Positions 1-64,000 of a stretch of DNA of 64,000 bases are shown here, one piece after another. Position 1 is the first letter of the stretch, and the number at the start of each line of letters is the position of its first letter. Origin of the DNA: Candidatus Heimdallarchaeum aukensis (GTDB lineage Archaea; Asgardarchaeota; Heimdallarchaeia; Heimdallarchaeales; Heimdallarchaeaceae). The stretch is taken from the NCBI GenBank assembly GCA_021513695.1, contig CP084166.1, positions 480,001-544,000 of the forward strand. The letters run 5' to 3'. A program made the position numbers and the translations under genes. The notes under the pieces were generated by a model. That model was not told the origin of the DNA and did no database searches. It saw only the letters and a list, made by a program, of their open reading frames with translations.

Positions 1-2
1 TA

Positions 3-503
3 TTGAAAGGATACTTTGCTATGTGGCTGTCACAGTATCTATCTTACAATTTTGGAAATAATGACCCTTGGAGCATTTGCTTTGCAGGTATTTTTGCTAT
101 ACTTGGACATAATTGGCCAATATGGTTATTAAGTCATGGTGGAAGAGGAGTAGCAACAACTCTTGGTAATTTGATGTTTTTCAATCCTATCTTCTTTTTA
201 ATATGGCTAGCAACGTTTTTCTTACTCAGTTTTCCTCTTATGTATTCAGCTATCGTTTACATCACTAGTTTTATAGTTATGGGAGTTATTCTATACTTCT
301 GGCCCTGGTATGTAAGTCCGATGGTAACAGAACTGAAAAACGACCCCAATCTAGGTTTTTTATCAATGATAATGCTTTTCGGTATAACTCTTGTTGTTCT
401 TTCGCGTCAAAAATCTAATTTCATGAAAATAAAGAATGGTGAAGCAAAAAGAATGAAATTATGGAAAATATTCCAAGGAAAGGCAGATGAAGCCTTAAAA
501 TAA
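3..503 (+). CDS. plsY: PlsY-like glycerol-3-phosphate acyltransferase (acyl-phosphate dependent); N-terminus cut by the window edge
   Basis: The ORF is open to the left edge. GHNWPIW...GGRGVATTLG matches the PlsY signature (GH-x-[FW]-P ... GGKGVAT). The profile is hydrophobic and multi-helix throughout. Confidence 0.7.
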   Translation: MKGYFAMWLSQYLSYNFGNNDPWSICFAGIFAILGHNWPIWLLSHGGRGVATTLGNLMFFNPIFFLIWLATFFLLSFPLMYSAIVYITSFIVMGVILYFWPWYVSPMVTELKNDPNLGFLSMIMLFGITLVVLSRQKSNFMKIKNGEAKRMKLWKIFQGKADEALK

Positions 504-541
504 ATTCTTTCTTTCTTTTTCTATCTTTTTAACAATTTTTT

Positions 542-1288
542 CTATTTTAGTTCTATTAATTCAGAGGATTCTATTTCTAGCGAAAGAGTCTCTTTTTCAT
601 TTTGTATCTTTAAAAGTCCATTATCCTCAATTCCTTCTACTGTATATTCTTGATTTTTGTAGATAATATTATTTTTGCACAATATATCATAAGAATTAAA
701 TTCCTTCAAGATTTCTTTAAGATTGTTTTTTAGAACCTTGATAATATAGTTTTTAATTTGCTTATGCAATTCTTTTGTTAATTTCTCATTATCTACTTTT
801 ATTTTCAAGGATTCATTTATTGAAATAGCTATAGAATTGACTGGAGAGTCTAAAGAAAGAACTTTGTTATTTGTATTTATTCCTATTCCAACGAGTAGAA
901 AATTACAATTTGTATCTTTCACTGTATCAATTAAAATTCCGCCTAACTTTCTTTTTTCTAGAATTATATCATTTGGCCATTTAATTTTAACAGGTATAGA
1001 CAGAATTGTTTCTATTGCTTTTCTTACTCCTAAAGCAATAGAATAATGAAGAAAAGCATATTGTTTTTGATTTATTTCTTCTTTTTTACAAAAAACAAAC
1101 GTTCCCCACCAACCTCCTTTTGGAGAAAACCATTTACTCTGTTTTCTTCCAATACTTGCAGATTGTTCCTCTGCTATTATTAACAAATCTTCATTTTTTG
1201 CTAATTCTAAATAAGACAAAGCTACATTTTGAGTGGAAGGAACAGATTGAAAATGAATGATTTTCAAGGAAAAGGATTCTTGAGCCAT
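542..1288 (-). CDS. birA: Biotin-[acetyl-CoA-carboxylase] ligase (biotin protein ligase, group I, no HTH)
   Basis: GRKQSKWFSPKGG matches the GRGRxWxSPxG biotinyl-AMP loop. KIKWPNDI and VGIGINTN are also present. Length is 248 aa. Confidence 0.8.
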   Translation of the reverse strand: MAQESFSLKIIHFQSVPSTQNVALSYLELAKNEDLLIIAEEQSASIGRKQSKWFSPKGGWWGTFVFCKKEEINQKQYAFLHYSIALGVRKAIETILSIPVKIKWPNDIILEKRKLGGILIDTVKDTNCNFLLVGIGINTNNKVLSLDSPVNSIAISINESLKIKVDNEKLTKELHKQIKNYIIKVLKNNLKEILKEFNSYDILCKNNIIYKNQEYTVEGIEDNGLLKIQNEKETLSLEIESSELIELK

Positions 1289-1401
1289 TATTTTCGTCGA
1301 AAAACACTTTTATTTAAACTTTTTTTTGTTTTATCAAGATAAAATTATTTAATCATAAAAACAAATTGGGTTTTTAAAAGACCTTTTTTTCTTTAAACTT
1401 A

Positions 1402-2976
1402 ATGGCTCGTATTACTCATATTGGACATGATAAAGGAATTTTGGAAGAAAAAAGACAAACAATACTTTCACTAAGAGAAAAGTCTCTAAAAGGTGGGGGA
1501 GAGGAAAAAATAGCCAGTCAACACAATAAAGGAAAGCTTACTGCGAGAGAGAGAATAGAATTATTGGTTGACGAAAATTCTTTTTGCGAAATAGATCAAA
1601 TAAGAAAATCTCAACATTCTGAATTAGAAATGGAAAAAATAGAAGGAGACGGTGTAGTAACAGGTTATGCAACTATTAATGGTAGACGAGTCTTTATTTA
1701 TAGTCAAGATTTTACCGTTTTGGGAGGAAGTTTAGGAAAAACTCACGCAAAAAAAATTTGTAAAGTTATGGATCTTGCTCTTCAGAGTGGGTGTCCTATA
1801 ATAGGGTTACTTGACTCTGGAGGAGCAAGAATTCAAGAAGGAATAGATTCTCTAGCTGGTTATGGTGAAATATTTTATAGAAATGTAATGAGTTCAGGGG
1901 TAATTCCCCAAGTTTCTATTATTTTGGGTCCTTGTGCTGGAGGAGCGGTCTATTCTCCTGCCCTAACTGATTTTATTATTATGAATCAAATTAATTCATT
2001 TATGTTTGTTACTGGCCCTCAAGTTGTTAAGACAGTTACCGGTGAAGATGTTTCATTCTATGATTTAGGAGGAAGTGAAGTACATAGTTCACTTAGCGGA
2101 GTAAGTCATTTAGTAGGAGAAGATGAAGAGGAAACGATAAATTTAGCTAAGAGACTCTTATCTTACCTTCCATCGAACAATTTAGATGACCCTCCACAAG
2201 AAATAGATGATATCGAAGAAAATGATCAAGATATTCTTTCTGATATTATTCCTGAGCAGGAAAATGAACCTTATGATATGAAAAAAGTAGTTGAAACAGT
2301 TTTAGACCAAGACAGTTTCTTTGAATTACAAGAAAATTGGGCAAAAAACATTATTGTTGGTTTCGGAAGATTAGAAGGTTTAACTGTCGGTATTATTGCA
2401 AACCAACCTTTATTTCTTGGAGGAGCTATAGAATATAATGCTGCGGATAAAGCAGCAAGATTTATTCGTTTTTGTGATTCATTTAACATCCCTATAATTA
2501 CTTTTGTTGATGTACCTGGTTTTATGCCAGGATTAAAACAAGAGGAAGAAGGAATAATTCGTCATGGAGCTAAAATGCTTTTTGCTTATTCAGAAGCTAC
2601 TGTCCCAAAACTTGCAGTAATAACAAGAAAAGCTTATGGAGGAGCTTATATTGTTATGAGCTCAAAGCATTTAGGAGCTGATATTAATTTTGCTTGGCCT
2701 ACAGCAGAAATAGCTGTCATGGGGGCAGAGGGAGCTTGTAATATTATTTATAGAAAAGAACTGAAAAAAGCTGAAAATCCAGAACAAGCTTTGCAAGATT
2801 TTGTTGTAAAATACAAAAAACAGTTCAGCAATCCTATTCGAGCAGCTGAGAAAGGATATGTTGACAAAGTTATTTTGCCTGAAGAAACAAGAATTGAACT
2901 TTCTAATGCCTTGAAATTTTTACAAAATAAAAGGATAGATACCCCGAAAAGAAAACACGGGAATATTCCACTTTAA
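1402..2976 (+). CDS. pccB: Acyl-CoA carboxylase carboxyltransferase subunit (PccB/AccD5 type)
   Basis: 524 aa. Motifs seen: LDSGGARIQEG, GPCAGGAVYSPAL, DVPGFMPG, HGAKMLFAY, AYGGAYIVM. It has the two-halved crotonase-like carboxyltransferase layout. Confidence 0.9.
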   Translation: MARITHIGHDKGILEEKRQTILSLREKSLKGGGEEKIASQHNKGKLTARERIELLVDENSFCEIDQIRKSQHSELEMEKIEGDGVVTGYATINGRRVFIYSQDFTVLGGSLGKTHAKKICKVMDLALQSGCPIIGLLDSGGARIQEGIDSLAGYGEIFYRNVMSSGVIPQVSIILGPCAGGAVYSPALTDFIIMNQINSFMFVTGPQVVKTVTGEDVSFYDLGGSEVHSSLSGVSHLVGEDEEETINLAKRLLSYLPSNNLDDPPQEIDDIEENDQDILSDIIPEQENEPYDMKKVVETVLDQDSFFELQENWAKNIIVGFGRLEGLTVGIIANQPLFLGGAIEYNAADKAARFIRFCDSFNIPIITFVDVPGFMPGLKQEEEGIIRHGAKMLFAYSEATVPKLAVITRKAYGGAYIVMSSKHLGADINFAWPTAEIAVMGAEGACNIIYRKELKKAENPEQALQDFVVKYKKQFSNPIRAAEKGYVDKVILPEETRIELSNALKFLQNKRIDTPKRKHGNIPL

Positions 2977-2997
2977 AATTATTAAGAGGAGAATTTT

Positions 2998-5900
2998 ATG
3001 AAAACTCTAAAAGAACTAAAAAATGAACTACAAATTAAATATCCAATTTTTGGATATAATCCTATCGGACTTGCTGATCCCACGTTAGCTATTGAAATCT
3101 CCAAACTTGGAGGAGTGGGATTAATTAACACTATTGGACTTGAACAAGAAGAACTAACTAAGATTCTTGATCAATGCGAACTTAATCTACCCACACAACT
3201 ATGGGGAATAAGGATTAACGATCTTTCTCACATTAAATGGATTAATCATGAACGAAGTATTCCAATCGTTATCCTACCGGAGAAACCTACAAGATTACAA
3301 CTGGATAAACTGCGTAAAATAAGTAAATTTATTGTCGCTGAAGTTTTATTTGTTGAAGAAGCAAAAAGTCATCTTGAATGGTCAGATTTCTTTTTAGTTA
3401 AAGGTATTGAAGCAGGAGGAAAAGTTGGTACAAAAGCTTCTTTTATTCAGATTCAAGAGTTTTATGAAACTGGATGGCCTTTTATCATTCAAGGAGGAAT
3501 GGGTGCTTTTAATATTAGTTCTGCTCTAATAGGAGGAGCAATAGGAGTAGTTTTTGAGGGACAATTATATCAATTTCCTGAATGTCCTCTTTCTGAAGAA
3601 GCGAAAAAGTATCTTGCTTCTTTAGGTGAAAATGATTCTTTCATTATCAATGAAAGTGGTAAAGAAGGTTACAGAATTTCTGGAAAACTAGCTAACAAAG
3701 CAATTAGAGAAATAAAACAACTAGAAGAAGAATCAAGTGAGGAAAAAATACTTGATAGAATTACTGAATTTGAAAAACCTCACGATCAATTTGGTTTTAA
3801 GAGTCAGAACATTAAACACGCATTTTTACCACTAGGTAACGATGTTTTCTTCTCCACATTCTTCAAGAAAAGATTTGGAAATTTAACAAATTTTGTGGAG
3901 CAAGCTCTTAAGATAGCTGATGAACAAATACAGATTGCTCTAAGAAATTGGCCTTTTGCAAAAGGTTCTACTTTATCCAACTTTCTAGGTACAAAATATC
4001 CTATTATTCAAGGCCCTATGGCTAATGTTTCTGATAATGTAGACTTTGCTATTAATGTAGCGAAAAATGGAGCTCTTCCTTTCTTAGCTTTGGGTGGATT
4101 ACTAAAAGAAGAAACTGAGGAGCTTTTTGATAAAGTTAGAGAAAGTGAACTTGTAAAATATTCCTATGGTTGTGGGATTATAGGTTTAGAAGCAGTTAAA
4201 CAAAGGAGAGAAGAGCACCTTTCTTTAATGAGAGATCTTAAACCTCCCTTTGCTTTGATTGCTGCTGGAACAGTTAATTTAGCTAAACAAGTACAAGAAA
4301 TGGGTTTTAAGACTTTATTACACACTCCCGCTCTATCAATGTTTAAAGATTCTATCAAAAATGGAATAGATTTACAAATTTTAGAAGGGAGTGAATGTGG
4401 AGGACATATTGGACTTCTTTCATCTTTTATTTTATGGGAAAGTATTTTGGAATTTTTAGATGAAAATAGAGAACAGATAGAAAAACCTTTGAAAATAGCT
4501 TTTGCAGGAGGGATATCTGACGGCACTAGTTCTGCGATGCTAGCAGTTATGATTGCTAAACATCTAGATATTATAGAATCAGCAATACAGATGGGTACAT
4601 CCTACTTATTTACTGAAGAGATTCTAGAAACAAAGGCTTTAACTGGATTTTATCAAGAACTTCTTCTTAATTCTAACTACACCAGAATTATAGGCTCAAC
4701 AGTAAATACTCGAGCACGAGCTGCTCCTTCACCTTTTGTAGATCAAACAATTAAAAGAGAAAGAGAGAGAATTAGACAAAAAATACCAATAAAAGAAAGA
4801 AAAGAACTTTACGAGAAAGATAATCTAGGAGCTTTAAGAATTGCAGCTAAAGCTGAAAAATGGAATAACGATCATGTTCCTGGTACTGCAACTACACAGT
4901 TTATAAAAATCGATGAAGAGGAACAGAAAAACTTTGGTTGCTTTATGGCTGGAGAAGTAATAGCAAAGAAACGTAGTATTTACAAGATAGATGACCTACA
5001 CTATGATATTTCAGTAATTGGAAAAGAAATCTTAGAAAAGCAATCAACTTCTATTGCTGATTATTTACTTTCAAAAGAAAAACTAGAAGCTTATGTTTCT
5101 AAAGAACAAAGTCCTCTAGTTATAGATAGTACTAATAAAATTGCTATAGTAGGAATAGGTAGTTTCTTCCCTGATGCTCCAAACACAGAAAAATTCTGGG
5201 AAAATATTGTTAACAAACATTATGCTGTAACTGAAGTACCTATTGAAAGATGGGATCCTAAATATTATTATGACGAAGATCGAACCGCTCCAGACAAGAC
5301 TTATACCAAAATTGGAGCGTTTGTAAAAGAATTTAAATTTAAACCTATTCAATTCAAGATTCCTCCTAAAGTAGCTGAAAAGATGGATGAAGTTCAGAAA
5401 TGGTCATTAATTGCTGCAAAAGAAGCTTTAGAAGATGCTGGAATACCCACAGATGGCAAGAAACGCCTACCTATAGGAGTAATTGTAGGCAATGCTTTAG
5501 GTGGAGAAAATCAGAGAATTACTAACAGGAGATTACACTATCCAGAAATTGAAGAACAACTAAAAATTTTATTAAGCTCAAAATTGTCTGATGAGGAAGT
5601 AGAAAAGTTTGTTTCTTCTTTCAAGAAAGAATATCTCAGTAAATACGCAGAGATTACAGAGGATACTATGCCTGGAGAATTATCTAATGTTGTTGCGGGA
5701 AGAATAGCCAATATATTCAATTTATCTGGTAAATCAATGACAACAGATGCTGCATGTGCTTCTTCTCTTGCTGCTCTGGACATTGCGGTAAAAAGTTTGT
5801 TGAATAACGATTTTGATACTATTCTTGTTGGCGGAGCAGATAGATCTATGGATGTTTCTTCTTATGTTAAATTCAGTAAGATCGGTGCTCTTTCTGCAAC

Positions 5901-7518
5901 TGGTTCTCGACCTTTTGATTCCAAGGCAGACGGTTTTGTAATGGGAGAAGGATGTGGTTTTCTTGTCTTGAAGAAATTGAAAAAAGCTATTGAAGACAAT
6001 GACAAAATTTATGCCATAATTGATTCTGTTGGTTCTTCCTCTGATGGTAAAGGAAAAGGAATTACTGCTCCTAATCCTTTAGGACAAAAAGAAGCTATTG
6101 AAAGAGCTCTTGAACAAGCTAAAGTTTCTCCTTCTGAGATAGATTTAATTGAAGCACATGGAACTTCCACCATAGTAGGAGATAAAACAGAAGTTCAAGT
6201 TTTAAATGAGATTTTCACAGAAAAACAAAAAGAAAGAAAAAGGAAAATAGCTCTTGGTTCAATTAAAAGCCAAATTGGTCATTTAAAGAGCGCAGCAGGT
6301 ATAGCTTCTGTTATAAAAGTAGCTTTAGCTCTTGACAAGAAAATTCTTCCACCAACGATAAATGTTCAAGAACTTAATCCTGCGATTGATTGGAATAATT
6401 CTAATCTTTTTGTTAATCTTGATGCTCAACCATGGGAAAAGGTTGATAACTCTATCAGAAGAGCAGGAGTTTCTGCTTTTGGTTTTGGAGGAACAAATTA
6501 TCATACAATCTTGGAAGAATATATTCCAGAAGCACAGTACATAGAAAAAGAAAAGCAACCAATAGTTGAACTAAAAGAACAAAAAGAAGAAGTTTGCTTC
6601 CTTTATACTGGACAAGGAAGTCAATATTTAGGCATGATAAAGGAACTTTATGATAATTATCCAACTGTTAGAAAAACAATAGATGAAGCTTCAGTTATTG
6701 CTAAAGAGAGTTTAAATGCTGATTTGCGTGAAATAATTTTTGGTTCACCTCAACTTTCCAAAGTTGAAAATGAGGAAAGATTAAGACAAACAGAATACAC
6801 TCAACCTTCTCTCTTTGTAGTCGAAGTTGCTTTAACTAGATTATTGAAAGAAAAAGGAATTGAGCCTACAAGAGTAGCTGGACATAGTTTAGGAGAATAT
6901 ACTGCTTTAGTTGCTGCGGGAGTGTTCTCTTTTGAAGATGGATTAAAAGCTGTAATAGAAAGAGGAAAAGCGATGGCAAAAGCTTCTAAAAGTATCCCTG
7001 GAGCAATGGCAGCTATTCTTACATCTCAAGAAAAAGTTAAGGAAATTATAGAAAAGGTAAATGAAGGTTATATAACAGTAGCCAATTATAACTCATTAAA
7101 CCAAACAGTGATTTCGGGAGAAGAAAAAGCTGTAAACAAAGCTATAGAACTTTTCTCTGCAAGAAAAATAAAAGCAATAAAATTAAATGTTTCAACAGCT
7201 TTTCATTCTATTATTGTTAAAGATGCAGAAATAGAAATGGAGAGAGTGCTTAACAGCCTGACTTACAATAAACCTTCAATTCCTGTCTATTCAAATGTAA
7301 CGGGAAGTTTGTACCCTGACAAACCCTCTAAAATTAAAGAACTTCTAATTAATCAGCTCTGTAATTCTGTTCAATGGGTTAAGATTTCAGAAATGGTCAT
7401 TAATTGCTGCAAAAGAAGCTTTAGAAGATGCTGGAATACCCACAGATGGCAAGAAACGCCTACCTATAGGAGTAATTGTAGGCAATGCTTTAGGTGGAGA
7501 AAATCAGAGAATTACTAA
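2998..7518 (+). CDS. Type I PUFA-synthase/PKS-like megasynthase, part 1 (ER-like, ER, KS, AT); 3' end is an out-of-frame read into a tandem duplication
   Basis: ATG 2998 lies 5 nt after a GAGGAGA SD. aa 14-245 form an NMO/FabK-like barrel with KGIEAGGKVG, where a Lys codon (3421-3423) sits where His is usual. aa 332-665 form a PfaD/FabK-type enoyl reductase (YPIIQGPMANVS, LEGSECGGHIG, His codon 4405-4407). aa 714-1170 form a ketosynthase (IAIVGIGSFFPDAP, TTDAACASS with Cys codon 5755-5757, EAHGTST, SQIGHLKSAAG). This is followed by a malonyl/acyl transferase (FLYTGQGSQY, GHSLGEY with Ser codon 6886-6888, AFHS). The last ~44 codons (from 7386) are frame-shifted KS sequence. Confidence 0.85.
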   Translation: MKTLKELKNELQIKYPIFGYNPIGLADPTLAIEISKLGGVGLINTIGLEQEELTKILDQCELNLPTQLWGIRINDLSHIKWINHERSIPIVILPEKPTRLQLDKLRKISKFIVAEVLFVEEAKSHLEWSDFFLVKGIEAGGKVGTKASFIQIQEFYETGWPFIIQGGMGAFNISSALIGGAIGVVFEGQLYQFPECPLSEEAKKYLASLGENDSFIINESGKEGYRISGKLANKAIREIKQLEEESSEEKILDRITEFEKPHDQFGFKSQNIKHAFLPLGNDVFFSTFFKKRFGNLTNFVEQALKIADEQIQIALRNWPFAKGSTLSNFLGTKYPIIQGPMANVSDNVDFAINVAKNGALPFLALGGLLKEETEELFDKVRESELVKYSYGCGIIGLEAVKQRREEHLSLMRDLKPPFALIAAGTVNLAKQVQEMGFKTLLHTPALSMFKDSIKNGIDLQILEGSECGGHIGLLSSFILWESILEFLDENREQIEKPLKIAFAGGISDGTSSAMLAVMIAKHLDIIESAIQMGTSYLFTEEILETKALTGFYQELLLNSNYTRIIGSTVNTRARAAPSPFVDQTIKRERERIRQKIPIKERKELYEKDNLGALRIAAKAEKWNNDHVPGTATTQFIKIDEEEQKNFGCFMAGEVIAKKRSIYKIDDLHYDISVIGKEILEKQSTSIADYLLSKEKLEAYVSKEQSPLVIDSTNKIAIVGIGSFFPDAPNTEKFWENIVNKHYAVTEVPIERWDPKYYYDEDRTAPDKTYTKIGAFVKEFKFKPIQFKIPPKVAEKMDEVQKWSLIAAKEALEDAGIPTDGKKRLPIGVIVGNALGGENQRITNRRLHYPEIEEQLKILLSSKLSDEEVEKFVSSFKKEYLSKYAEITEDTMPGELSNVVAGRIANIFNLSGKSMTTDAACASSLAALDIAVKSLLNNDFDTILVGGADRSMDVSSYVKFSKIGALSATGSRPFDSKADGFVMGEGCGFLVLKKLKKAIEDNDKIYAIIDSVGSSSDGKGKGITAPNPLGQKEAIERALEQAKVSPSEIDLIEAHGTSTIVGDKTEVQVLNEIFTEKQKERKRKIALGSIKSQIGHLKSAAGIASVIKVALALDKKILPPTINVQELNPAIDWNNSNLFVNLDAQPWEKVDNSIRRAGVSAFGFGGTNYHTILEEYIPEAQYIEKEKQPIVELKEQKEEVCFLYTGQGSQYLGMIKELYDNYPTVRKTIDEASVIAKESLNADLREIIFGSPQLSKVENEERLRQTEYTQPSLFVVEVALTRLLKEKGIEPTRVAGHSLGEYTALVAAGVFSFEDGLKAVIERGKAMAKASKSIPGAMAAILTSQEKVKEIIEKVNEGYITVANYNSLNQTVISGEEKAVNKAIELFSARKIKAIKLNVSTAFHSIIVKDAEIEMERVLNSLTYNKPSIPVYSNVTGSLYPDKPSKIKELLINQLCNSVQWVKISEMVINCCKRSFRRCWNTHRWQETPTYRSNCRQCFRWRKSENY

Positions 7519-9378
7519 CAGGAGATTACACTATCCAGAAATTGAAGAACAACTAAAAATTTTATTAAGCTCAAAATTGTCTGATGAGGAAGTAGAAAAG
7601 TTTGTTTCTTCTTTCAAGAAAGAATATCTCAGTAAATACGCAGAGATTACAGAGGATACTATGCCTGGAGAATTATCTAATGTTGTTGCGGGAAGAATAG
7701 CCAATATATTCAATTTATCTGGTAAATCAATGACAACAGATGCTGCATGTGCTTCTTCTCTTGCTGCTCTGGACATTGCGGTAAAAAGTTTGTTGAATAA
7801 CGATTTTGATACTATTCTTGTTGGCGGAGCAGATAGATCTATGGATGTTTCTTCTTATGTTAAATTCAGTAAGATCGGTGCTCTTTCTGCAACTGGTTCT
7901 CGACCTTTTGATTCCAAGGCAGACGGTTTTGTAATGGGAGAAGGATGTGGTTTTCTTGTCTTGAAGAAATTGAAAAAAGCTATTGAAGACAATGACAAAA
8001 TTTATGCCATAATTGATTCTGTTGGTTCTTCCTCTGATGGTAAAGGAAAAGGAATTACTGCTCCTAATCCTTTAGGACAAAAAGAAGCTATTGAAAGAGC
8101 TCTTGAACAAGCTAAAGTTTCTCCTTCTGAGATAGATTTAATTGAAGCACATGGAACTTCCACCATAGTAGGAGATAAAACAGAAGTTCAAGTTTTAAAT
8201 GAGATTTTCACAGAAAAACAAAAAGAAAGAAAAAGGAAAATAGCTCTTGGTTCAATTAAAAGCCAAATTGGTCATTTAAAGAGCGCAGCAGGTATAGCTT
8301 CTGTTATAAAAGTAGCTTTAGCTCTTGACAAGAAAATTCTTCCACCAACGATAAATGTTCAAGAACTTAATCCTGCGATTGATTGGAATAATTCTAATCT
8401 TTTTGTTAATCTTGATGCTCAACCATGGGAAAAGGTTGATAACTCTATCAGAAGAGCAGGAGTTTCTGCTTTTGGTTTTGGAGGAACAAATTATCATACA
8501 ATCTTGGAAGAATATATTCCAGAAGCACAGTACATAGAAAAAGAAAAGCAACCAATAGTTGAACTAAAAGAACAAAAAGAAGAAGTTTGCTTCCTTTATA
8601 CTGGACAAGGAAGTCAATATTTAGGCATGATAAAGGAACTTTATGATAATTATCCAACTGTTAGAAAAACAATAGATGAAGCTTCAGTTATTGCTAAAGA
8701 GAGTTTAAATGCTGATTTGCGTGAAATAATTTTTGGTTCACCTCAACTTTCCAAAGTTGAAAATGAGGAAAGATTAAGACAAACAGAATACACTCAACCT
8801 TCTCTCTTTGTAGTCGAAGTTGCTTTAACTAGATTATTGAAAGAAAAAGGAATTGAGCCTACAAGAGTAGCTGGACATAGTTTAGGAGAATATACTGCTT
8901 TAGTTGCTGCGGGAGTGTTCTCTTTTGAAGATGGATTAAAAGCTGTAATAGAAAGAGGAAAAGCGATGGCAAAAGCTTCTAAAAGTATCCCTGGAGCAAT
9001 GGCAGCTATTCTTACATCTCAAGAAAAAGTTAAGGAAATTATAGAAAAGGTAAATGAAGGTTATATAACAGTAGCCAATTATAACTCATTAAACCAAACA
9101 GTGATTTCGGGAGAAGAAAAAGCTGTAAACAAAGCTATAGAACTTTTCTCTGCAAGAAAAATAAAAGCAATAAAATTAAATGTTTCAACAGCTTTTCATT
9201 CTATTATTGTTAAAGATGCAGAAATAGAAATGGAGAGAGTGCTTAACAGCCTGACTTACAATAAACCTTCAATTCCTGTCTATTCAAATGTAACGGGAAG
9301 TTTGTACCCTGACAAACCCTCTAAAATTAAAGAACTTCTAATTAATCAGCTCTGTAATTCTGTTCAATGGGTTAAGAT
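5393..9378. repeat. Head-to-tail tandem duplication, 2 x 1,993 bp (copy 1 5393-7385, copy 2 7386-9378), inside the synthase KS-AT region
   Basis: All shadow ORFs recur at an offset of exactly 1,993 with identical translations (5538-5783 vs 7531-7776; 6325-6558 vs 8318-8551; 6362-6544 vs 8355-8537; 6455-6664 vs 8448-8657). About 600 aa of the main frame are identical between copies. The junction reads gttaagat|ttcagaaatgg. 1,993 is not a multiple of 3. Confidence 0.95.
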
Positions 9379-12300
9379 AATTGAAGAGATGTATAACGAT
9401 GGAGGAAGAATTTTTGTAGAAGTAGGACCTAAAAAAGCATTGTACAACTTTGTTAAAGATATTTTAGGTGAAAAAGAAGACATTCAAACTTTTCTTACAT
9501 TAAACCCGAAAGTAGGAGAGTTAAAATCTTTTAATGATACTGTCTCTAAATTAAAAATGAGCAAAAGAAGAGAAACCGAAACCCCAGTTCAAACTAAAGA
9601 AAAAATAGTTTACAAAGAATCAGCACTAGATGTTTTACTTAAAAATAAAGAGATTAACAACTTGGTCTCTAAACCCTATTTCCGTGAGTATTTGAAAGAG
9701 AACAGCAATCTTCTTTCATCTATAATGAAACAAGGTTACGAGCAGTTCTCAAAGTACAGAGAATCATTGGTTATTGCTGAAAAAGCTAAATATTGGGATA
9801 TAAACTTTGATCTTATTGGTGTTACTGGTGTTGGAATTGGTCTCCCAGGAAAGAATAGAGCTGTTTTCTCTGATGATAATTTTGATCTTATTCTCAATGG
9901 AACAAATCTTATCGAATCTGTTGAAGATACAATAAAACAAGAAACTTTAGACAAAAACATCGTTAGGTTAGTTAAATCTCCTGATGGTAATGCAACTTTT
10001 GAAGCAATTGACGATATAAGTAAAGTTATTCAACTTGCAGCACAGATAGGAGAATTAAACTTCAAAGAATTAGGTATAGAAGATAAATTGGCTAAAGCTT
10101 TAGACTCCACTTTTATTATGGCTATAGGTGCAGGACTAGAAGCGTTGAAAGATGCTGGTATTCCTCTTGTTGAAAGCAAAATAGTTACTTCAACTGGAAA
10201 AACTTTGAAAGGGAGCTGGACTTTACCAGAATCCTTACAACATGATACTGGAATAGTTTTTGCTTCTGCTTTTCCCGGATATGATAATTTAGTAGATGAA
10301 GTAACAAGACATCTTGTAGCTAAATTTGAAAACAAAACTAATAAAGAGATTGAGGAGATATTTGAGCAATTAATTAATGTTGTATCAAACCCTGAAGCAA
10401 AAGAAGAGATCTCTAACTGGTTCTTGGAGAAACAATCTCTACTGGAAGAAAAAGAAGAAAAGTATACTTTTAGTAGAGAGTTCCTTTACAAAGTTTTGTC
10501 TATGGGGCACTCTCAATTTGCCCAATTTATTAAAGCTAAAGGTCCGAATACTCAAGTCAATGCTGCTTGTGCTTCTACAACCCAAGCAATTGGTGTAGCA
10601 GAAGATTGGATAAGAACTGGAAGATGTAAGAGAGTAATAGTAATAGCTGGAGACAATGCTGCAAGCAAGAATCTGTTACCTTGGATAGGTGGGGGATTCT
10701 TAGCAGCTGGGGGAGTAACCACAAAAGCCGATGTTAAAGAAGCTGCTTTACCTTTTGGAAAAGAAAGACATGGATTAATTATAGGTTCAGCTTCTGCAGG
10801 TCTTGTAATTGAAAGCAGAGAATCCTATGAAGAAAGAGGAGTTAAACCAATAGTAGACCTTGTGGGTACTTATATGGCAAATAGTGCTTATCATGGTTCT
10901 AGATTAGATGTCAACCATATTTCTGAAGAACTTGAAAGCTTTATTGAAAAAGTAGAAAGAAGATATAATATCGACAGGAAAAATATCGCTAAAGAAGGTA
11001 TTTTTGTCTCTCATGAAACTTATACACCTGCAAGAGGAGGAAGTGCAGAAGCAGAAATTCAATCACTTCTTAATGTTTTCAAAGAAGATGCTTATTCTAT
11101 GACCATAATAAACACAAAAGGATTTACAGGTCATTCAATGGGTGCAGGAATAGAAGAAGCTGTAGCTATTAAAGCAATAGAAAAAGGTAAGATTCCTCCA
11201 ATTGCTAACATAGAGAAACTTGACCCTGCCTTTTCTAAATTTAAGTTCTCAAAAGGAGAAAAGAGAAGATTTTCCTTCGCTTTGAGATTAGCAGCTGGAT
11301 TTGGGTCACAATTAGCTTTTGCTCTCTTCAGGTTAAATACTTACGACAACAGATTCTCTGCCCAATACAATGAATGGCTCAAGAGTCTTGGTGGTGGCAA
11401 AGAAGAGTTATTTGTTGAAGGCAGAGTACTTAAACTCAAAACAGATAATAAGAAAAAACAAGCTGATTTAGTTAAGAAACCAGCAGTACAAAAAACTGTT
11501 GAAAAGAAAATTAAAACTGTTACAAAAGCACCTACAGATATTCTTCAAGTTGTAAAAGATATTATTTCTGAAAAAACAGGTTATGAAACAGAAGTCATTG
11601 AAGAAAATATGCATTTAGAAGAAGATCTTGGGATTGACAGTATTAAAGCAGCAGAAATAATGAACGATATTAGCGATAAATGGTCAATACCTCAAGAAAA
11701 ACTCTTCGAACAATTTGATATCGATACACCAGGAAAAATTGCAAAGTTCATTTCTGAAAACACAAGCGCTCCTGAAGAGACAAGTTATTCAGTTGAAACA
11801 ACTGTAGCAAAAGAGGAAGTAAAAAGAGCAGAAACTTCTAGTGTTTCAACAGGAGATATTTTAGTGCGAATTAAAGAAGTAATTGGAAAACACACAGGTT
11901 ATGACATTCAAGATCTAGATGAAAACTATGACCTAGAAGAAGATCTGGGAATAGATACAGTAAAACAAGCAGAAATTTTTGGAGATTTAAGAGATTTATT
12001 CGGATTGGATTTAGATGAGACTTATGCTTTAGCAGATTATCGAACAATAGCTGACATTGCCCAAGCAATATCTACAGAGAAACCAGTGGAAAAGGTTAAA
12101 CAAGTGGAAACTGAAGAAAGCGGAGAGATTAGAACAGCACAACAACCAACAATCATATCTGAAGCTGAAAGTTCAATTTCCAGAGAAGAAGTTACAAAAG
12201 AAGTGCTTTCAATTATCTCAGAAATTACAGGATACGATACAGAAGATATAGAAATAGAGATGGATCTAGAGGAAGATTTGGGTGTTGATAGTATCAAGAT

Positions 12301-15300
12301 TGCTGAAATTCTAAGCTCTTTGGGAAGTAAGTTCGACCTTGAATTTGATGAGATGTCTGATCTTTCAGGAATTAGAAATACAGAAGATATAGTGGAAGCA
12401 GTGATAAAAATTAAGCAATCCATTGAACAAACTCAAACCCCAACCAAAACAGAAGAACAATTAGCTGTAAGTCAAAAACTTAAAGTTGAACAAGAAGAAG
12501 AAATAGTTATTCGTAGTGTAGAACCTGTTCTAAAGCCTTTAGAACAAAGTGAAGTAAATAAATTTAATCTAGAAGATAAAAATCTCTTACTTCTAGATAT
12601 TCATTCAAAAGAAGCCAAATATATCTATTCTTTACTTGAACAGAAGAAGGCTAAAATTGAGCTTGTTAGGATTAATTCTGAAGACTCAGAAAAACCAAAT
12701 AATAATAAATATGACTTAATCTTAATCTTATTACCAGATGATCACAATTCTGCAAATGATACTAAATACTTTGAGCAACTATTTCTTACCCTACAACAGC
12801 TAGAGTACAATCATAATACTAAGATTGTTTCTTACTCTGTTGAAGACTATTTAGACTCTAAAAAGGAGATAATTCCTTTAAGTGGAGGTATATCCGCTTT
12901 TGTTAAGACTATTGGTCAAGAATTTGAACTAGACATTAAACATGTTTATTCCACAAAACCTGAAGAACTAGTTACAGAGTTGGAAAATTGGGATAAAAAC
13001 CTTGAAGTTATTTATTCAGAGGGTAAAAGATACATTTTCAGTCACATGAGAAAAATACCTCTAGAACAATTACAAAAAGAAAAAATCGAACTTACAGAAG
13101 ATGATCTTATACTTGTTACTGGAGGAGCAAGAGGTATCACTTATGAATGTATTAAAGAACTTACAAAAGATGCTAAACCTTCAATTGCTATCGTTGGTAG
13201 AACTAAACTTCCAGAAGATGTATCTGAATTGCTCTTCTTAACCGACAAAGAAATAGCAAACAAAAAAGAAGAGATAAAAGAAAAACTTGCTCAAGAAAAT
13301 GAAAAAGTTACTCCAGTGATGATAGAAAAAGCTTGGAAACGCTTCCTAAACACTGTTGAAATTGCAAAGAATATTCTCTATTTAATTGAAAATGAAGTGA
13401 ATGCTAACTATTATTCTGCAGATGTTTCAGATGAAGAACAAATGAAAAGTGTTTTGAGTCAAATTGAAGAAGATTTCGAAAAAACTATAACTCTTATTGT
13501 ACATGGTGCGGGAATAGAAGAATCTAAAGCTTTCAAGAAAAAGAAACTAGAAATGGCAAAGAAAATAGTACAAGTAAAGATTTCAGGGTTATACAATATT
13601 CTAAATAATATAGATCAATCTAATTTGAAGAAGATCATCTGCTTTAGCTCAATTGCAGGAAGATTTGGTAATAGAGGACAAGTGGATTATGCTTTTGCAA
13701 ATGGTTATCTAGCTAGAACATGCTGGAAGTTTAAACAACAAGGAATTAACGCTCTAGCTATAGATTGGTCAGCTTGGGCAGATATAGGCATGGCAACACA
13801 AGGTTCTATTCTTAAAGTGCTGAAAGCTGCAGGAATAACTCCCATTCCATTAAAAGAAGGAATAAGAATATTTTCTGAACTAACCAATTACAATGTAGAA
13901 CAAAGTGAATTAATAGTTGCAGGAAAACTTGGACTTCTTCTAAAAGAAATAGAAGATAAAAAAACAAGTGGTCAACACGATACTAGTATGAACACAGAGA
14001 GTTATCCAATGATTGATGAAATTAGAAAAACAGACAACGGTTTTATTGCTTCAAAGACACTAAAATATGATTATGACTTATACATGAGAGATCATCAAAT
14101 CCAAGGATTGCCAATATTTCCTGCAGTAATGGGATTAGAATTCTTCGCTGAGATGTTCAAACTTACAACAGAAAAAGATGTTTACGCAATAGCAGAAGTA
14201 TCGTTTAGAGAAGCAATTAAACAGTTTAAGAACAAAAATGTTGAACTTCAATGTTCATTTGATACAGAAAGAGGGGATATGGAAATTAAAACAATCTTTA
14301 CAGACATTAAAGGAGTTCAAAAAGAAAAGAAACACTTCTTCTGTAAGTCTGTAAAAGATACGACAGAAAAAAGCTATAAGAAAAAGAAGATAGAAAAAAG
14401 AGTGATACCACTACTTTCCAAAGAAGTGATCTATCAGCTTTTCTTCCATGGTCCAAGTTTTCAAGTTTTGGAGAATTTGAATGAGATAAAAGGAAATATC
14501 ATCTCCACTAATGTCCAGATTCCAAATCTGCCTTTATTCAAAGATGAAGAATTGAAAACTATTCTCGTTCCTCGAGCAATAGAAGCGGCTTTACAGACAG
14601 CAGGGTTGTATGACATGTTCATTAACAATGTTGTTTCATTGCCATCAAAAATAAAAAACTTGGAAGTATACAAGGAAACAGAAGCTGTTTTTGCTGAAGC
14701 TGAATTCCTAAAGATAGAGGAAAGACATAGTTTCTTCAATGTAAAGATTTACGATGCTGAAGGAGAAGTAATAATGGTTTTAGAACAACTAGGAATGATA
14801 CATACTTCTATGCCCATAAATTTGGACGAAAAAGGAAAGAAACTCTTCCAGATGATTAAAGGATATCATGAAATAAGAACAAAAGTAGATGACGAAAAAG
14901 TAGCTGTTTTACCTATTCACAAAGTAGTAGAAGAATACAGAAAAAATAGACAAGAACTAGAAAATAAACTAGTTGCTTACGAAAAAACAAGATTTACTAA
15001 AATATCCAACGAAAAAAGAAAAATGGAATATTTAGCGGGAGTAATCCTTGCTAAAGAACTTTTTTCCAAATATGAAAACATTACCGATTTCAGAAGTATA
15101 GAAATAAAAAAGAAGAGTAAGGGGCAACCTTACTTTTTCAACAGACAACTAAAAGAAGAAACGGATTGGTATGTTTCTATTAGTCATTCAAATGATTTCG
15201 CTGTAGTCTCTATTGAGAAACAACCAGTAGGAATAGACATAGAAAAAGTAGAAGAAAGAAGTAAAAGTTTCTATGGCGAAGTTTTTTCAGATTATGAATT

Positions 15301-15538
15301 ATCAAAAATTGCTGATGACCATACTTTAGGAACAAAATATTGGACTGCTAAAGAGTCATTAACTAAAGCATTAGGAGAAGGATTACATATTAAACTAAAA
15401 GAAATTGAGTTTGGTTACAACGATGGCAAATTTGATCTAAAAAAATATCCTTCTTCTCTAAAACAAGATCAATTGCAGACTTCTATTGAATCTATTGAAG
15501 CAGCAGGTTATGTTGTTTCTAAATGTGTAATAAAATAA
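7577..15538 (+). CDS. Type I PUFA-synthase/PKS-like megasynthase, part 2 (KS remnant, AT, second KS, 3 ACP, KR, DH, PPTase); the called start is not a real start
   Basis: The frame is the KS frame of duplication copy 2, and TTG 7577 is internal to the KS. KS Cys codon is 7748-7750 and AT Ser codon is 8879-8881. The second KS-like domain spans aa 745-1255 (GVTGVGIGLPG; NAACAST with Cys codon 10568-10570; SHETYTP; TGHSMGAG). ACP1 has LGIDS (Ser codon 11639-11641), ACP2 has LGIDT (Thr codon 11957-11959) and ACP3 has LGVDS (Ser codon 12290-12292). KR shows LVTGGARGIT from 13106 and GNRGQVDYAFAN. The PKS-type DH has HQIQGLPIFP (His codon 14093-14095). The C-terminal 4'-phosphopantetheinyl transferase has GIDIEKV from 15230 and WTAKESLTKALG. 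Confidence 0.85.
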   Translation: MSDEEVEKFVSSFKKEYLSKYAEITEDTMPGELSNVVAGRIANIFNLSGKSMTTDAACASSLAALDIAVKSLLNNDFDTILVGGADRSMDVSSYVKFSKIGALSATGSRPFDSKADGFVMGEGCGFLVLKKLKKAIEDNDKIYAIIDSVGSSSDGKGKGITAPNPLGQKEAIERALEQAKVSPSEIDLIEAHGTSTIVGDKTEVQVLNEIFTEKQKERKRKIALGSIKSQIGHLKSAAGIASVIKVALALDKKILPPTINVQELNPAIDWNNSNLFVNLDAQPWEKVDNSIRRAGVSAFGFGGTNYHTILEEYIPEAQYIEKEKQPIVELKEQKEEVCFLYTGQGSQYLGMIKELYDNYPTVRKTIDEASVIAKESLNADLREIIFGSPQLSKVENEERLRQTEYTQPSLFVVEVALTRLLKEKGIEPTRVAGHSLGEYTALVAAGVFSFEDGLKAVIERGKAMAKASKSIPGAMAAILTSQEKVKEIIEKVNEGYITVANYNSLNQTVISGEEKAVNKAIELFSARKIKAIKLNVSTAFHSIIVKDAEIEMERVLNSLTYNKPSIPVYSNVTGSLYPDKPSKIKELLINQLCNSVQWVKIIEEMYNDGGRIFVEVGPKKALYNFVKDILGEKEDIQTFLTLNPKVGELKSFNDTVSKLKMSKRRETETPVQTKEKIVYKESALDVLLKNKEINNLVSKPYFREYLKENSNLLSSIMKQGYEQFSKYRESLVIAEKAKYWDINFDLIGVTGVGIGLPGKNRAVFSDDNFDLILNGTNLIESVEDTIKQETLDKNIVRLVKSPDGNATFEAIDDISKVIQLAAQIGELNFKELGIEDKLAKALDSTFIMAIGAGLEALKDAGIPLVESKIVTSTGKTLKGSWTLPESLQHDTGIVFASAFPGYDNLVDEVTRHLVAKFENKTNKEIEEIFEQLINVVSNPEAKEEISNWFLEKQSLLEEKEEKYTFSREFLYKVLSMGHSQFAQFIKAKGPNTQVNAACASTTQAIGVAEDWIRTGRCKRVIVIAGDNAASKNLLPWIGGGFLAAGGVTTKADVKEAALPFGKERHGLIIGSASAGLVIESRESYEERGVKPIVDLVGTYMANSAYHGSRLDVNHISEELESFIEKVERRYNIDRKNIAKEGIFVSHETYTPARGGSAEAEIQSLLNVFKEDAYSMTIINTKGFTGHSMGAGIEEAVAIKAIEKGKIPPIANIEKLDPAFSKFKFSKGEKRRFSFALRLAAGFGSQLAFALFRLNTYDNRFSAQYNEWLKSLGGGKEELFVEGRVLKLKTDNKKKQADLVKKPAVQKTVEKKIKTVTKAPTDILQVVKDIISEKTGYETEVIEENMHLEEDLGIDSIKAAEIMNDISDKWSIPQEKLFEQFDIDTPGKIAKFISENTSAPEETSYSVETTVAKEEVKRAETSSVSTGDILVRIKEVIGKHTGYDIQDLDENYDLEEDLGIDTVKQAEIFGDLRDLFGLDLDETYALADYRTIADIAQAISTEKPVEKVKQVETEESGEIRTAQQPTIISEAESSISREEVTKEVLSIISEITGYDTEDIEIEMDLEEDLGVDSIKIAEILSSLGSKFDLEFDEMSDLSGIRNTEDIVEAVIKIKQSIEQTQTPTKTEEQLAVSQKLKVEQEEEIVIRSVEPVLKPLEQSEVNKFNLEDKNLLLLDIHSKEAKYIYSLLEQKKAKIELVRINSEDSEKPNNNKYDLILILLPDDHNSANDTKYFEQLFLTLQQLEYNHNTKIVSYSVEDYLDSKKEIIPLSGGISAFVKTIGQEFELDIKHVYSTKPEELVTELENWDKNLEVIYSEGKRYIFSHMRKIPLEQLQKEKIELTEDDLILVTGGARGITYECIKELTKDAKPSIAIVGRTKLPEDVSELLFLTDKEIANKKEEIKEKLAQENEKVTPVMIEKAWKRFLNTVEIAKNILYLIENEVNANYYSADVSDEEQMKSVLSQIEEDFEKTITLIVHGAGIEESKAFKKKKLEMAKKIVQVKISGLYNILNNIDQSNLKKIICFSSIAGRFGNRGQVDYAFANGYLARTCWKFKQQGINALAIDWSAWADIGMATQGSILKVLKAAGITPIPLKEGIRIFSELTNYNVEQSELIVAGKLGLLLKEIEDKKTSGQHDTSMNTESYPMIDEIRKTDNGFIASKTLKYDYDLYMRDHQIQGLPIFPAVMGLEFFAEMFKLTTEKDVYAIAEVSFREAIKQFKNKNVELQCSFDTERGDMEIKTIFTDIKGVQKEKKHFFCKSVKDTTEKSYKKKKIEKRVIPLLSKEVIYQLFFHGPSFQVLENLNEIKGNIISTNVQIPNLPLFKDEELKTILVPRAIEAALQTAGLYDMFINNVVSLPSKIKNLEVYKETEAVFAEAEFLKIEERHSFFNVKIYDAEGEVIMVLEQLGMIHTSMPINLDEKGKKLFQMIKGYHEIRTKVDDEKVAVLPIHKVVEEYRKNRQELENKLVAYEKTRFTKISNEKRKMEYLAGVILAKELFSKYENITDFRSIEIKKKSKGQPYFFNRQLKEETDWYVSISHSNDFAVVSIEKQPVGIDIEKVEERSKSFYGEVFSDYELSKIADDHTLGTKYWTAKESLTKALGEGLHIKLKEIEFGYNDGKFDLKKYPSSLKQDQLQTSIESIEAAGYVVSKCVIK

Positions 15539-15572
15539 TATGGAGATTAAAAAAAAAAAAAGGTGATAATAT

Positions 15573-16334
15573 ATGTTACAACTGAATTATGATATAAAAT
15601 TTAGAAAGGATTTCATTCATGGAATTCTTTATTTGCCGGATGAAGAGGGGCAGTTCCCTTTAGTTATAAGATTGAACGGTTTTCCGGGCAATTCTCCAGA
15701 AAAAGAAGAACAAAGATTAGCAGATATTATCACCCAGAATAATATGGCTTTTTATGCCTTTGACTATGTAGGAGTAAGAAAAAGTACAGGGACATTTAAT
15801 TATTATACGAGTTTGGAAAACATAAATACTGTTATAACAGATTTATCACATCATCCTCGAATTAATCCTGCAAAGATTGCTCTTCTTGGAGAAAGCTTCG
15901 GAGGAGCAATGGCAATAAGCCAAGGAGTAAGAGACCAAAGAATAAAATGTATTGTTTTAAGGTCTCCTGTATATGATACTGAAGTTATTCCTCAAATACC
16001 GTCTTTTAATACTTTAGTTAAAATATGGTCCAGAAACAATCAAATACGTTTCCCTAAAGGAGACATAAGTGAATTATACTACAAACAAACTAATCTTTAC
16101 AATCCTAAAAAAATAGCAAATTTAGTTAATTGCCCCGTAAAATTGATTGCAGGAGATAAAGATGAGTTGTTGGAAGTTAAGGGTTTTAGAGAACTTTACA
16201 AATGTTTACCACGGAAACTAAGAAAAGGAATTGATATCATTAAAGGAGCAGATCATAACTTTACTAAACAAAAACAGTTTATAGAATTAAAGAGTGAACT
16301 TTCCAGCTTTTTGACTTGTTGCCTTTTAGGGTAA
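15573..16334 (+). CDS. Alpha/beta-fold hydrolase (dienelactone hydrolase / BAAT-type thioesterase-like)
   Basis: GESFGG forms a GxSxG nucleophile elbow. Downstream AGDKDELL supplies the Asp and GADHNF the His. An AGGTGAT SD lies 6 nt before the ATG. Length is 253 aa. Confidence 0.75.
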   Translation: MLQLNYDIKFRKDFIHGILYLPDEEGQFPLVIRLNGFPGNSPEKEEQRLADIITQNNMAFYAFDYVGVRKSTGTFNYYTSLENINTVITDLSHHPRINPAKIALLGESFGGAMAISQGVRDQRIKCIVLRSPVYDTEVIPQIPSFNTLVKIWSRNNQIRFPKGDISELYYKQTNLYNPKKIANLVNCPVKLIAGDKDELLEVKGFRELYKCLPRKLRKGIDIIKGADHNFTKQKQFIELKSELSSFLTCCLLG

Positions 16335-16355
16335 ATAACTTATGGAGTGCAAAAG

Positions 16356-16838
16356 ATGAAGAAAAAAATAATCTACAACAATGAAGAATACATAATAGAA
16401 GCTAAAGGAGAAGACGAGATAGTAGTGAATAATAAGACTTTCAAAGTTAACTTAAAAGAGAAAAACAAGAATTTTTTCAATATAGAAATTCAAGGAAAGA
16501 AGTTTATTATAGAAGTAAGAGAAGGAGAATTCTATTTAGACGGAGAGAAAATAGAAAAATTATCAATTAGCCCCTATTTTCCACAATTAAAGAAACAAAA
16601 ACAAATGATTAACTCTCAAAAAGAAGTAGTAAAAGCACCTATACCAGGAACTATAACTCAAATACTAGTTAAAGAAGGAGATACAGTAAAAAAAGACCAA
16701 GAATTATTTATCCTTGAAGCGATGAAAATGAGAAATAGAATCTTAACAACCATTGACAAAGGTGTAGTAAAAAAAATCTACGTTAGCGAGAATGAAACTG
16801 TATCTCAAGATCAAAAACTAGCTATAATTGAAAATTAA
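16356..16838 (+). CDS. accB: Biotin carboxyl carrier protein (archaeal AccB-type, biotinyl domain)
   Basis: The C-terminal biotinyl domain carries the EAMKM motif (ILEAMKMRNRI). A GGAGTG SD lies 6 nt before ATG 16356, whereas the ORF caller started at GTG 16347. Its size of about 160 aa resembles archaeal AccB. Confidence 0.8.
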   Translation: MKKKIIYNNEEYIIEAKGEDEIVVNNKTFKVNLKEKNKNFFNIEIQGKKFIIEVREGEFYLDGEKIEKLSISPYFPQLKKQKQMINSQKEVVKAPIPGTITQILVKEGDTVKKDQELFILEAMKMRNRILTTIDKGVVKKIYVSENETVSQDQKLAIIEN

Positions 16839-17073
16839 ATAAAAAAATAACAAAACAAATTTATTGCAAAAATAATTTAAAATTCGCACAAATATTTGGA
16901 TACTTCTTCTTTTTTAAATTCAAATTTTATCAAAAACTTGAAAAGAATGCTAAATAGTCTATTTTTTAAATAAATAGGAAACAAAAAAAGTTTAGACTAA
17001 GTGGTTAGTTTTTGAAGTATAAATGAGGAGAAATAGGAACTGTATAATTTAAAGAAGAATAAAAAAAATAGGA

Positions 17074-17661
17074 CTAATCAACCATAAGTTTGGGAAATTT
17101 TGAAAGTTCCATTAATTTCATGAATTTTTTTCCTTTCTTAAAAATAGTATCTATACATTCAATTATTATATCCAAAAGCTCTTCTACTTTTTCTTTTTTT
17201 ACAGGTTTTAGTCCATGAGCAAGTATTGATTCATTTCTCTCTTTTAAAAGGTCTTTCATTTTGTTGGATGAAGAAAACATTTTCCCAAGATCATCATTCA
17301 AATCGTCTAAAACTAGATAACAATCATATAATCCCAACTTTACTTTTGAACCATTACTTTTTCTTTCTTTGAAATAACTTATACGTTGAGAAGAAACTCC
17401 TAACTTTTCTAATTGCTCTAAGGATATGTCATGGGGAGGTAAATTGTAGGCACTCTTTAATCTATACTGTGCCATAAGTTCTACAGCTCTGTAGAGCCTA
17501 GCCATTGCATCATCAAACTTTTCTTCTTTTAATCGACGTTTTGCGTTATTTAATAAATCTGCAAGAAAATAAAGGTCTTTCTCTATTTTTTTATCACTTT
17601 TATGTAACAAGTCGCACAAAAATTCTTTATTAAAACTATATTCTTTGCCAAGCTGTTTCAT
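17074..17661 (-). pseudogene. Truncated duplicate of the csx1 3' half (C-terminal 195 aa, HEPN part)
   Basis: Its translation is identical to residues 215-409 of the 19770-20999 product. Its 5' end is the duplication junction at 17690/17691. Confidence 0.85.
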
Positions 17662-17679
17662 TTTATCAAAAGCTTCTTT

Positions 17680-18234
17680 ATGGTTAAATCTACTAAAATA
17701 TCCAACGAAAAAAGAAAAATGGAATATTTAGCGGGAGTAATCCTTGCTAAAGAACTTTTTTCCAAATATGAAAACATTACCGATTTCAGAAGTATAGAAA
17801 TAAAAAAGAAGAGTAAGGGGCAACCTTACTTTTTCAACAGACAACTAAAAGAAGAAACGGATTGGTATGTTTCTATTAGTCATTCAAATGATTTCGCTGT
17901 AGTCTCTATTGAGAAACAACCAGTAGGAATAGACATAGAAAAAGTAGAAGAAAGAAGTAAAAGTTTCTATGGCGAAGTTTTTTCAGATTATGAATTATCA
18001 AAAATTGCTGATGACCATACTTTAGGAACAAAATATTGGACTGCTAAAGAGTCATTAACTAAAGCATTAGGAGAAGGATTACATATTAAACTAAAAGAAA
18101 TTGAGTTTGGTTACAACGATGGCAAATTTGATCTAAAAAAATATCCTTCTTCTCTAAAACAAGATCAATTGCAGACTTCTATTGAATCTATTGAAGCAGC
18201 AGGTTATGTTGTTTCTAAATGTGTAATAAAATAA
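17680..18234 (+). pseudogene. Duplicated fragment of the synthase C-terminal PPTase domain
   Basis: From ISNEKRKMEYLAGV onward it is identical to the last ~178 aa of the 7577-15538 product. The first codons cross the duplication junction, and there is no credible promoter or SD. Confidence 0.85.
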
Positions 18235-18269
18235 TATGGAGATTAAAAATAAAAAAAAGGTGATAATAT

Positions 18270-19031
18270 ATGTTACAACTGAATTATGATATAAAATTTA
18301 GAAAGGATTTCATTCATGGAATTCTTTATTTGCCGGATGAAGAGGGGCAGTTCCCTTTAGTTATAAGATTGAACGGTTTTCCGGGCAATTCTCCAGAAAA
18401 AGAAGAACAAAGATTAGCAGATATTATCACCCAGAATAATATGGCTTTTTATGCCTTTGACTATGTAGGAGTAAGAAAAAGTACAGGGACATTTAATTAT
18501 TATACGAGTTTGGAAAACATAAATACTGTTATAACAGATTTATCACATCATCCTCGAATTAATCCTGCAAAGATTGCTCTTCTTGGAGAAAGCTTCGGAG
18601 GAGCAATGGCAATAAGCCAAGGAGTAAGAGACCAAAGAATAAAATGTATTGTTTTAAGGTCTCCTGTATATGATACTGAAGTTATTCCTCAAATACCGTC
18701 TTTTAATACTTTAGTTAAAATATGGTCCAGAAACAATCAAATACGTTTCCCTAAAGGAGACATAAGTGAATTATACTACAAACAAACTAATCTTTACAAT
18801 CCTAAAAAAATAGCAAATTTAGTTAATTGCCCCGTAAAATTGATTGCAGGAGATAAAGATGAGTTGTTGGAAGTTAAGGGTTTTAGAGAACTTTACAAAT
18901 GTTTACCACGGAAACTAAGAAAAGGAATTGATATCATTAAAGGAGCAGATCATAACTTTACTAAACAAAAACAGTTTATAGAATTAAAGAGTGAACTTTC
19001 CAGCTTTTTGACTTGTTGCCTTTTAGGGTAA
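18270..19031 (+). CDS. Alpha/beta-fold hydrolase, duplicate copy
   Basis: The 253-aa translation is identical to 15573-16334. It is part of the 2,696-bp tandem duplication. Confidence 0.7.
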   Translation: MLQLNYDIKFRKDFIHGILYLPDEEGQFPLVIRLNGFPGNSPEKEEQRLADIITQNNMAFYAFDYVGVRKSTGTFNYYTSLENINTVITDLSHHPRINPAKIALLGESFGGAMAISQGVRDQRIKCIVLRSPVYDTEVIPQIPSFNTLVKIWSRNNQIRFPKGDISELYYKQTNLYNPKKIANLVNCPVKLIAGDKDELLEVKGFRELYKCLPRKLRKGIDIIKGADHNFTKQKQFIELKSELSSFLTCCLLG

Positions 19032-19052
19032 ATAACTTATGGAGTGCAAAAG

Positions 19053-19517
19053 ATGAAGAAAAAAATAATCTACAACAATGAAGAATACATAATAGAAGCT
19101 AAAGGAGAAGACGAGATAGTAGTGAATAATAAGACTTTCAAAGTTAACTTAAAAGAGAAAAACAAGAATTTTTTCAATATAGAAATTCAAGGAAAGAAGT
19201 TTATTATAGAAGTAAGAGAAGGAGAATTCTATTTAGACGGAGAGAAAATAGAAAAATTATCAATTAGCCCCTATTTTCCACAATTAAAGAAACAAAAACA
19301 AATGATTAACTCTCAAAAAGAAGTAGTAAAAGCACCTATACCAGGAACTATAACTCAAATACTAGTTAAAGAAGGAGATACAGTAAAAAAAGACCAAGAA
19401 TTATTTATCCTTGAAGCGATGAAAATGAGAAATAGAATCTTAACAACCATTGACAAAGGTGTAGTAAAAAAATCTACGTTAGCGAGAATGAAACTGTATC
19501 TCAAGATCAAAAACTAG
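19053..19517 (+). pseudogene. BCCP duplicate with a frameshifted C-terminus
   Basis: It is identical to accB up to VVKK. An A7 run (A8 in copy 1) then shifts the frame, so the last ~20 residues are replaced (STLARMKLYLKIKN). The EAMKM motif is retained. Confidence 0.7.
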
Positions 19518-19769
19518 CTATAATTGAAAATTAAATAAAAAAATAACAAAACAAATTTATTGCAAAAATAATTTAAAATTCGCACAAATATTTGGATACT
19601 TCTTCTTTTTTAAATTCAAATTTTATCAAAAACTTGAAAAGAATGCTAAATAGTCTATTTTTTAAATAAATAGGAAACAAAAAAAGTTTAGACTAAGTGG
19701 TTAGTTTTTGAAGTATAAATGAGGAGAAATAGGAACTGTATAATTTAAAGAAGAATAAAAAAAATAGGA

Positions 19770-20999
19770 CTAATCAACCATAAGTTTGGGAAATTTTGAA
19801 AGTTCCATTAATTTCATGAATTTTTTTCCTTTCTTAAAAATAGTATCTATACATTCAATTATTATATCCAAAAGCTCTTCTACTTTTTCTTTTTTTACAG
19901 GTTTTAGTCCATGAGCAAGTATTGATTCATTTCTCTCTTTTAAAAGGTCTTTCATTTTGTTGGATGAAGAAAACATTTTCCCAAGATCATCATTCAAATC
20001 GTCTAAAACTAGATAACAATCATATAATCCCAACTTTACTTTTGAACCATTACTTTTTCTTTCTTTGAAATAACTTATACGTTGAGAAGAAACTCCTAAC
20101 TTTTCTAATTGCTCTAAGGATATGTCATGGGGAGGTAAATTGTAGGCACTCTTTAATCTATACTGTGCCATAAGTTCTACAGCTCTGTAGAGCCTAGCCA
20201 TTGCATCATCAAACTTTTCTTCTTTTAATCGACGTTTTGCGTTATTTAATAAATCTGCAAGAAAATAAAGGTCTTTCTCTATTTTTTTATCACTTTTATG
20301 TAACAAGTCGCACAAAAATTCTTTATTAAAACTATATTCTTTGCCAAGCTGTTTCATTTTATCAAAAGCTTCTTTATGGTTAAATCTATCCCATAAACTA
20401 AAAGAATCAATTAAATTGTAATAGTATTCTTTTGTTTTGTCTCCGTTTAATAATACTATTTCATCTAAATAATTTCGTGCAGCATTATATCGATAATTAT
20501 TGAAAGATTCTTTCATTCTCCTTAACAATAATTTGTCATATACTGAATAAAGACTTTGCTCGACAATTCTTTCAGTACCTGAAAGAACAACACCATCTTT
20601 TCTTCTGCCTGAAATCAAAGTTAGTTTTTTGTGAAAAAGTACTGCAGCGATAGCTGCACTCATAGTCATTGTTTTTGTTCCAGAAGTATAGTCAATTATT
20701 ATTTCAGAATTGGAATACTTGTATATCTCATTCTGAATTAGTTGAAAACAACTATCAAAATCATCAATAGAAGTAAATTGAATAAATTCGTAAGAAGACA
20801 ATTCCTTGTTATACTGTGATTTATGTTGCCTTTCTATCTCCTTTATTGTTTTACGACTGTCTTCAGAACCAAAAAAAACAATATGATCAGGTTTATAGTG
20901 TTCAATACAAACTAGCAGTCCATGAGCTAAACTCTCAATTTTCTTGTCAACGTCCTCCCCTATTGCAGTTCCTACAGTCATAAAAAGAATACGTTTCAT
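19770..20999 (-). CDS. csx1: CARF-HEPN ancillary CRISPR ribonuclease (Csx1 / Cas02710-like)
   Basis: The N-terminal Rossmann-like CARF domain shows ILFMTVGTA and IIIDYTSGTKTMTMSAA. The C-terminal HEPN domain shows the R-x6-H motif ERNESILAHG. It lies immediately downstream of cmr6 on the same strand. Confidence 0.8.
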   Translation of the reverse strand: MKRILFMTVGTAIGEDVDKKIESLAHGLLVCIEHYKPDHIVFFGSEDSRKTIKEIERQHKSQYNKELSSYEFIQFTSIDDFDSCFQLIQNEIYKYSNSEIIIDYTSGTKTMTMSAAIAAVLFHKKLTLISGRRKDGVVLSGTERIVEQSLYSVYDKLLLRRMKESFNNYRYNAARNYLDEIVLLNGDKTKEYYYNLIDSFSLWDRFNHKEAFDKMKQLGKEYSFNKEFLCDLLHKSDKKIEKDLYFLADLLNNAKRRLKEEKFDDAMARLYRAVELMAQYRLKSAYNLPPHDISLEQLEKLGVSSQRISYFKERKSNGSKVKLGLYDCYLVLDDLNDDLGKMFSSSNKMKDLLKERNESILAHGLKPVKKEKVEELLDIIIECIDTIFKKGKKFMKLMELSKFPKLMVD

Positions 21000-21111
21000 G
21001 GTAAACCACTAACTAACTTTTAAAATAATTAAATCAAAATTTTTAAGCGTTACTAAAAACAAATATGTAAATAAAGCAATTACAAGGTAAAAATCCGTCA
21101 TCTTACTCAAC

Positions 21112-21930
21112 TTAAATTACTTTGAAACGGCCATAACCTAATGCAGTTTTTGCACCTAGTCCATGAATTTTCAATATGCCTGGCAGTAAGCTATTAATAA
21201 AATTCAAGTCTTCATCCATTTCAGTATAGTTTCTCTTTGGTAATAGCACAATTTGAAACTCTTGTTCAACATCAACAGCAAGAAACGGAATAGGAATAGG
21301 CTTCATCCAATCTCCTGGTGCTTCTTTTTCCAAATAATATTGTGAATAATGAGGAGTAATAATTTCTCCTTTTAATCTTGGAAATTTAGTTGGTAACATG
21401 TCTAAAAATATCATAGAACCAACTTCATTTGAGAGAGTTTTTTGATTTTCTTCTTTTGATAAAGAACCAAAAATTCTCTTTATTTGTTTTTTTTCGTTAT
21501 CGTCGTCCATTAGATCTATTATATAATCACGGATAGCACCTTTCAACGAGCTACCAGGTAGAAAAGGAACACCTAATGTATAGTGCCACAGAAAACCCAC
21601 TTCAATTGGATGTGGAAGACCAACACCTGTAATAAATGGAGTCAAAGTTCTAACATAAATAATTCTTCCATTTCGCTGTTCAGACAACAATAGTCTATGC
21701 TCAATGCATCTCTTAAGTAAAAAATTTTCATGTTTTACTTCATTATCAGTAAGTTTAGTAAAATGTTCAATCCATTTTTTCTTTCCCTCACTTATATATT
21801 CGATGTAATTATTTTTTTTCCACTTGTCAAAAAATTTTGAGTAGACTAAACCCTTGTTTGCACATTTATAGTTTTCATAGAAAAAGTTTTGTTCATTAAA
21901 CTTATGTCCTTTATAGATTACATTAGTCAG
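21112..21930 (-). CDS. cmr6: Cmr6 (type III-B RAMP subunit); start uncertain (CTG 21930-21928 or an indel-corrected ATG 21937-21935)
   Basis: PFLPGSSLKGAIRDY and the C-terminal glycine loop GLGAKTALGYGRF are present. The frame stays open for 81 codons upstream of the called TTG. That extension contains Cmr6-like N-terminal sequence (NKGLVYSKFFDKW) but no in-frame ATG/GTG/TTG. Confidence 0.8.
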   Translation of the reverse strand: MTNVIYKGHKFNEQNFFYENYKCANKGLVYSKFFDKWKKNNYIEYISEGKKKWIEHFTKLTDNEVKHENFLLKRCIEHRLLLSEQRNGRIIYVRTLTPFITGVGLPHPIEVGFLWHYTLGVPFLPGSSLKGAIRDYIIDLMDDDNEKKQIKRIFGSLSKEENQKTLSNEVGSMIFLDMLPTKFPRLKGEIITPHYSQYYLEKEAPGDWMKPIPIPFLAVDVEQEFQIVLLPKRNYTEMDEDLNFINSLLPGILKIHGLGAKTALGYGRFKVI

Positions 21931-22325
21931 TTTTCATTCACCTCAACCTTGGCTTGAGCTAGTTTTTTTAGCCATCCAAGGAACTCTAAAGTTTCTATCT
22001 GTGCAAGAATATACTCATCTTGTGTTGCATTTGTAATGTTATAAATTAAATCATTAGAATCTGTAAAAATATTCACCTTTTTTAACCATGTTTCTATAAT
22101 ATCAACAATTTTTTTATGGGCCTTTTTATCGCCATTATCGGGTTTAGGAGTTGCACTTGCTAGTTCCATTGCAATGGCTTGTCCAAGACCATTCATTACA
22201 ATTGTAGCTGGTAAACTTTTCACATAACTTAAAAAGCTTGAATTGTTTATTTCGTCATCATCAATTACTTCATTTATTGATGCTAAAGCAAATTTAGCCC
22301 TATCGTTATCTGATAAAAACTCCAG
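21927..22325 (-). CDS. cmr5: Cmr5 (small alpha-helical subunit); start uncertain (CTG 22325-22323)
   Basis: LPATIVMNGLGQAIAMELA matches the Cmr5 P-x-M-I-x-x-NGL-x-Q core. The frame is open for 35 codons upstream of the called GTG and encodes DRAKFALASINEV, which is typical of Cmr5 N-termini. Confidence 0.75.
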   Translation of the reverse strand: MEFLSDNDRAKFALASINEVIDDDEINNSSFLSYVKSLPATIVMNGLGQAIAMELASATPKPDNGDKKAHKKIVDIIETWLKKVNIFTDSNDLIYNITNATQDEYILAQIETLEFLGWLKKLAQAKVEVNEN

Positions 22326-22327
22326 AT

Positions 22328-23227
22328 TTATTCACCTCCTTTATCTGCATCAATTTTATCTATATGATGAATGATTTTTTCTGCATAATCCAGTTTTACA
22401 TGAAACCAACCTTGACCAACAGTTTCATTTCCTCCGATCTGGAGAAAACAACTATTAGTTAATAAATTGTCCAAAAAATCAATTCCATCTTCCTCAGAAA
22501 AAACTAAGCAATACATTAGAGTATCAGAGGAAATGTACTCTTCGTACCACAAATTTCTGCTTGACTTTGTCTCTGAATTTAATATATTCCTTGCTCGTAT
22601 TTCTAACCCAAAATTTGCGAACCATTTAAAATCATCATTATGAAGTATAACAAGCTGGTCTTTTAGTCTGTTCCTTACATCATCATCGGGTATCATAGCT
22701 GATAATAAATTAGCCAAATTGTCTATACCTTCACTTTCTTCTTTTTCAAATTGCCGTTCTTCAAGAAAAATATATTGTTCATTCACACAAGATAGAGTTT
22801 TTCCTCTTGTCACTTCGGGAATTGTAAATGAATATTTTATTCCTAAGCGTTTTAGGTCTCTTTTCAGTCTTTCTAATATATATGGACAAGTAATCCATCT
22901 ATAATTCGTCAATAAACTTCGTACTGGTAGCAATAGTAAGCGTGCATCAGAAATTAATAATTTTCCAGCAGAATCAGAACTTCCAAAGTACTTATCAACC
23001 TTTTTATTTGTTATATTAGAATTAACACCAACATTCTCATTAGCTAAACCACGCAGTGAGCCTTTTAAACTAGTGCTTGGTATGAAAGGATAACTTGTAA
23101 TTGTTTCACGAGCTACGGGACAATCTACTATTGATGTAGGATGTCCAGTTCCTGTATGAACAAATGTTTCAGCCAACATTTTCATTATTTTCCCTTTTAA
23201 ATTCGACTTCTTTTCATTTTGTTCCAT
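22328..23227 (-). CDS. cmr4: Cmr4 (backbone RAMP, target-RNA cleaving subunit)
   Basis: Motifs seen: FVHTGTGHPTSIVDCPVARE, IPSTSLKGSLRG, and C-terminal IGGNETVGQGWF. ATG 23227 is preceded by GAGGTGA with a 5-nt spacer and follows the cmr3 stop. Confidence 0.85.
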   Translation of the reverse strand: MEQNEKKSNLKGKIMKMLAETFVHTGTGHPTSIVDCPVARETITSYPFIPSTSLKGSLRGLANENVGVNSNITNKKVDKYFGSSDSAGKLLISDARLLLLPVRSLLTNYRWITCPYILERLKRDLKRLGIKYSFTIPEVTRGKTLSCVNEQYIFLEERQFEKEESEGIDNLANLLSAMIPDDDVRNRLKDQLVILHNDDFKWFANFGLEIRARNILNSETKSSRNLWYEEYISSDTLMYCLVFSEEDGIDFLDNLLTNSCFLQIGGNETVGQGWFHVKLDYAEKIIHHIDKIDADKGGE

Positions 23228-23228
23228 A

Positions 23229-24371
23229 TTAATCACCTCTTTCCCATTTTCCAAAAAGAAATTGTCCAAATCCAAATTCAGTTAATTTACCTATTTTATT
23301 GGAAACCAATCTTTTTAATGAAGATGTATTTTTTTCATCAAAAAAGAATGTAGACCCTGGAGGAATAAAAGGTCTGACTTCTAGAGGTTCTTTTTTTACT
23401 GCATTCCATCCTCCAATGCGAAGAATATCACCAATGTTAGCACCTATAACCTCAGAACCAAACTTTTTTGACAAAAATGTCATAACTTCATCTAGAGAAT
23501 CTCCTAAATATGCAGGAGTAATAAATGTAATTGTAAAATTATCAGAAACTGTTGAAATAGGGGGTATTTTATCAATTACTGGGAATTCTATTTCCTTGTA
23601 ACTAATATTAGCTATCTTTCCTTCTCCACCTATACGGTTACACCAATTTTCAATTGAGTCAAGTAAATCAATACCATTGACTTTCATACAAAGTACAATA
23701 TTTTCTAACCTTATCATTTGACGCGAAAATAAATTTCCAGTAACTGCAGTATTGGTTGTAGGATCTATTTCAATACCAATCTCATTTTCTTTTTGCCATA
23801 ATTTATTCTCAGAGAGAAAACGAACATTTTTAAGACTTTCAGAAGAAAAGGACAATAATCTTTCTAGATCATCAAATTTAACATAATAATTTTGTAATGT
23901 TTTATAACCATAATTACCACTTCTTCTTGGAAGTAAAATACTCTTTCTATCATGTTTGTCTTTACTTATACTTGACAAATACTTTTGTTTAGAAGGAATT
24001 AAATAATCCAGATCTACAATCTCTTCGTTTTTTTGAGAGGAAATGTGTCCAATTATATGTAAAGGAACAGGAAATAAAGGATGAAATTGATTATCCTCTT
24101 TTAATAATAAGTAAGGACCAAAAAAGTCTAAAGGCCCAAGATCGGTACCATCACCCAATTTACTAATTATATTTTCATCCCATTTACTGCTTCCATCCCA
24201 TCCATAATATCGAGCTAGTAAGGATCTTATTAGTCCAGTAATTGAAAATGGAGATGGTGGAAAAACACTTTTAACAAAATCTGACGAACTATCACTTTTA
24301 TAGAAAGAATAGTTTCCTCTAAAAAACAACCTATCTAAAGGTTCAATTATGAAACACTGTTCCTTAGCCAT
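23229..24371 (-). CDS. cmr3: Cmr3
   Basis: N-terminal FIIEPLDRLFFRG and C-terminal EFGFGQFLFGKW are present. It sits between cas10 and cmr4. An alternative ATG exists at 24389. Confidence 0.8.
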   Translation of the reverse strand: MAKEQCFIIEPLDRLFFRGNYSFYKSDSSSDFVKSVFPPSPFSITGLIRSLLARYYGWDGSSKWDENIISKLGDGTDLGPLDFFGPYLLLKEDNQFHPLFPVPLHIIGHISSQKNEEIVDLDYLIPSKQKYLSSISKDKHDRKSILLPRRSGNYGYKTLQNYYVKFDDLERLLSFSSESLKNVRFLSENKLWQKENEIGIEIDPTTNTAVTGNLFSRQMIRLENIVLCMKVNGIDLLDSIENWCNRIGGEGKIANISYKEIEFPVIDKIPPISTVSDNFTITFITPAYLGDSLDEVMTFLSKKFGSEVIGANIGDILRIGGWNAVKKEPLEVRPFIPPGSTFFFDEKNTSSLKRLVSNKIGKLTEFGFGQFLFGKWERGD

Positions 24372-26373
24372 TTTTATTACCAACCCCATGTTGATAAAGA
24401 AATTTTATAATATCAAGAAAACTTATAAAAAACTCATTTTCAGAGCTTTCAGGTATATACTCATTATTCTCATCTAATACTCTATATGACCGCTTCATTA
24501 GTTTAATCAATAAGCAAATAGTGGAATCTAATTTTTCGTTATTTAATTTTCTGTTTTCATGAGTAACAAATTCAGATTTTAATACTGTACTCAAATCTTT
24601 TCCAAAATCAGATATCTTTACAACATTTAGAGATTTACTTATTTCTTTATTTTCGTTTAATTTTCTAAAGACATTTCTAATTCTATACAATGCTCCTATC
24701 GAAAGATCGACATTAGAATCATAAAATAATTCAGAAATAAATTTCTCAAAATCATATCCATTTTTCTCAATAGAAGAAATAACGTCAAAAGTTGTTACAT
24801 ATTGATATTCTTTAGTTCCTCCTTTTAATAATGAAATTGCAATACTAGATCGACCATTATAATCTTTTGCAACTTCATCCAAAAGATAATGAGCTTTTTT
24901 CAAGACATCTTGTAAAGGATCATTAAAATGAGCGAAAACAATTCCTGCGGACATTGTTGCTTTTTTAGCATGCTTATCCATTTCTTCAACAAATCTATTA
25001 TTAATTGAAATTGCACATGAAATAACTTTATTTATTGGAACAAAAGCTAGAACATCGTCACCTCCAGCGTAAACAAGTACTCCATTATAATTTCTTACAA
25101 TTTCTTCTACTTCAATTGCAAATTTGGCAAGAATCTTACTAACTTTTTTTATAGCTTCTTTTTCTCCTTTTTCTTTCAATTTTTTGATAACATCACCTAT
25201 TTTATCACCATCCATTATCAGAACAGAGTAATAAGGTGATGGTATTATTTCACACTTATCGTAAATATTATCAACAAGATTTTTAGAAAGTTTTTTTCGA
25301 TATTCTTCGTATTCGGATGGAAACATAATTTTATTCTCATTTTTTAATAAGTCAGTATAATAAAGTTGAGCATCTAACTGAAAGAAAGGTTTGATTGCCT
25401 TTGCATCTTCTGATGCTCCTTCTTTATTGAAATTAAAATCAAACCATTGAGTAACATTAGGTCTTTTCAAATGTGATAAATCTTTGACTTTTTTAGCAAA
25501 ACTAATCAAAGATTTTCTCAATTCTAAATCTGTAGCAGCTTTTTCTTCTAACATGAACAACCAAGGTAAAGCTGCAATATAAACCGTTGAGGGCCAGTTT
25601 AGTATAGTTTTGCTTTTTAGAATTTCTTCTGAACATAAAGGAAACAATCGTTTTATTAATGCAATAGAAGAAAGCCTTTCATCATCTTTTAGTACGTATT
25701 TTAAAATATTTTTTCTAACTCGTTCCCAAAATGCATCTTGCTTATCTTTTTCACTTGTACTTTTTCCTCTGATAAAACCCGATAATTCTTGCCAATTTCC
25801 CATCATTTTACAACGATCACCCTTCTCAACAGGGAAAGAAAAAGGTGACCAAAGTTTAAAGTTAGAGAAATATTTTATTTCTTCTTCATTTTCTACTATT
25901 AACCATCGTATATTCCAAAAATTACTAGTTTGTCTAGCCCAAATCTTCTTTACTTCTGGATATTGTTTTTCTAGACTTGAAAAATATCTATCCCAAATCG
26001 TATCACAAATCCTCAACCATTCATTTCTAACAACAATTTCTGCTTTTTTAGCTAATTGAAAAGGATCTTTGCTTTTAGTTTTTATCACAGCTTGGTTTGG
26101 AATTGAACCTACTTTTGGGACTCCTTCAAGACCTTTGGTTTCATTCTTATCTGATTTTTCTTTTAAAGCATTTATAAAGGAATAAAATTCATTTCCATCT
26201 AGATTAGGCGATTCTATTGTTCCTCCAGAAATCATAAATTCATGCAATGCAACCCCAGTTAAGTAAGAAAGCAAATAAGAACCTACCCATAAATCTTGAG
26301 TCTTTCTAGCTTGTGCAATAAAAGACTGAACTGGGCCTATGGAAAAAATAATTGTAGTCTCATTAGTATCCAT
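24364..26373 (-). CDS. cas10: Cas10/Cmr2, short form without a recognisable N-terminal HD domain; GGDD cyclase motif intact
   Basis: The protein starts directly with FSIGPVQSFIAQARKTQDLWVGSYLLS. Palm motifs LIMDGDKIG and VYAGGDDVLAFVP are present. Length is 669 aa. Confidence 0.9.
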   Translation of the reverse strand: MDTNETTIIFSIGPVQSFIAQARKTQDLWVGSYLLSYLTGVALHEFMISGGTIESPNLDGNEFYSFINALKEKSDKNETKGLEGVPKVGSIPNQAVIKTKSKDPFQLAKKAEIVVRNEWLRICDTIWDRYFSSLEKQYPEVKKIWARQTSNFWNIRWLIVENEEEIKYFSNFKLWSPFSFPVEKGDRCKMMGNWQELSGFIRGKSTSEKDKQDAFWERVRKNILKYVLKDDERLSSIALIKRLFPLCSEEILKSKTILNWPSTVYIAALPWLFMLEEKAATDLELRKSLISFAKKVKDLSHLKRPNVTQWFDFNFNKEGASEDAKAIKPFFQLDAQLYYTDLLKNENKIMFPSEYEEYRKKLSKNLVDNIYDKCEIIPSPYYSVLIMDGDKIGDVIKKLKEKGEKEAIKKVSKILAKFAIEVEEIVRNYNGVLVYAGGDDVLAFVPINKVISCAISINNRFVEEMDKHAKKATMSAGIVFAHFNDPLQDVLKKAHYLLDEVAKDYNGRSSIAISLLKGGTKEYQYVTTFDVISSIEKNGYDFEKFISELFYDSNVDLSIGALYRIRNVFRKLNENKEISKSLNVVKISDFGKDLSTVLKSEFVTHENRKLNNEKLDSTICLLIKLMKRSYRVLDENNEYIPESSENEFFISFLDIIKFLYQHGVGNKNG

Positions 26374-27569
26374 TATATCTCCTCTTTACAATCAAATCTA
26401 TCAAAAAATGAATCTAAAAACGACCAATTTACTGCTAAAGGGACTTCTGTTGAATTTACTATTTTTTTTACTGTTCTATTACGAATTCTGTGTTGTTTTG
26501 TTGCTATAATTTTGAGTTTATTGTTCTGTAAAAATTTGGATTTTAATATCAAACCTATTGCAGCATAATGCTGTTGAACTTTAATGATTTTTATGAAAAG
26601 CGGGCTTGCTCTTCTAGTTGCACTATTTGAAAATGGTGATATCATTACACTTGTTTTATTGCTCTGAAAATAATAATTATGAGGTAAGCCAAAAATAATA
26701 CGTTCAGGATGCTCTTCAATTTTATTTTTATTAGTAAAATCAAGCATTAGATCATGATCTCTCTTAAAGTTTCTCTCAGCTCTTATTCCTCCTGGTAGTT
26801 CTCCACTATCCCCATAACTTCTATATTTTAATAACTCAAATCCAATAGAATTTAACAATTTATTAACATCACTGTCAATTTTTAATAAACAAGCCCTAGA
26901 ATACCTTGAAAAACGGGAATACAGTAAATCATTAATTTGTATCTGGTCTTCTTCTTTAAATTCAGCAAGAAAGTTCTCAATATTAATTTTTAAATCTTTT
27001 ACATTCTTTGATTGGATATATTCTAGCTCATCACCATTTTTTATCTCTTCAATATGAAATGATCCTAACCCTCGTCTAGATCTTGCGCCTATACCTCCAA
27101 AATAACTGAGAGCTATTAGAGCTTTAATAATAGAATTTTTAATGGATTTTTTACATTTTTTATTCAAATTTCTAAAGTAGATATTTATTTTTCCATTAAC
27201 AGGTGGTAAAACATATTCCTTAATATCATCTTTATGTTTTTTAATACCATATGTTAAATAACTTAATCCATATTCATTTTTTCCATATCCTTTAAAATGA
27301 CCCTTTTTGAAGTAATCTACCTCTGCATTTAATATCACCTTAGATTTACCAACGGACTTATCTGTGCTACTGAAAATCATAGTTTCATTACGATATAATT
27401 CATCTATAGTTTTTAGCTTAAAGTATTTCCAAGCTATCGCTCGCCACCAGAATCTTAAAGCCCCTTTAAAACTAGAAAGTCTAAATTCTGCTTTAGACTG
27501 ATCATAGCCGCGTAAAAATAGAGGAGTAACTATTTCAAACTTAACTGAAATATGTTCATACTCTTTCAC
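26373..27569 (-). CDS. cmr1: Cmr1 (double RAMP)
   Basis: Motifs seen: IVTPLFLRG, FRLSSFKGALRFWWRA, and the glycine loop YFGGIGARSRRGLGSF. It is the first gene of the operon. Confidence 0.85.
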   Translation of the reverse strand: MKEYEHISVKFEIVTPLFLRGYDQSKAEFRLSSFKGALRFWWRAIAWKYFKLKTIDELYRNETMIFSSTDKSVGKSKVILNAEVDYFKKGHFKGYGKNEYGLSYLTYGIKKHKDDIKEYVLPPVNGKINIYFRNLNKKCKKSIKNSIIKALIALSYFGGIGARSRRGLGSFHIEEIKNGDELEYIQSKNVKDLKINIENFLAEFKEEDQIQINDLLYSRFSRYSRACLLKIDSDVNKLLNSIGFELLKYRSYGDSGELPGGIRAERNFKRDHDLMLDFTNKNKIEEHPERIIFGLPHNYYFQSNKTSVMISPFSNSATRRASPLFIKIIKVQQHYAAIGLILKSKFLQNNKLKIIATKQHRIRNRTVKKIVNSTEVPLAVNWSFLDSFFDRFDCKEEI

Positions 27570-27836
27570 AATTATGACACCGTCAGCAATACAATTATTA
27601 TTTTATCTATTGTTTTTTATTTATAAGTTTAGTCTAATATTTTAAACAAAGTGTAATTTTAAATTTAAAATTTAAAAAAGCAATTATTTATTTATGATAG
27701 TCCTCATTACGTTTTATTTTTAGTAAAAATAGTTGTTTTAGTTAATCTTTTTTAAATGTAAAAGATAAATACTAATTTTTTCTATTAAATGGTTTAAATA
27801 CTTTTTTAAAGAAAGTATTACCTAATACATATAATT

Positions 27837-28391
27837 ATGTGTGAGCTAGTATATGTAACATTAGCTGGTTCTTCTAAAAAAGCTATTGTAAACTCAATAT
27901 ATTTTACAGTAAAAGAATTTATTAAAAAAAATATTAAATCAGTTGAAAAATTGTCAATTTTGATAATAAAATCAAATACAAGTCCAATAAAAAAAGAGTC
28001 TATAAAAACTTCTATAACAGAATATTTTAGTCTATCAAAAGAATTATCGGATATCAAAATTGAATTTTTCGAAGAAAAAGTAGTTCCAGAGCATATGTTA
28101 ATAGATATTTTTAAAGAGATTCAAAATGAACTTGTTCCTTTTTTAGACAATAATCAAAATAAGCTAATTATTGTAGATTTGACCGCATCAAGAAAAATAA
28201 TGTCGATAGGTCTCACTCTAAGTATTATTGAGTATTGGAAAAAGAAAAAAAACAACAATGTTTTTGTGTCCTATTACTTACTTAAGAAATTTTACGACAA
28301 TAAAGAGAAAATAACTATAGAATTATTTCCTGATGAATTCTCCGTTGAAATATGGTCTATCAAAGATTTAGAGGTGATCTTTAGTGAATGA
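27837..28391 (+). CDS. Small Rossmann-like protein, possible stand-alone CARF-type sensor domain
   Basis: VYVTLAGSS and LIIVDLTASRKIMSIGLTLS parallel the csx1 CARF motifs (FMTVGTA; IDYTSGTKTMTMSAA). It is divergent from cmr1. Its 3' end overlaps the next gene's GTG by 8 nt. Confidence 0.4.
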   Translation: MCELVYVTLAGSSKKAIVNSIYFTVKEFIKKNIKSVEKLSILIIKSNTSPIKKESIKTSITEYFSLSKELSDIKIEFFEEKVVPEHMLIDIFKEIQNELVPFLDNNQNKLIIVDLTASRKIMSIGLTLSIIEYWKKKKNNNVFVSYYLLKKFYDNKEKITIELFPDEFSVEIWSIKDLEVIFSE

Positions 28392-28980
28392 TAAAGAAAC
28401 AGAACTATATTTTGCTCAGTTTTTTGAAAAATTTCTAAAAAACAAAGAAATTATCATTAAAGGTTACAATGAAAGCAAAAATAGTGAATTTGAAATATCT
28501 TTCTCTGAACCGAAATTAATTTTCACTGGTGGTTTGCTCAATAGTACCATTCGAGATCTACTCTTTAATATAGCTATAGACAAAAATCAATTTGCTAAAA
28601 ACTATGAAGAACTAATTAGTGCAATTAATGAGGAATATATCATCGCAAAAAAGGATAATCGAATTCTAGCTTTGGGTATTGATACCAATATAATCTATTC
28701 AGGAGTTCTACTTACTGGATTATACAAACGTTTAATGAAAAAATTAGACTGGAAATTCCCTTTAATTGTAATCTCACATACCACTTCAGAAGAAATTCAC
28801 TATAAACGAGCTTCTAAATATAAAAATCCAACTTTAAATCAATTTAAAGCTAATATTCAGAAACAATCTGAAAATATTCAAAGTTTATTAAATAAAGTAT
28901 TTGCTGAAGAAGGAATGAATATTTCAGAAAGTGTTTATAGAAATCTACTTGATAGAGATGGTAGATTAGGCCATCTCTAG
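28384..28980 (+). CDS. Hypothetical protein with a PIN-like nuclease core (tentative), possibly disrupted at the 3' end
   Basis: GAGGTGAT lies 5 nt before GTG 28384. LALGIDTNIIY gives a PIN-like first acidic motif and ISHTTSEEI a second. A further 46-codon ORF in another frame (28992-29132) follows the stop. Confidence 0.35.
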   Translation: MNDKETELYFAQFFEKFLKNKEIIIKGYNESKNSEFEISFSEPKLIFTGGLLNSTIRDLLFNIAIDKNQFAKNYEELISAINEEYIIAKKDNRILALGIDTNIIYSGVLLTGLYKRLMKKLDWKFPLIVISHTTSEEIHYKRASKYKNPTLNQFKANIQKQSENIQSLLNKVFAEEGMNISESVYRNLLDRDGRLGHL

Positions 28981-29200
28981 GAGTATACAAATTGCTCTTA
29001 CATCGCATTAAAATGAATACAATTGTAATAAAATCAATTCACCCTTATTACTCTGGAAAGTTTTCCAATAATGGAAATGTTCCTAGAGAAATTGGTGCAA
29101 TATATGATTCTTTAGTTTGCATTAATTCATAACTCTAGAAGAAGGATTTTTGAACAAGATTAAATTAAAAAAAAAAAAGGATATAGAGAAAGTTGAGTTG

Positions 29201-30718
29201 TTACCAAATGAAGTCTACTATTAAGTTTCCAAGTGTCCAAGTAGATGGTAAAATACCAACTGATGCCAGAGCACACCATGCATCATACGCAAATCCAATA
29301 CCATACACAGGTTCTAAAGCATCACCAATACCAGCATCAATAACATTTGCAACAATAGTTTTCATTTCACTTGTAGAAATAGTACCGTCGTCAACAAGAG
29401 CGATTGCAACAGAAATAACACCTGTAGCAAGCATAGATATACATGGTGAAAAATAACTCGTTTTAAGAGCGTTTTTTAGGATATTTCTTATTTCTTCTTC
29501 AGTTATAGTGTCAGTAGGGGATACCTTAAACAAGTTTCCAATTAATTCATAGGTAGCATCTTTTATGTGTGCACCTGTGCTCCCTATTATTTTATCAGTG
29601 AAGTCTCTTAATGCTTTTGCCATTTTTCCTGCGGTTTCTGTGGAATGAGAAAGATAATAACTATTACAGTATCCCTTAATGTCTTCAATGACTTTTAGAG
29701 TATTATCTACAAGTTGATAACTATTCAATGAAGCTTTGATATCAGAGGTATCTGATGTTCTATCGCTAGCGAATGCCATTATAAATTCCCTGATTTCTCC
29801 AGAACCATCACCCCAACTAAATACATCTTTTGCTAGTATTTTCCATTTAAGGGGTCTGTGGGCGTAAGAAGGATTGTTTACTGATATCGTGAATTCAAGA
29901 GTTTTTTCTCCAGGATCTGGATTGGAAGAGCTATGTCTGTCCCATAATTGTGCTATATACACATTTTCATTATTAACAGCATCGTAGTAACCCAAATACA
30001 CATCAAGTTGAGTCCAGTCTGAGTATGATATCCTTGTCTTTACATATATATAATCAACATATACATTATCTGGTACGTAATAGTTATATATTGAAGCATA
30101 AGCCATAAAGGGATCGTCTAATTCTACTTCATTGTGATAAGTACTATCGAAGTAATAAGCATCTCTTGATACTGCTACAGAACCTTCACCCCCCTCACCG
30201 CCATATGGACTGTTTGTTTCATACTGACTATTTCCGCCTATTCCAGTTGTAATCGCGATAGACCAATAATCGATATATCCTTTATCACCGCTAGCACAAT
30301 CTTCTACGCGTAATTTCCATGTACCATAACAGTTGAATCCTTTAAAATAACTTGTAATAACGAAATCCTGATGGATGTCATCTGAGCTACCACCTTCTCT
30401 GTCCCAAATTTGATAAGTTAACCCACTAGGACTGACAACCCATATTTTTAGGTCTCCAATCCATGTATGAATAATGCTCACGTAAACTGAAACAGTATCT
30501 ATAGAATCAGATTTTGAGATATATATATAGCTTTCTGTTGTAGAATGATCATAGATATTATAGTTTGATCCATTGGACCCCTGTGTACCTGCAGCACTTG
30601 TAGCGCTAGTTGGCATTATGAATGTATTTTGAGGAATCACTGTTACTATCATTAATGCTAATATAGACAGACTTATTAAGTAGATTTTTGATTTAGATTT
30701 TAATTTCATGTTATCCAT
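29201..30718 (-). CDS. Secreted or membrane-anchored protein with two proprotein-convertase-type P domains and no protease domain
   Basis: The N-terminal signal/anchor is KIYLISLSILALMIVTVIP. The P-domain consensus is IIHTWIGDLKIWVVSPSG...GTWKLRVEDCASGDKGYIDYWSIAI. A second, weaker copy runs WTQLDVYLGY...WKILAKDVFSWGDGSGEIREF. Confidence 0.7.
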   Translation of the reverse strand: MDNMKLKSKSKIYLISLSILALMIVTVIPQNTFIMPTSATSAAGTQGSNGSNYNIYDHSTTESYIYISKSDSIDTVSVYVSIIHTWIGDLKIWVVSPSGLTYQIWDREGGSSDDIHQDFVITSYFKGFNCYGTWKLRVEDCASGDKGYIDYWSIAITTGIGGNSQYETNSPYGGEGGEGSVAVSRDAYYFDSTYHNEVELDDPFMAYASIYNYYVPDNVYVDYIYVKTRISYSDWTQLDVYLGYYDAVNNENVYIAQLWDRHSSSNPDPGEKTLEFTISVNNPSYAHRPLKWKILAKDVFSWGDGSGEIREFIMAFASDRTSDTSDIKASLNSYQLVDNTLKVIEDIKGYCNSYYLSHSTETAGKMAKALRDFTDKIIGSTGAHIKDATYELIGNLFKVSPTDTITEEEIRNILKNALKTSYFSPCISMLATGVISVAIALVDDGTISTSEMKTIVANVIDAGIGDALEPVYGIGFAYDAWCALASVGILPSTWTLGNLIVDFIW

Positions 30719-30910
30719 TTCTTCTCACCTGTCGTAAGTAGAGGCATCCTCATACTCAAATGGGATGCCAATTTATATTTCACTACCGTTCTTTAAAAAT
30801 CAATTGTGCTTATAAGCAAAGCCTAATCTTGTTTTAATCACCATCAAGAACTTTTATGAATATAAAAAGAAGAAAGCTTTTTATTGTTGTTATCATATTA
30901 AAATTTATTA

Positions 30911-33541
30911 GTGAGGTTCACAGCAGCAAATAAAATATTATTGTCTCTTTTATTCAATGATTGTGTTCATATGTCTAATTCCCATCAATATAATGTTAGC
31001 TATTATGCTACACAGCGTGGAATAGCTGAAAGTACAGGTATTCCTCTGACAAATATCCCTAGAACCCTAAAAATGTTAATTAAAAAAGGATTTGTAGAAC
31101 AAAGTATGGGGTATACAAAAGATGCAATAAGAAGAAGAAAAGTGTATTTTCTCACAGAAATTGGAAAAAAAATGGCACAAAACCTTTACCATGAGCTATT
31201 AGAGCAAGAAATTACAATAATTAATAAACACGGTAAGAGTGAATTACATCCATTTAATGAAGTAGCGAAATTATATAATGTAGACGTTATAAAGATACTT
31301 AGAAATTTGGATTTGCAAGGAAATATTATGCTGGAAGAGCTTGTTCAAAATAACAATGAGGCTAATAAAGTTTATTTTCTTAATTATACACCAGAAGAGA
31401 ATTTTTTTTTCGGAAGAAAGGAAGAATTAGAAAAAATCAGAAGATTTATTGAACACGAACACAAAAAAGTTATAGCTGTATACGGTATTGCAGGTATAGG
31501 AAAGACCTCGTTGATATTAAAAATAATGCAGAATTATAGAAAGAATTACAATATTTTTTATTATAGATTACACGAGTGGGACAGCTTACGAAGTGTGTTA
31601 ACTTCATTATCTGACTTTTTAAGTAGGCTTGGAAAGAAAAGTTTGAGAAAATATTTGAATAATAACAGACCTTGCCTTGATGAAGTTCAAGCAATATTAA
31701 GAAAAGAATTAATGAACGTTAATTCTCTGTTGGTAATCGACGAAGTTCAAAACATTGCGAGCGATGAAATAGTTGATTTACTAAAATATCTTATAATAAT
31801 CTTTTGTGCTGAAATTGAGAATTCAATCCTTATTTTCGCCAGTAGAAAGAGGGTTAATTTCTACTCAATGAAACATACTCTAAAACGAAGCATCGGAGAA
31901 ATTGTTTTGAATGGGCTGGATAGGGAATCAAGTAATAAAATAATTGAGAAGAATATAAATATAAGAAACTTTGAGGAAATTTATAATATTACACAGGGAC
32001 ATCCCCTTGCTCTTAGATTCATAAGTAATTGCAATACGTTAAAGAAAGGAGAAAAAAACATCCTGAATTATGCATTCAATGAAATATATGACAATCTCTC
32101 ACCAAAAGAGAAAGAATTGTTATTTTTTCTCTATACATGTCGATATCCAGTGACAACTCAAATGCTTTTAGATAATAACTTTTCTTATGAAACTTTCCAA
32201 AGACTCTATAACAAAAGCTTTTGTTTTAAAACAGTTTTAGGTAATGTGCAACTACATTATATCCTTCGCAGCTTCCTTCACAAGCTTTTCTCACATAGTA
32301 TATCAGAAAACACGCAAATAGTAACTAACATAAAGATTGCAGAATATTATAGAAAAAATAAAACACCCTTGAACATTATTGCTGCTATATATCATTATTT
32401 TCATGCAAAAGAACACGAACAAGCTATAAAGCTAGCGATTCAATATGAGGATCTAATTATCGAAAATGGTTATTCTCAAGAGTTGATAGATATTTTAGAA
32501 ACGTTTGAAAAAGATATTATTTTAAAAGAAGATTGGAAGAGTATACTACAACTCAAAGGTAACGCGTATAATGCAATAGGAAAAATAAATTATGCGTTAA
32601 ATTTATACTTACAAGTCTTGGAATTATGCAAGAATACAGAAAAACCAGAAATAGAGCTTTTATTGGAAATAGGAAAATTGTATTTGAAAAAAAACGCATT
32701 TGATATTGCTTTAGATAAATATATCGAATGTTTAAGAAATGCAAAAGAAAGTGATAATAAAGAGAACATTGCTTATAGTTACTATTATATAGGAAAAACC
32801 TACTGGAAAAAAGGAAATCTTAAAAAATCGATTAGATGTTTGAAGAAAGCTCTTAGGTTCAGTAATCAAACCAACAATCTACACCTTAAAGGAAAAATCT
32901 ACATGGATTTTGCGATGGTATATTCTCTCAGAGCAATGTGGCAACAAGCAATAAATAGTTCTCTTCTAAGTCTTGAATTATTAGAAAGAACAGGCAATTA
33001 CTATGAGATAAGTAAGGCGTATAATAATATTGGAGTAATCTATTCCTCTAGGGGAGATTATGAGAAAGCAATTTATTACTACGAAAAACAATTAAGATGT
33101 GCAGAGAAATACGACTTTATACGAACAAAAGTTTATGCTTTTTGTAATATTGCATGGGCAATTGCTAATAAAAATAATGTATCTAAACAAGAGTTAGAGA
33201 AAGCAATAGGTTTATGCTCACAAGCTTTTGATATCTCACGACATCTTAAGGATGATAGGATAACAGCAGGTCTCTACACAGCTTATGGTTGCTTATTTGC
33301 AAAAATGCAAAAGTGGGCAAAAGCTATCCATTACTTTAATCATGCAATCAACTACTTAGAAAAAGAGAAGGATATCCTTCTCCTTCCTCGAATATTTTTT
33401 TGGTTTGGAAAAATCTATAAAGAGAAAGGCGATATAGCCAATGCTAAGAAATATTTTAACAGAGCTTATAAATATTATAAAAGAAGAAAAAACCGAATAA
33501 GAATTAAAGAGATTGAAGTTGAATTAGAAACATGTGTTTAG
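30911..33541 (+). CDS. STAND ATPase: N-terminal winged HTH, NB-ARC-like NTPase, C-terminal TPR array
   Basis: The wHTH is QRGIAESTGIPLTNIPRTLKMLIKKGFVE. Walker A is YGIAGIGKTSL (from about nt 31484) and Walker B is LLVIDEVQ. A GxP motif (QGHPLAL) lies about 170 aa after the P-loop. The C-terminal ~400 aa have repeated TPR-like A/Y/G periodicity. Confidence 0.75.
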   Translation: MRFTAANKILLSLLFNDCVHMSNSHQYNVSYYATQRGIAESTGIPLTNIPRTLKMLIKKGFVEQSMGYTKDAIRRRKVYFLTEIGKKMAQNLYHELLEQEITIINKHGKSELHPFNEVAKLYNVDVIKILRNLDLQGNIMLEELVQNNNEANKVYFLNYTPEENFFFGRKEELEKIRRFIEHEHKKVIAVYGIAGIGKTSLILKIMQNYRKNYNIFYYRLHEWDSLRSVLTSLSDFLSRLGKKSLRKYLNNNRPCLDEVQAILRKELMNVNSLLVIDEVQNIASDEIVDLLKYLIIIFCAEIENSILIFASRKRVNFYSMKHTLKRSIGEIVLNGLDRESSNKIIEKNINIRNFEEIYNITQGHPLALRFISNCNTLKKGEKNILNYAFNEIYDNLSPKEKELLFFLYTCRYPVTTQMLLDNNFSYETFQRLYNKSFCFKTVLGNVQLHYILRSFLHKLFSHSISENTQIVTNIKIAEYYRKNKTPLNIIAAIYHYFHAKEHEQAIKLAIQYEDLIIENGYSQELIDILETFEKDIILKEDWKSILQLKGNAYNAIGKINYALNLYLQVLELCKNTEKPEIELLLEIGKLYLKKNAFDIALDKYIECLRNAKESDNKENIAYSYYYIGKTYWKKGNLKKSIRCLKKALRFSNQTNNLHLKGKIYMDFAMVYSLRAMWQQAINSSLLSLELLERTGNYYEISKAYNNIGVIYSSRGDYEKAIYYYEKQLRCAEKYDFIRTKVYAFCNIAWAIANKNNVSKQELEKAIGLCSQAFDISRHLKDDRITAGLYTAYGCLFAKMQKWAKAIHYFNHAINYLEKEKDILLLPRIFFWFGKIYKEKGDIANAKKYFNRAYKYYKRRKNRIRIKEIEVELETCV

Positions 33542-33562
33542 TTTAACTTTTGTAAGTTATTT

Positions 33563-33838
33563 ATGCAATTTTCATTGTTTACTTACACAAACAAGTTGAT
33601 ATTAACAAAAGATAAGCAATTATATTCTCTGTTAAAGAGGACTGGAATACGTAGCGAATATATGGAGCTACCTAAATCAAGAGAAATAGCCAATAAAATT
33701 AAAATAACATACAATCAGTTTTCATATCTTGCTCGAGAATTGTTAGTATTATCTCCTTATTTAATAATAGAAGTAGATAATAAATCAATAGTACTAACAA
33801 TGAATTGGTTTGGACATGAAAAAGAAAAAATGGTATAG
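33563..33838 (+). CDS. Hypothetical small protein
   Basis: This is a 91-aa ORF with no recognisable motif. Coding status is uncertain. Confidence 0.3.
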   Translation: MQFSLFTYTNKLILTKDKQLYSLLKRTGIRSEYMELPKSREIANKIKITYNQFSYLARELLVLSPYLIIEVDNKSIVLTMNWFGHEKEKMV

Positions 33839-33932
33839 AGGAGTAAAACGCTACAACAAAAATTGATGGTAAAGTTAGACATTTGTGTATTAAATGAAAT
33901 AAATATACTTATACAATATGAGCTATTGCGAT

Positions 33933-34301
33933 TTATAATTCTTCTAATTCATATTCTGTAACTTCTTTTTTAAATTCTTCTTCAGTTAATAGTACAACAT
34001 CAAAATCTAAATCTTCTATTTTCATATTAATAACATTGTATGAACTACCAATTTCAATATGAGCTTTAGGAAACCCATACTTGAGATTGGATGCAATCAT
34101 AGGATAAATATTCTTTTTAGGAGGATCTCCTGCAACAGTAAATATGATGTCTAAATCACTCTTATTACGATGATTCCCTCTTCTTCTTGAACCAGCTCTT
34201 GCTATTCCACTAACTCTAAGTCCAGTATTGTTTTTTATGAAATTTCCAATACTTCTCCACAACTTTGCATATCTCTGTTCAAATTCAGGTCTTTCAGCCA
34301 C
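33933..34301 (-). CDS. Minimal nucleotidyltransferase (Pol-beta superfamily, MNT-like)
   Basis: AGSRRRGNHRNKSDLDIIF matches the GS-x(9-10)-SD[LI]D signature. Length is 122 aa. Confidence 0.7.
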   Translation of the reverse strand: MAERPEFEQRYAKLWRSIGNFIKNNTGLRVSGIARAGSRRRGNHRNKSDLDIIFTVAGDPPKKNIYPMIASNLKYGFPKAHIEIGSSYNVINMKIEDLDFDVVLLTEEEFKKEVTEYELEEL

Positions 34302-34405
34302 AAGCTAAATTATTACTTAAAATATAAAAACATTTTTTCTTTTTTTCTTTAATTATTCTTAAAAATTTTTATTTTGAATTTCAAATTATTTTTTCAATTT
34401 GAATA

Positions 34406-35414
34406 AGAGCGTTCAAAAATTAATTTTTATTAATGTGAGGGTTTATGTTGGAATTATGACTTACTTTCAGATCAAGATCCCCACAAAGTAAGAGAATTCA
34501 TAATCATTATGAACCTTTCCTTAAGAAACTGGTGGATGAGAAAACGAGAGAAAGCAAAAAAGGAAGAAAAAGAATAGCAAAAAGATGGGTGATTCTGGCT
34601 TTAGCGATTATTGCTAGAATAGACGGGATAGCTTGGAGGAAGTTAGAAGAAAAGTTGTCTCTATGTGATTTTTTGATAGAAGAGGGGTGGATGAGGAAGA
34701 TTCCTTCTAAATCTACTTTTCATGCTGTATGGAGAGCAACAGAAAGTAAAATCTTAGAGCAGTGGATAATAGATTTAGGGGGAGAAATAGTGAGAAAAAA
34801 AGGGTTGAAAGCTATGGCGGTGGACAGTTCAGGGTTTAAAATCCATCAAGCTTCTGTTTGGCGTTTTCTCAAATGGTCAAGAGGGACACTAAAGAAAACC
34901 TCTAAACTAAACTTCTCTTGAAGATACACCTTATAGCTGGTTTACCCTCCAGAGCTATAGTCTCTCTAGCACATTCTGCTAGTAACACTCACGATAGTAA
35001 AGTCTTCGGTTTGTTATGGCAAAAACTTCCTTCTGCACTCTTAAGACCGCTCTTGAGATTCTATGGTGACTGCGCCCACTGGACAGAAAATATCGTCGGT
35101 CTTCTTAGCCAACATTCCTTTTTTCCTGTTATTCCCCCAAAAAGTAATGCTCGTTATCCCTCTCCTCCTCCCCTTGGACCAATAGTTCAAGCTCATCGTC
35201 TCTACCCTGTTCTCTATCGTTTATCATAATCACCACCCCGAGTATCGTAGTAGTATTGAACACGTCTTTGGTCTCCTCAAACTCTCTCTTCCCCCAATCC
35301 TTGATCGCTTACCCTCTACCATTCTCTCTACTCTTTATAGTTCTCTCCTCTGTTACAACTACCTTTTATTCCTTCGGACCGTTTAGCAGGTGAAAAAGAA
35401 TTTTTGGACATGCT
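34406..35414. mobile_element. Decayed IS element (IS4/IS5-superfamily-like), about 1.0 kb
   Basis: The imperfect terminal inverted repeats are agagcgttcaaaaatt (34406-34421) and aatttttggacatgct (35399-35414), 12/16 complementary. Both are flanked by tttgaat (left 34398-34404, right 35416-35422). Transposase fragments lie inside. Confidence 0.5.
34460..35386 (+). pseudogene. DDE transposase broken into at least 3 frames
   Basis: AVDSSGFKIHQAS is a DDE first-Asp region and YRSSIEHVFGLLK is a C-terminal IS5-like motif. The pieces lie in different frames (34532-34921, 34918-35229, about 35230-35386). The 3' half is conspicuously C/T-rich on the + strand. Confidence 0.55.
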
Positions 35415-35861
35415 TTTTGAATTAAATTTATCAATTCCTTATTGTCAAGAAAATCATTCTTAATGGAAAAAAATCTAAACAATTTTCATAGTTTGTTTCT
35501 CCAGCAATTATATCCTCTTTTAAAGGTTAGTAAAATAAAAAAAGCAATATCGCTTTCTGCACTTTAAAAAGTTTTATTCCACTCCTTATTTTCGAAGAAT
35601 TCAGTCATAATATTCTTAATTTATTCAGTTCTTGTTAAATAAAAAAAACAATAAAAATAGAATCACATCATTTCTTGAAGTTACAACTAACTTTTGGCGC
35701 ATAATAATTATAGATTAAAATACAAAAAGTTTGCTCAGAATTTGGGACTTTGAATGTTAAAATCATTATTCACTCTAGTTCGATTAGACTTTTGTAAAAA
35801 AAACATACAATAATAAAAAAAAATTTATTTTGATTTGAGAAAAATCCAATTCTCGTCTCAA

Positions 35862-37361
35862 TTATATATTTCTCGTTTGCTCAAGTTTACTTCTTTGTTT
35901 CCACAAATTAAGTATTCTTCGCTGTTTTTCTGATATTGTTTCAGTTTTTACTCTTTTTATTGCTCCTATCTTTTCATAAAAAGCATATAGTGCTGCCACT
36001 TTTATTTCCTCATTTTCTTCTATTTTTTCTTTGATTGAAGCTTTTTCTATAAAGTCTGTTGAAACTATTCTTTCTTGGAATTCTTTTGTTTCAAGTATAG
36101 TTTTATGGAAATCTATGTTGGTTGTAATCCCACTAATTGTTAATTCTTTAAAAGCTAACCTTGCTCTTTCTATTGCGTCGTTTCTTGTTTTTCCCCATAC
36201 AATTAGTTTTCCTAAAAGAGAGTCATATTCATTTGACACATTGTAAGATGAAAAAACAAAAGTATCAAATCTTACATGATATATACTTGGAGCTATTAAT
36301 TGTTCAATTTTTCCTGATTTAGGTAAGAAGGTTTTTGGGTCTTCAGCATTTATTCTAAATTCAATTGCACTTCCATTTATTTTTATTTCATCTTGAACAT
36401 AACTTAATTTTAATCCTCCTGCTACTCTGATTTGTTCAACTACAAGATCTATTCCAGTAACCATTTCTGTTACAGGGTGTTCTACTTGAATCCTTGGATT
36501 AACTTCATTGAAATAAATTTGTCCATCTTTGTAAAGAAATTCAGCTGTTCCAGCATTAACATATCCTAGCTCTTTAGCCATCTTACAGACTTTTTCTCCA
36601 AGTTCATTTCTTTCTTGTTCTGTCAAAAATGAAGGCGCTTCTTCTATTAGTTTCTGATGAGAACGCTGAATGCTACATTCTCTATCTCCTAAGTGGATTA
36701 CATTACCATAACTATCTCCAATGAACTGTATCTCTATGTGTCTTGGAGATTCGATGTATTTCTCTATGAAAACAGACTTATTACCAAAAAAGTTCTCTGC
36801 TACAGATTGTGCTCCTAAAAGAGAGATTTCTAAAGTTTCGGGAGAGTTGACTATTTCCATTCCTTTTCCTCCCCCTCCAAAAGCAGCTTTAATAATTATA
36901 GGATAACCTATTTTTTCTGCTACTGTCTTTGCTTCTTCCAGTGTTTCTACATATCCTTTTGAACCTGGAACAACAGGTATTCCTACTTTACTTGCTATGC
37001 TTCTTGCTTTAACTTTGTCTCCTAGAAGGTCTATTACCTCTGGAGAAGGACCAATGAAAACAATCTTGCTTTTTATTACTTTTCTTGCAAATTCTGAGTT
37101 TTCAGAGAGAAAACCATAACCTGGATGTATAGCATCACATTTAGCTTTTTTGGCTATTTTTATTATTTTATCAATGTTAAGATAAGTTTCATTAACTGAA
37201 CCAGAACCAATACAATAAGCTTCATCTGCTAGTTTAACGTGTAATGACTGAGAATCGACTACGGTAAAGATAGCTACAGTTTTGATATTCATAAGTTTAC
37301 AAGCACGAATGATTCTAACAGCTATCTCTCCTCTATTTGCAATAAGTATCTTCTTAAGCAT
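35862..37361 (-). CDS. accC: Biotin carboxylase subunit of acyl-CoA carboxylase
   Basis: Motifs seen: MLKKILIANRGEIAVRIIRA, ATP-grasp GGGGKGM, EVNPRIQVEHPVTE. The start is placed at ATG 37361, because the called 27-aa extension is low-complexity. Confidence 0.9.
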   Translation of the reverse strand: MLKKILIANRGEIAVRIIRACKLMNIKTVAIFTVVDSQSLHVKLADEAYCIGSGSVNETYLNIDKIIKIAKKAKCDAIHPGYGFLSENSEFARKVIKSKIVFIGPSPEVIDLLGDKVKARSIASKVGIPVVPGSKGYVETLEEAKTVAEKIGYPIIIKAAFGGGGKGMEIVNSPETLEISLLGAQSVAENFFGNKSVFIEKYIESPRHIEIQFIGDSYGNVIHLGDRECSIQRSHQKLIEEAPSFLTEQERNELGEKVCKMAKELGYVNAGTAEFLYKDGQIYFNEVNPRIQVEHPVTEMVTGIDLVVEQIRVAGGLKLSYVQDEIKINGSAIEFRINAEDPKTFLPKSGKIEQLIAPSIYHVRFDTFVFSSYNVSNEYDSLLGKLIVWGKTRNDAIERARLAFKELTISGITTNIDFHKTILETKEFQERIVSTDFIEKASIKEKIEENEEIKVAALYAFYEKIGAIKRVKTETISEKQRRILNLWKQRSKLEQTRNI

Positions 37362-37625
37362 GAAAAGTGAATATGCTACACCTTTATTTAAATGAGTTGT
37401 TGTTTTATGAGTAAAAAATATTATAAAAAAATACAATTTCAATTTATTTGAAATTAATTCAACAGAGAAATTCTTACTTGTTACATAGGTTTCTAAATGA
37501 TCTTTAATCTTAATTATAATAACAATAGAAACAATCTAAAGAGAACACTTCCTAAATTAGTAAAGTCAGTAGACAAAAATATTAATAATTAGCAACTAAT
37601 TATCCAATTTAGTTATATTTCCCAA

Positions 37626-38590
37626 GTGTTTGACTTGAATAAAGAGGTTCTATACAATTTTTTTCATTCTCGAATCTTCAGTATCATTCAAGCTTTCTTT
37701 ATTACAATTCTGTGGTCATCTTCTTGGATACTAATAAAAGAAGGACTAGAAGATATTCCACCTATATTCTTTGCGGGAATTAGATATACTATTTCTTCAT
37801 TTATTTTAATCATTTTAGTATTTATTTTCTATAATAAAGAACAAACAAATGTAAAGATTTCCAAAAAATTATGAGGAAAACTAATTATTTATGGATTTAC
37901 TTTTTATACCATCACTCAAGGAGCTCAATTTATTGGAATATATTTTCTTCCAACTATTACAGTAAGCATGGTTTATAGTTTCACTCCTATAATTGTAGTT
38001 CTATTTTCTTACTTGATTTTAAAAGAGAAATCAAGTTTAATTCAGTTACTAATAGTTTTAGCTTCTATTGTTGGAGTAGTTCTCTACTTTAATCCCTTTT
38101 ACCAACAAGAAAGAACAGACTTTTTTACAATTGGTATTATTATAGTTATTTTTGGTGTAATAGCAAACGCCTTAGCAACAATAATTGGTCGAGACATTAA
38201 TAGTTCAAAGCAAATTCCTCCTCTTCTTGTGACATCAATTAGTAAGACTATAGGTTCGATTATTTTACTTATAGTAGCATTAATAATTGAGAATTTGCCC
38301 AAAATATCACTTAAATCTCTATTAATTATTCTTTGGTTAAGTATTGTAAACACAGCATTTGCTTTTACATTATGGAACAAAGTGATGCAAAAGCTAAAAG
38401 CAGTTGAGTTAATAATGATTAACAACTCTATGCTTGCTCAATTGCAATTTTAGCAGTAATATTTCTAGGAGAACGTCATCTAATTATAGAATGGATTGGA
38501 TTAACAATAGTTGGTTTATGCTCTATTTTTATCCAAATATTTAGAAATAATGGGACAAAAGAAGTAATTACAAATAAAAATGAAAATTAA
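37626..38590 (+). pseudogene. EamA/DMT-family transporter interrupted by an in-frame TGA (37872-37874) and a frameshift near 38438
   Basis: LIKEGLEDIPPIFFAGIRYTISS is a typical EamA repeat start. The sequence after the TGA continues in the same frame (GKLIIYGFTFYTITQGAQFIG). The C-terminal IAILAVIFLGERHLIIEWIGL lies in the +2 frame after ...NNSMLA. Confidence 0.7.
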
Positions 38591-38611
38591 AAAAGAAAAA
38601 CTAGAGCTTTT

Positions 38612-39997
38612 TTAATTCTGTGAAGAGATGTTTATACCCTTTGTTTTAATATAAGGAGTTTCTAGATAGCCATTAACTTTTTTGGTTGTTTTACTTAAAG
38701 ACACAATATTTTTCAGTACATCGAAAACATTACCTGCGATAGTCACATTAGTTAAGGGGGTTGTGATCTCACCATTTTTTATAAGTTGAGCACCTTTAGC
38801 TACTCCAGAGAATATACCATTCTCAGATCTTTGAGAGCCAGCAAAGTATTCAAAGACTATACCTTCTTTTATATCTTCTATCATTTCATCGTATTTTGTG
38901 TCTCCTGGTTTAATTACTGGTACATTTGGAAAGATATTATTTGGAGGATTCATAAAACTGCTATTTATAAATCCACGATAAGAATTTCCTGTTGATTGTG
39001 TGTTTGCTTTGTTTGCTGTCTTTATATCAAACAAATGTGTCATCAATACTCCATCTTTAATTATTTCTAGTTCTTTAACTGGTGTTCCTTCGTCATCAAA
39101 AGGTCTAGCGGTAGAGGATTTTCCATCTAATGAATTATCTATAAACGAGAAGCCATCTATCGCTACTTTTTCTCCTATACTATCTTTCCAAAGTGATTGA
39201 TTATGTTGTGTTCTTTCTGCTGATATAGCCATTGCAATAACAATGAATATTGGGCTAAGGACAGCATCAGGTTTGAAAACAACTATGTCTGAATCTATAC
39301 CTTTTAATTTTTCAACATTGACATTTCTAATGGCTCTTTCTACTAATTCTTTACCAAATTGGTAGAAATCAACTTCTTTTGGATCTTTCACACTAAATGA
39401 ATCCGATACAAAAGAACCTACTTTCTCTCCTTCTCTTGCAATTGCAAGAAATGATCCATCAAGGCTATTTCTGATATAGTTTCCTTCTACACCAAGAGAG
39501 TTTGCTATTCCCACATATTCTTCAGAAAGGATGATTCGACTAAGGTCTGTTTTAACGCTTATTGGTGCTTCTTCAAAGGGTAATAGTATCTGTTTAGCAC
39601 TGTCTATTAGTTCTTCAACCGTAAAAGTAGATAATTGTTTTGAAAAAAGTCCTTCGATTGTTGAATAGGAACTGGGAGGAGCAAGAGCTATTCCTTCTTT
39701 TTTAGGTTTGACTTTTAACATCACAATTGCTTGTTCAACTGTTTGCTCTATTGCTTTTTTATCTGCTTTATTAGTATAACTAAATCCTTCTACAGAATCT
39801 AGTAAAACTCTTATTCCAAAACCTAATTCTTGCACTTCTTTCTCATTAGCTATTTCTTTTCCAGAACAAGTAACTTCTAGTTTCTTGTTATCAGAGAAAA
39901 ATACTTCAGCGTCTTTAACTCCTTTCTTTTCAGCATACTCAATAGCATATTGAGCAAGATAATAAGCTTCATCTCTATTGATATTTGATTCACTCAT
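38612..39997 (-). CDS. pmbA: PmbA/TldE-family protein (partner of TldD metalloprotease)
   Basis: This is a 461-aa TldD/PmbA-fold paralogue without HExxxH. It lies directly downstream of tldD, with the stop and start abutting. Confidence 0.8.
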   Translation of the reverse strand: MSESNINRDEAYYLAQYAIEYAEKKGVKDAEVFFSDNKKLEVTCSGKEIANEKEVQELGFGIRVLLDSVEGFSYTNKADKKAIEQTVEQAIVMLKVKPKKEGIALAPPSSYSTIEGLFSKQLSTFTVEELIDSAKQILLPFEEAPISVKTDLSRIILSEEYVGIANSLGVEGNYIRNSLDGSFLAIAREGEKVGSFVSDSFSVKDPKEVDFYQFGKELVERAIRNVNVEKLKGIDSDIVVFKPDAVLSPIFIVIAMAISAERTQHNQSLWKDSIGEKVAIDGFSFIDNSLDGKSSTARPFDDEGTPVKELEIIKDGVLMTHLFDIKTANKANTQSTGNSYRGFINSSFMNPPNNIFPNVPVIKPGDTKYDEMIEDIKEGIVFEYFAGSQRSENGIFSGVAKGAQLIKNGEITTPLTNVTIAGNVFDVLKNIVSLSKTTKKVNGYLETPYIKTKGINISSQN

Positions 39998-41398
39998 TTA
40001 ATTTCCTCCTGCAAGCATTGCTTTAACTGCTATATGTGGACCTCCAGCATCCACTTTGGCCGGTTGAATCTTTCCACAAGAACCTGAACCTAAAGAAATA
40101 ACAAAATCTTTGCCTACGCCTATAATATTGGATAAAACTTCAAAAGCGTTTCCAGTTAAAACAGGTCCCTGGTAAATTTTCTCTGTTATCTCCCCTTTAG
40201 TAATTCTAAAAGCTTCTAATGCTCCAAACATGAATTCTCCACTTGAATCTGCCTGTCCATTTTGTAGAGATTTAAGGTAGTAACCGTCACCTATAGCTTC
40301 TAATAATTCTTCAAAACTCATATCTCCAGATTCGATGTAGGTGTTCCTCATTCTAACAATTGGTTCATCAGCAAATGTGTAAGCTCTTGCGTTTCCTGTA
40401 GGTTCAACACCTAACTTTGTTGCTAGTTCTCTATTAGTCATATACCCTGTCATAACTCCATTGGTAATGATTTTCACTTCTTTTCCTTTTACTCCTTCAT
40501 CATCGAAAGGTAACCATCCTACACCCATCCAGTTAGTGCTTTCTTTAAAAGGAGAATCTACTATAGTTATTCGTTCATCACAAACTTTTTTACCCAACTT
40601 ACCTTGAGTAAAAGAGCCAGCAAGAACTAAGTCAGCTTCAGCAGTGTGTCCTATAGCTTCATGTGCAAGAACACCTACCATCTGATGATCTAATAACAAA
40701 TTATGTGTCCCTGCAGGGGGTAATGTTGCATCTGTTAATTGTGTAGATTTTTCACATGACGATTTAACTAGTTCATCTAGTGGATGTAAATCAAAAAACT
40801 CTGCTCCACAAGTATGAGACCATGATTTATATCCTCCAGCTATTTTCCCTTCTTTTGAAGCAACAGCATAACTAATAACCGTTGGTTTCATGTCTTCCCA
40901 TTCTACTCTTGTTCCTTCGTTAGTGAAAATAATTCTTTTATCAATGACCTCATTATAGCTAATTTGAAGACTTTTGACCGCTGAATAATCATTTTTTAAT
41001 TTTGAAGCTTCTTGTATCATCTTTATTTTTTCTTCAAGTGAAATGTCTAACAAGCTAATTTTCCTCGGTGATACAGCTTTTTCATCGATTATTTCTACTT
41101 CAGCTAATTGTATTTTTTCACTTTTTGAACTTGCAGAGTTTTTAGCTAAAGAAACCGCGTTAGAAACAATTTTTTCTGCATTTTCTTTGCTCAACTTATT
41201 CGTACTAGCAAAAGCCCAACTTCCATCAACTAGAACCCTAATTCCTATTCCATTTCTAGATCCTATGTTAGTGTTAATTTCTCCATTCTTATATACTAAA
41301 TCTGCAGAATATTTGTCTTGAAACCGAGCTTCTACAAATTCTGCTCCTTTTTTTTCTGCATACTCTAGAATATAGTTTAATAGATCTCTTATTTCCAA
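39998..41398 (-). CDS. tldD: TldD metalloprotease
   Basis: An HExxxH motif is present (LAHEAIGHTAE). GIRVLVDGSWAFAS and the C-terminal GxC region (GSGSCGK) are also present. Length is 466 aa. Confidence 0.85.
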   Translation of the reverse strand: MEIRDLLNYILEYAEKKGAEFVEARFQDKYSADLVYKNGEINTNIGSRNGIGIRVLVDGSWAFASTNKLSKENAEKIVSNAVSLAKNSASSKSEKIQLAEVEIIDEKAVSPRKISLLDISLEEKIKMIQEASKLKNDYSAVKSLQISYNEVIDKRIIFTNEGTRVEWEDMKPTVISYAVASKEGKIAGGYKSWSHTCGAEFFDLHPLDELVKSSCEKSTQLTDATLPPAGTHNLLLDHQMVGVLAHEAIGHTAEADLVLAGSFTQGKLGKKVCDERITIVDSPFKESTNWMGVGWLPFDDEGVKGKEVKIITNGVMTGYMTNRELATKLGVEPTGNARAYTFADEPIVRMRNTYIESGDMSFEELLEAIGDGYYLKSLQNGQADSSGEFMFGALEAFRITKGEITEKIYQGPVLTGNAFEVLSNIIGVGKDFVISLGSGSCGKIQPAKVDAGGPHIAVKAMLAGGN

Positions 41399-41536
41399 TT
41401 AATCACCTTTATTAAATGAACTCTAAATTTAGTACTCTAAACTATTATTAAAACGTATACAAAAAATTAACAGTAGTAATATTTATATTATTTAAACCAA
41501 TAAAGTTCTACTTAGAACATCTTTTAGGGGTTCAAA

Positions 41537-44500
41537 ATGAAAAAGAAAGTATTTTTTATTATTAACATTCTAGTAATTATGTTATTGTTTTCTTCTTCAA
41601 CTTTTACTTTTGCTACAAAGCAAATAGACAAAAATACAGAGATCACTATTACAAGTATTGAAGAGTTTAACTTGAAGGAGAAACAAGTAATTGTAGGAGG
41701 TTACAGAGAGTTCTGCTATGGATGGGTAGGAACTGATGGTTGGGTAAATAGCTACGTCGGATTTGAAGGAATTGGATTAGTAGTGGGAAACTTGGATTTT
41801 TCAACCATTCCACAAATTTACATCGAGAATCTAGATTGGATTTCTCTCTCTACTCATTATTCTGAAGATCCATACGAGTGGAATACTAATCTTGATATTG
41901 ACTTTAGTGAATTAAGTTTTGAAGACGCTCAAAATGCAGCAGATTTAGTAAAAGAAATAATTCAACAATTCCTAATCGTAGAACTTGAGTTTGAAGGTTC
42001 GTACAGTTATGATGAGTGGAGAGGAGAATGGGTAGAAATAATATCATTTAGATATTCAGGACATGCGGACTGGTCAAACATCAAAGAATTGTATGAAGGA
42101 AGTATTCCTAGAGAAAAAGGAGGTATAGCTGAGACAATAGATATTGCAGAAGCTAAAGAATTGAGATTTGAAGGTTGGTATAATAGCTACGAACAAGCAG
42201 TGGTGGGAAGAATCGGTTTTTCATTCGGTTTCCAAAAAACAACTTTAGTCGGTGGACATTCAATAAGTTTGAAAGAGATTTTCCATATCGCAGATTTTGA
42301 AGCTTCATCAGAAGCGAGCAACCCACTAAACATATATGTAGAGTTGCCAGATGTTGAAAATTTAGATATAAGCCCTTGGTATAATGATACCCAACTAATG
42401 ATGTACTTGGAATATCACCCAAATATAGAAGAACCTTGGATCAAAGATTCAGCTTATTCAATCATAATAGATTTAAGTTCTGGAAAATATATAAGCGATT
42501 TTATTGTTTCATTTGACTACACATTTATTCCTTGGGACTTAAGAATACTTGAAGAAGCAGAATATTACATAGATCCAAGAGGATACGATAGCCGATATAT
42601 TGGTTACCAAGGTAGTCTTGCTTCTCTCTCAACAGATGCTTTTGACGAGTCAGTTCTTGAAAACATCTTCAACATTGATTTATGGTACTATGTAAATGCT
42701 TATTCTGTTGCAGAATATGCAAATATAGTTATCGATTTAAGATATACTGGGCCAGGTCCACACAACAATGACACTATAATTAGCTATTTTGAATCAATTC
42801 TTGGTTATACCTTTACTTTTGACGAAGTTACCACAGAATATGTATGGGACTATTATCAACAGCAAGATGTAGAAATAACTAGATATACCTCACATATACA
42901 AAACTTCCCTAAAGCAGATTTTGATAACTTAGTAGCTAATAGTATAGCCTATAAACATTCATCTATGATTAACAGCTCAAATATTCTTCCTGATATTACT
43001 AGATTTCATTGGAAAATAGACTACTTATCTATTTTTGATGATTATAGACACGAAATAGGCTTTTATGATTATAGTTTAGATGAATTTGAAGAATCACCAA
43101 CAAAAGCTTATACTGAAACCAGCGTCCCAAATACATATACCATAGATCTACTAAACAAATTCGGATGGACAACCTTTCCATACTCTTCTGAATCTTCGCA
43201 AATGAAAATAAGATTTGAGTCAACAATCACTGATTTAGATTCAGTGGTTTTTGACCCAGATAAAGGAAATGGATGGGGATATGATTCCTGGTTCTGGTTT
43301 TACTCGTGGAGTAATTATCAATATATCTATTATGATTTCAACTGGTTTACTGAAACTCCATATACAACAGACGATAATGGGAACAAAGTTGATCCTCTAA
43401 CAGGATTGACTATATCATTTGATAATCAATTTGAACCAGATACAATAGATATTGAACCTCCAAACATTAATGGACTACGTTATTATCCTTACCCAGACTT
43501 TTGGGACTGGGATATTTGGAGTTATTCCTATTCTGGATTAAACTTGTTTGGGGTAGATGTTGATGACAATGGATGGTTGTATTATTACGATACAAGTGTA
43601 GGGTATATGGTTCCGAGATTTCCAGGAAGTGGAGTAGATTCTGTAGAAGGAAAATTATTTTACACTGCATTACCTACAGAATTAAGCGGTGTAACTCAAA
43701 ACGTCTCCTTTATTTGGAATACCACTGCTAATCTTTACACAACTTATGTTGATTTCTCAAGTGGAGATTTTGCAGACGGTGAATGGGGTTTTGAAGTGTA
43801 TGCTAATGATTCTTATGGAAACGAGGCATGGATGTATGAGACTATAACTGTTGATAACTATGACGATGCAGAGTATGTAAATCCTGCTTCAGTAGTCTGG
43901 ACATCTACAACTCCAGAAGATGGAGCTACAGTTACTGGTGAGATAACTATAGAAGCAGAAATAACAGATGATGTAGGTGTATTCTTGGCAGTAATTTGGG
44001 CAAACTTTGGAGGATGGTTGTTTGAAGATCCAGACGAAGACGGAATTTATTCTAAAACAATCGATACAACTTACTACGTTGATGGGCCTTTAGAAATAAT
44101 TATAGAAGTATGGGACATGGAAGGACATCATACAGTTGTTTCAAGGACTTTTACAATAGACAATGTTCCTTCTGGAAACCCACCAACAATAACGTTCATT
44201 TATCCAACTGATGGAGAAACAGTAACAGGAACAATTTTGATTCAAGCAGAAGTAATCGATGATATTGGATTAAGATCTGTTACTTTCAGTGTAGATGACA
44301 GAACACCAATGGCTATGAGTTATAACGATGAAACAGGATACTACGAAGTAAGTTATAACACAAATCAGTTAACTAATGGAATGCATACATTCTACATTAC
44401 AGCAGTAGATCAAGACGAAAACGTACATACTGTTACAGCATCGATAGAAATAGAAGTAACAGGAAGCACAGGGACAGGAGAAGGCAATCCTCCAGAATAT

Positions 44501-44947
44501 AAGCTGATAAATGTACCAGTTAATCAAACAGAAGAGGAATTAGCAACACAAATAACTGCTGCAGTAGATGAATCAAAAGCAGTTGTTGATGTGTTTGTAT
44601 GGGAAATTGAAGCAAAAGACGATTATGGTCTTAATCAAATCTCTATTTCTATAGATGACAATCTGTCTGCAATGGAAGGAGCTGATGCAGGACCAGACAC
44701 ATGGAGTACATGGACCTACGAATGGGATAGCACAGAAGTAAAAGACGGAGCTCATTATGCGGTAATAACAATTTCTGATATTGATACAAATCAACATACA
44801 GTAAAAATTGTTATTGGTTTTACAACAAATAACGGAAATGTCGGAGAAAAGAAAACATTCGGAATTGATGGTTTCACCTACTTCTGGACTATTTTAGCAA
44901 TAATACCAATTTCAGTCATTAAAATTTTAAGAAGAAGAAAGCAATAA
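41537..44947 (+). CDS. Large surface protein: signal peptide, long Asp/Tyr/Trp-rich ectodomain, three Ig-like repeats, C-terminal TM anchor
   Basis: The N-terminus is KKVFFIINILVIMLLFSSSTFTFA. Repeated motifs are VTGEITIEAEITDDVGV, VTGTILIQAEVIDDIGL and VFVWEIEAKDDYGL. The C-terminus is FTYFWTILAIIPISVIKILRRRKQ. Confidence 0.6.
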   Translation: MKKKVFFIINILVIMLLFSSSTFTFATKQIDKNTEITITSIEEFNLKEKQVIVGGYREFCYGWVGTDGWVNSYVGFEGIGLVVGNLDFSTIPQIYIENLDWISLSTHYSEDPYEWNTNLDIDFSELSFEDAQNAADLVKEIIQQFLIVELEFEGSYSYDEWRGEWVEIISFRYSGHADWSNIKELYEGSIPREKGGIAETIDIAEAKELRFEGWYNSYEQAVVGRIGFSFGFQKTTLVGGHSISLKEIFHIADFEASSEASNPLNIYVELPDVENLDISPWYNDTQLMMYLEYHPNIEEPWIKDSAYSIIIDLSSGKYISDFIVSFDYTFIPWDLRILEEAEYYIDPRGYDSRYIGYQGSLASLSTDAFDESVLENIFNIDLWYYVNAYSVAEYANIVIDLRYTGPGPHNNDTIISYFESILGYTFTFDEVTTEYVWDYYQQQDVEITRYTSHIQNFPKADFDNLVANSIAYKHSSMINSSNILPDITRFHWKIDYLSIFDDYRHEIGFYDYSLDEFEESPTKAYTETSVPNTYTIDLLNKFGWTTFPYSSESSQMKIRFESTITDLDSVVFDPDKGNGWGYDSWFWFYSWSNYQYIYYDFNWFTETPYTTDDNGNKVDPLTGLTISFDNQFEPDTIDIEPPNINGLRYYPYPDFWDWDIWSYSYSGLNLFGVDVDDNGWLYYYDTSVGYMVPRFPGSGVDSVEGKLFYTALPTELSGVTQNVSFIWNTTANLYTTYVDFSSGDFADGEWGFEVYANDSYGNEAWMYETITVDNYDDAEYVNPASVVWTSTTPEDGATVTGEITIEAEITDDVGVFLAVIWANFGGWLFEDPDEDGIYSKTIDTTYYVDGPLEIIIEVWDMEGHHTVVSRTFTIDNVPSGNPPTITFIYPTDGETVTGTILIQAEVIDDIGLRSVTFSVDDRTPMAMSYNDETGYYEVSYNTNQLTNGMHTFYITAVDQDENVHTVTASIEIEVTGSTGTGEGNPPEYKLINVPVNQTEEELATQITAAVDESKAVVDVFVWEIEAKDDYGLNQISISIDDNLSAMEGADAGPDTWSTWTYEWDSTEVKDGAHYAVITISDIDTNQHTVKIVIGFTTNNGNVGEKKTFGIDGFTYFWTILAIIPISVIKILRRRKQ

Positions 44948-44994
44948 TTTTTTCTTTTTTTTTCTTCTTTTTTCTCTTTTTTAAAAGATCTAAC

Positions 44995-46233
44995 CTACAA
45001 AAAATCTTCTAATTTCTTTTGTTTCTTTTTCAATTCATAAATTTTGGATTTGTTCTTATAATAATCGATTGAGTATGCTAGGAATTTTGGAATATAAGAA
45101 AATGCAGAATCTAGGGTGTCTGTGCTAACTATCTGATTTTGCATTGCTTGTCTTGCTCCTTGCCTTACAACCCAGACACCCAAAGGTAATTTATAATTCT
45201 GGTCAATTTCTCTAAAGGTTATCACTTGTGCTTGTCTTCTTATTTTTCGGAGATACTCCGTAACTGCTAATCTTGTAGCATAATATCCTCCAGATACATT
45301 TTTTGCATAAGTTTTTCGACCATTGTATAGTTCATAATCTGAAATACCAATATCCTTTGCACTTGGATTTAAGTAAGCACCCTTATACCAAACTTCAATT
45401 GCTTCAAAACCCCAAAAATCAGGTATTAATATGATATAAAAACGATTTCCAAAAAAGTAACTTGTAAAAACTTGAAATTCGTTGATTGTTGGAAACTTTT
45501 TGATTTCTTCAATATGTGATTTACTCAAAGTGTCATCAACAGCAGTGATACTCCAACGAGTAGGAACAAGTTTCCTATTTTTGCCCAAACCCAACATTCC
45601 TGCAGACATCACTCTAATTAAATTAGAAACAGAAATATTTTCTTTTCCTAAAATTGTAATCGCTTCTGAAGCTTTTAAATCTGTATCGTAATAAGCTTTC
45701 TCTATAGGTTTTAATGGGGTTTGATTCTCTGTAACATCTAGTTTTCTAATAGGAGCTACAGGTCCATGAGGAGCTAAACGAGGATCAATAGTTAGTCGAG
45801 GAATAATACTCCGTTCAAGTTCAACTTCAACATTGATGGGTTTTATACCTAATAACATTTCATGACTTTTCTGAATAATTCTAGATTCAAGAGGTTTCTT
45901 TGCATCAATTTGTGCCTTAGTCCTAATCATAGATAACCTCATCATAATAATTTCTTCTTGTGTTTTATTATTCCACAAATCACTATCATCAACCACAATA
46001 GACGGTTCTTTCGACGGAGTTAAAACTGGACCAGCATTGATTTCAGGATAGTTAAACCTTCCAACAAAAAAAGCAGGAGGAGCATATGCATCTTCAATTC
46101 TATCGATCTTCTTTACTTGAATACTCATCTCATCCATCCATTTTTTCAATAATGGACAAGGAGAAATACCACACAGATTCCTTGAAGTTTTGCATATTAC
46201 ACATAGCTCAAAATCGATATCCTGCTTTTTCAT
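44995..46233 (-). CDS. Nre-family (archaeal DNA-repair associated) protein with a C-terminal PIP box
   Basis: The N-terminal Cys cluster is CVICKTSRNLCGISPCP. Length is about 410 aa. The extreme C-terminus QKKLEDFL matches the PCNA-interacting motif Q-x-x-[LIM]-x-x-[FY]-[FYL]. Confidence 0.5.
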   Translation of the reverse strand: MKKQDIDFELCVICKTSRNLCGISPCPLLKKWMDEMSIQVKKIDRIEDAYAPPAFFVGRFNYPEINAGPVLTPSKEPSIVVDDSDLWNNKTQEEIIMMRLSMIRTKAQIDAKKPLESRIIQKSHEMLLGIKPINVEVELERSIIPRLTIDPRLAPHGPVAPIRKLDVTENQTPLKPIEKAYYDTDLKASEAITILGKENISVSNLIRVMSAGMLGLGKNRKLVPTRWSITAVDDTLSKSHIEEIKKFPTINEFQVFTSYFFGNRFYIILIPDFWGFEAIEVWYKGAYLNPSAKDIGISDYELYNGRKTYAKNVSGGYYATRLAVTEYLRKIRRQAQVITFREIDQNYKLPLGVWVVRQGARQAMQNQIVSTDTLDSAFSYIPKFLAYSIDYYKNKSKIYELKKKQKKLEDFL

Positions 46234-46378
46234 TATATTTATATCTTTTTTTCAATTTTTAAATATTAATAACATTAATTTAATCTTTTTTTTATATAAT
46301 AAACAAATTATCGAAACATATATGTTAGAATTTTTCATAAAATTAATAAATATGAAAAATAATAACATTTCGATAACA

Positions 46379-46840
46379 ATGAAAATTAATTTAATTTCTA
46401 GGAAAAAAAGCTTGATATTTGGGGTTCTATTGGTTTTAGTGATATCTCTTTCATGGGGAGTGAGAGCAGATAGCAACATGAAACTTTCAATTACCACAGC
46501 ATATTACTGTGACATTGATGGAGATGGATTTGAAGATGATATTTATGCAGAAGCAATAGTATTAGCAGATGAAGGATTCAAATTTTACTACATGGAATAC
46601 TCTTTAATTTACCCATCAGGAAATGTTTATTCTGATGATCATACATATTACACCTTTGATAGTGAAACAACTTTTGTTTTCAGATTAACAAATGCTGCTA
46701 CAGAATCAGGATGGTATACATTAGAAATAACTCTATACGTATTAACTGGTGGTGGAATAACAGTTCTTTACGATAGCTTAGAGTTCGATCCCCCTGGTGG
46801 AAGTGGAGATGAACCAATAGGTGGAGGAGTTTCTCCCTAA
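46379..46840 (+). CDS. Small secreted protein
   Basis: The signal-like N-terminus is MKINLISRKKSLIFGVLLVLVISLSWGVRA. The tail is Gly-rich. The called upstream extension overlaps the Nre start region and is AT-rich low-complexity sequence. Confidence 0.45.
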   Translation: MKINLISRKKSLIFGVLLVLVISLSWGVRADSNMKLSITTAYYCDIDGDGFEDDIYAEAIVLADEGFKFYYMEYSLIYPSGNVYSDDHTYYTFDSETTFVFRLTNAATESGWYTLEITLYVLTGGGITVLYDSLEFDPPGGSGDEPIGGGVSP

Positions 46841-46874
46841 ATCTTGCTGAAAAAATAGAAGAAAAAAGAAATTA

Positions 46875-46926
46875 AAACTCCTTAGGTTTTAATTTTTATT
46901 TCCGTCGCTCGCCCCCTAAGGAGTTT
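46875..46926 (+). terminator. Perfect 12-bp stem hairpin followed by a T-rich tract
   Basis: aaactccttagg (46875-46886) and cctaaggagttt (46915-46926) are separated by a 28-nt loop and followed by ctttcttttatttctttct. The hairpin begins 35 nt after the stop at 46840. Confidence 0.3.
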
Positions 46927-47024
46927 CTTTCTTTTATTTCTTTCTGATTTAAACTCTACTAGTTACCTATTGTAAAAAATACTTTAATATTTAGTCAGAA
47001 AGAAATAAGGGGCAAAAATAGGAG

Positions 47025-48260
47025 GTGAAAAAAATATATAGAATTCCTTTATTACAAGTAAAAATAATTCATGCATTACAAGATAACCCTTTGGCTTCTT
47101 ATGAAGAGATAGCAAAAAAGGTTAAAATTCCTCTTACCACACTATACAGGAAAATAAGATCACTAGAAGAAAAGAAGATCATTAGAAACACTCTTTCATC
47201 CAAAATAGCTGAAAAAATAGGTTTAACCCGCTATACATTTGAATTTAAGATAAAGTCACTTGAACAGTTTCAACTAATGCAGCTTGCTTTTCATGAGCAT
47301 CCTTTTACTTATCATTATAACAGATTTTACGGAAACCAATTTGGTTTTTATGCTAAATTTGACATTCCTGAAGGAGGAATAAAGTATTTTGAATTATTCT
47401 TAAAAGAATTAATAAATAGAGAAATGTGTGAAAGTTACAACCTATATGCATCTACAGGCCATTGGGTGGATATTCAAGAGCCTATACCAAACACAAAGCT
47501 AAATCCAAAAAGTTTCAACCTTGTTGAATTCTGGGGAAAAAGACAAGAGATGAAAGAAACAAATGGAGAGAAAATTGAGAAAATTGATATAAAAAAATTA
47601 CATCCTATTCAACTTTTAATACTTCGAGATATAAACAGGAATGCTAAGCAGAAACAGAAAGACCTTTTAGAACTTTACAAAAAAGCTTTAGAGAATGAAA
47701 AAGTGAATTCAGAAGAAACAAAAATCATTCCAGAGGCATACAAATCATTCATTGAAGAATTTTTTGAAGGTAGAAGTCATGAAGCAATAATGATGGACTT
47801 TAATCGTAAATATAAATTCGTTTTTGAAAATTTAGTCACTAATTTCAGAATTAACTTTTCTCGTAACTATTTTGAGATATATCCTATGCAAGCTTATGTT
47901 ATTAAAGATATAAGCTCTGAAGAAAGTTTCCAAACTTTAAACTTATTCAAAAAATATAGACCACCTTTCAGAGCAGGTATTGATATATTAAACAGAGGAT
48001 TGTTCATTGCTGTTACTCTCCCACCGTTCTATGCTTCAAGATTCTCATACTTAATATATAGTTCCTATTCTGATTTTAAATTTTATAACATGGACTTCTT
48101 TGGAGAGCATGGTGTGGCTTATCCTTTCTATGTAAATAACTTTGATCCAATAAAAAATGAATGGAAAACAGATAAAAAATGGATAGTAGATGATGTATTT
48201 TCAAGAATTGATGGAAAACTAAACAATGGTAATTATGGTGAAAACAACAATCACCATTAA
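47025..48260 (+). CDS. Lrp/AsnC-type HTH domain protein with a long uncharacterised C-terminal region
   Basis: The N-terminus is IIHALQDNPLASYEEIAKKVKIPLTTLYRKIRSLEEKKII. A second HTH-like stretch is LLILRDINRNAKQKQKDL. The start codon is uncertain because the GTG sits inside GGAGGTGA. Confidence 0.55.
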   Translation: MKKIYRIPLLQVKIIHALQDNPLASYEEIAKKVKIPLTTLYRKIRSLEEKKIIRNTLSSKIAEKIGLTRYTFEFKIKSLEQFQLMQLAFHEHPFTYHYNRFYGNQFGFYAKFDIPEGGIKYFELFLKELINREMCESYNLYASTGHWVDIQEPIPNTKLNPKSFNLVEFWGKRQEMKETNGEKIEKIDIKKLHPIQLLILRDINRNAKQKQKDLLELYKKALENEKVNSEETKIIPEAYKSFIEEFFEGRSHEAIMMDFNRKYKFVFENLVTNFRINFSRNYFEIYPMQAYVIKDISSEESFQTLNLFKKYRPPFRAGIDILNRGLFIAVTLPPFYASRFSYLIYSSYSDFKFYNMDFFGEHGVAYPFYVNNFDPIKNEWKTDKKWIVDDVFSRIDGKLNNGNYGENNNHH

Positions 48261-48399
48261 TTTTTTTATTTTGCACCAAAAGTGTATAATAATTGACTAG
48301 ATATCAACAGTAATTCTTCTTAAATACTCAATTGTTTTTTGCAATTTTTTTGTCTTCAAAAATAGAATAGTTTTTGTATTTGAAGAAAAATAATTACTT

Positions 48400-49512
48400 A
48401 TGGTATCGAGTGAGTTAGAATTATACATAAAAATAGCGCAAATAACTCTTATAACATTTATTCTTGCATACTTTATCTACAGAAGAATAAAAGATAAGAT
48501 TACTGGATTTAACTGGTTTATTTTCTTATTCATTTCAGCCTTAACTCAAGGTATTGTTGAAATGATTTTATATGGATTAACATCAAATGGTTCTATTTCA
48601 GAAAATTCTACTCTACAAGAAGTACATATCATTCCTTATGCAGTTGGGTTATTCACCTTATTCTTATATTGCGAACTAATAATGAGAGAAAGACCAAATG
48701 AGATATTATTGAGCTTTATGACTTTACTGATTGGAGCTTATTTAGCAACTTTTTCTCTAGAACTAGCTTTTAACTTAAATACAGATATCCTTCCTAAATA
48801 TCGTTTAAATAGATTAATTTTCAACATTTTCCAATTTTTTGTTCTATTGGAAGCAACACTAATGTTTGCACTGGATGCGAAGAGAGTTGAATATAAGAAA
48901 CTTAGAAGAATTTCTCTTGTTATAGCAATTGCAATAGGTACATCTGCAGTTTTTGCTTTCTTCAAAATATTGGAATACTGGGTTCTTCCTTTTTCCTTTT
49001 ATGGAGCGATACCTTATGGAATTTTATTTGGAGTTTTAGCAATTGAATTTATTGCCAATCCATTCTTTGTTTATTTGCTACCGTCAAGAATAAACAAAGT
49101 TGTAGTCATAGACGATTCTGGAGTTTTACTATTTGCTGTTAGAGTTGGAAAAGAAGAACCTGACATAATCGAAGACACATTACTTTCTGGAACACTTTCT
49201 GCTATGAAATCAGTAATAAAAGAAACAACAGGAACACAAACAGAACTTCAAAAAATAGAGTTCAGAGATAAATATATGATAGTTGCAGAGAATGAAGAAA
49301 AAACAATTTCTACGATTATTATATGCGACAGAGATTCATTTATGCTACAAACAGCAGCAAGACAATTTATCAACGCCTTTGCTAAAGAGTTTAAAGAACA
49401 TTTAGAAAAGTTTGATGGATCAATTGGTAGGTTTGGTGCTGCTACACATCTAGTGCGACGTATCTTTCCTTTTGTTCCACCTAAGGAAATAGTAGAAGTA
49501 AAAGAAAAGTAA
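48400..49512 (+). CDS. Multi-TM protein with a C-terminal longin/Roadblock-like domain (paralogue 1)
   Basis: The first ~230 aa are hydrophobic, with about 7 helices. The C-terminus reads KVVVIDDSGVLLFAV...LLSGTLSAMKSVIKETTG...LQKIEFRDKYMIVAE...ISTIIICDRDS plus a long helix. The terminal motif is RRIFPFVPP. Confidence 0.55.
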   Translation: MVSSELELYIKIAQITLITFILAYFIYRRIKDKITGFNWFIFLFISALTQGIVEMILYGLTSNGSISENSTLQEVHIIPYAVGLFTLFLYCELIMRERPNEILLSFMTLLIGAYLATFSLELAFNLNTDILPKYRLNRLIFNIFQFFVLLEATLMFALDAKRVEYKKLRRISLVIAIAIGTSAVFAFFKILEYWVLPFSFYGAIPYGILFGVLAIEFIANPFFVYLLPSRINKVVVIDDSGVLLFAVRVGKEEPDIIEDTLLSGTLSAMKSVIKETTGTQTELQKIEFRDKYMIVAENEEKTISTIIICDRDSFMLQTAARQFINAFAKEFKEHLEKFDGSIGRFGAATHLVRRIFPFVPPKEIVEVKEK

Positions 49513-49651
49513 TAAGTTAGGGTTCAATTCTCTTTTTTTTAGTTTCTCTTTTATTTGAATATTAATCAAAAAGTTGGAAGAAAAAAATAAATAGTTGTTT
49601 AAGAAGCTAGAGAATTAGCAAAACTTAATCATTAAAAAATTGTAGATAAAA

Positions 49652-50545
49652 ATGGAGATTGAAGAAAAAGATAAAGTAAAACATGCTAATAAGGATAAAG
49701 AGAATACGATATACGGAGATTTTAGATCTTTAGGTTTCCTATTTCTTTTTACAGTCTTAACGGCAACAATTCTTTCTCTCGTTGATTTTTCTGTCTTAAG
49801 TAATGCAAAATGGCTTTTATCCTTATTGTTTGTTGCAGATCTAATTTTGTTAATATTTATACTACTTGTTCATAGGAATTTTATAACTATAACAGGTTTC
49901 ATAATTACAGAACAATTAAAAGAGATGTTTATTCCAAAGAAAAGAAACAAAGAAAGATTTCTAAAAAAGATTAACAAGTGGAACAGAAAACAAAAATCAT
50001 ATATAAAAGATGCAAAAGAACTTAAAGAATTGATTCCAAAGCTTATTGGATTAACTCTAATTTATTATTTGCTTATTTTCACTATCTTGTTTGATCCCTC
50101 AGCACTAACAGGTTATGGAGCATATTTCACTGTTATGTATTGGGCTTTTATTCTCTTATATGCCTTTGTTTTTCTCTTCATTATGAGATTATTTAATAAA
50201 CATCCCTTAATTTCTGGAGGAATATTTTGGGGTCTAAATGGACTATCTGTTTTTGGTTTAAAAGTACTTAATCCTATTCCTTTGTCTTTATTACTTTATA
50301 TAGCTGGTAAGAAATCATCTGAAATGAATGATGCAATCATTAGCATTATGCAAAAAACATTAATTGCTAAATTTATTTTTGCAGTTTTAAATGTTGTTAG
50401 TGTAATTGGTATAATTGTTTATTCTTTTAGAAACGCAATGAACTTTAACTTTAGTCCAGACTTAATTGTTTTTAAAGAACAATCTGCAGAAGACAACAAG
50501 AAAGAATTTCGTGGAACTGATAACCAAATTAACAAAGAAGAATAG
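49652..50545 (+). CDS. Polytopic membrane protein, unknown function
   Basis: 297 aa, with a charged N-terminus followed by multiple hydrophobic helices. Confidence 0.5.
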   Translation: MEIEEKDKVKHANKDKENTIYGDFRSLGFLFLFTVLTATILSLVDFSVLSNAKWLLSLLFVADLILLIFILLVHRNFITITGFIITEQLKEMFIPKKRNKERFLKKINKWNRKQKSYIKDAKELKELIPKLIGLTLIYYLLIFTILFDPSALTGYGAYFTVMYWAFILLYAFVFLFIMRLFNKHPLISGGIFWGLNGLSVFGLKVLNPIPLSLLLYIAGKKSSEMNDAIISIMQKTLIAKFIFAVLNVVSVIGIIVYSFRNAMNFNFSPDLIVFKEQSAEDNKKEFRGTDNQINKEE

Positions 50546-50557
50546 ATATTCGCTAGA

Positions 50558-51320
50558 GGTAGTGTCTAGTTTTCTTCCGACAAAAATATTTGTGGGGACT
50601 CTAATAGTAAGATATGAAAACACAAAAACTATCTACTCTTTTTAAGAGATGCAGAGTCCCCAAAAAGATAATAATAAAAGCGATTTATGAATATATTGGT
50701 TCAAAGAATGGTTTGAGGACAGTAGCATGGAAGAATGGTTTAACGCATCAAACATTATGGTATTGGGTAAAGAAGTTCAGGCTCTTTAGGGAAAGTTTAC
50801 ATAGAGTTGTAGCAGAAAGAGGGGGAATACCAGAGATTATAGTAGTTGATGAAACAGAGATTAAGACCTCTCAAGGCTCAATATATCTGTGGTTCGCGTT
50901 AGATCCTTACAACAAGACTTTACTGGGTTTTAGTATTACTAAAGGACGGAGTAATCTTGAATGTTTACTAACTTTCCGTTATTGGTTCAAATGTTGGGGT
51001 TTTAAGCCCCGTATTGTCGTTACAGATGCAGGGGTATGGTATCCTGTCTTACTTCGTCTCGGTATCAAAATCTCTGTTATCAAAGGTGGTTTACGCTCCT
51101 ATATTGAACGTTTTAATGCCACCCTTAAGAGTTATCATTGGTTTCATTCTATTCTTCACTGTACTTGTCCTATCCGTGCCGTCTATGGCTCTACTCATCT
51201 TTCTGGTTTCCTTACTCTCTTTATGCTCCATTTTAATTTCGTTCGTCCTCATCAGAGCTTGGGACATCCTCCCCTTAGTTCTTTTTTACCTAGGAGGTGG
51301 TATAAAAACTAGACACTACC
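50558..51320 (+). mobile_element. Intact 763-bp IS (IS6-family-like) with 16-bp perfect IRs and a 10-bp target duplication
   Basis: IRL is ggtagtgtctagtttt (50558-50573) and IRR is aaaactagacactacc (51305-51320). The direct repeats attcgctaga sit at 50548-50557 and 51321-51330. Confidence 0.8.
50614..51312 (+). CDS. DDE transposase (rve/IS240-like)
   Basis: The N-terminal HTH is LTHQTLWYWVKKF. DDE candidates are VVDETEIK, VVTDAGVWY and YIERFNATLK, followed by FNFVRPHQSLG. Length is 232 aa, and the stop lies inside IRR. Confidence 0.8.
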   Translation: MKTQKLSTLFKRCRVPKKIIIKAIYEYIGSKNGLRTVAWKNGLTHQTLWYWVKKFRLFRESLHRVVAERGGIPEIIVVDETEIKTSQGSIYLWFALDPYNKTLLGFSITKGRSNLECLLTFRYWFKCWGFKPRIVVTDAGVWYPVLLRLGIKISVIKGGLRSYIERFNATLKSYHWFHSILHCTCPIRAVYGSTHLSGFLTLFMLHFNFVRPHQSLGHPPLSSFLPRRWYKN

Positions 51321-51372
51321 ATTCGCTAGAACTATCAAAGTTTTTAAATAAGTACTTCTTCCTTTTTCTAAT

Positions 51373-52479
51373 ATGGATTTAAATTTTGTAGTTTCACTTA
51401 CTATCGCAATTTTCATGTTTATTTTAGGAATTATTTTCATAGTTCAATCAATAATTAAGAAAAGAACAGCGTACGTTTTTACTTCTTCAATGTTTATAGG
51501 GATGATTGCTTCTCTTATAGAAGTCTTTAGAGTAAGTAAATTACCTAATTTGGATTTTAATTCAAGCGTTTTACTTGTAATTCATTTATCATTTTGGTGC
51601 TTGATGTATCTACTTTCTTTGATTTTCTTCATTCAGCTTGAAAAAGAAAAAATCTTATCCTATATACTTCCAGTCGTCATGATTATTTATGTTCTACACA
51701 TAACTTTCGGGATTTTTTGGATTTACTCTGGTTCTTTTCCTGATCAAGCTCAGTCAACAATAACTATGTTATGGGACTTAACTTACGCTCTCATGGGAAT
51801 ACTCACTTTCTCTTACGGTGCTTATGTCCATTTTAAAACTGGAATAAAAGCACATGAAAAAGAAGGTTATTTGTTAGGAGGAGCACTCATTTTAATAAGT
51901 ATTGGCTTCCTTTTGGGTTTCATTAAAGATTTAGGTGTAAAAGTTGATATTCAAAGTATTCCTGTTGGAGAAGTACTTAAATTAATAGGTATTTTCACCT
52001 TTATTATATTCTACATTGCAAAACCAGATTACATCTTCAGATTACCTTTCCAAATTACTTCAGTTCTTGTATTTAACAGACTTGGAATGTTAATCTATTC
52101 AGCACAATATTTGACTGAAGATGGTGATGAGGAAATAGATCCTGATGATACATCGATGGAGCTAATTACTGCAGCAGTAAATGCATTTTCAACCTTTATG
52201 AAAGAAACAACTGGAAGCGAAGAACCTCTAAAAAGAGTAAAAACAGGAGATAAACTTCTGATAGTAGAACAAGGAGATAAATGTTCTATAGCAATAATCT
52301 CTACCTCTTCTAGTTATTTCATGATACAAAGCATGAGGAAAGTAATTAAGGAACTAGAAAAGAGATATGAAAAAGAACTAGAACTTGATTATACTGACTC
52401 TACCTTTTTCAATGAAGTACCGAAACTTATTTCCTACTCTTTTCCATTCTTGGGAATACCAAAAAAAGAATTGTATTAA
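51373..52479 (+). CDS. Multi-TM protein with a C-terminal longin/Roadblock-like domain (paralogue 2)
   Basis: It has the same architecture as 48400-49512. The C-terminus reads SVLVFNRLGMLIYSAQ...ELITAAVNAFSTFMKETTG...LKRVKTGDKLLIVEQ...SIAIISTSSS. The terminal motif is SYSFPFLGIP. Confidence 0.55.
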   Translation: MDLNFVVSLTIAIFMFILGIIFIVQSIIKKRTAYVFTSSMFIGMIASLIEVFRVSKLPNLDFNSSVLLVIHLSFWCLMYLLSLIFFIQLEKEKILSYILPVVMIIYVLHITFGIFWIYSGSFPDQAQSTITMLWDLTYALMGILTFSYGAYVHFKTGIKAHEKEGYLLGGALILISIGFLLGFIKDLGVKVDIQSIPVGEVLKLIGIFTFIIFYIAKPDYIFRLPFQITSVLVFNRLGMLIYSAQYLTEDGDEEIDPDDTSMELITAAVNAFSTFMKETTGSEEPLKRVKTGDKLLIVEQGDKCSIAIISTSSSYFMIQSMRKVIKELEKRYEKELELDYTDSTFFNEVPKLISYSFPFLGIPKKELY

Positions 52480-52495
52480 AAAAAATCTTTTTTTT

Positions 52496-53617
52496 CTATT
52501 CTTCTTCTTTTTCAAAAGGAAAGACATAATTTAGTTTAAGATCATCGCGTAAAAAGATTAGGTCTCGAGCAATACTATCATTAATTGGTACACCATGCTC
52601 TCTTACTCTCTTTTCTGCTTCGTATTCTTTTTCTCCAGCAGTATAAATTCTTGATTCACCAGGAGCTTTTTTAGAGTTCCTGAGCTCTCTACATATCGAA
52701 CCAGAAATCTTTTTGAAAATATTTACATCAATAAAATGTTCTACGTTTATCGCAATAAAGAAATGACCAATCATAAAGTGCCTAAAAGAACCATCTTCGT
52801 TCAACCCACTTAAATCCTTTAGGAATTTTCCGTTCTGTAAAGCTGAAGATAATATCTCTACAACAGTAGAATAACCATACCCTTTATGTCCAGATAATTC
52901 TTCTCCCTTTCCTCCAAGAGGTAAAAGTGCAGCCTTTCCATTCACAAAATCAGAGATGAGCTGCTCAGCATCAGTTCTATACTCTCCAGTTTCAGTGTCT
53001 ATTACACAACCTAAAGGAAGATCTTTATTTTCCCGAGCATAAACTTCAACTTTTCCTCTTTGAATAATAGATGTAGCACAATCCAAAACAAAAGGAAAAG
53101 CTTCATCAGTAGGTATACCAAAAGTCAAAGGATTAGTGCCTAACATAGGCTCAACACCAAAAGTAGGTGCAACAGCAGGACGAGCATTTGTACCAGTAAT
53201 CCCTATACAGTTCTCTTTTACAGCCATAAGAGCATAATAACCAGCAATACCATAATGAGTACCATTACGAACAACAACCATACCTATACCAAACTTCTTA
53301 GCCTTAGAAATAGCAAGCTCCATAGCTTTATAGGAAATATAATGACCATTACCATGATGGGCATCAATAACAGCAATAGCATCTTTATCTTTAACAATTT
53401 CATATTTGCTAATAAGATGTTGCTTTCTCTTAATACGGTCATAATAATATTTTAATCGCTGAACACCATGACTTGTTATCCCGCGAAGATCTGACTCAAT
53501 TAAAACATCAGCACTAACTTGAGCTTCCTCAACAGGATAACCCAAAGAAACAAAAACATCTCGAATAAAATCATGCAATAAATCAACTGAAACATATTTC
53601 TGATTGGAATCTGTCAT
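52496..53617 (-). CDS. Ldh_2-family (malate/L-sulfolactate/ureidoglycolate-type) 2-hydroxyacid dehydrogenase
   Basis: Motifs seen: DLRGITSHGVQRLKYY, AHHGNGH, GTNPLTFGIP. Length is 373 aa. Confidence 0.75.
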   Translation of the reverse strand: MTDSNQKYVSVDLLHDFIRDVFVSLGYPVEEAQVSADVLIESDLRGITSHGVQRLKYYYDRIKRKQHLISKYEIVKDKDAIAVIDAHHGNGHYISYKAMELAISKAKKFGIGMVVVRNGTHYGIAGYYALMAVKENCIGITGTNARPAVAPTFGVEPMLGTNPLTFGIPTDEAFPFVLDCATSIIQRGKVEVYARENKDLPLGCVIDTETGEYRTDAEQLISDFVNGKAALLPLGGKGEELSGHKGYGYSTVVEILSSALQNGKFLKDLSGLNEDGSFRHFMIGHFFIAINVEHFIDVNIFKKISGSICRELRNSKKAPGESRIYTAGEKEYEAEKRVREHGVPINDSIARDLIFLRDDLKLNYVFPFEKEEE

Positions 53618-53959
53618 CTCATTCTTAACTTAAAATTAGTCAATATAAATATTGTTTAAAATAGAAAAAAAATAAAAGAAATTCAAAAAATAAATTTCCA
53701 AAAAAAATTATCTGTATTATCTTTACATTGCTAAATTAAATATAAAATATCCATACAAATAGTTTTTTAGATACTACAACAGAATATCGCATTTATTATC
53801 ATTTATAAAGAAGTAGCATTTTTAAAGAAATTTTTTTTTTGTTTTTTTTTGAAGCATACTGTTTTGCAAAAAAATGTAGAAAATGATAAATAAATCTTTG
53901 AAACAACTAAATAAAAAACTTGAAACATAACAATTAACATTTACTTTTTTGAGAAAAAG

Positions 53960-54523
53960 TTATGATTTTTTCATTTCAAGCTGATTTACCAACCATGTAA
54001 ATGCTTCGTTTACTCCTGTTCCGTTTATTGCACTGCAGTCAAACACTGCAAAAGTTCTATCTTTCATTTCTAAATGTAGTCCTAGCAATTGTATTAGCAT
54101 TGGTGCTTGTATTGATTCTGGTAGATCTTGTTTATTTGCTATTATCAGGCAAGGTATTTTTTCTAAATACGGATTGTTAAATACATGAACTTTTAATATA
54201 TCTCTCGCTTCTGGCAATCTTTCTATATCTGCTGCATCTATTACAAATATTACTGCTGAACTTCCTGGGTAATGCACTTCCCATAGAAATCTGAACTGTT
54301 TTTGTCCTGCTACATCTACTATAGTAATATTCCAATCTGCAAAGTTTACTGTATCTATGTTTTGTCCTATTGTTGGTACTGTATCTTGAAAGTCTCCTGT
54401 GTTTACATATTTCATTAATGTAGTCTTACCTGCTGAATCTAAGCCTAAAACGATAATTTTAGCCTTTTTTTCTGATTTAAGTTTTTTCCTTAACCAAGAA
54501 GAAAACGATAGTTTAGAGCTCAT
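53960..54523 (-). CDS. Arf/Arl-like small GTPase
   Basis: G1 is GLDSAGKTTL, G3 is DVAGQ, G4 is NKQD and G5 is CSA. The N-terminal basic amphipathic stretch is MSSKLSFSSWLRKKLKS. Confidence 0.8.
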   Translation of the reverse strand: MSSKLSFSSWLRKKLKSEKKAKIIVLGLDSAGKTTLMKYVNTGDFQDTVPTIGQNIDTVNFADWNITIVDVAGQKQFRFLWEVHYPGSSAVIFVIDAADIERLPEARDILKVHVFNNPYLEKIPCLIIANKQDLPESIQAPMLIQLLGLHLEMKDRTFAVFDCSAINGTGVNEAFTWLVNQLEMKKS

Positions 54524-54615
54524 TGTGTATTATTTCTTTATTCTAATTACCCATTAATAAAAATTGTCTAAGTCTTCAACAATAAAAAAAGAAAGTGATA
54601 AATCTTAAAAAAAAA

Positions 54616-56808
54616 TTATTGGTGTTTCTTTGCTAATTCTATTAGTTCAGGAAAGTCCATTCCTAGTTCTTTTAATTTTTCTATAGTAGGTACACCGTTT
54701 TCTGTCCATCCTCTTCTTTCATATACAGCTTTTTTCAACTTTTCATACCTTTCTTCTCTGTATTTTCTTATTGCGGCCATCTTTTCTTCTACTGTCATGT
54801 TTGTTGGATCTACACCTACTTTTTCTTTTAGTTCTTTAAGGTAGTATTTGTCTTCTCTGGACAGGTATTCTTCTTTTGTTACTGGACCCATAGCTCTAAA
54901 GGGTATAGTGTCTAATTCTTTGTAAGTTACACCTTCTGGAATGAAAAGTAAATTCATTACTCTTTGGAAGTTATAGACTCTTTCACTCATTTTAATATAT
55001 TCTCTAGAATCTATATTATTACCTGTTACACTATTGAAGTATTGGACATAATTTAGAACGTGTTCTGGCACTTTTGCAGGGTCGGCTAGATCTTCAGGAA
55101 CAGTCATTCCATGCTTTTCTATCTTTCCTTCTGCAAATTCTTTATTATCTTCTGGAACAATATCGTTCCAAGGTAACTTACATAGACCTAATAGTCCAAA
55201 GGAAGTTCTCCACATTGGGAACCACCATAGAGCTTCTGCTTTTTGTTCGAAAGTGGGCATAAAGTTATGCACCATGTCTAGAAAGATTAACCATGCTTCA
55301 TCGTGCTGTGGTCCCTTGAGTGTAAGACCATATCCTCCTTGTTGTGCAAGTGACTCTTTTGTCATATATTCGCTAAATTCTAGACCTTTAGATTCCATTC
55401 CTATATCGTCCAAAAGTTTGGCTTCTTCCTCACTCAAGTTAAACTCTTTCTTGAAGTACTCTTTCATGTATCTAATTCCTTTACCGAATATTTTACCGAA
55501 CCCATCTCCTTTTGCTACTTGGTGAATAACTTCCATTGCTCCTTCAAAATTGCCCCAAGAGAGATCTATTCCTCCAGTTCTTTCTTTGTTTAATATTCCG
55601 TATTCGTAGCACTCCATACAGAAGGCCATACCTGTTCCTACACTAATAGTATCTAAACCATAGTTATCACAATAGAAATTAACTTCAATAACATGGTCTG
55701 GGTCCCACATGTACCAGTTAGAACCTACTCCAGCAGCTGTTTCATATTCTGGACCGTCGACAGTTACTTTTTGACCTTTGTATGGTCCAGTTTTACATTC
55801 AAAACTACTCACACCATGAGTACATCCTACTGTACATCCTTTCCAACATGGGTCTGGTCCTTTTTCAAATCTCTTATAATAAGCTTCTTTACCTATTTTT
55901 TCTGCTTGTGGGTCAGAACCAAATTTGAAGTTCTTTGTTGGTAAAAGGTCAAAATCATTCATTATTGGAATCAAATGTATAGTTCCAATATTTCTCATAT
56001 CGTTTTGCTTTGGATCGAGTTCAGTTATTTCTTTACTGTGTCTCTTGGCTACTTCTTTCTCTGCTTCAGGATTAGCAGGATTGTTAGATTTGACGTTAAC
56101 ATTGCTTTTTCTTACAACTAGAGCTTTTATTTTCTTATTTCTAAATACAGTTCCTGTTCCTCCTCTTCCGGCTTGTTTATATCTTACATATCCTCTTTTA
56201 CCGTCAAACCAACTGAAATTTAAGCAACCCATATAAGCATTTTCTGCTCCAGGACCTGCAGATACAACAGAAATATTTCTTTTATCTTTTTCATCTACTG
56301 CATATCTCTCAGTAAGTATTTTTCCTATCTGAAAAGTTTCTGAAGGTAAATCTTCTGCTTCTTCGATGATTATTTTTCCATTATCTCCATCAATAAAAAT
56401 GACTAATTCTTTTTCTGCTTTACCTTGAATGGCCATAGCATCGAAACCTGCAAATTTGAGAAAAGGACCAAAATATCCTCCAACGTTTGAATCAACCAAA
56501 ATACCAGTTAATGGAGAAATGGCTGTTACAATACTTTTACCTGAACCAGGATAGTTGGTTGTTCCACCTAATGGTCCAGAAGCTATACAAAGAACATTAT
56601 CTGGGTCATCCCATTTTACTTTTTTGTCTTTAGGAATATATTTCCAAGTTAGCCAAAGATCAAATCCCCTTCCACCTATGAATTTTTCTTTCATTTCTTC
56701 TGTAACATCTTCTATTTTTGCTTCTAACGTTTCTAAATTAATGTACAATGTTTTGTTAGCATATCCTTTATCTATTACTGGAACTTCATAATTTATCTCT
56801 TTAATCAT
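54616..56808 (-). CDS. aor: Aldehyde:ferredoxin oxidoreductase family (tungstopterin enzyme)
   Basis: Motifs seen: AGRGGTGTVFRNKKIKALVV, the Cys cluster DPCWKGCTVGCTH, and C-terminal RRGWTENGVPTIEKLKELGM. Length is 730 aa. Confidence 0.9.
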   Translation of the reverse strand: MIKEINYEVPVIDKGYANKTLYINLETLEAKIEDVTEEMKEKFIGGRGFDLWLTWKYIPKDKKVKWDDPDNVLCIASGPLGGTTNYPGSGKSIVTAISPLTGILVDSNVGGYFGPFLKFAGFDAMAIQGKAEKELVIFIDGDNGKIIIEEAEDLPSETFQIGKILTERYAVDEKDKRNISVVSAGPGAENAYMGCLNFSWFDGKRGYVRYKQAGRGGTGTVFRNKKIKALVVRKSNVNVKSNNPANPEAEKEVAKRHSKEITELDPKQNDMRNIGTIHLIPIMNDFDLLPTKNFKFGSDPQAEKIGKEAYYKRFEKGPDPCWKGCTVGCTHGVSSFECKTGPYKGQKVTVDGPEYETAAGVGSNWYMWDPDHVIEVNFYCDNYGLDTISVGTGMAFCMECYEYGILNKERTGGIDLSWGNFEGAMEVIHQVAKGDGFGKIFGKGIRYMKEYFKKEFNLSEEEAKLLDDIGMESKGLEFSEYMTKESLAQQGGYGLTLKGPQHDEAWLIFLDMVHNFMPTFEQKAEALWWFPMWRTSFGLLGLCKLPWNDIVPEDNKEFAEGKIEKHGMTVPEDLADPAKVPEHVLNYVQYFNSVTGNNIDSREYIKMSERVYNFQRVMNLLFIPEGVTYKELDTIPFRAMGPVTKEEYLSREDKYYLKELKEKVGVDPTNMTVEEKMAAIRKYREERYEKLKKAVYERRGWTENGVPTIEKLKELGMDFPELIELAKKHQ

Positions 56809-56928
56809 ATTAATACACCCGAGAATATCGTTATAAATACGAAAAAAATCAACTATATAATTTTAACTCTATCTCGTCAAGTATTAAAGAAAACTAACTT
56901 TTTCTTTTAACTAAAAAGAAAGTTAACT

Positions 56929-57348
56929 TTACGAAGAATTATCAATCTTAAATTTATTAGCATTTTTGGGTTCGTGTCCAGCTTCAAAAGATTGTATCTC
57001 AAGAGTATATCTGTCAGGATCATTAAAGAAGATGTTATAAATTTGATATTTTTCGTACATACTAGGCTCTTTAGTTAGATTGACACCTTTCTCTTTAAGG
57101 TATTTCGCCCAAAGATTCACTTCATCTGGTGTTTCAACAACTAATGTTAAACATGTTTTCTCAGGATTTGAAATTTCTTCACTTGTTTCACAGAATCCCC
57201 AGTAACCATTTGAACCTATGTTATAAATTATACAGTTTGTCTGCTCTAAGGCAACTTCAAGTTCTAATAGACCAGAATAGAACTTTTTATTTTCTTCTAA
57301 ATTTTTTGTTTTCAAAAAGGTAATAGGATAAATAATTTTTGGAAGCAT
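56929..57348 (-). CDS. VOC/glyoxalase-family protein
   Basis: 139 aa. The beta-alpha-beta-beta-beta pattern shows in TFLKTKNLEENKKFYSGLLELEV and DPDRYTLEIQSF. Confidence 0.6.
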   Translation of the reverse strand: MLPKIIYPITFLKTKNLEENKKFYSGLLELEVALEQTNCIIYNIGSNGYWGFCETSEEISNPEKTCLTLVVETPDEVNLWAKYLKEKGVNLTKEPSMYEKYQIYNIFFNDPDRYTLEIQSFEAGHEPKNANKFKIDNSS

Positions 57349-57403
57349 ATATTAAATAAGTTATTCTTCTTTTAAAAATTTCTTGAGAATGTATGGATTT
57401 TTT

Positions 57404-58516
57404 TCAAACTCCAACTGTTAGTTTTGATTCATCTACAAATGGGAAGTACAATGGAATGTATTTCACTGCATCATCGAAAACAGAGGCATCTCCGCTAAAA
57501 CATACAATCTGCTCTCTAAACATTGAATTAAACTTGTTTACAAAATGTTCAAGTGAAGTGTCAAATATCCTTACCCTTCTATCAACTATTAACACTCCGA
57601 TAATATCATCTTTCTCTTTGGTTATCATGACTCTATCTTTTAGTTCAACACATTTTAATAACTGATAGGATGAATTGGTTACTTCAGAAATAAAATGAGC
57701 AAAAGCGTTAATCATTCCCCCAATTAACAAACCCTCTGATTCTTTTTTAGAATAGTTTGAAGCAGAGAAAAGAGTTGTTCCATTTTTATTAATTATTAAG
57801 AAGTTAAAAATCTCTGCAGAAGTGAATAAGACAAATTTAGGGTCAATTAAATAAATGACCAAAGTTACACCGAGAGCTAACCCAAAACCTATAGCACCAT
57901 ATGTTTCTAAAGGAACTACATGTTCCAAAAATTCCAAAATAGCCACTATAAAAGCTATAAAGAAGCTTATCCATAATAGTAATGTATGATATTGAGCTTT
58001 TTTACCTACACTCTTAACAAAGGTAAAAGTTATTCCTACTAAACATACTGTAACAACATATAGTTGAAAAAAATCTAAAAACCAAATATATAAACAGTCA
58101 TTCTTTGTTGGAACCTTCAAATTCGTAGAGATCGGGGGTAAATCAAAGAAAATATTTATCAAATAAGTAACAAATAAAGAAAAAATAATAATGTAACCTG
58201 CTTGAACTACTCTACGATCCCAAGCGTTGAAGTTACTAAAATGTATTAAAATATATAGAAATACAAGAGCATAAGGAATAATCTCTAAAGAAGGTAAATA
58301 ACTATTTTCTAAATATGCCCACTGATAACCTGCTACACGGGCAAAATAGAAAAAGAATTCTACTACACTTTGTATAATCGCCAGAATTAATGCAGCAATT
58401 AAATTTTTATAACCTTGAACTTTGTTTACTGTGCTCCGATAAGAAAAAACACCTAACATAATCAAAATAATAACAACTTGAAATAGTTTGAATATCGCTT
58501 GGCTTAGAGTTTCCAA
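57404..58516 (-). CDS. Multi-TM protein with a C-terminal longin/Roadblock-like domain (paralogue 3)
   Basis: The N-terminus aligns with paralogue 1 (YRSTVNKVQGYKN vs YRRIKDKITGFNW). The C-terminus reads NFLIINKNGTTLFSAS...LIGGMINAFAHFISEVT...LKCVELKDRVMITKE...IIGVLIVDRRV. The terminal motif is LYFPFVDES. Confidence 0.55.
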   Translation of the reverse strand: METLSQAIFKLFQVVIILIMLGVFSYRSTVNKVQGYKNLIAALILAIIQSVVEFFFYFARVAGYQWAYLENSYLPSLEIIPYALVFLYILIHFSNFNAWDRRVVQAGYIIIFSLFVTYLINIFFDLPPISTNLKVPTKNDCLYIWFLDFFQLYVVTVCLVGITFTFVKSVGKKAQYHTLLLWISFFIAFIVAILEFLEHVVPLETYGAIGFGLALGVTLVIYLIDPKFVLFTSAEIFNFLIINKNGTTLFSASNYSKKESEGLLIGGMINAFAHFISEVTNSSYQLLKCVELKDRVMITKEKDDIIGVLIVDRRVRIFDTSLEHFVNKFNSMFREQIVCFSGDASVFDDAVKYIPLYFPFVDESKLTVGV

Positions 58517-58647
58517 AGTAAATCAATTAATTGATTATATTTCTATTATATTAAATTTATGTAAAAATGCCAAAGTTACATTTTAGAAAAGATATTGAAA
58601 AAATATACTAAAACTTCTTGAATTACATATTTTTCTTTAATGAGATA

Positions 58648-58935
58648 TCATCCCCCTGCAACAAAAGGAAGTATCGATATTTCAGTTTTATCTTCAGTTA
58701 CTAGATAAGTTGACAGCTCTTCATGATGAATAGTTTTGCTATTTATCATTATATTATAAAAAGAATGTAGCTTTTTATTTGTAAATAGGAGTCCATCAAG
58801 CTCTGGATACGTCTTAGTTAAAAATTCTATTGCTTCTAAAACAGTTATTTCCTTATCTTCTAATTCAATTTCGACTTCTGCTTTATTTCCTAAAGTAGAC
58901 CTTAACTGACCAAACAAGCGAAAAATAACTCTCAT
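58648..58935 (-). CDS. MoaD/ThiS-type beta-grasp ubiquitin-like protein ending in Gly-Gly
   Basis: 95 aa. The N-terminus is MRVIFRLFGQLRSTLG and the C-terminus is ISILPFVAGG, followed directly by the stop. Confidence 0.65.
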   Translation of the reverse strand: MRVIFRLFGQLRSTLGNKAEVEIELEDKEITVLEAIEFLTKTYPELDGLLFTNKKLHSFYNIMINSKTIHHEELSTYLVTEDKTEISILPFVAGG

Positions 58936-59000
58936 TCTTTTTCCTCTGATAAGATAAAGTAGATTAAAAGAATAAAATTGTTATGTTTTGTCAATTCTTT

Positions 59001-59561
59001 TTATATAGAATTTACCTCAAAGAATTTGACTATATTTTCTATAAGAGTAATAAAAGCTCTTTCTACATTTTCTCCTGTTTTAGCTGAAGTTTCTATATAA
59101 GGTACTTCGAATCCACTCCAATTACTTAGGCTTTTGGCATAATCTGCAGCATATTCATATGGTACTGCATTAGGAGTTGAATCACGAAGATCAGATTTGT
59201 TTCCAATTAAAAGCATAGGAACAATCTTATTTTTGTTATTCTTGATTAACTCATGAATCCAATTAGGTAATAATTCATATGTTTCAGGTCTTGAAATGTC
59301 AAAAACTAGCAAAGCACCTGAAGTTCCTCGATAATATACTTCTCTCACTGCAGAAAAACGTTGTTGTCCTGCTAAATCCCATATCTGTAGAGTATACTCA
59401 ATATTATTTAGTAGCATTTTCTTTACTGCAAAGTCTGCACCTACTGTCATGGCATATCCTGATTCAAAAGTTTCTCCTAAATATCGACGTCTTAACGATG
59501 TTTTACCTACTGCTCCTTCACCAAGCAATGAAACTTTAAAGATTCTCTGCACTTTTTTCAT
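59001..59561 (-). CDS. Rab/Ras-like small GTPase
   Basis: G1 is GEGAVGKTSL, G3 is WDLAGQQRF, G4 is GNKSDL and G5 is ETSAKTGENV. There is no C-terminal Cys-containing lipidation motif; the protein ends FFEVNSI. Confidence 0.85.
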   Translation of the reverse strand: MKKVQRIFKVSLLGEGAVGKTSLRRRYLGETFESGYAMTVGADFAVKKMLLNNIEYTLQIWDLAGQQRFSAVREVYYRGTSGALLVFDISRPETYELLPNWIHELIKNNKNKIVPMLLIGNKSDLRDSTPNAVPYEYAADYAKSLSNWSGFEVPYIETSAKTGENVERAFITLIENIVKFFEVNSI

Positions 59562-59717
59562 CTCTCTCTATTTCTAAAGAACTCATGCACAACATATTAT
59601 TAAATTATTTGTTTACTTGCAATGTCTACTATTTAAGAAAATTATTTTTTAGAAAAACTCTTAGTGCATTTTACCTTTTAATTAGCTTTTTATAGTTCTT
59701 TAACTACTAATAACAAG

Positions 59718-61088
59718 ATGAGTGAAGAAACAGTTGTTATTCAAAATCCTTTACTAGTGTGTAAGTACATTAAAAAATTTACTCATTATCCAGAATTTGA
59801 TAGAATTTTAATAGATAATTTAGATTGGAAAAGAGAAGATATTATTGGAATCTCCATTATTCCTATTGTAGATACTGTTCCATCAGGCAAAAATGCAATC
59901 TTTAGAATATTTATTTCAAACATGGGAGAAACAACACAAAAGGTAAAAGTTCATGTTCGTACTTTTGGTTATTTAAGCAAAAAAGAAAAGTTAAATAGAA
60001 GCCAAATAGCATTTAAAAAATTAATTATCAACAACAATGAAGTATGGTATAGAGATGTTATCATACCAAGTGATATAAAATTAGGTAAAAACTTTTTCCA
60101 GCTTGTCGTTAAATATAAAGTAAACAAAAAGAAAAGAATAATCTATGAAATTAAAGAATATACAGAGATTATGCCTTTAGATCATATAAAACAGATTGCC
60201 AGACAAAACTTTTTAGGACTTGCCCAAAAGCCCTACATTGATCCTTCTTCAATAAGTTATTGGATATATTGCTCTCTTTTTGGTTCTAGAAATTATTCAA
60301 AAGAACCAACTTTCATTTATATAACTAAATGGATTGTTTTTCTTCTAAGTATTTCTACTATTGGTGCTTACTTCACTTTACCTTTACCTGAAATAGTTCT
60401 TTATATCAGTTCAGGAGGAGCTTTGCTTTCTTTCCTAACCTTTTTTACTGATTTAGATAGACATACAGTCCGTGAGATACATGATTTAGGTTTAACTGAA
60501 TTAAAAAGAAAAGCCTTCATAGATAACATCCCGAAAAAAACCGAATGGCTTAAGTTATTCACTCTGAAAAGTGATTATTTCTATTTCATTGAAGAAGAAT
60601 CAACTTTTGCATGGAAAACTAGTACAGATAATTCATTTAAACCAGTTATTTATTCTTTAAATCAAGTTTTAGATACACAATTAAGTATAAAAGAAGGAAC
60701 AAAAGAAGAGGAAGAAAGAATAATTGAAGAAATAATAACTAATAGGAAAATAGAAAAAATTAAAACAAAAACAAAAACGAAAGAAGAAGTAGAAGAACAC
60801 GAAGGTATTGTTTTTGAAGAAGATTTGTCCATAAGTTTTGATGCAAAGATGCAAATACTTGATAGTATAACTTCATATACTGTACCTAGCAAAGCAATTG
60901 AATTAGAAGATAGTTTTGAACTTCCTGTAGAAATAATAAAAACAGAAACATTCATAGAACCTGATTCTGTAGCTTTTGATGTTTTAGATAAACCTTTTAC
61001 AACTGATTTAGAACCAATAATTACAGACAGTGAAAGTATAGACTCTAAAGGTTCACTGAAATTCAAGAAAACAAACATAGATGTATAA
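59718..61088 (+). CDS. Hypothetical protein: N-terminal beta-rich region, two central TM helices, acidic C-terminal tail
   Basis: 456 aa. The hydrophobic pair is WIVFLLSISTIGAYFTLPLPEIVLYISSGGALLSFLTFF. The tail is E/K/D-rich. It is divergent from the Rab-like GTPase. Confidence 0.4.
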   Translation: MSEETVVIQNPLLVCKYIKKFTHYPEFDRILIDNLDWKREDIIGISIIPIVDTVPSGKNAIFRIFISNMGETTQKVKVHVRTFGYLSKKEKLNRSQIAFKKLIINNNEVWYRDVIIPSDIKLGKNFFQLVVKYKVNKKKRIIYEIKEYTEIMPLDHIKQIARQNFLGLAQKPYIDPSSISYWIYCSLFGSRNYSKEPTFIYITKWIVFLLSISTIGAYFTLPLPEIVLYISSGGALLSFLTFFTDLDRHTVREIHDLGLTELKRKAFIDNIPKKTEWLKLFTLKSDYFYFIEEESTFAWKTSTDNSFKPVIYSLNQVLDTQLSIKEGTKEEEERIIEEIITNRKIEKIKTKTKTKEEVEEHEGIVFEEDLSISFDAKMQILDSITSYTVPSKAIELEDSFELPVEIIKTETFIEPDSVAFDVLDKPFTTDLEPIITDSESIDSKGSLKFKKTNIDV

Positions 61089-61181
61089 ATAAAGTGAATA
61101 AAATAGATATGAAAAAATTAAACTGTAATAACTAAATTTGTTTTAAACAATAAATAGAAAAACTTTATCAATATACGTAAT

Positions 61182-61943
61182 TTGGTCGATTCAATGATTA
61201 CTGGAACACATCCTTCAACTATTGCCGAAGAAGATTATTTTTCATTTATTGGTATTTTTCTTTCAGTTCCGTTTTTTATTGCTTATTTTGTAAATGAGAT
61301 GATTCTAGCTTTATTCAGACTCACAAAATACGAAAGAGAGATTGGAACACCTGTTACTGCCCCTTATCCTACTTGGAGAATGATTAATGCTGTTATTTAT
61401 GCAGTAGCAATTATTATTTTAGCTCTTCAAGTTTTAAGTTGGAGTGTAACCTATCGAAGATATGAATTCAGAAAACTTGCAAAAAGAACTGTTTTTGCTT
61501 TTCTTATTACAGCTATTTTTGTAATTATTTTTGAGTACTTACAGATTTCAATGCCTGTTCAACCTAGAGATCAATCAGATATTACTGTGCCATTTTTCAC
61601 TTTAGTAGGCTTTCATTTGTGGTCTTTTGTTAGTTTTAAACAAGTTATAGAGCATTTAGGAAAACATTACAAAACTAGAGTAGGTGATTCTATATTTTAC
61701 ATTCTCTTTGCAAGCTATCCATTCATTAAATTTGGATTACCCATAATATTATTGATATTTGTCAGTTTGGCAATGTCTCCTTATGCTTTTATTCTCTATT
61801 CTGAAATAACAATGGCATACCTAGTCGGTTTCATTTCAATTGCTCTTGGTGTTGTTCTTATAAATGATGTTGTTAAAATTGGAAGAGCGCAAGATCATTA
61901 TTTTTTCACAAAAGAGAGCACCGAAAACAAAAAAGAGGATTAA
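61182..61943 (+). CDS. Polytopic membrane protein, unknown function
   Basis: 253 aa with at least 6 hydrophobic helices. An alternative ATG exists at 61194. Confidence 0.45.
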   Translation: MVDSMITGTHPSTIAEEDYFSFIGIFLSVPFFIAYFVNEMILALFRLTKYEREIGTPVTAPYPTWRMINAVIYAVAIIILALQVLSWSVTYRRYEFRKLAKRTVFAFLITAIFVIIFEYLQISMPVQPRDQSDITVPFFTLVGFHLWSFVSFKQVIEHLGKHYKTRVGDSIFYILFASYPFIKFGLPIILLIFVSLAMSPYAFILYSEITMAYLVGFISIALGVVLINDVVKIGRAQDHYFFTKESTENKKED

Positions 61944-62584
61944 CTTTTTTTCTCTTTTTTATCTTTAATTTTGTAGTATAAGATTTCTAGTCCAGGTTTG
62001 ACTATAAATACAATTACAAGAACACTAACTCCAATCCCAATGATTATAAAAAGTATTTTTAACAAATCGCTATTATCTTGCAGAGGATCAGAAATATATT
62101 GTTCAGTTTCGTGATTTATTGCAATTTTTATTTTTTCTTCAAGAGTTGAAGCGTAGGTAAATCCTTCAAATATGGCTACTATATAATTATAATCATCTAA
62201 AATTATTATAAATGGAACAATTCTTATCTTGTAATCTACGACTGTTTTATTAGTTACATACCCCATTATCCAGTTTTCAGAAAGATTATTTTCTTTTTTA
62301 TAATCTAAAAGTTGTTCATTTGTTTTGTTGAATTTTGCAGATAGACCGAAGATTGTAATGTTATACCTCTCTTCTACTTCTTTTATTTCATCTATTTCAA
62401 GATGACAATTTGGGCAAGTAGGAAGATAGACAAAAACTATTTTTATACCTGAATAATAAGTAACATCATCATTTTCTCCTTCTGTGTTTATAAAAGATAT
62501 ACTAACATTACTAGCATTGGCAAATAAAGAACTTAATGAAATTACTATTATGAACACTGATAGGAAATGAATTATTTTTCTCAT
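61940..62584 (-). CDS. Membrane-anchored thioredoxin-fold (TlpA/redoxin-like) protein
   Basis: It has an N-terminal signal, a CxxC motif in VYLPTCPNCHLE, and the C-terminal TM helix ILFIIIGIGVSVLVIVFIV. Confidence 0.6.
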   Translation of the reverse strand: MRKIIHFLSVFIIVISLSSLFANASNVSISFINTEGENDDVTYYSGIKIVFVYLPTCPNCHLEIDEIKEVEERYNITIFGLSAKFNKTNEQLLDYKKENNLSENWIMGYVTNKTVVDYKIRIVPFIIILDDYNYIVAIFEGFTYASTLEEKIKIAINHETEQYISDPLQDNSDLLKILFIIIGIGVSVLVIVFIVKPGLEILYYKIKDKKEKKS

Positions 62585-62771
62585 TACACTTAATCACAAT
62601 AGAGCACTTTTAAATCTCATTATTGATTAATATTAAGTGAAATTCTTTTTTCATTTTATTAAAAAAAAGTTTTTAATTCAGAACAAACAATAACAATTTG
62701 AAGAGAGATTGACACTACAAGATTCTGACTTTGATATTCCAGAAGAATTTTCTTCTTATAACAAGTTTTTA

Positions 62772-64000
62772 ATGGAAAACAAGAAAATCATTTTACCTAA
62801 AATAAAAGAATGGATGAAAAAAGGAAAAACTTTTTTCCAATCATTGGTCTATGCATGTGATGAGATAGGTTCAGAGCTACCTACTCCAGATGTGTTAAAA
62901 CCCACTTTCTTAGAAATAGCTATAATTGGATATTTCCTTTTAGATGAATATGAAAAAGTATTGAAAATAGAGACTATAAGCGATAATTTTCTTTCAAACT
63001 ACTTTAAATATAAATCTGCTTGGTTATTAGGTCACAAGAAAGCACAAGCTTACCTAGCTGATCTTGTACCGTCATTAATGGAGTTAAAAAAGCAAAATAA
63101 AGAGATTTACGAAATCTGTAACAATATAATCTCTCTTGAGGTAAGTTTCATCTCTTCTAACAAAGAAAATATATTAAAACATGCTGCACAGTTCAAGCAA
63201 GATCTTTTTGATAAATCACTTATCACTACTTTTCCTCTTTTGGCTATCGAAATTGCAGGAGATTTAGCTTACAGAGAATACAGAACTGGAGATCCTGCTT
63301 TCTCTGGTTGGCTTGAAATCTATAAAGAATTAGTAGAAGCTTTTAACATGGATTCTAGGAGATTAGACTGCTACACCATTTTAGGTGGTCTTTACAGGTA
63401 CAAGGGATATTTAGAAGATGCAGAAGAATATTACAAAAGAGCTATGGAATTATCAGAAAAAATAGGAAACGAAAAAGCATACAACGAAATAATAGCAAAG
63501 ATAGCGGATTTTGAACACACTAGAGGAAACTTTGACGTTGCTTTAAAACTCTGTCTGGATGTCATTCAAAAAACTGAAGGAAAAGGAGAGATTAACAAGT
63601 CAATTTACATAAATTTAGGCGAAATCTTAATTAAACAACAAAAGTACGAAGAAGCAGTAAAATATCTGAAAAAATTAGAGAACGATGAGTCTCAAGAAAC
63701 AGCTATAATTAACATTCTCCACGGTTATGCCTTAACTAAATTAGATGAAAAAGAATTATATAATAGTGGAATCAAATTACTGGAAAAGGGAGGAGCTTTA
63801 AGCGAGAAAACAGGAAATAGAAGATTTTTGACAATTTATTACTATTACAGAGGAAGAGCTCATTTAGACAGTTATGACTTGTCTTCAGCTATAAAGAACT
63901 TTGAAATGTGTTATAATACAGCAATAAATACAGAGTTTCAATATGTTCTTTTTTCTCAAATCTACTTGGCAGTAGCTTATCTTCACCGTTTCAAAGTTTC
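62772..64000 (+). CDS. TPR-repeat protein, 3' end beyond the window (not in the supplied ORF track)
   Basis: My own translation is open from 62694 to the window end. ATG is at 62772, with an alternative TTG at 62709. TPR-like repeats include LGGLYRYKGYLEDAEEYYKRAMEL, IADFEHTRGNFDVALKLC and LGEILIKQQKYEEAVKYL. Confidence 0.6.
   Translation, partial: MENKKIILPKIKEWMKKGKTFFQSLVYACDEIGSELPTPDVLKPTFLEIAIIGYFLLDEYEKVLKIETISDNFLSNYFKYKSAWLLGHKKAQAYLADLVPSLMELKKQNKEIYEICNNIISLEVSFISSNKENILKHAAQFKQDLFDKSLITTFPLLAIEIAGDLAYREYRTGDPAFSGWLEIYKELVEAFNMDSRRLDCYTILGGLYRYKGYLEDAEEYYKRAMELSEKIGNEKAYNEIIAKIADFEHTRGNFDVALKLCLDVIQKTEGKGEINKSIYINLGEILIKQQKYEEAVKYLKKLENDESQETAIINILHGYALTKLDEKELYNSGIKLLEKGGALSEKTGNRRFLTIYYYYRGRAHLDSYDLSSAIKNFEMCYNTAINTEFQYVLFSQIYLAVAYLHRFKV

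What the first reader, a model, noticed from the sequence alone, without database searches (positions are those of the whole stretch)
3..503. PlsY-type (bacterial-style) glycerol-3-phosphate acyltransferase in an archaeal neighbourhood
Seen: the partial ORF carries the PlsY signature GHNWPIW...GGRGVATTLG and is hydrophobic throughout. Established: PlsY transfers acyl groups from acyl-phosphate to sn-glycerol-3-phosphate in bacterial ester-lipid synthesis, whereas archaeal membranes are normally isoprenoid ethers on glycerol-1-phosphate. Inference: with the synthase cluster starting 2.5 kb downstream, it may mark a capacity for acyl-ester lipids. PlsX (acyl-phosphate supply) and PlsC are not in the window.
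Basis: partly seen in the sequence, partly recalled or inferred. Interest (0 to 1): 0.5.

Follow-up and report, generated by a model that had tools for sequence, protein, structure and literature searches.

The report
Divergent PlsY-like acyltransferase in Heimdallarchaeum
The partial gene is a real PlsY-family membrane protein of the Asgard archaeon Ca. Heimdallarchaeum aukensis, already annotated and discussed in the literature, but it belongs to a Heimdall-only subfamily that lacks two substrate-contact residues of bacterial PlsY, so its role in ester-lipid synthesis is unproven.

Summary
Observation confirmed. Window 1-503 (+) holds the last 166 codons of a 242-codon gene. The fragment scores 67 bits on Pfam PF02660 and the full gene 118 bits (cut-off 24.1). 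The AF2 model (pLDDT 92) matches only PlsY structures in the PDB.

The host is archaeal. The protein is 100% identical to the 'glycerol-3-phosphate acyltransferase' of Ca. Heimdallarchaeum aukensis.

Interpretation partly supported:
- PlsY homologues in Asgard archaea have been published since 2017, with function still called unknown in 2022-2026 papers.
- This protein and all 69 relatives in its two Heimdallarchaeia clades fail the NCBIfam PlsY equivalog cut-off wherever tested (99-124 bits against 137.2; bacterial controls 152-181).
- They carry T41R and H177Q. H177Q leaves 1% activity in Aquifex PlsY. The phosphate clamp and phosphate hole are retained.
- The link to the synthase is weak. 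The genes converge, the adjacency exists only in genus Heimdallarchaeum, and the same BirA-carboxyltransferase-synthase cluster occurs without PlsY in another Asgard MAG.
- No PlsX, PlsC or GpsA is in the window. The literature reports none, or no PlsC, for these archaea, while a G1P-dehydrogenase-type gene is present.

Most likely it is a PlsY-type phosphate-activated acyl transferase with altered, untested substrate specificity. Interest is low to moderate.

The parts
1..503 (+). 3' part (166 codons plus TAA at 501-503) of a 242-codon PlsY-family gene. The first 76 codons lie upstream of the window.
   Evidence: PF02660, E=2.3e-18. The full gene from L001 10786-11514(-) and L016 340-1068 is identical over the overlap. 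100% identical to P0001, Ca. H. aukensis.
105..119 (+). GHNWP. His112 (nt 108-110) is the equivalent of aaPlsY His92, the side chain of the acyl-phosphate 'phosphate hole'. It is conserved.
   Evidence: Role of His92 from PMC5700162.
135..158 (+). HGGRGVAT, equivalent to loop 3 (G102-A107 in aaPlsY). Arg124 (nt 144-146) replaces Lys104 of the G3P phosphate clamp. The clade has either K or R here.
   Evidence: K104R keeps 25% activity in aaPlsY.
258..260 (+). Tyr162, invariant in the clade. It is possibly the equivalent of aaPlsY Ser142 (a G3P 2-OH ligand), but this depends on the alignment.
   Evidence: MAFFT and hhalign place Y162 at S142. phmmer places S158 there. Invariance.
402..443 (+). 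SRQKSNFMKIKNGE, equivalent to PlsY motif 3 (aaPlsY 176-189, RHxxNIxRLxxGxE). Gln212 (nt 408-410) replaces His177. Asn215 (nt 417-419) keeps Asn180. Lys218 replaces Arg183.
   Evidence: H177Q gives 1.0% activity in aaPlsY.
444..500 (+). Clade-specific C-terminal tail AKRMKLWKIFQGKADEALK (K231 and E239 invariant). It is absent from bacterial PlsY and modelled as short helices with lower confidence.
542..1288 (-). Context, not part of the gene: a biotin-protein ligase (BirA-like), convergent with the PlsY-like gene across a 38-nt gap. It is the first gene of the carboxylase/synthase cluster.
   Evidence: The same BirA-CT-synthase order occurs without PlsY in L019.
1402..16838 (+). Context: carboxyltransferase (1402-2976); an ArsA-like type I fatty-acid/polyketide megasynthase (2998-15538) with domains NMO/ER, KS, AT, KS-like, ACPs, KR, DH, PPTase; an alpha/beta hydrolase (15573-16334); and a biotin carrier (16347-16838). 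The megasynthase ORF is broken in the window by an exact 1,993-bp tandem duplication.

Best explanation
Shown: nt 1-503 encode the C-terminal two thirds of a 242-aa, seven-helix PlsY-fold membrane protein (Pfam PF02660) of Ca. Heimdallarchaeum aukensis. It belongs to a small subfamily found only in records named Heimdallarchaeota, Heimdallarchaeaceae, Kariarchaeaceae or Asgard group. The subfamily has at least two paralogous clades, and both are present in this genome. The subfamily keeps the bacterial PlsY phosphate clamp (S35, R45, K/R104, N180 in aaPlsY numbering), N37, and the phosphate hole (H92 plus the GG[KR]G loop). It invariably has Arg for Thr41 (the acyl-carbonyl ligand) and Gln for His177 (the glycerol 2-OH ligand), probably Tyr for Ser142, and an extra conserved C-terminal tail. 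Inferred: because both phosphate-binding sites are kept, it most likely still performs PlsY-type substrate-assisted transfer. In that reaction an acyl group moves from a phosphate-activated donor to a hydroxyl of a small phosphorylated alcohol at the cytoplasmic face of the membrane, and phosphate is released. The changed 2-OH and carbonyl ligands argue that the acceptor and/or donor differ from the bacterial pair of acyl-phosphate and sn-glycerol-3-phosphate. It is a stand-alone gene and not part of the neighbouring fatty-acid-synthase operon. It does not by itself show a bacterial-type ester-phospholipid pathway.
For: Family and fold: PF02660 at 117.7 bits over profile 1-163 of 164. phmmer to PDB 5XJ5 gives E=5e-14. 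The AF2 model has pLDDT 92 and pTM 0.88. Foldseek finds only PlsY 5xj5-5xj8 as significant, with target-normalised TM 0.74-0.77. hhalign of clade against canonical PlsY gives probability 100%.

Residues: all 69 clade members share S35, N37, R41, N42, R45, H92, GG[KR]G and Q177, and all but one (P0005) N180; 16 canonical hits have T41/S142/H177. Invariant columns are listed.

Subfamily boundary: TIGR00023 scores 98.6-124.4 bits for seven clade members, against 151.9-180.9 for four canonical controls; the cut-off is 137.2. A clade profile searched against 1.84 billion representatives scored 334 and 293 bits, then 161 and 152, then 147 and below (fragments and other PF02660 proteins). Only 13 hits reach E<=1e-30, out of 17,826 family hits.

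Taxonomy and paralogy: every member that carries a source organism name is named Heimdall, Kariarchaeaceae or Asgard (most members carry none). A second paralogue, P0141, is in the same H. aukensis genome, and P0022 and P0043 come from one MAG.

Stand-alone gene: it is convergent with BirA. The neighbourhood is not conserved.

Residue roles and mutant activities come from PMC5700162.
Against: No member of this subfamily has been assayed, so any activity is inference. Arg at position 41 occurs in about 3% of PlsY homologues and also alongside His177 in other lineages (P0154, P0169), so T41R alone may be neutral. K104R is tolerated in aaPlsY (25% activity). The assignment of Tyr162 to Ser142 depends on the alignment. 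Monophyly of the clade has only moderate support in my crude neighbour-joining bootstraps (21-22 of 40-50 replicates). Gene neighbourhoods give no positive functional clue. No source of acyl-phosphate is known in these archaea.
Confidence: 0.6

Rival explanations
1. One reading: a functional bacterial-type PlsY (acyl-phosphate:sn-glycerol-3-phosphate acyltransferase). It would take fatty acyl chains made by the adjacent megasynthase and start ester-phospholipid synthesis in this archaeon.
For: PF02660 membership and the PlsY fold. The phosphate clamp and phosphate hole are intact. An ArsA-like type I fatty acid synthase with carboxylase subunits starts 0.9-2.5 kb downstream. NCBI already names the protein 'glycerol-3-phosphate acyltransferase'. 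K104R and natural R41 variants are compatible with activity.
Against: It scores below the PlsY equivalog cut-off, as does the whole clade. The H177Q substitution leaves 1% activity in aaPlsY. The adjacency is confined to one genus, the orientation is convergent, and the synthase cluster elsewhere lacks PlsY. No PlsX, PlsC or GpsA is in the window. Surveys found no archaeal PlsX and no Asgard GpsA, and Heimdallarchaeum lacks PlsC. The only lipid analysis of a cultured Asgard archaeon cited in the papers read found only archaeal lipids (cited).
Confidence: 0.15
2. An acyltransferase adapted to the archaeal backbone. It would acylate sn-glycerol-1-phosphate, or a G1P-based lyso-ether lipid, giving ester or mixed ether/ester lipids on the archaeal stereo-backbone.
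For: The residues that read the glycerol C2 hydroxyl in aaPlsY are the ones replaced (H177Q, probably S142Y), while the phosphate clamp is kept. Heimdallarchaeum encodes a G1P-dehydrogenase-type protein, and no GpsA is reported in Asgard. Bacterial PlsY already accepts G1P in vitro (PMC13400652). A type I FAS is present in the genome.
Against: This is purely inferential: there is no docking, no assay and no lipid data. The acyl-phosphate source is unknown. The S142 equivalence is uncertain. Conserved neighbours are not lipid genes (aminotransferase and an Eis-like acetyltransferase for clade 1; PGM/PMM and FBP aldolase for clade 2).
Confidence: 0.15
3. A PlsY-fold protein recruited to a non-lipid or non-acyl reaction, such as transfer from another phosphate-activated donor to another phospho-alcohol. 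Alternatively, a catalytically impaired membrane protein.
For: Other PF02660 lineages clearly depart from the PlsY active site (for example the T35/Q37/G41/R177/A180 group). NCBIfam names several of these only 'membrane protein'. There are two to three paralogues per Heimdall genome with non-lipid neighbourhoods. Coleman et al. judged archaeal PlsY/PlsC unlikely to act in membrane lipid synthesis.
Against: Nearly the whole canonical catalytic constellation is invariant in the clade (S35, N37, N42, R45, H92, GGxG, N180), which indicates purifying selection on a PlsY-like active site. The predicted fold matches PlsY over essentially the whole length of the solved chain (target-normalised TM 0.74-0.77).
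Confidence: 0.1

Closest known systems
Aquifex aeolicus PlsY (aaPlsY; PDB 5XJ5-5XJ9, 7CQM), the structurally and mutationally characterised acyl-phosphate:G3P acyltransferase
   Same: Same Pfam family. The model shows the same seven-helix fold (target-normalised TM about 0.75, about 25% identity). The same residues are kept at S35, N37, N42, R45, H92, the G102-G105 loop, N180 and G187.
   Different: T41 is Arg, K104 is Arg, H177 is Gln, R183 is Lys and E189 is Ala. S142 is probably Tyr. There is a 9-residue insertion after motif 1 and a conserved C-terminal tail of about 20 residues. It scores below the PlsY equivalog cut-off. Its activity is untested.
Canonical bacterial PlsY of the PlsX/PlsY/PlsC pathway (e.g. 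Bacillus subtilis, Streptococcus pneumoniae; NCBIfam TIGR00023)
   Same: Homologous over the full length (TIGR00023 E=5e-36). The motif architecture is the same: GSxNxGxxN ... DxxKG ... GHxxP ... GGxG ... RxxxNxxxxxxG.
   Different: It fails the curated cut-off (124.4 against 137.2), while bacterial hits in the same search score 152-181. The partner genes plsX and plsC are not in the window and are reported absent from these archaea.
PlsY homologues of Asgard archaea already reported (Villanueva 2017; Coleman 2019, PMC6431249; Manoharan 2019, PMC6737245; Wu 2022, PMC8813620)
   Same: This is one of them. It is the annotated 'glycerol-3-phosphate acyltransferase' of Ca. H. aukensis PM71. It is an orphan PlsY without PlsX, and its function is called unresolved.
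   Different: None of the papers I could read mention the clade-wide R41/Q177 signature, the failure of the equivalog threshold, or the two paralogues per Heimdallarchaeum genome. Villanueva 2017 itself is not held in the library.
Other non-canonical PF02660 lineages, including the NCBIfam PRK144xx 'membrane protein' models and the Chloroflexota-type T35/Q37/G41/R177 group
   Same: They share the PlsY fold family and depart from the canonical substrate-binding residues.
   Different: Different substitutions. The Heimdall clade keeps S35, N37 and N180, which those groups lose. Scores to the PRK144xx models are far below their cut-offs.

Membership tests
Pfam PF02660 (G3P_acyltransf / PlsY superfamily) | Score above the Pfam gathering threshold over the full profile | tested here: met
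   Fragment: 67.3 bits. Full length: 117.7 bits over profile 1-163 of 164. Cut-off 24.1.
Pfam PF02660 (G3P_acyltransf / PlsY superfamily) | Seven-transmembrane-helix PlsY fold | tested here: met
   The AF2 model has pLDDT 92 and pTM 0.88. Foldseek against the PDB finds only 5xj5-5xj8 as significant (E 3e-9 to 3e-8, TMt 0.74-0.77). This is a predicted model, not a solved structure.
PlsY sensu stricto (NCBIfam TIGR00023 equivalog: acyl-phosphate:G3P 1-O-acyltransferase) | Score at or above the curated equivalog cut-off (137.2 bits) | tested here: not met
   124.4 bits. Six other clade members score 98.6-114.1. Four canonical bacterial controls score 151.9-180.9.
PlsY sensu stricto | G3P phosphate clamp: Ser35, Arg45, Lys104, Asn180 (aaPlsY numbering) | tested here: met
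   S42, R52, R124 (Lys to Arg; K or R in the clade) and N215 align to these positions. K104R keeps 25% activity in aaPlsY.
PlsY sensu stricto | Acyl-phosphate 'phosphate hole': His92 plus the G102-G103-x-G105 loop | tested here: met
   GH112NWP and HG122G123RG125 are invariant in the clade.
PlsY sensu stricto | Thr41 (or Ser), which hydrogen-bonds the acyl carbonyl | tested here: not met
   Arg48 in all 69 clade members. T41A gives 4.75% activity. R occurs in 3% of homologues.
PlsY sensu stricto | His177, which binds the G3P 2-OH ('indispensable' in aaPlsY and spPlsY) | tested here: not met
   Gln212 in all 69 clade members. H177Q gives 1.0% activity in aaPlsY. His is 91.4% conserved.
PlsY sensu stricto | Ser142 (or Ala), the second 2-OH ligand | tested here: inconclusive
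   MAFFT and hhalign align the invariant Tyr162 here. phmmer aligns Ser158. The position is only 53% Ser in the family.
Bacterial PlsX/PlsY/PlsC ester-phospholipid pathway | Presence of PlsX (or FakAB) as acyl-phosphate source, PlsC, and a G3P dehydrogenase in the genome | not testable with these tools
   None is present among the window ORFs scanned with Pfam. The rest of the genome could not be searched. The literature reports no archaeal PlsX or PlsB and no Asgard GpsA, no PlsC in either Heimdallarchaeum, and a G1PDH-type gene present.
Bacterial PlsX/PlsY/PlsC ester-phospholipid pathway | Conserved genetic linkage with fatty-acid or lipid genes | tested here: not met
   The gene is adjacent to the FAS cluster only in Heimdallarchaeum (L001, L002, L016) and is convergent with BirA. 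Orthologues elsewhere sit next to an aminotransferase, an acetyltransferase and a peptidase. The FAS cluster in L019 has no PlsY.
PlsY sensu stricto | Acyl-phosphate-dependent acylation of G3P, measured experimentally | not testable with these tools
   I found no assay of any Asgard PlsY homologue. Reviews state that the function remains to be elucidated.

The most novel reading that the evidence does not exclude
The R41/Q177 PlsY-like proteins of Heimdallarchaeia may be a functionally distinct enzyme class. They would be acyltransferases re-tuned at the glycerol C2-hydroxyl and acyl-carbonyl ligands to acylate the archaeal backbone (sn-glycerol-1-phosphate or a G1P ether lysolipid). The acyl chains would come from the Asgard ArsA-like type I fatty acid synthase. 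That would give the closest archaeal relatives of eukaryotes a route to ester or mixed ether/ester lipids without PlsX, PlsC or G3P.
Probability: 0.2. Interest if true: 0.75.

Novelty: already known. Interest (0 to 1): 0.3.

Why it matters
How the fatty-acid ester membranes of eukaryotes arose from an archaeal host with isoprenoid ether membranes is an open question. Bacterial-type lipid genes in Asgard archaea are one of the few leads. This gene is one of those already published leads, so finding it adds little.

What my analysis adds is a caution and a test. The Heimdall proteins are not plain PlsY orthologues: they score below the equivalog threshold and carry T41R and H177Q. They should therefore not be counted as evidence for a G3P ester-lipid pathway until assayed.

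The substitutions lie at the positions that read the acyl carbonyl and the glycerol stereocentre. A simple in vitro comparison (G1P against G3P, wild type against Q212H/R48T) would show whether these archaea acylate their own backbone.

Tried and rejected
- **Bacterial contamination or misbinning:** rejected. The protein is 100% identical to one on the 3.08-Mb circular H. aukensis chromosome and 98% identical to one in H. endolithica. GC content is about 32%, like the rest of the window. The flanking genes are Asgard-type.
- **Conserved operon with the synthase:** rejected. The equal contig length of 38,321 bp for P0035 and P0324 suggested they shared a contig, but they come from different assemblies.
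- **Genomic-context inference of function:** led nowhere. Clade-1 neighbours are an aminotransferase, an Eis-like acetyltransferase with SCP2, and a peptidase S9. Clade-2 neighbours are PGM/PMM, FBP aldolase/FBPase, AAA_18 and OapB. None are lipid genes.
- **Phylogeny:** my neighbour-joining bootstraps are weak, and the first attempt timed out. No maximum-likelihood software was available. I rely on the sequence signature, the C-terminal tail and the profile-score gaps rather than on the tree.
- **S142Y as a third substitution:** downgraded, because phmmer and hhalign/MAFFT disagree by four residues.
- **Supplementary files of Wu et al. 2022:** a search for plsX, plsY, plsC or KEGG ids found nothing beyond the G1PDH remark. 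Villanueva 2017 is not held.
- **Rfam and tRNA scans of the window:** empty.
- **Cluster names for other non-canonical hits:** only a Pacearchaeota variant turned up.
Full report
**The observation**

The frame beginning at nt 3 is open to the TAA at 501-503. The 166-residue fragment matches Pfam PF02660 (G3P_acyltransf) at E=2.3e-18, 67.3 bits against a gathering score of 24.1, over profile positions 54-163 of 164. It is therefore a real C-terminal fragment of a PlsY-family protein and not a chance motif.

The TTG at nt 3 is not a start codon. The gene continues off the left edge of the window.

I looked up the neighbouring BirA-like protein and obtained an independent Logan contig (L001, later L016). 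That contig is 100% identical to window 1-7385 and carries the complete 242-codon gene. The full protein matches PF02660 end to end at 117.7 bits.

**The organism**

A scan of one genome per species found the gene at 98% identity in the complete chromosome of Ca. Heimdallarchaeum endolithica PR6. It also found the gene at 59-62% identity in six other Heimdallarchaeota MAGs.

The protein database holds an identical sequence named 'glycerol-3-phosphate acyltransferase [Candidatus Heimdallarchaeum aukensis]' on a 3,081,793-bp contig. That contig is the circular PM71 genome of Wu et al. 2022 (PMC8813620).

The rest of the window agrees with this origin: archaeal Nre, Arf- and Ras-family small GTPases, an archaeal-type ATPase_2/TPR regulator, and about 31% GC throughout. 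The 'archaeal neighbourhood' is correct, and contamination can be excluded.

**What is already known**

PlsY homologues in Asgard archaea are established in the literature:
- Coleman et al. 2019 list PlsC and PlsY in Heimdallarchaeota LC_2, Lokiarchaeum and a Thorarchaeote. They found no archaeal PlsX or PlsB and no Asgard GpsA. They judged it unlikely that these genes work in membrane lipid synthesis (PMC6431249).
- Manoharan et al. 2019 discuss the same genes in Loki- and Thorarchaeota.
- Wu et al. 2022 tabulate ester-lipid genes for this very genome and note that both Heimdallarchaeum species lack PlsC. Their supplement states that Heimdallarchaeum encodes the G1P-dehydrogenase-related PF13685 protein.
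- A 2022 review and a 2026 paper both say the function of the Asgard PlsY homologues is unresolved. The 2026 paper also shows that bacterial PlsY accepts G1P as well as G3P.

The finding as stated is therefore not new.

**Is it a PlsY in the strict sense?**

The NCBIfam equivalog model TIGR00023 gives 124.4 bits, below its curated cut-off of 137.2. This is a property of the lineage and not of this one sequence. Six other members score 98.6-114.1 bits. Four canonical bacterial proteins retrieved in the same searches score 151.9-180.9 bits.

I aligned all retrieved homologues with Aquifex aeolicus PlsY, whose substrate complexes and roughly 60 point mutants are published (PMC5700162). The results were confirmed by profile-profile alignment at probability 100%.

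Residues kept in all 69 members of the two Heimdall clades:
- Ser35, Arg45, Lys/Arg104 and Asn180, which form the G3P phosphate clamp (Asn180 is missing in one member, P0005)
- Asn37 and Asn42
- His92 and the GG[KR]G loop, which form the phosphate hole for acyl-phosphate

Residues replaced in all 69 members:
- Thr41 by Arg. In aaPlsY this residue hydrogen-bonds the acyl carbonyl, and T41A has 4.75% activity.
- His177 by Gln. In aaPlsY this residue binds the glycerol 2-OH, and H177Q has 1.0% activity.

Ser142, the second 2-OH ligand, aligns with an invariant Tyr in MAFFT and hhalign. It aligns with a Ser four residues earlier in phmmer, so I treat that position as unresolved.

Arg at position 41 occurs in about 3% of all PlsY homologues and also alongside His177 in other lineages. 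It may therefore be tolerated. Gln at 177 is the more telling change.

The clade also has a conserved C-terminal tail of about 20 residues (...GEAKKMKLWKIFxGKxxEALK) that bacterial PlsY lacks.

**Fold**

An AlphaFold2 model built on 62 clade sequences is confident (mean pLDDT 92, pTM 0.88). In the PDB it matches only the PlsY structures 5xj5-5xj8 (E 3e-9 to 3e-8, target-normalised TM 0.74-0.77, about 25% identity).

**Extent of the subfamily**

I searched a profile of the clade against 1.84 billion representative proteins:
- 17,826 family members were found at E<=0.001, but only 13 at E<=1e-30.
- Scores fall from 334 and 293 bits (the two main clades) to 161 and 152 bits. Those two further R/Y/Q-signature proteins include one from Kariarchaeaceae/Heimdallarchaeota.
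- Below that are clade fragments (147-137 bits) and a continuum of other PF02660 proteins from 139 bits down.

Every source name attached to a member is Heimdallarchaeota, Heimdallarchaeaceae, Kariarchaeaceae or 'Asgard group'.

The two main clades are paralogues. H. aukensis and H. endolithica each carry a second copy (P0141 and P0142; 235 aa; about 30% identical). One other MAG holds both P0022 and P0043.

My neighbour-joining bootstraps support monophyly only moderately. This is in line with the poor resolution reported for PlsY trees.

**Link to the synthase cluster**

Downstream lie the following genes:
- a biotin ligase (542-1288, minus strand)
- a carboxyltransferase (1402-2976)
- a megasynthase with NMO/ER, KS, AT, KS-like, ACP, KR, DH and PPTase domains (2998-15538)
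- a hydrolase and a biotin carrier
- a biotin carboxylase further on, at 35862-37442

The megasynthase's closest relatives (45-55% identity) are in other Asgard MAGs. Next come bacterial proteins, among them ones annotated 'type I fatty acid synthase ArsA', at about 33-37%. The genome therefore plausibly makes fatty acyl chains.

The PlsY-like gene is not part of that unit:
- It converges on the biotin ligase across a 38-nt gap.
- The adjacency exists only in the two Heimdallarchaeum species.
- Orthologues at 56-62% identity sit next to a convergent class I/II aminotransferase, an Eis-like acetyltransferase and a peptidase. In Heimdallarchaeum that aminotransferase has moved about 7.5 kb away.
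- The same cluster (BirA, CT, synthase, hydrolase, BCCP, BC) in another Asgard MAG is flanked by a thiolase, not PlsY.
- The second paralogue has a conserved neighbourhood that is not lipid-related.

No PlsX, PlsC, GpsA, G1PDH or fatty-acid-kinase domain occurs among the window ORFs I scanned. I could not search the rest of the genome.

**Mechanism**

Shown: PlsY family, PlsY fold, both phosphate-binding sites intact, and the carbonyl and 2-OH ligands replaced.

Inferred: the protein most likely still performs PlsY-type substrate-assisted transfer. A phosphate-activated acyl donor sits in the phosphate hole. A small phospho-alcohol is held by the clamp, and its hydroxyl attacks the donor.

The replaced ligands suggest a different acceptor stereochemistry or a different donor head group from the bacterial pair. 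G1P is the obvious candidate acceptor. The organism has a G1PDH-type gene, no G3P dehydrogenase has been reported in Asgard, and bacterial PlsY already tolerates G1P. This remains a hypothesis. The supply of acyl-phosphate is an unsolved problem for every acyl-transfer reading.

**Verdict**

The protein is a PlsY-family member in an archaeon beside a fatty-acid synthase. It is not demonstrably a G3P acyltransferase, it is not genetically coupled to the synthase, and it has no known pathway partners.
- The object is already annotated and discussed in print, so I rate it 'already known' with low to moderate interest.
- I did not see the clade-wide R41/Q177 signature or the equivalog failure described in the papers available to me. 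They define a cheap and decisive experiment.

Noticed in passing
window 5393-7385 and 7386-9378: An exact 1,993-bp tandem duplication lies inside the megasynthase gene. It splits the gene into two ORFs (2998-7518 and 7577-15538). The independent Logan contig L001 and the H. endolithica chromosome (L002) have a single copy and an uninterrupted gene of more than 3,344 aa. It is likely an assembly artefact or a very recent duplication.
   Followed up: partly
window 14992-17692 and 17688-20388: A second tandem duplication of about 2.7 kb at 99.9% identity. It repeats the PPTase end of the megasynthase, the alpha/beta hydrolase, the biotin-carrier gene and part of a Csm6-like gene (17074-17661 against 19770-20999).
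   Followed up: partly
window 542-16838 and 35862-37442; L019 7340-23252: An ArsA-like type I fatty-acid/polyketide megasynthase (ER, KS, AT, KS-like, ACPs, KR, DH, PPTase) with its own BirA, carboxyltransferase, BCCP, biotin carboxylase and a hydrolase. The gene order is conserved in another Asgard MAG, and the closest homologues (45-55%) carry Heimdall, Loki, Thor or Promethearchaeota names. I found no paper in the library describing it. It may deserve its own evaluation.
   Followed up: partly
window 19770-27569 (minus strand): A type III-B CRISPR-Cas effector module (Cmr2/Cas10, Cmr3, three RAMP proteins) plus a Csm6 HEPN ribonuclease. In the window it sits between the biotin carrier and the biotin carboxylase of the synthase cluster. 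In L019 those two genes are adjacent, so this may be an insertion into the cluster.
   Followed up: no
P0141 / L015 10001-10708 (elsewhere in the same H. aukensis genome): A second PlsY-like paralogue (235 aa, about 30% identical, same R41/Q177 signature). Its neighbourhood is conserved across Heimdall MAGs: FBP aldolase, FBPase, PGM/PMM, PlsY-like, AAA_18 kinase-like, OapB, GTPase, then CofC and CofD.
   Followed up: partly
window 48400-49512, 51373-52479, 57404-58516; 53960-54523 and 59001-59561: Three ORFs of about 370 aa with a hydrophobic N-terminal half, similar-looking by eye (not aligned) and without any Pfam hit. They are interspersed with an Arf-family and a Ras-family small GTPase (Asgard 'eukaryotic signature' proteins).
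   Followed up: no
window 34532-34921 and 50614-51312: One transposase/integrase remnant with weak rve hits (50614-51312) and, at 34532-34921, an ORF with no Pfam hit that looks transposase-like by eye. They suggest mobile-element activity in this region.
   Followed up: no
L001 11534-11541 (upstream of the window): TTTAAATA lies 20-27 nt upstream of the ATG of the PlsY-like gene. This is compatible with an archaeal TATA box and a leaderless or short-leader mRNA, but such strings are common in a genome with 31% GC.
   Followed up: no

What the first reader, a model, noticed from the sequence alone, without database searches (positions are those of the whole stretch)
3..16838. Self-contained acyl-chain cluster: malonyl-CoA supply + type I synthase + hydrolase + acyltransferase
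Seen: within 17 kb lie plsY, birA, a carboxyltransferase (pccB), a megasynthase carrying every FAS activity, an alpha/beta hydrolase and a BCCP. The matching biotin carboxylase (accC) is at 35862-37361. Established: acyl-CoA carboxylase makes malonyl-CoA, BirA biotinylates BCCP, and KS/AT/ACP/KR/DH/ER together elongate and fully reduce acyl chains. Archaea generally lack ACP-dependent FAS. Inference: this is a dedicated pathway from acetyl-CoA to a fatty-acyl or polyketide product and possibly on to a glycerolipid. That would be unusual for an archaeon, and it is my top candidate for an undescribed system.
Basis: partly seen in the sequence, partly recalled or inferred. Interest (0 to 1): 0.85.

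Follow-up and report, generated by a model that had tools for sequence, protein, structure and literature searches.

The report
Archaeal fatty-acid megasynthase operon
An Asgard (Heimdall-group) archaeon carries a conserved operon that pairs a malonyl-CoA-making carboxylase with one giant, self-activating fatty-acid/polyketide-type synthase and a release hydrolase. Archaea are generally said to lack this machinery, which makes the lipid divide experimentally testable in the closest relatives of eukaryotes.

Summary
The megasynthase appears as two ORFs only because of an exact 1,993-bp tandem duplication (5393-7385 = 7386-9378). Removing one copy gives a single 3,515-aa protein. An independent assembly that is 100% identical, a 97% relative and nine other Asgard genomes all have the single gene.

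Domain order is ER'-ER(FabK-like)-KS-AT(malonyl)-KS2-ACPx3-KR-DH-PPTase. The six-gene core birA | pccB-megasynthase-hydrolase-BCCP | accC recurs in 11 species-level Asgard genomes. It is under purifying selection (dN/dS 0.01-0.12) and has host-like composition, so it is not bacterial contamination.

It is not a new kind of system. It belongs to the Pfa-like "secondary lipid synthases" and is sister to the Desulfobacterales "Type S" enzyme. The archaeal version is a new variant: single polypeptide, fused PPTase, interleaved carboxylase genes and an Asgard-only alpha/beta hydrolase. I found no paper describing it.

The plsY link to glycerolipids is not conserved. In this strain a ~19-kb type III-B CRISPR island separates BCCP from accC. 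A second tandem duplication creates the apparent stand-alone PPTase and the second hydrolase and BCCP. Most carrier domains in the clade carry Thr instead of the canonical Ser, which is unexplained.

The parts
3..503 (+). plsY (C-terminal 166 aa; 5' end cut by the window edge). It is adjacent to the operon, but the linkage is not conserved, so its membership is doubtful.
   Evidence: Pfam PF02660 3.7e-18; TIGR00023 6.6e-19. The full 242-aa gene is present in the identical Logan contig L081. No plsY lies within 10 kb upstream in the 11 other Asgard loci.
542..1288 (-). birA, a biotin-protein ligase without a repressor domain, divergent from pccB across a 113-nt intergenic region.
   Evidence: PF03099 3.2e-19; TIGR00121 134 bits against a cutoff of 83. 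Conserved upstream and divergent in 10 Asgard loci.
1402..2976 (+). pccB/accD-type (12S) carboxyltransferase subunit of the acyl-CoA carboxylase.
   Evidence: PF01039 1e-188. The best solved relatives are PccB proteins (1vrg 4e-197, 1xnw 2e-192). The residue aligned to S. coelicolor PccB position 422 is Ile, in the motif GGAYIVM, in all 13 Asgard orthologues. The gap to the megasynthase is 21 nt.
2998..7385 (+). Megasynthase, first part: ER1 (residues 1-330, FabK-like barrel without the catalytic His), ER2 (331-705, FabK-like with the ECGGH motif), KS1 (713-1190, Cys-His-His) and the start of AT (from residue 1201).
   Evidence: Pfam NMO, ketoacyl-synt and Acyl_transf_1. TIGR02813 PfaA 650.8 bits and FabK 3.3e-30. 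AF2 model of residues 1-720 has pLDDT 90.6 and its top Foldseek hits are FabK 2z6i/9pl0. Motifs are conserved in 10 orthologues.
7386..9378 (+). Exact second copy of 5393-7385 (1,993 bp). It is a tandem duplication that shifts the frame and splits the gene. It is most likely an assembly artefact, or otherwise a private inactivating mutation.
   Evidence: blastn of the window against itself gives 100% over 1,993 bp. The 100%-identical Logan contig L081 has the segment once and runs through both borders. It is absent from L084 (97% identical, 3,519-aa gene) and from nine orthologues of 3,350-3,574 aa.
9379..15538 (+). Megasynthase, second part. It holds the end of AT (GHSLGE and TAFH motifs, malonyl-type), the linker plus KS2 (about 9668-11590; Cys-His-His, FabF-like) and ACP1-3 (about 11558-12400; attachment residues Ser2217, Thr2323, Ser2434). 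These are followed by KR (about 12548-13990), a PKS-type DH (about 14003-14860) and an Sfp/HetI-type PPTase (about 14948-15535).
   Evidence: Pfam and NCBIfam matches. Conserved motifs. dN/dS is 0.115 against L084.
15573..16334 (+). Alpha/beta hydrolase of 253 aa with triad Ser108-Asp197-His228. It is the proposed trans-acting thioesterase or acyl-release enzyme.
   Evidence: Pfam Hydrolase_4 2.1e-14. The family was found only in Asgard archaea (29 clusters). The triad is invariant in 27 sequences. The AF2 model has pLDDT 95.5. Foldseek hits are lipases, monoacylglycerol lipases, esterases and the PKS trans-thioesterases GrgF and DcsB. It lies immediately 3' of the synthase in all complete Asgard loci. 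dN/dS is 0.014.
16356..16838 (+). BCCP, the biotin carboxyl carrier protein (160 aa from the ATG; the ORF opens at GTG 16347).
   Evidence: PF00364 1.1e-16. The EAMKM motif is present and the C-terminus is identical to those of L083 and L084. dN/dS is 0.03.
17688..20388 (+). Second copy of 14992-17692 (tandem duplication 2). It duplicates the PPTase-domain 3' end, the hydrolase, BCCP (with a 1-nt deletion) and the 3' part of csx1.
   Evidence: 99.9% identity over 2,702 bp, with indel positions. Short-read contigs of SRR15988954 break exactly at its borders with a 30-nt overlap. It is absent from L082 and L084.
16861..35857 (.). Strain-specific insertion of about 19 kb between BCCP and accC. 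It contains the duplicate copy, csx1, the type III-B cmr6-4-3-2-1 genes, a STAND NTPase, an MNT-like nucleotidyltransferase and DDE transposase fragments. It is not part of the lipid operon.
   Evidence: L084 (97%) and L082 (94%) align up to about 16860-16883 and resume at 35858. Pfam and PADLOC matches.
35862..37436 (-). accC, the biotin carboxylase subunit (524 aa).
   Evidence: NF006367 622.7 bits against a cutoff of 597. It directly follows BCCP in L001-L004, L008, L009, L011, L082 and L084. dN/dS is 0.06.

Best explanation
This is a genuine operon of Heimdall-group Asgard archaea, kept by selection, that encodes a self-sufficient acyl-chain factory.

Proposed mechanism. BirA biotinylates BCCP. 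AccC, BCCP and the PccB-type carboxyltransferase carboxylate acetyl-CoA to malonyl-CoA. The single ~3,500-aa synthase activates its own tandem carrier domains through its C-terminal Sfp-type PPTase. Its AT loads malonyl units. Two catalytically competent ketosynthases (a PfaA-type KS1 and a FabF-like KS2) elongate the chain iteratively. KR, a PKS-type DH and a FabK-type FMN enoyl reductase then reduce each unit fully. ER2 is the reductase; ER1 is probably a non-catalytic partner barrel. There is no FabA-type dehydratase/isomerase, so the expected product is a saturated, probably long, fatty-acyl chain. The conserved downstream alpha/beta hydrolase releases or transfers that chain.

Classification. 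The enzyme is an archaeal variant of the bacterial Pfa-like 'secondary lipid synthases', sister to the Desulfobacterales Type S enzyme.

Shown versus inferred. Shown: gene content, domain order, conserved catalytic motifs, synteny, selection, archaeal context and phylogenetic placement. Inferred: the substrates, full reduction in every cycle, chain length, the hydrolase's role, and the fate of the product.
For: Domains and families. PfaA is the best NCBIfam match for the KS-AT, ACP and KR-DH fragments. The ER is FabK-like and the PPTase is HetI-like.

Gene integrity: collapsing the duplication gives a single 3,515-aa ORF. This is confirmed by the 100%-identical contig L081, by the 3,519-aa gene in L084 and by nine orthologues of 3,350-3,574 aa.

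Motifs conserved in 10 orthologues: KS1 and KS2 Cys-His-His, AT GHSLGE/xAFH, the KR Gly-rich motif and Tyr, DH His...Pro and ExxxQ, the ER2 ECGGH motif, and the PPTase GIDxE and WxxKE motifs.

Structure: the tandem ER model is confident and FabK-like.

Synteny: birA | pccB-synthase-hydrolase-BCCP | accC recurs in 11 species-level Asgard genomes, on contigs up to 461 kb, and in three strain-level contigs. Same-strand gaps are 21-34 nt.

Selection: dN/dS is 0.115 for the synthase, 0.014 for the hydrolase, 0.03 for BCCP and 0.06 for accC.

Archaeal context: NreA and an Arf-family GTPase lie on the same contig, and composition is host-like.

Hydrolase: invariant Ser-Asp-His triad and a lipase/thioesterase-like fold.

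Carboxyltransferase: Ile at the PccB-422-equivalent position in all orthologues. From memory of Diacovich et al. 2004, this is the acetyl-CoA-permissive state.

Phylogeny: NJ tree support of 100/100 for the Asgard clade and for the Asgard plus Type S grouping.
Against: No expression, biochemical or lipid data exist.

In the window assembly itself the gene is interrupted by the 1,993-bp duplication.

The carrier domains of most orthologues have Thr where the phosphopantetheine-bearing Ser should be. If Thr cannot be modified, those enzymes would lack a working ACP. The window protein has Ser in two of its three ACPs.

ER1 lacks the catalytic His.

The hydrolase fold is generic and does not prove thioesterase activity.

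The carboxyltransferase is closest to enzymes annotated as propionyl-CoA carboxylases.

From my own recollection (not checked here), cultured Lokiarchaeia show only ether lipids, so fatty acids from Asgard archaea remain undemonstrated.
Confidence: 0.72

Rival explanations
1. One reading: the synthase is the organism's primary fatty-acid synthase, and its products are esterified to glycerol phosphate by the adjacent PlsY to make bacterial-type membrane lipids.
For: plsY lies 39 nt from birA in the window and in the identical contig L081. The sister bacterial Type S enzyme was proposed to be the core FAS of D. autotrophicum, which lacks fabA and fabZ (PMC3098273). PlsY homologues are known from some Asgard archaea (PMC6737245).
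Against: plsY is not within 10 kb upstream in any of the other 11 Asgard loci. Neither plsX nor plsC is in the window. From my own knowledge, PlsY needs acyl-phosphate, and no enzyme that makes it is seen here. The two circular Ca. Heimdallarchaeum genomes were reported to lack PlsC (PMC8813620).
Confidence: 0.2
2. The cluster is a secondary-metabolite or specialised-lipid gene cluster. On this reading it makes a partly reduced, hydroxylated or very-long-chain product, comparable to heterocyst-glycolipid or phenolic-lipid alkyl chains, rather than an ordinary fatty acid.
For: All characterised non-PUFA relatives make specialised C22-C32 chains (PMC13291983; PMC3098273). The enzyme has tandem ACPs and two KS domains. 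The hydrolase resembles the PKS trans-thioesterases GrgF and DcsB. The cluster has a patchy distribution, occurring in only about a dozen Asgard species-level genomes.
Against: A complete KR-DH-ER set has conserved active sites. No tailoring genes (thioester reductase, glycosyltransferase, type III PKS) are conserved around the core. A dedicated carboxylase suggests high flux.
Confidence: 0.25
3. The carboxylase genes serve another pathway, such as propionate/methylmalonyl-CoA metabolism or CO2 fixation, and are only fortuitously next to the synthase.
For: The carboxyltransferase is most similar to proteins annotated as propionyl-CoA carboxylase or methylmalonyl-CoA decarboxylase. In Hod-like loci the upstream neighbours are beta-oxidation-type genes.
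Against: The synthase and hydrolase are inserted between pccB and BCCP/accC in every one of 11 genomes, despite about 50% protein divergence. The AT is malonyl-type. The specificity position is Ile, not Asp. The bacterial relatives lack this linkage, apart from accC after the Spirochaetia locus L016, so it arose and was then kept in the archaea.
Confidence: 0.06
4. Bacterial contamination, a chimeric contig, or a decaying pseudogene.
For: The nearest non-Asgard relatives are bacterial, at about 30% identity in the ER domains and 40-50% in KS2. The gene is split in this assembly.
Against: The same contig carries NreA, an Arf-family GTPase and archaeal-type genes. Tetranucleotide correlation is 0.96 with the rest of the window and -0.06 with a Desulfobacter locus. 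The cluster was recovered in independent assemblies and studies. dN/dS is well below 1. The split is absent from independent assemblies.
Confidence: 0.02

Closest known systems
Type S secondary lipid synthase of Desulfobacterium (Desulforapulum) autotrophicum HRM2 and other Desulfobacterales (Shulse & Allen 2011, PMC3098273)
   Same: Both have N-terminal tandem FabK-like ER barrels fused to KS, an extra KS-like domain between AT and the ACPs, tandem ACPs with the unusual LGIDTVKQxEI (Thr) motif, and KR-DH. The two form sister clades with 100/100 NJ support. The bacterial enzyme was proposed to act as a core FAS.
   Different: The bacterial enzyme has a further KS between KS1 and AT (KS-KS-AT). 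In the bacterial loci fetched, no carboxylase, birA or hydrolase genes are linked, apart from accC after the Spirochaetia locus L016, and a PPTase-like segment is seen in only some loci. ER-region identity is only about 31-33%. Its host is bacterial.
Type R pfa-like synthases (Koribacter, Solibacter, Elusimicrobium, Roseiflexus): KS-MAT-CLF-ACP(3-6)-KR plus a PPTase gene
   Same: The AT-KS2-ACPn core is shared. The KS2 region is 40-50% identical to proteins from these phyla. In Koribacter an acetyl-CoA carboxylase gene sits inside the cluster.
   Different: Type R is described without an ER and without a DH, and its PPTase is a separate gene. The Asgard KS2 keeps Cys-His-His, so it is not a Cys-less chain-length factor.
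PUFA synthase PfaABCDE of marine gammaproteobacteria
   Same: The PfaA-like KS-MAT-ACPn-KR-DH backbone is the best NCBIfam match. Both have a FabK/PfaD-type ER, an Sfp-type PPTase, and iterative use of malonyl units.
   Different: The Asgard enzyme has no PfaC-type FabA-like dehydratase/isomerase domains and no PfaB. All activities are on one polypeptide. Polyunsaturation is therefore not expected.
ArsAD (Azotobacter phenolic lipids) and Hgl (heterocyst glycolipid) synthases
   Same: These are Pfa-like iterative synthases that lack FabA-type domains and make saturated or hydroxylated C22-C32 chains. Related ER-KS-AT-ACP-KR loci appear among the bacterial hits (L038 Fischerella, L055 Azotobacter).
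   Different: They have canonical Ser ACPs (LGIDSIKRVEI) and no KS2 insertion. They are multi-subunit, are coupled to type III PKS or reductase/glycosyl steps, and fall in the other branch of the tree.
Enediyne PKSE (KS-AT-ACP-KR-DH-PPTase)
   Same: Both are iterative type I enzymes with a C-terminal self-activating PPTase domain and a discrete release enzyme. This resemblance is from my own knowledge of the family.
   Different: PKSE has no ER, a single ACP, a hot-dog thioesterase partner and a polyene product. No enediyne-specific family match was found here.
Archaeal/actinobacterial three-subunit acyl-CoA carboxylase (AccC-BCCP-PccB)
   Same: The subunit set and families are the same.
   Different: Here the carboxylase genes are interleaved with a megasynthase instead of serving CO2 fixation or propionate metabolism. 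The function is inferred.

Membership tests
Pfa-like secondary lipid synthase (iterative type I FAS/PKS, sensu Shulse & Allen) | PfaA-like backbone of KS-MAT-tandem ACP-KR(-DH) on one protein | tested here: met
   Pfam domain order. TIGR02813 PfaA is the top hit for all three fragments, at 650.8, 136.4 and 174 bits. The fragments were scored separately, so the 1,010-bit whole-protein cutoff was not tested as such.
Pfa-like secondary lipid synthase (iterative type I FAS/PKS, sensu Shulse & Allen) | FabK/PfaD-type FMN enoyl reductase | tested here: met
   NMO/FabK HMM hits. The AF2 model has top Foldseek hits to FabK with TM 0.81-0.86, and also hits PfaD. The ECGGH motif is conserved.
Pfa-like secondary lipid synthase (iterative type I FAS/PKS, sensu Shulse & Allen) | Sfp-type PPTase associated with the synthase | tested here: met
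   ACPS plus AASDHPPT_N at the C-terminus, HetI-like. The GIDxE and WxxKE motifs are conserved.
PUFA synthase sensu stricto (PfaABCDE) | PfaC-type KS-CLF with two FabA-like dehydratase/isomerase domains | tested here: not met
   Only a PKS-type double-hotdog DH (PS-DH/PKS_DH_N) was found, with no FabA-family hit anywhere in the protein. KS2 keeps its active-site Cys.
Type S (Desulfobacterales) synthase | ER-ER-KS...AT-linker/KS2-ACPn-KR-DH with a Thr-type ACP motif | tested here: met
   tblastn domain maps. The LGIDT[VI]KQ[AV]EI motif is shared only by the Asgard and Type S loci. The window protein itself has Ser-Thr-Ser.
Type S (Desulfobacterales) synthase | Second KS between KS1 and AT (KS-KS-AT), with the sequence nested inside the bacterial clade | tested here: not met
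   Asgard loci have a single KS before AT, whereas Type S loci have two. The Asgard sequences form their own 100%-supported clade, sister to Type S rather than within it.
Enediyne PKSE | KS-AT-single ACP-KR-DH-PPTase without an ER; hot-dog thioesterase partner | tested here: not met
   The protein has tandem ER domains at the N-terminus, a second KS and two or three ACPs. Its partner is an alpha/beta hydrolase.
Animal or fungal/CMN type I FAS | Characteristic domain order (KS-MAT-DH-ER(MDR)-KR-ACP-TE, or AT-ER-DH-MPT/ACP-KR-KS-PPT) | tested here: not met
   The domain order is ER-ER-KS-AT-KS-ACPn-KR-DH-PPT. The ER is FabK-type, as in fungal FAS, but the architecture and the best family matches are PfaA/PKS-like.
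Biotin-dependent acyl-CoA carboxylase | Biotin carboxylase, BCCP with biotinyl-Lys motif, and carboxyltransferase, plus a biotin ligase | tested here: met
   accC scores above the curated cutoff. BCCP carries EAMKM. pccB scores 1e-188. birA scores above its cutoff.
Biotin-dependent acyl-CoA carboxylase | Acetyl-CoA, rather than only propionyl-CoA, as substrate | tested here: inconclusive
   Ile occupies the position aligned to residue 422 of S. coelicolor PccB in all 13 orthologues. Reading this as acetyl-CoA-permissive rests on my memory of Diacovich et al. 2004. No activity data exist.
Archaeal ACP-independent fatty acid synthase (thiolase/DUF35/SDR/MaoC complex) | CoA-bound intermediates; ketothiolase plus a DUF35 scaffold; no ACP | tested here: not met
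   The cluster uses ACP domains and decarboxylating KS domains and contains no DUF35. The family is described in bioRxiv 10.1101/2024.07.05.601840.

The most novel reading that the evidence does not exclude
Heimdall-group Asgard archaea, the closest known prokaryotic relatives of eukaryotes, would make fatty acids de novo. They would do so with an ACP-dependent type I megasynthase fed by its own acetyl-CoA carboxylase, and would build the products into ester-linked (PlsY-type) membrane lipids. That would be a living archaeal lineage straddling the lipid divide. A second, independent novelty is possible: the Asgard and Type S clade may carry its phosphopantetheine arm on a threonine rather than the canonical serine.
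Probability: 0.2. Interest if true: 0.95.

Novelty: new variant of a known kind. Interest (0 to 1): 0.72.

Why it matters
Current literature states that archaea lack FAS I, FAS II, ACP and ACP synthase (bioRxiv 10.1101/2024.07.05.601840). It treats Asgard ester-lipid potential as a scattered set of acyltransferase homologues.

A conserved, selected operon with a complete ACP-dependent synthase and its own malonyl-CoA supply, found in the Heimdall group, changes that picture. It gives a concrete, clonable candidate for where fatty acyl chains could come from in the archaeal lineage nearest to eukaryotes.

The whole pathway is essentially three transcription units and one 10.5-kb gene. The question 'can an Asgard archaeon make fatty acids, and which ones?' therefore becomes directly testable by heterologous expression and by lipid stable-isotope probing of enrichments.

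The Thr-type carrier motif shared with Desulfobacterales is also a small enzymological puzzle in its own right.

Tried and rejected
- A homology search with the full 3,515-aa protein timed out, so domain-sized queries were used instead.
- The first structure job, on alignment A1 (1,348 columns), failed. It was repeated with the shorter alignment A3.
- There are no tRNA genes or Rfam families in the window. There is no CRISPR array despite the type III-B genes.
- Ten literature searches found no description of the archaeal synthase. They combined Asgard or Heimdall terms with polyketide synthase, fatty acid synthase, hglE-KS, PUFA synthase, T1PKS, pfaA and related terms. Papers in subscription journals are not covered, so prior mention cannot be excluded.
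- Contamination or a chimeric contig was considered and rejected.
- A pseudogene was considered and rejected.
- A PUFA synthase proper was considered and rejected because there are no FabA-type domains.
- Enediyne PKSE was considered and rejected because ER domains and tandem ACPs are present.
- KS2 as a Cys-less chain-length factor was considered and rejected because its Cys-His-His triad is conserved.
- The stand-alone PPTase at 17680-18234 and the second hydrolase and BCCP were considered as extra pathway genes. They were rejected because they are the second copy of a tandem duplication.
- Genes outside the six-gene core are not conserved across all loci.

Full report
**What is in the sequence.** The window has about 30% G+C throughout. 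In the first 17 kb the ORF list and Pfam/NCBIfam scans find the following genes:
- a 3'-portion of plsY (3-503+);
- birA (542-1288-);
- a 12S/PccB-type carboxyltransferase (1402-2976+);
- two very large ORFs (2998-7518+ and 7577-15538+) full of FAS/PKS domains;
- an alpha/beta hydrolase (15573-16334+);
- a BCCP (16347-16838+).

A biotin carboxylase lies at 35862-37436-.

**Two tandem duplications distort the picture.** A comparison of the window with itself shows two head-to-tail repeats.
- Duplication 1: 5393-7385 is repeated exactly at 7386-9378. It is 1,993 bp, 100% identical and not a multiple of three.
- Duplication 2: 14992-17692 is repeated at 17688-20388. It is 99.9% identical, with two single-base indels.

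Duplication 1 is what splits the synthase. The first ORF ends in a partial AT and the second begins with a partial KS. Deleting one copy yields one uninterrupted 3,515-aa ORF.

Three lines of evidence say the single gene is the true state.
- A short-read contig from run SRR15988954 is 100% identical to window 1-14969. It contains the 1,993-bp segment once and runs through both borders.
- A 97%-identical contig annotated Ca. Heimdallarchaeaceae has a 3,519-aa gene.
- Nine more distant orthologues are single ORFs of 3,350-3,574 aa.

Duplication 2 explains several apparent extra genes: the stand-alone PPTase (17680-18234), the second hydrolase, the second BCCP (frameshifted at its 3' end) and a truncated csx1. 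The short-read contigs of the same run stop and start exactly at the borders of duplication 2 with a k-1 overlap. Junction k-mers therefore probably exist in those reads. I cannot tell whether duplication 2 is real, heterogeneous in the population, or an artefact. The 94% and 97% relatives lack it.

**Anatomy of the synthase.** Residue numbers refer to the collapsed protein.
- ER1 (1-330) and ER2 (331-705) are two FabK-like TIM barrels.
- KS1 spans 713-1190.
- AT starts at about 1201.
- A linker plus a second, FabF-like KS (KS2) spans about 1560-2200.
- Three ACPs follow.
- KR, with its structural subdomain, comes next.
- A PKS-type double-hotdog DH follows the KR.
- An Sfp/HetI-type PPTase closes the protein.

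The best curated family for the KS-AT, ACP and KR-DH pieces is PfaA (TIGR02813: 650.8, 136.4 and 174 bits). No FabA-type dehydratase/isomerase is present.

Across ten orthologues the catalytic signatures are conserved:
- Cys-His-His in both KS1 and KS2, so KS2 is not a Cys-less chain-length factor;
- GHSLGE and xAFH in the AT, which is the malonyl type;
- the KR glycine motif and Tyr;
- DH His...Pro and ExxxQ;
- the PPTase GIDxE and WxxKE motifs.

ER2 keeps the ECGGH motif, whereas ER1 has a variable residue in place of the His. An AlphaFold model of residues 1-720 is confident (pLDDT 90.6, pTM 0.91). Its closest solved folds are FabK enzymes, followed by PfaD and trans-AT PKS enoyl reductases. 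ER domains of PUFA synthases work as dimers, and the two thraustochytrid ER domains form a heterodimer (PMC13311796). I therefore infer that ER1 is a non-catalytic partner barrel for ER2.

**An unexpected detail.** In all Asgard orthologues and all Desulfobacterales-type homologues the ACP attachment motif is LGIDT[VI]KQ[AV]EI, with Thr where Ser is canonical. The other bacterial relatives have LGIDSIKRVEI. The window protein and its close relatives have Ser, Thr, Ser. I know of no precedent for phosphopantetheine on Thr, and this remains unexplained.

**Conservation and context.** A scan of one genome per prokaryotic species found the N-terminal ER-ER region in 11 Asgard genomes, labelled Heimdallarchaeota, Hodarchaeota or Promethearchaeota, on contigs up to 461 kb. 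Mapping the window's proteins onto them gives the same arrangement each time, wherever the contig reaches that far: birA (divergent), pccB, the synthase with one KS-AT, the hydrolase, BCCP and accC. A further MAG contig labelled 'Candidatus Thor…' by NCBI shows the same upstream arrangement, but ends inside the synthase gene.

The gaps on the coding strand of the window are 21, 34 and 21 nt. That spacing fits co-transcription, which is an inference.

plsY is not found in the 10 kb upstream of any of these loci. Outside the six-gene core nothing is universally conserved. The Hod-like subgroup has acyl-CoA dehydrogenase, ETF and thiolase genes upstream.

In the 94% and 97% relatives accC follows BCCP after about 70 nt. 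Window 16861-35857 is therefore a strain-specific insertion. It carries csx1 and a type III-B cmr module, a STAND NTPase, a nucleotidyltransferase and transposase fragments.

**Is it functional and archaeal?** Against the 97% relative, dN/dS is 0.115 for the synthase, 0.014 for the hydrolase, 0.03 for BCCP and 0.06 for accC. Tetranucleotide usage of the cluster correlates 0.96 with the rest of the window and 0.95 with a Heimdall orthologous locus, but -0.06 with a Desulfobacter homologue. The same contig encodes NreA and an Arf-family GTPase. Contamination, chimerism and pseudogenisation are therefore rejected.

**The accessory proteins.**
- Hydrolase. Its family was found only in Asgard archaea (29 clusters). 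It has an invariant Ser108-Asp197-His228 triad. It models at pLDDT 95.5. It resembles lipases, monoacylglycerol lipases, esterases and the PKS trans-acting thioesterases GrgF and DcsB. Its fixed position after the synthase makes a chain-release role the most economical reading, but that is inference.
- Carboxyltransferase. It is closest to PccB-type enzymes. The residue aligned with position 422 of S. coelicolor PccB is Ile in all orthologues. From my memory of Diacovich et al. (2004), this is the state that admits acetyl-CoA.

**Relation to known systems.** The bacterial homologues fall into two architectures.
- The Desulfobacterales type is ER-ER-KS-KS-AT-linker/KS2-ACPn-KR-DH.
- A pfa/hgl-like type is ER-ER-KS-AT-ACPn-KR followed by a separate KS-AT protein.

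A neighbour-joining tree of ER2 plus KS1 (790 columns, 100 bootstraps) gives 100% support for an Asgard clade, for a Desulfobacterales-type clade, and for the two together against the rest.

Shulse & Allen (2011) named the D. autotrophicum enzyme 'Type S'. They suggested it may be that organism's core FAS. They also described 'Type R' (KS-MAT-CLF-ACP3-6-KR plus a PPTase), with an acetyl-CoA carboxylase gene inside the Koribacter cluster. Archaea are not mentioned (PMC3098273).

The KS2 region is 40-50% identical to proteins from exactly those Type R phyla and many others. At least 833 clusters match. A few fragments are labelled Halobacteriales or Thermoplasmatota, on contigs too short to verify. 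Fused pfaD-pfaA genes are known in bacteria (PMC13291983).

The Asgard enzyme is therefore a member of a known kind. It differs from its nearest relatives in several ways:
- it has a single KS before the AT;
- it has a fused PPTase;
- carboxylase and birA genes are interleaved with it;
- it has a lineage-specific hydrolase;
- its host is an archaeon.

**Novelty.** Ten full-text searches found no description of this archaeal operon. A 2024 study still states that archaea lack FAS I, FAS II, ACP and ACP synthase. Reviews and genome papers discuss only scattered PlsY/PlsC homologues in Asgard archaea. The searchable library omits most subscription journals, so an earlier mention cannot be excluded.

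**Verdict.** The most likely mechanism is malonyl-CoA supply by a dedicated carboxylase, iterative and fully reducing elongation on a self-activating Pfa-like megasynthase, and release by the alpha/beta hydrolase, giving a saturated long acyl chain of unknown fate. This is a new variant of a known kind. It is of high interest because of where it occurs.

Noticed in passing
window 11558-12400 (ACP domains); L001-L049, ACP regions: The carrier-domain attachment motif is LGIDT[VI]KQ[AV]EI, with Thr in place of the canonical Ser, in every ACP of the Asgard orthologues and of the Desulfobacterales-type homologues. The pfa/hgl-like relatives have LGIDSIKRVEI. The window protein has Ser2217, Thr2323 and Ser2434.
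   Followed up: partly
window 5393-9378: An exact 1,993-bp tandem duplication frameshifts the synthase gene. It is absent from a 100%-identical independent contig and from all relatives, so it is probably an assembly artefact.
   Followed up: yes
window 14992-20388: A second tandem duplication (period 2,696-2,697 bp, two homopolymer-type indels) duplicates the PPTase 3' end, the hydrolase, BCCP and part of csx1. Short-read contigs from SRR15988954 break exactly at its borders, so the junction may exist in real reads.
   Followed up: partly
window 16861-35857: A ~19-kb insertion relative to the 94% and 97% relatives splits BCCP from accC. It carries csx1 (CARF-HEPN), type III-B cmr6/4/3/2/1, two unknown ORFs, a P-domain protein, a STAND NTPase-TPR protein, an MNT-like nucleotidyltransferase and DDE transposase fragments. 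No CRISPR array is present anywhere in the window.
   Followed up: partly
window 53960-54523 (-) and 44995-46233 (-): An Arf-family small GTPase (Pfam Arf 1.3e-47) and an archaeal NreA lie on the same contig. Together with the 99%-identical hydrolase annotated as Ca. Heimdallarchaeaceae, they place the window in Heimdall-group Asgard archaea.
   Followed up: partly
L005 105-7230, L006 3012-7337, L009 149-4582, L085 1425-7251: In the Hod-like subgroup, acyl-CoA dehydrogenase, ETF alpha and beta, and one or two thiolases lie directly upstream of birA-pccB-synthase. This puts a beta-oxidation-type module next to the biosynthetic operon.
   Followed up: partly
P0132, P0138, P0160, P0145: AT-KS2-type fragments that are 43-50% identical to the window protein are labelled Halobacteriales archaeon and Thermoplasmatota archaeon. 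They lie on 2-4-kb contigs, so they could be further archaeal occurrences or binning errors.
   Followed up: no
window 2998-3987 (ER1): The first FabK-like barrel lacks the His of the E(C/A)GGH motif in all orthologues, while the second keeps it. The two barrels are modelled with a confident mutual orientation (pTM 0.91). This suggests an intramolecular pseudo-dimer.
   Followed up: partly
window 19044-19517: The second BCCP copy has a 1-nt deletion that replaces its last ~18 residues. Copy 1 matches the independent contigs L083 and L084.
   Followed up: yes

What the first reader, a model, noticed from the sequence alone, without database searches (positions are those of the whole stretch)
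2998..15538. Single-polypeptide ER-ER-KS-AT-KS-ACPx3-KR-DH-PPTase synthase (3,515 aa when the duplication is collapsed)
Seen: removing one 1,993-bp repeat unit joins 2998-7385 to 9379-15538. The sum is 10,548 nt, or 3,516 codons, in frame. The domain order was read from catalytic motifs (coordinates are in the feature entries). Established: PfaA is KS-MAT-ACPn-KR-DH with tandem ACPs, and PfaD is a separate NMO-like ER. Enediyne PKSE is KS-AT-ACP-KR-DH-PPTase, and fungal FAS alpha also ends in a PPTase. Inference: this protein merges PfaD, PfaA and PKSE features into one chain that can prime itself. I do not recognise this architecture from characterised systems.
Basis: partly seen in the sequence, partly recalled or inferred. 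Interest (0 to 1): 0.85.

Follow-up and report, generated by a model that had tools for sequence, protein, structure and literature searches.

The report
Archaeal fatty-acid megasynthase split by duplication
This is one 3,515-residue, bacterial-type iterative fatty-acid/polyketide synthase gene in an Asgard (Heimdall-group) archaeon; it belongs to a widespread, uncharacterised synthase family and could supply the fatty acids for the bacterial-type lipid genes puzzlingly found in these archaea.

Summary
Window 5393-7385 and 7386-9378 are a 100% identical 1,993-bp tandem duplication. Removing one copy gives a 10,548-nt ORF of 3,515 aa. An independent short-read contig, 100% identical to the window, and a 95% relative both carry a single copy. 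The unbroken gene is therefore the native state.

Domain callers confirm ER-ER-KS-AT-KS-ACPx3-KR-DH-PPTase.

The architecture is not unique:
- The core KS-AT-KS-ACPn-KR-DH with a PPTase matches the "Type R secondary lipid synthase" catalogued in 2011, product unknown. At least 596 species genomes carry a relative.
- The fully fused order occurs uninterrupted in other Asgard MAGs and in Desulfomonilia-type bacteria.

Refinements:
- ER1 is a FabK-like barrel that never carries the catalytic His; ER2 always does.
- The second KS keeps Cys-His-His, so it is not a chain-length factor.
- No link to enediyne PKSE was found.

The gene sits in a conserved Asgard operon with biotin ligase, carboxyltransferase, an alpha/beta-hydrolase, BCCP and biotin carboxylase. 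Here it also lies next to plsY.

Most likely function (inferred): a self-priming iterative type I synthase making reduced fatty acyl chains.

An unexpected family-wide trait: Thr replaces the carrier-domain phosphopantetheine Ser.

The parts
2998..15538 (+). The megasynthase gene as it stands in this assembly. It is interrupted by one extra 1,993-bp unit. Native form = 2998-7385 joined to 9379-15538 (3,515 aa).
5393..7385 (+). Tandem duplication 1, copy 1 (KS1 from aa 799 to AT aa 1462).
7386..9378 (+). Tandem duplication 1, copy 2. It is 100% identical to copy 1 and absent from contigs L084 and L087.
2998..3927 (+). ER1: FabK-like TIM-barrel domain (aa 1-310). It has Lys142 where FabK has its catalytic His, and is probably non-catalytic.
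3955..5097 (+). ER2: FabK-like enoyl reductase (aa 320-700) with the invariant motif ECGGH(470)IG.
5125..6564 (+). KS1 (aa 710-1189), PKS-type ketosynthase. Motifs: DAACAS, EAHGTST, KSQIGH.
8573..9493 (+). AT, the intact copy (aa 1195-1501). Motifs: GQGSQ, GHSLGE, TAFHS (malonyl-type). The first copy, 6580-7385, is cut at aa 1462 by the duplication.
9788..11410 (+). KS2 (aa 1600-2140), FabF-like second ketosynthase with a complete Cys-His-His triad (NAACAS, SHETYTP, GFTGH). This is the 'CLF' of the Type R description.
11543..11770 (+). ACP1, attachment motif LGIDS (Ser2217).
11858..12085 (+). ACP2, attachment motif LGIDT (Thr2323 at the canonical Ser position).
12188..12415 (+). ACP3, attachment motif LGVDS (Ser2434).
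12488..13960 (+). KR with its structural subdomain (aa 2500-2990). Motifs: TGGARGIT, S...YAFAN.
13988..14860 (+). PKS-type double-hotdog DH (aa 3000-3290). Motifs: HQIQGLPIFP, FHGPSF, ExxxQ.
14888..15535 (+). C-terminal Sfp/HetI-type PPTase (aa 3300-3515). Motifs: GIDIE, WTAKES.
1402..2976 (+). Acyl-CoA carboxylase carboxyltransferase subunit, directly upstream. The position is conserved in the Asgard loci.
542..1288 (-). Biotin protein ligase, a conserved neighbour.
3..503 (+). PlsY (acyl-phosphate:glycerol-phosphate acyltransferase), cut by the window start. This adjacency is seen only in this organism (L084).
15573..16334 (+). Alpha/beta-hydrolase (GESFGG nucleophile elbow), a conserved downstream neighbour. 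Candidate chain-release enzyme (inferred).
16347..16838 (+). Biotin carboxyl carrier protein (EAMKM motif).
35862..37442 (-). Biotin carboxylase. It lies directly after BCCP in relatives L004, L006, L036 and L085. Here it is displaced by about 19 kb.

Best explanation
The locus is one gene for a 3,515-aa iterative type I fatty-acid/polyketide-type synthase of the Type R secondary-lipid-synthase lineage. In this form an N-terminal FabK-like ER didomain and a C-terminal Sfp-type PPTase are fused to the core. The host is an Asgard archaeon of the Heimdall group. The split into two ORFs comes from a 1,993-bp perfect tandem duplication. That duplication is most likely an artefact of a long-read assembly, or a rare variant, and not the native gene. 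Proposed mechanism (inferred from domain content and motifs): (1) the clustered carboxyltransferase, BCCP and biotin carboxylase, with the biotin ligase, make malonyl-CoA; (2) the cis PPTase primes the three carrier domains; (3) the malonyl-type AT loads them; (4) KS1 (PKS-type) and KS2 (FabF-type, catalytically complete) carry out the condensations, probably dividing the work by chain length; (5) KR, the PKS-type DH and ER2 fully reduce each beta-carbon, while ER1 serves as a non-catalytic partner of ER2. The product would be a saturated or largely saturated long acyl chain. It would be released or transferred by the conserved alpha/beta-hydrolase, and in this organism possibly passed on to PlsY.
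For: Single gene. Full-length uninterrupted homologues. Domains and catalytic motifs. ER didomain model (pLDDT 93.5, pTM 0.94) with FabK as best fold match (TM 0.86). ER2 His is present in 43/43 homologues and the ER1 equivalent in 0/43. KS2 Cys, His and His are invariant. No FabA-type dehydratase/isomerase domain, so no PUFA chemistry. Conserved operon BPL / CT / synthase / hydrolase / BCCP / BC in L004, L006, L036, L088 and L089, and CT-BC-BCCP beside the Roseiflexus and Thermoplasmatota versions. Archaeal host: Nre and archaeal ATPase genes in the window; the best homologues are Heimdall, Hod and Promethearchaeota MAGs. Long-read error signature: the two copies of the second duplication differ by homopolymer indels that the short-read contig resolves.
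Against: No product, activity or expression data exist for any member of this family; Shulse & Allen list the product as unknown. Chain length, degree of reduction and the release step are pure inference. The plsY adjacency is not conserved in the other Asgard loci. ACP2 here, and nearly all ACPs in relatives, carry Thr at the Ser site; priming of Thr is undemonstrated. I saw no reads, so the duplication cannot be proven an artefact. The second tandem duplication nearby does seem supported by the short-read graph, so real duplications may occur in this genome.
Confidence: 0.6

Rival explanations
1. The 1,993-bp duplication is real and fixed in this strain. The synthase is then a recent pseudogene, or a two-polypeptide version: ORF1 carries ER-ER-KS1 and a truncated AT, and ORF2 carries a truncated KS1, then AT-KS2-ACP3-KR-DH-PPT.
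For: The duplication is present in the given assembly. A second tandem duplication 7.6 kb downstream coincides exactly with contig ends of the independent short-read assembly. L086 equals one unit, and L084 ends about 30 nt into the unit, as expected for a branch in a k=31 graph. Between them, ORF1 and ORF2 still contain one intact copy of every domain.
Against: The 100%-identical short-read contig L084 runs straight through both boundaries of duplication 1 with a single copy. The 95% relative L087 also has a single copy. The junction 40-mer is absent from metagenome contigs. ORF2 would have to start at a TTG inside KS1. The rest of the 10.5-kb frame carries no other lesion, so any disruption must be very recent.
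Confidence: 0.15
2. The enzyme is a secondary-metabolite polyketide synthase. It would make a specialised lipid, such as a hydroxylated or partly unsaturated long chain, a glycolipid aglycone or a hydrocarbon precursor. It would not supply membrane fatty acids.
For: KS1-AT is most similar to PKS KS-AT didomains. The PPTase is closest to HetI, which serves heterocyst glycolipid synthesis. BGC-mining papers classify Asgard hits as PKS (PMC7472256; PMC11051675). Many bacterial hosts of Type R also have a normal FAS II (PMC3098273). ER1 is degenerate and only one ER is catalytic.
Against: A full KR-DH-ER reducing set is present. The AT is malonyl-specific. There are tandem ACPs and a dedicated acetyl-CoA-carboxylase-type operon. 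The window and the related loci show no tailoring enzymes, glycosyltransferases or thioester reductase. The gene lies next to plsY here.
Confidence: 0.25
3. It is a polyunsaturated fatty acid (Pfa-type) synthase or an enediyne PKSE-type synthase.
For: It shares with PfaA the order KS-MAT-ACPn-KR-DH, and tandem ACPs. It shares with PKSE the KR-DH-PPTase tail.
Against: There are no FabA-like DH/isomerase domains, no PfaB-type AT and no true CLF, because KS2 keeps its Cys. PKSE has one KS and one ACP; this protein has two KS and three ACPs. No enediyne cassette or hotdog thioesterase lies nearby. An ER is present, which is incompatible with a conjugated polyene product.
Confidence: 0.03

Closest known systems
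Type R secondary lipid synthase (Shulse & Allen 2011, PLoS One 6:e20146; Koribacter, Solibacter, Elusimicrobium, Roseiflexus)
   Same: The core order is the same: KS-MAT-second KS ('CLF')-tandem ACPs-KR(-DH), with a dedicated PPTase. The KS2 domain is 44-50% identical to the versions in Roseiflexus, Korobacteraceae, Bryobacteraceae and Elusimicrobia. Both are associated with acetyl-CoA carboxylase genes. The ACPs carry Thr at the attachment site.
   Different: Here the PPTase is fused to the C-terminus, not encoded as a separate downstream gene. A FabK-like ER1-ER2 didomain is fused to the N-terminus. The host is an archaeon. Two of the three ACPs have reverted to Ser.
PfaA / Pfa PUFA synthase (pfaABCDE) and the heterocyst glycolipid synthase HglE
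   Same: An iterative type I FAS/PKS hybrid with tandem ACPs, a malonyl AT, KR and a PKS-type DH. The ER belongs to the FMN-dependent NMO superfamily. The PPTase is of the Sfp/HetI type.
   Different: There is no PfaC (KS-CLF-FabA-type DH x2) and no PfaB. A second active KS is inserted between AT and the ACPs. The ER fold is closer to FabK than to PfaD. Everything is on one chain.
Enediyne PKSE (KS-AT-ACP-KR-DH-PPTase)
   Same: A C-terminal cis PPTase follows KR-DH on an iterative synthase.
   Different: This protein has two KS, three ACPs and an ER. There is no enediyne cassette nearby, and no specific sequence affinity was found.
FabK (FMN-dependent enoyl-ACP reductase II)
   Same: Both ER1 and ER2 match FabK by sequence and by predicted fold (TM 0.86). 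ER2 keeps the GGH catalytic motif.
   Different: The two barrels are tandem-fused and embedded in a megasynthase. ER1 has lost the His in all 43 homologues examined.

Membership tests
Type R secondary lipid synthase (Shulse & Allen 2011) | pfaA homologue with the order KS-MAT-'CLF'(second KS)-ACP(3-6)-KR | tested here: met
   Pfam order on the collapsed ORF; three ACPs.
Type R secondary lipid synthase (Shulse & Allen 2011) | Homology to the synthases of the named Type R hosts (Roseiflexus, Koribacter/Solibacter lineages, Elusimicrobia) | tested here: met
   KS2 is 44-47% identical to L032 Roseiflexus, L038 Korobacteraceae, L042 Bryobacteraceae and L021/L025/L053 Elusimicrobia. All of these with enough contig show KS1-AT-KS2-ACPn-KR-DH.
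Type R secondary lipid synthase (Shulse & Allen 2011) | PPTase encoded by a separate gene immediately downstream | tested here: not met
   Here, and in L004, L036, L033, L061 and the Thermoplasmatota loci, the PPTase is the C-terminal domain of the same ORF. It is the same function in a different gene structure.
Pfa-type PUFA synthase | PfaC-type KS-CLF followed by two FabA-like dehydratase/isomerase domains | tested here: not met
   Pfam finds no FabA-like domain at E<=0.01 on any segment. KS2 keeps the catalytic Cys and resembles FabF, not PfaC KS-CLF 6riw.
Pfa-type PUFA synthase | Separate PfaB acyltransferase and PfaD enoyl reductase | tested here: not met
   No such genes are among the neighbours. 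The ER is fused, and its fold is nearer FabK (TM 0.86) than PfaD (TM about 0.4).
Enediyne PKSE | Single KS, single ACP, no ER; accompanied by the enediyne minimal cassette and a hotdog thioesterase | tested here: not met
   Two KS, three ACPs and two ER-like domains. The neighbours are ACC subunits, biotin ligase, an alpha/beta-hydrolase and plsY.
FabK-type enoyl-ACP reductase (ER2) | TIM-barrel fold with the catalytic His in the E-x-G-G-H motif | tested here: met
   ECGGH470IG aligns with FabK ESGGHVG. The His is invariant in 43/43 homologues. Fold match to 2z6i, 3bo9 and 7l00. Activity was not tested.
FabK-type enoyl-ACP reductase (ER1) | Catalytic His in the G-G-H motif | tested here: not met
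   Lys142 aligns with the FabK His. This position is never His in 43 homologues (R, W, L, I, K and others).
Sfp-type 4'-phosphopantetheinyl transferase | Two-lobed AASDHPPT_N + ACPS domains with the G-x-D-x-E and W/F-x-x-K-E motifs | tested here: met
   Pfam PF22624 + PF01648. GIDIE and WTAKES are conserved across the fused homologues. Matches to Sfp 1qr0 and to HetI.
Sfp-type 4'-phosphopantetheinyl transferase | Self-phosphopantetheinylation of the cis ACPs | not testable with these tools
   Needs intact-mass or radiolabel assays. The Thr at the ACP2 site makes the outcome non-obvious.

The most novel reading that the evidence does not exclude
Heimdall-group Asgard archaea make straight-chain fatty acids de novo with this single self-priming megasynthase, fed by its own acetyl-CoA carboxylase operon. 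They hand the acyl chains to PlsY to build ester lipids. This would be a genetically defined, testable route across the archaeal/bacterial 'lipid divide' in the closest relatives of eukaryotes. In addition, the whole family would use phosphopantetheinyl-threonine, not -serine, on its carrier domains.
Probability: 0.3. Interest if true: 0.85.

Novelty: new variant of a known kind. Interest (0 to 1): 0.55.

Why it matters
Asgard archaea are known to carry the bacterial plsY and plsC genes, yet no source of fatty acyl chains has been pinned down. Reviews up to 2026 still call their lipid composition an open question (PMC13400652, PMC12993045). A conserved operon that encodes malonyl-CoA supply plus a complete, self-activating reducing synthase gives a concrete gene to express and to knock into lipid models. 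For PKS/FAS enzymology there are three new handles on a very widespread but unstudied synthase class: the family-wide Thr at the carrier attachment site, the degenerate-plus-active ER pair, and the KS-AT-KS arrangement with two complete active sites. For genome curation, the case shows that the two-ORF annotation in this assembly should be treated as a duplication error until reads say otherwise.

Tried and rejected
- The whole 3,515-aa protein as a homology query failed (time-out). I used domain-sized queries instead.
- The search for homologous proteins listed no hit longer than 1,222 aa in either search. It therefore gave no full-length homologues to judge full-length architecture. I parsed stop-to-stop ORFs of fetched loci with phmmer, using the window's own domains as probes.
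- The exhaustive representative search with ER-ER-KS1 was swamped by multi-KS modular PKSs. Only five full-coverage hits were usable.
- Rfam, tRNA and tandem-repeat scans of the window were empty or irrelevant.
- Literature searches for Asgard + PfaA, for Asgard + ketoacyl synthase + ACP, and for threonine phosphopantetheinylation returned nothing. The library is limited, so this is not proof of absence.
- An NJ tree of KS2 was too crude to decide the direction of transfer, and it lost several Asgard sequences whose hits were split. I draw no phylogenetic conclusion from it.
- I could not establish the domain order of 'Type S' (Desulfobacterium autotrophicum) from the paper text. It may be the ER-fused form seen in the Desulfobacterales locus L058.
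- I suspected that the window comes from a published circularised Heimdallarchaeum genome assembled from Nanopore reads (PMC8813620). I could not verify this and do not assert it.
- I considered and rejected PUFA synthase, enediyne PKSE and fungal-type FAS on domain content.

Full report
**1. The observation**

The region holds two large same-strand ORFs, 2998-7518 (1,506 aa) and 7577-15538 (2,653 aa). An offset comparison and a self-BLAST show that 5393-7385 and 7386-9378 are a perfect head-to-tail duplication of 1,993 bp. Because 1,993 is not a multiple of three, the second copy shifts the frame. ORF1 ends 44 out-of-frame codons after the junction. ORF2 starts at a TTG inside the second KS copy.

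**2. Is the collapsed gene the real one?**

Looking up the upstream carboxyltransferase by exact sequence returned a Logan short-read contig (L084, run SRR15988954, 13,596 nt).
- L084 is 100% identical to the window over 1-7385 and 7386-14969, but it contains a single copy of the 1,993-bp unit.
- The gene in L084 is one open frame of at least 3,344 aa that runs off the contig end.
- The 40-mer across the duplication junction has no match in the JGI metagenome collection.
- The 40-mer of the native join matches contig L087, which is 95% identical and also single-copy.

A second tandem duplication lies just downstream (14992-17692 / 17688-20388; 2.7 kb, 99.9% identical).
- Its two copies differ only by one boundary mismatch and two homopolymer indels. 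The short-read contig L086 resolves each of these. This is the signature of a long-read consensus.
- L086 equals exactly one repeat unit. L084 ends about 30 nt into that unit, as expected from a branch in a k=31 graph. This is an inference from contig ends; I saw no reads.
- So duplication 2 may be real, whereas duplication 1 leaves no trace in the same read set.

I conclude that the intact 3,515-aa gene is the native state. Duplication 1 is an assembly artefact or a rare variant (about 0.75-0.85 versus 0.15 for a fixed, real disruption).

**3. Domains**

Pfam on the collapsed protein gives, in order:
- NMO-type reductase signal over aa 1-700
- KS N and C halves plus the C-terminal extension
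- acyltransferase
- a second, more divergent KS
- three PP-binding domains
- KR
- PKS_DH_N plus PS-DH
- AASDHPPT_N plus ACPS

NCBIfam matches both halves of the N-terminal region to FabK, KS2 to FabF and the PPTase to HetI.

An alignment with six full-length homologues shows the catalytic motifs:

| Domain | Motifs |
|---|---|
| KS1 | Cys/His/His (DAACAS, EAHGTST, KSQIGH) |
| AT | GQGSQ, GHSLGE, TAFHS (malonyl-type) |
| KS2 | Cys/His/His (NAACAS, SHETYTP, GFTGH) |
| KR | TGGARGIT and YAFAN |
| DH | HxxxGxxxxP, GPSF, ExxxQ |
| PPTase | GIDIE and WTAKES |

KS2 is therefore a complete ketosynthase, not a chain-length factor. The same Cys and both His are invariant in a 22-sequence alignment.

The ER region is two FabK-like barrels.
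- In PDB alignments the FabK 'GGH' His pairs with His470 of ER2 but with Lys142 of ER1.
- In 43 homologues ER2 has His in 43/43. ER1 never has it; the position holds R, W, L, I, K and others.
- An AlphaFold model of aa 1-705 is confident (pLDDT 93.5, pTM 0.94).
- Its best structural matches are FabK structures (TM 0.86). PfaD is far behind (TM about 0.4).

I infer that ER1 is a non-catalytic partner of ER2, analogous to KS/CLF pairs. I could not analyse the interface.

**4. Host and neighbourhood**

The window is archaeal. It carries archaeal Nre, an archaeal-type ATPase, a type III-B Cmr module and Csm6. The best homologues of KS2 and of ER-ER are Heimdallarchaeota, Hodarchaeota, 'Promethearchaeota' and Thor-labelled MAGs at 46-62% identity.

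The gene order biotin ligase(-) / carboxyltransferase / synthase / alpha/beta-hydrolase / BCCP / biotin carboxylase(-) recurs in L004, L006 and L036. It recurs in part in L001, L007, L088 and L089. Thermoplasmatota and Roseiflexus versions also sit beside CT, BC and BCCP genes.

In this window biotin carboxylase (35862-37442) is separated from BCCP by about 19 kb. That stretch holds the second duplication copy, Csm6, the Cmr genes and others. In the 94% relative L085 biotin carboxylase follows BCCP directly, so the stretch is an inserted island.

plsY lies two genes upstream here and in L084. It was not found beside the synthase in the other Asgard loci.

**5. How common is the architecture?**

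A pattern scan of one genome per GTDB species found at least 596 loci encoding a KS2 relative. I parsed the best 80 loci with the window's own domains.
- The usual bacterial form is KS1-AT-KS2-ACP(2-6)-KR-DH followed by a separate PPTase gene. It occurs in Chloroflexota, Acidobacteriota, Actinomycetota, Myxococcota, Elusimicrobiota, Spirochaetia, Saprospiraceae and Calditrichia.
- Thermoplasmatota fuse the PPTase to the synthase.
- The complete ER1-ER2-KS1-AT-KS2-ACPn-KR-DH-PPT chain occurs, uninterrupted, in two Asgard MAGs (L004, 3,376 aa; L036, 3,525 aa) and two Desulfomonilaceae-type MAGs (L033, L061; 3,559-3,730 aa).
- L047 and L065 (about 3,560-3,580 aa) show the same order, except that my probe did not detect their DH. 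The alignment nevertheless shows the DH motifs in them.
- Two cluster representatives of the exhaustive protein library show the same order (P0123, 3,356 aa; P0214, 3,592 aa).

**6. What is known**

Shulse & Allen (2011, PMC3098273) defined 'Type R' secondary lipid synthases as one pfaA homologue, KS-MAT-CLF-ACP(3-6)-KR, with a downstream PPTase gene. They found it in Koribacter, Solibacter, Elusimicrobium and Roseiflexus. They noted an ACC gene inside the Koribacter cluster and listed the product as unknown. My loci include those lineages.

A 2020 BGC survey noted KS domains 'nearest PUFA' in a Heimdallarchaeota MAG and went no further (PMC7472256). Papers on Asgard lipids discuss plsY and plsC but no acyl-chain source. 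I found no paper that links the two, within a limited library.

**7. Mechanism**

Shown: the domain set, intact catalytic motifs and the conserved ACC operon.

Inferred:
- Malonyl-CoA is made by the clustered carboxylase.
- The cis PPTase primes the ACPs.
- The AT loads malonyl units.
- KS1 and KS2 share the condensations.
- KR, DH and ER2 give full reduction. The absence of FabA-type domains argues against cis double bonds.
- The conserved esterase-like alpha/beta-hydrolase (GESFGG) releases or transfers the chain.
- In this organism the chain may be handed on to PlsY.

The main rival is a specialised-lipid PKS role (0.25). PUFA or enediyne chemistry is very unlikely (0.03).

**8. An unexpected trait**

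In 211 of about 223 carrier domains across the related loci, the residue at the canonical phosphopantetheine Ser is Thr (LGIDTV). PDB alignments confirm that this position pairs with the DS-motif Ser of solved ACPs. Only this organism and its 94-95% relatives have Ser, in ACP1 and ACP3 (AGT codons, one change away from ACT). That only Ser or Thr is tolerated suggests that the hydroxyl is used. Whether the dedicated PPTases modify Thr is untested.

**9. Verdict**

The architecture is real, but it is a fused archaeal variant of a catalogued, widespread and still uncharacterised family. Its interest lies less in uniqueness than in three things: its conserved presence in Asgard archaea with a malonyl-CoA supply operon, its link to the lipid-divide question, and the Thr-ACP, pseudo-ER and double-KS features.

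Noticed in passing
window 14992-17692 and 17688-20388: A second tandem duplication (2.7 kb, 99.9% identical). It covers the PPTase end of the synthase, the alpha/beta-hydrolase, BCCP and the 3' part of Csm6. It creates a stand-alone 184-aa PPTase fragment ORF (17680-18234) and a truncated Csm6 copy (17074-17661). Its boundaries coincide with the ends of independent short-read contigs L084 and L086, so it may be real.
   Followed up: partly
window 15554 and 19466 (and the matching positions in the other copy): The two copies of duplication 2 differ by single-base indels in A-rich homopolymer tracts. The short-read contig L086 has the longer version at both sites. The indel at about 19466 frameshifts the second BCCP copy (19044-19517, 157 aa, loses its C-terminus). 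This points to residual long-read consensus errors in the assembly.
   Followed up: yes
ACP domains of loci L004-L083; window 11543-12415: Across the family the carrier-domain attachment motif is LG(I/V)D-Thr, in 211 of about 223 domains. Ser appears only in this organism and its close relatives (pattern S-T-S). Phosphopantetheinylation of Thr would be unusual chemistry. No literature was found.
   Followed up: partly
window 2998-3927 (ER1): The first FabK-like barrel has lost the catalytic His in every one of 43 homologues, while keeping the G-x-E-A-G-G loop. The ER1-ER2 pair is predicted as one rigid unit (pTM 0.94). It may be a pseudo-dimer with a single active site.
   Followed up: partly
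window ~17700-35860: About 19 kb separate BCCP from biotin carboxylase. This stretch carries Csm6 (19770-20999), a type III-B Cmr module (21112-27569, minus strand), a proprotein-convertase-domain protein and a STAND/TPR ATPase. In L085, L004, L006 and L036 biotin carboxylase follows BCCP directly, so this looks like an island inserted into the lipid operon. The window holds no CRISPR array.
   Followed up: partly
L087 3748-3750 (reverse-complement coordinates), equivalent to window ~4489: The 95%-identical metagenome relative has TAG where the window has TTG (Leu498, in ER2). This is an in-frame stop in an otherwise open gene. It could be a sequencing error, a pseudogene or a recoded codon.
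   Followed up: partly
L002 10001-13279; L003: A stand-alone 583-aa KS2 homologue (54% identical to the window's KS2) lies next to an HMG-CoA-synthase-like gene and an alpha/beta-hydrolase, on a contig with bacterial-type neighbouring genes. This is a dissociated use of this KS type.
   Followed up: no
L052, L067, L071, L075 (Anaerolineae): Variants of the synthase carry one or two extra ACP-like domains between KS1 and AT, or between AT and KS2.
   Followed up: no
L088 1425-7251: In a Thor-labelled Asgard MAG the operon is preceded by two thiolases, an acyl-CoA dehydrogenase and ETF alpha/beta. Beta-oxidation-type genes thus sit next to the synthase.
   Followed up: no
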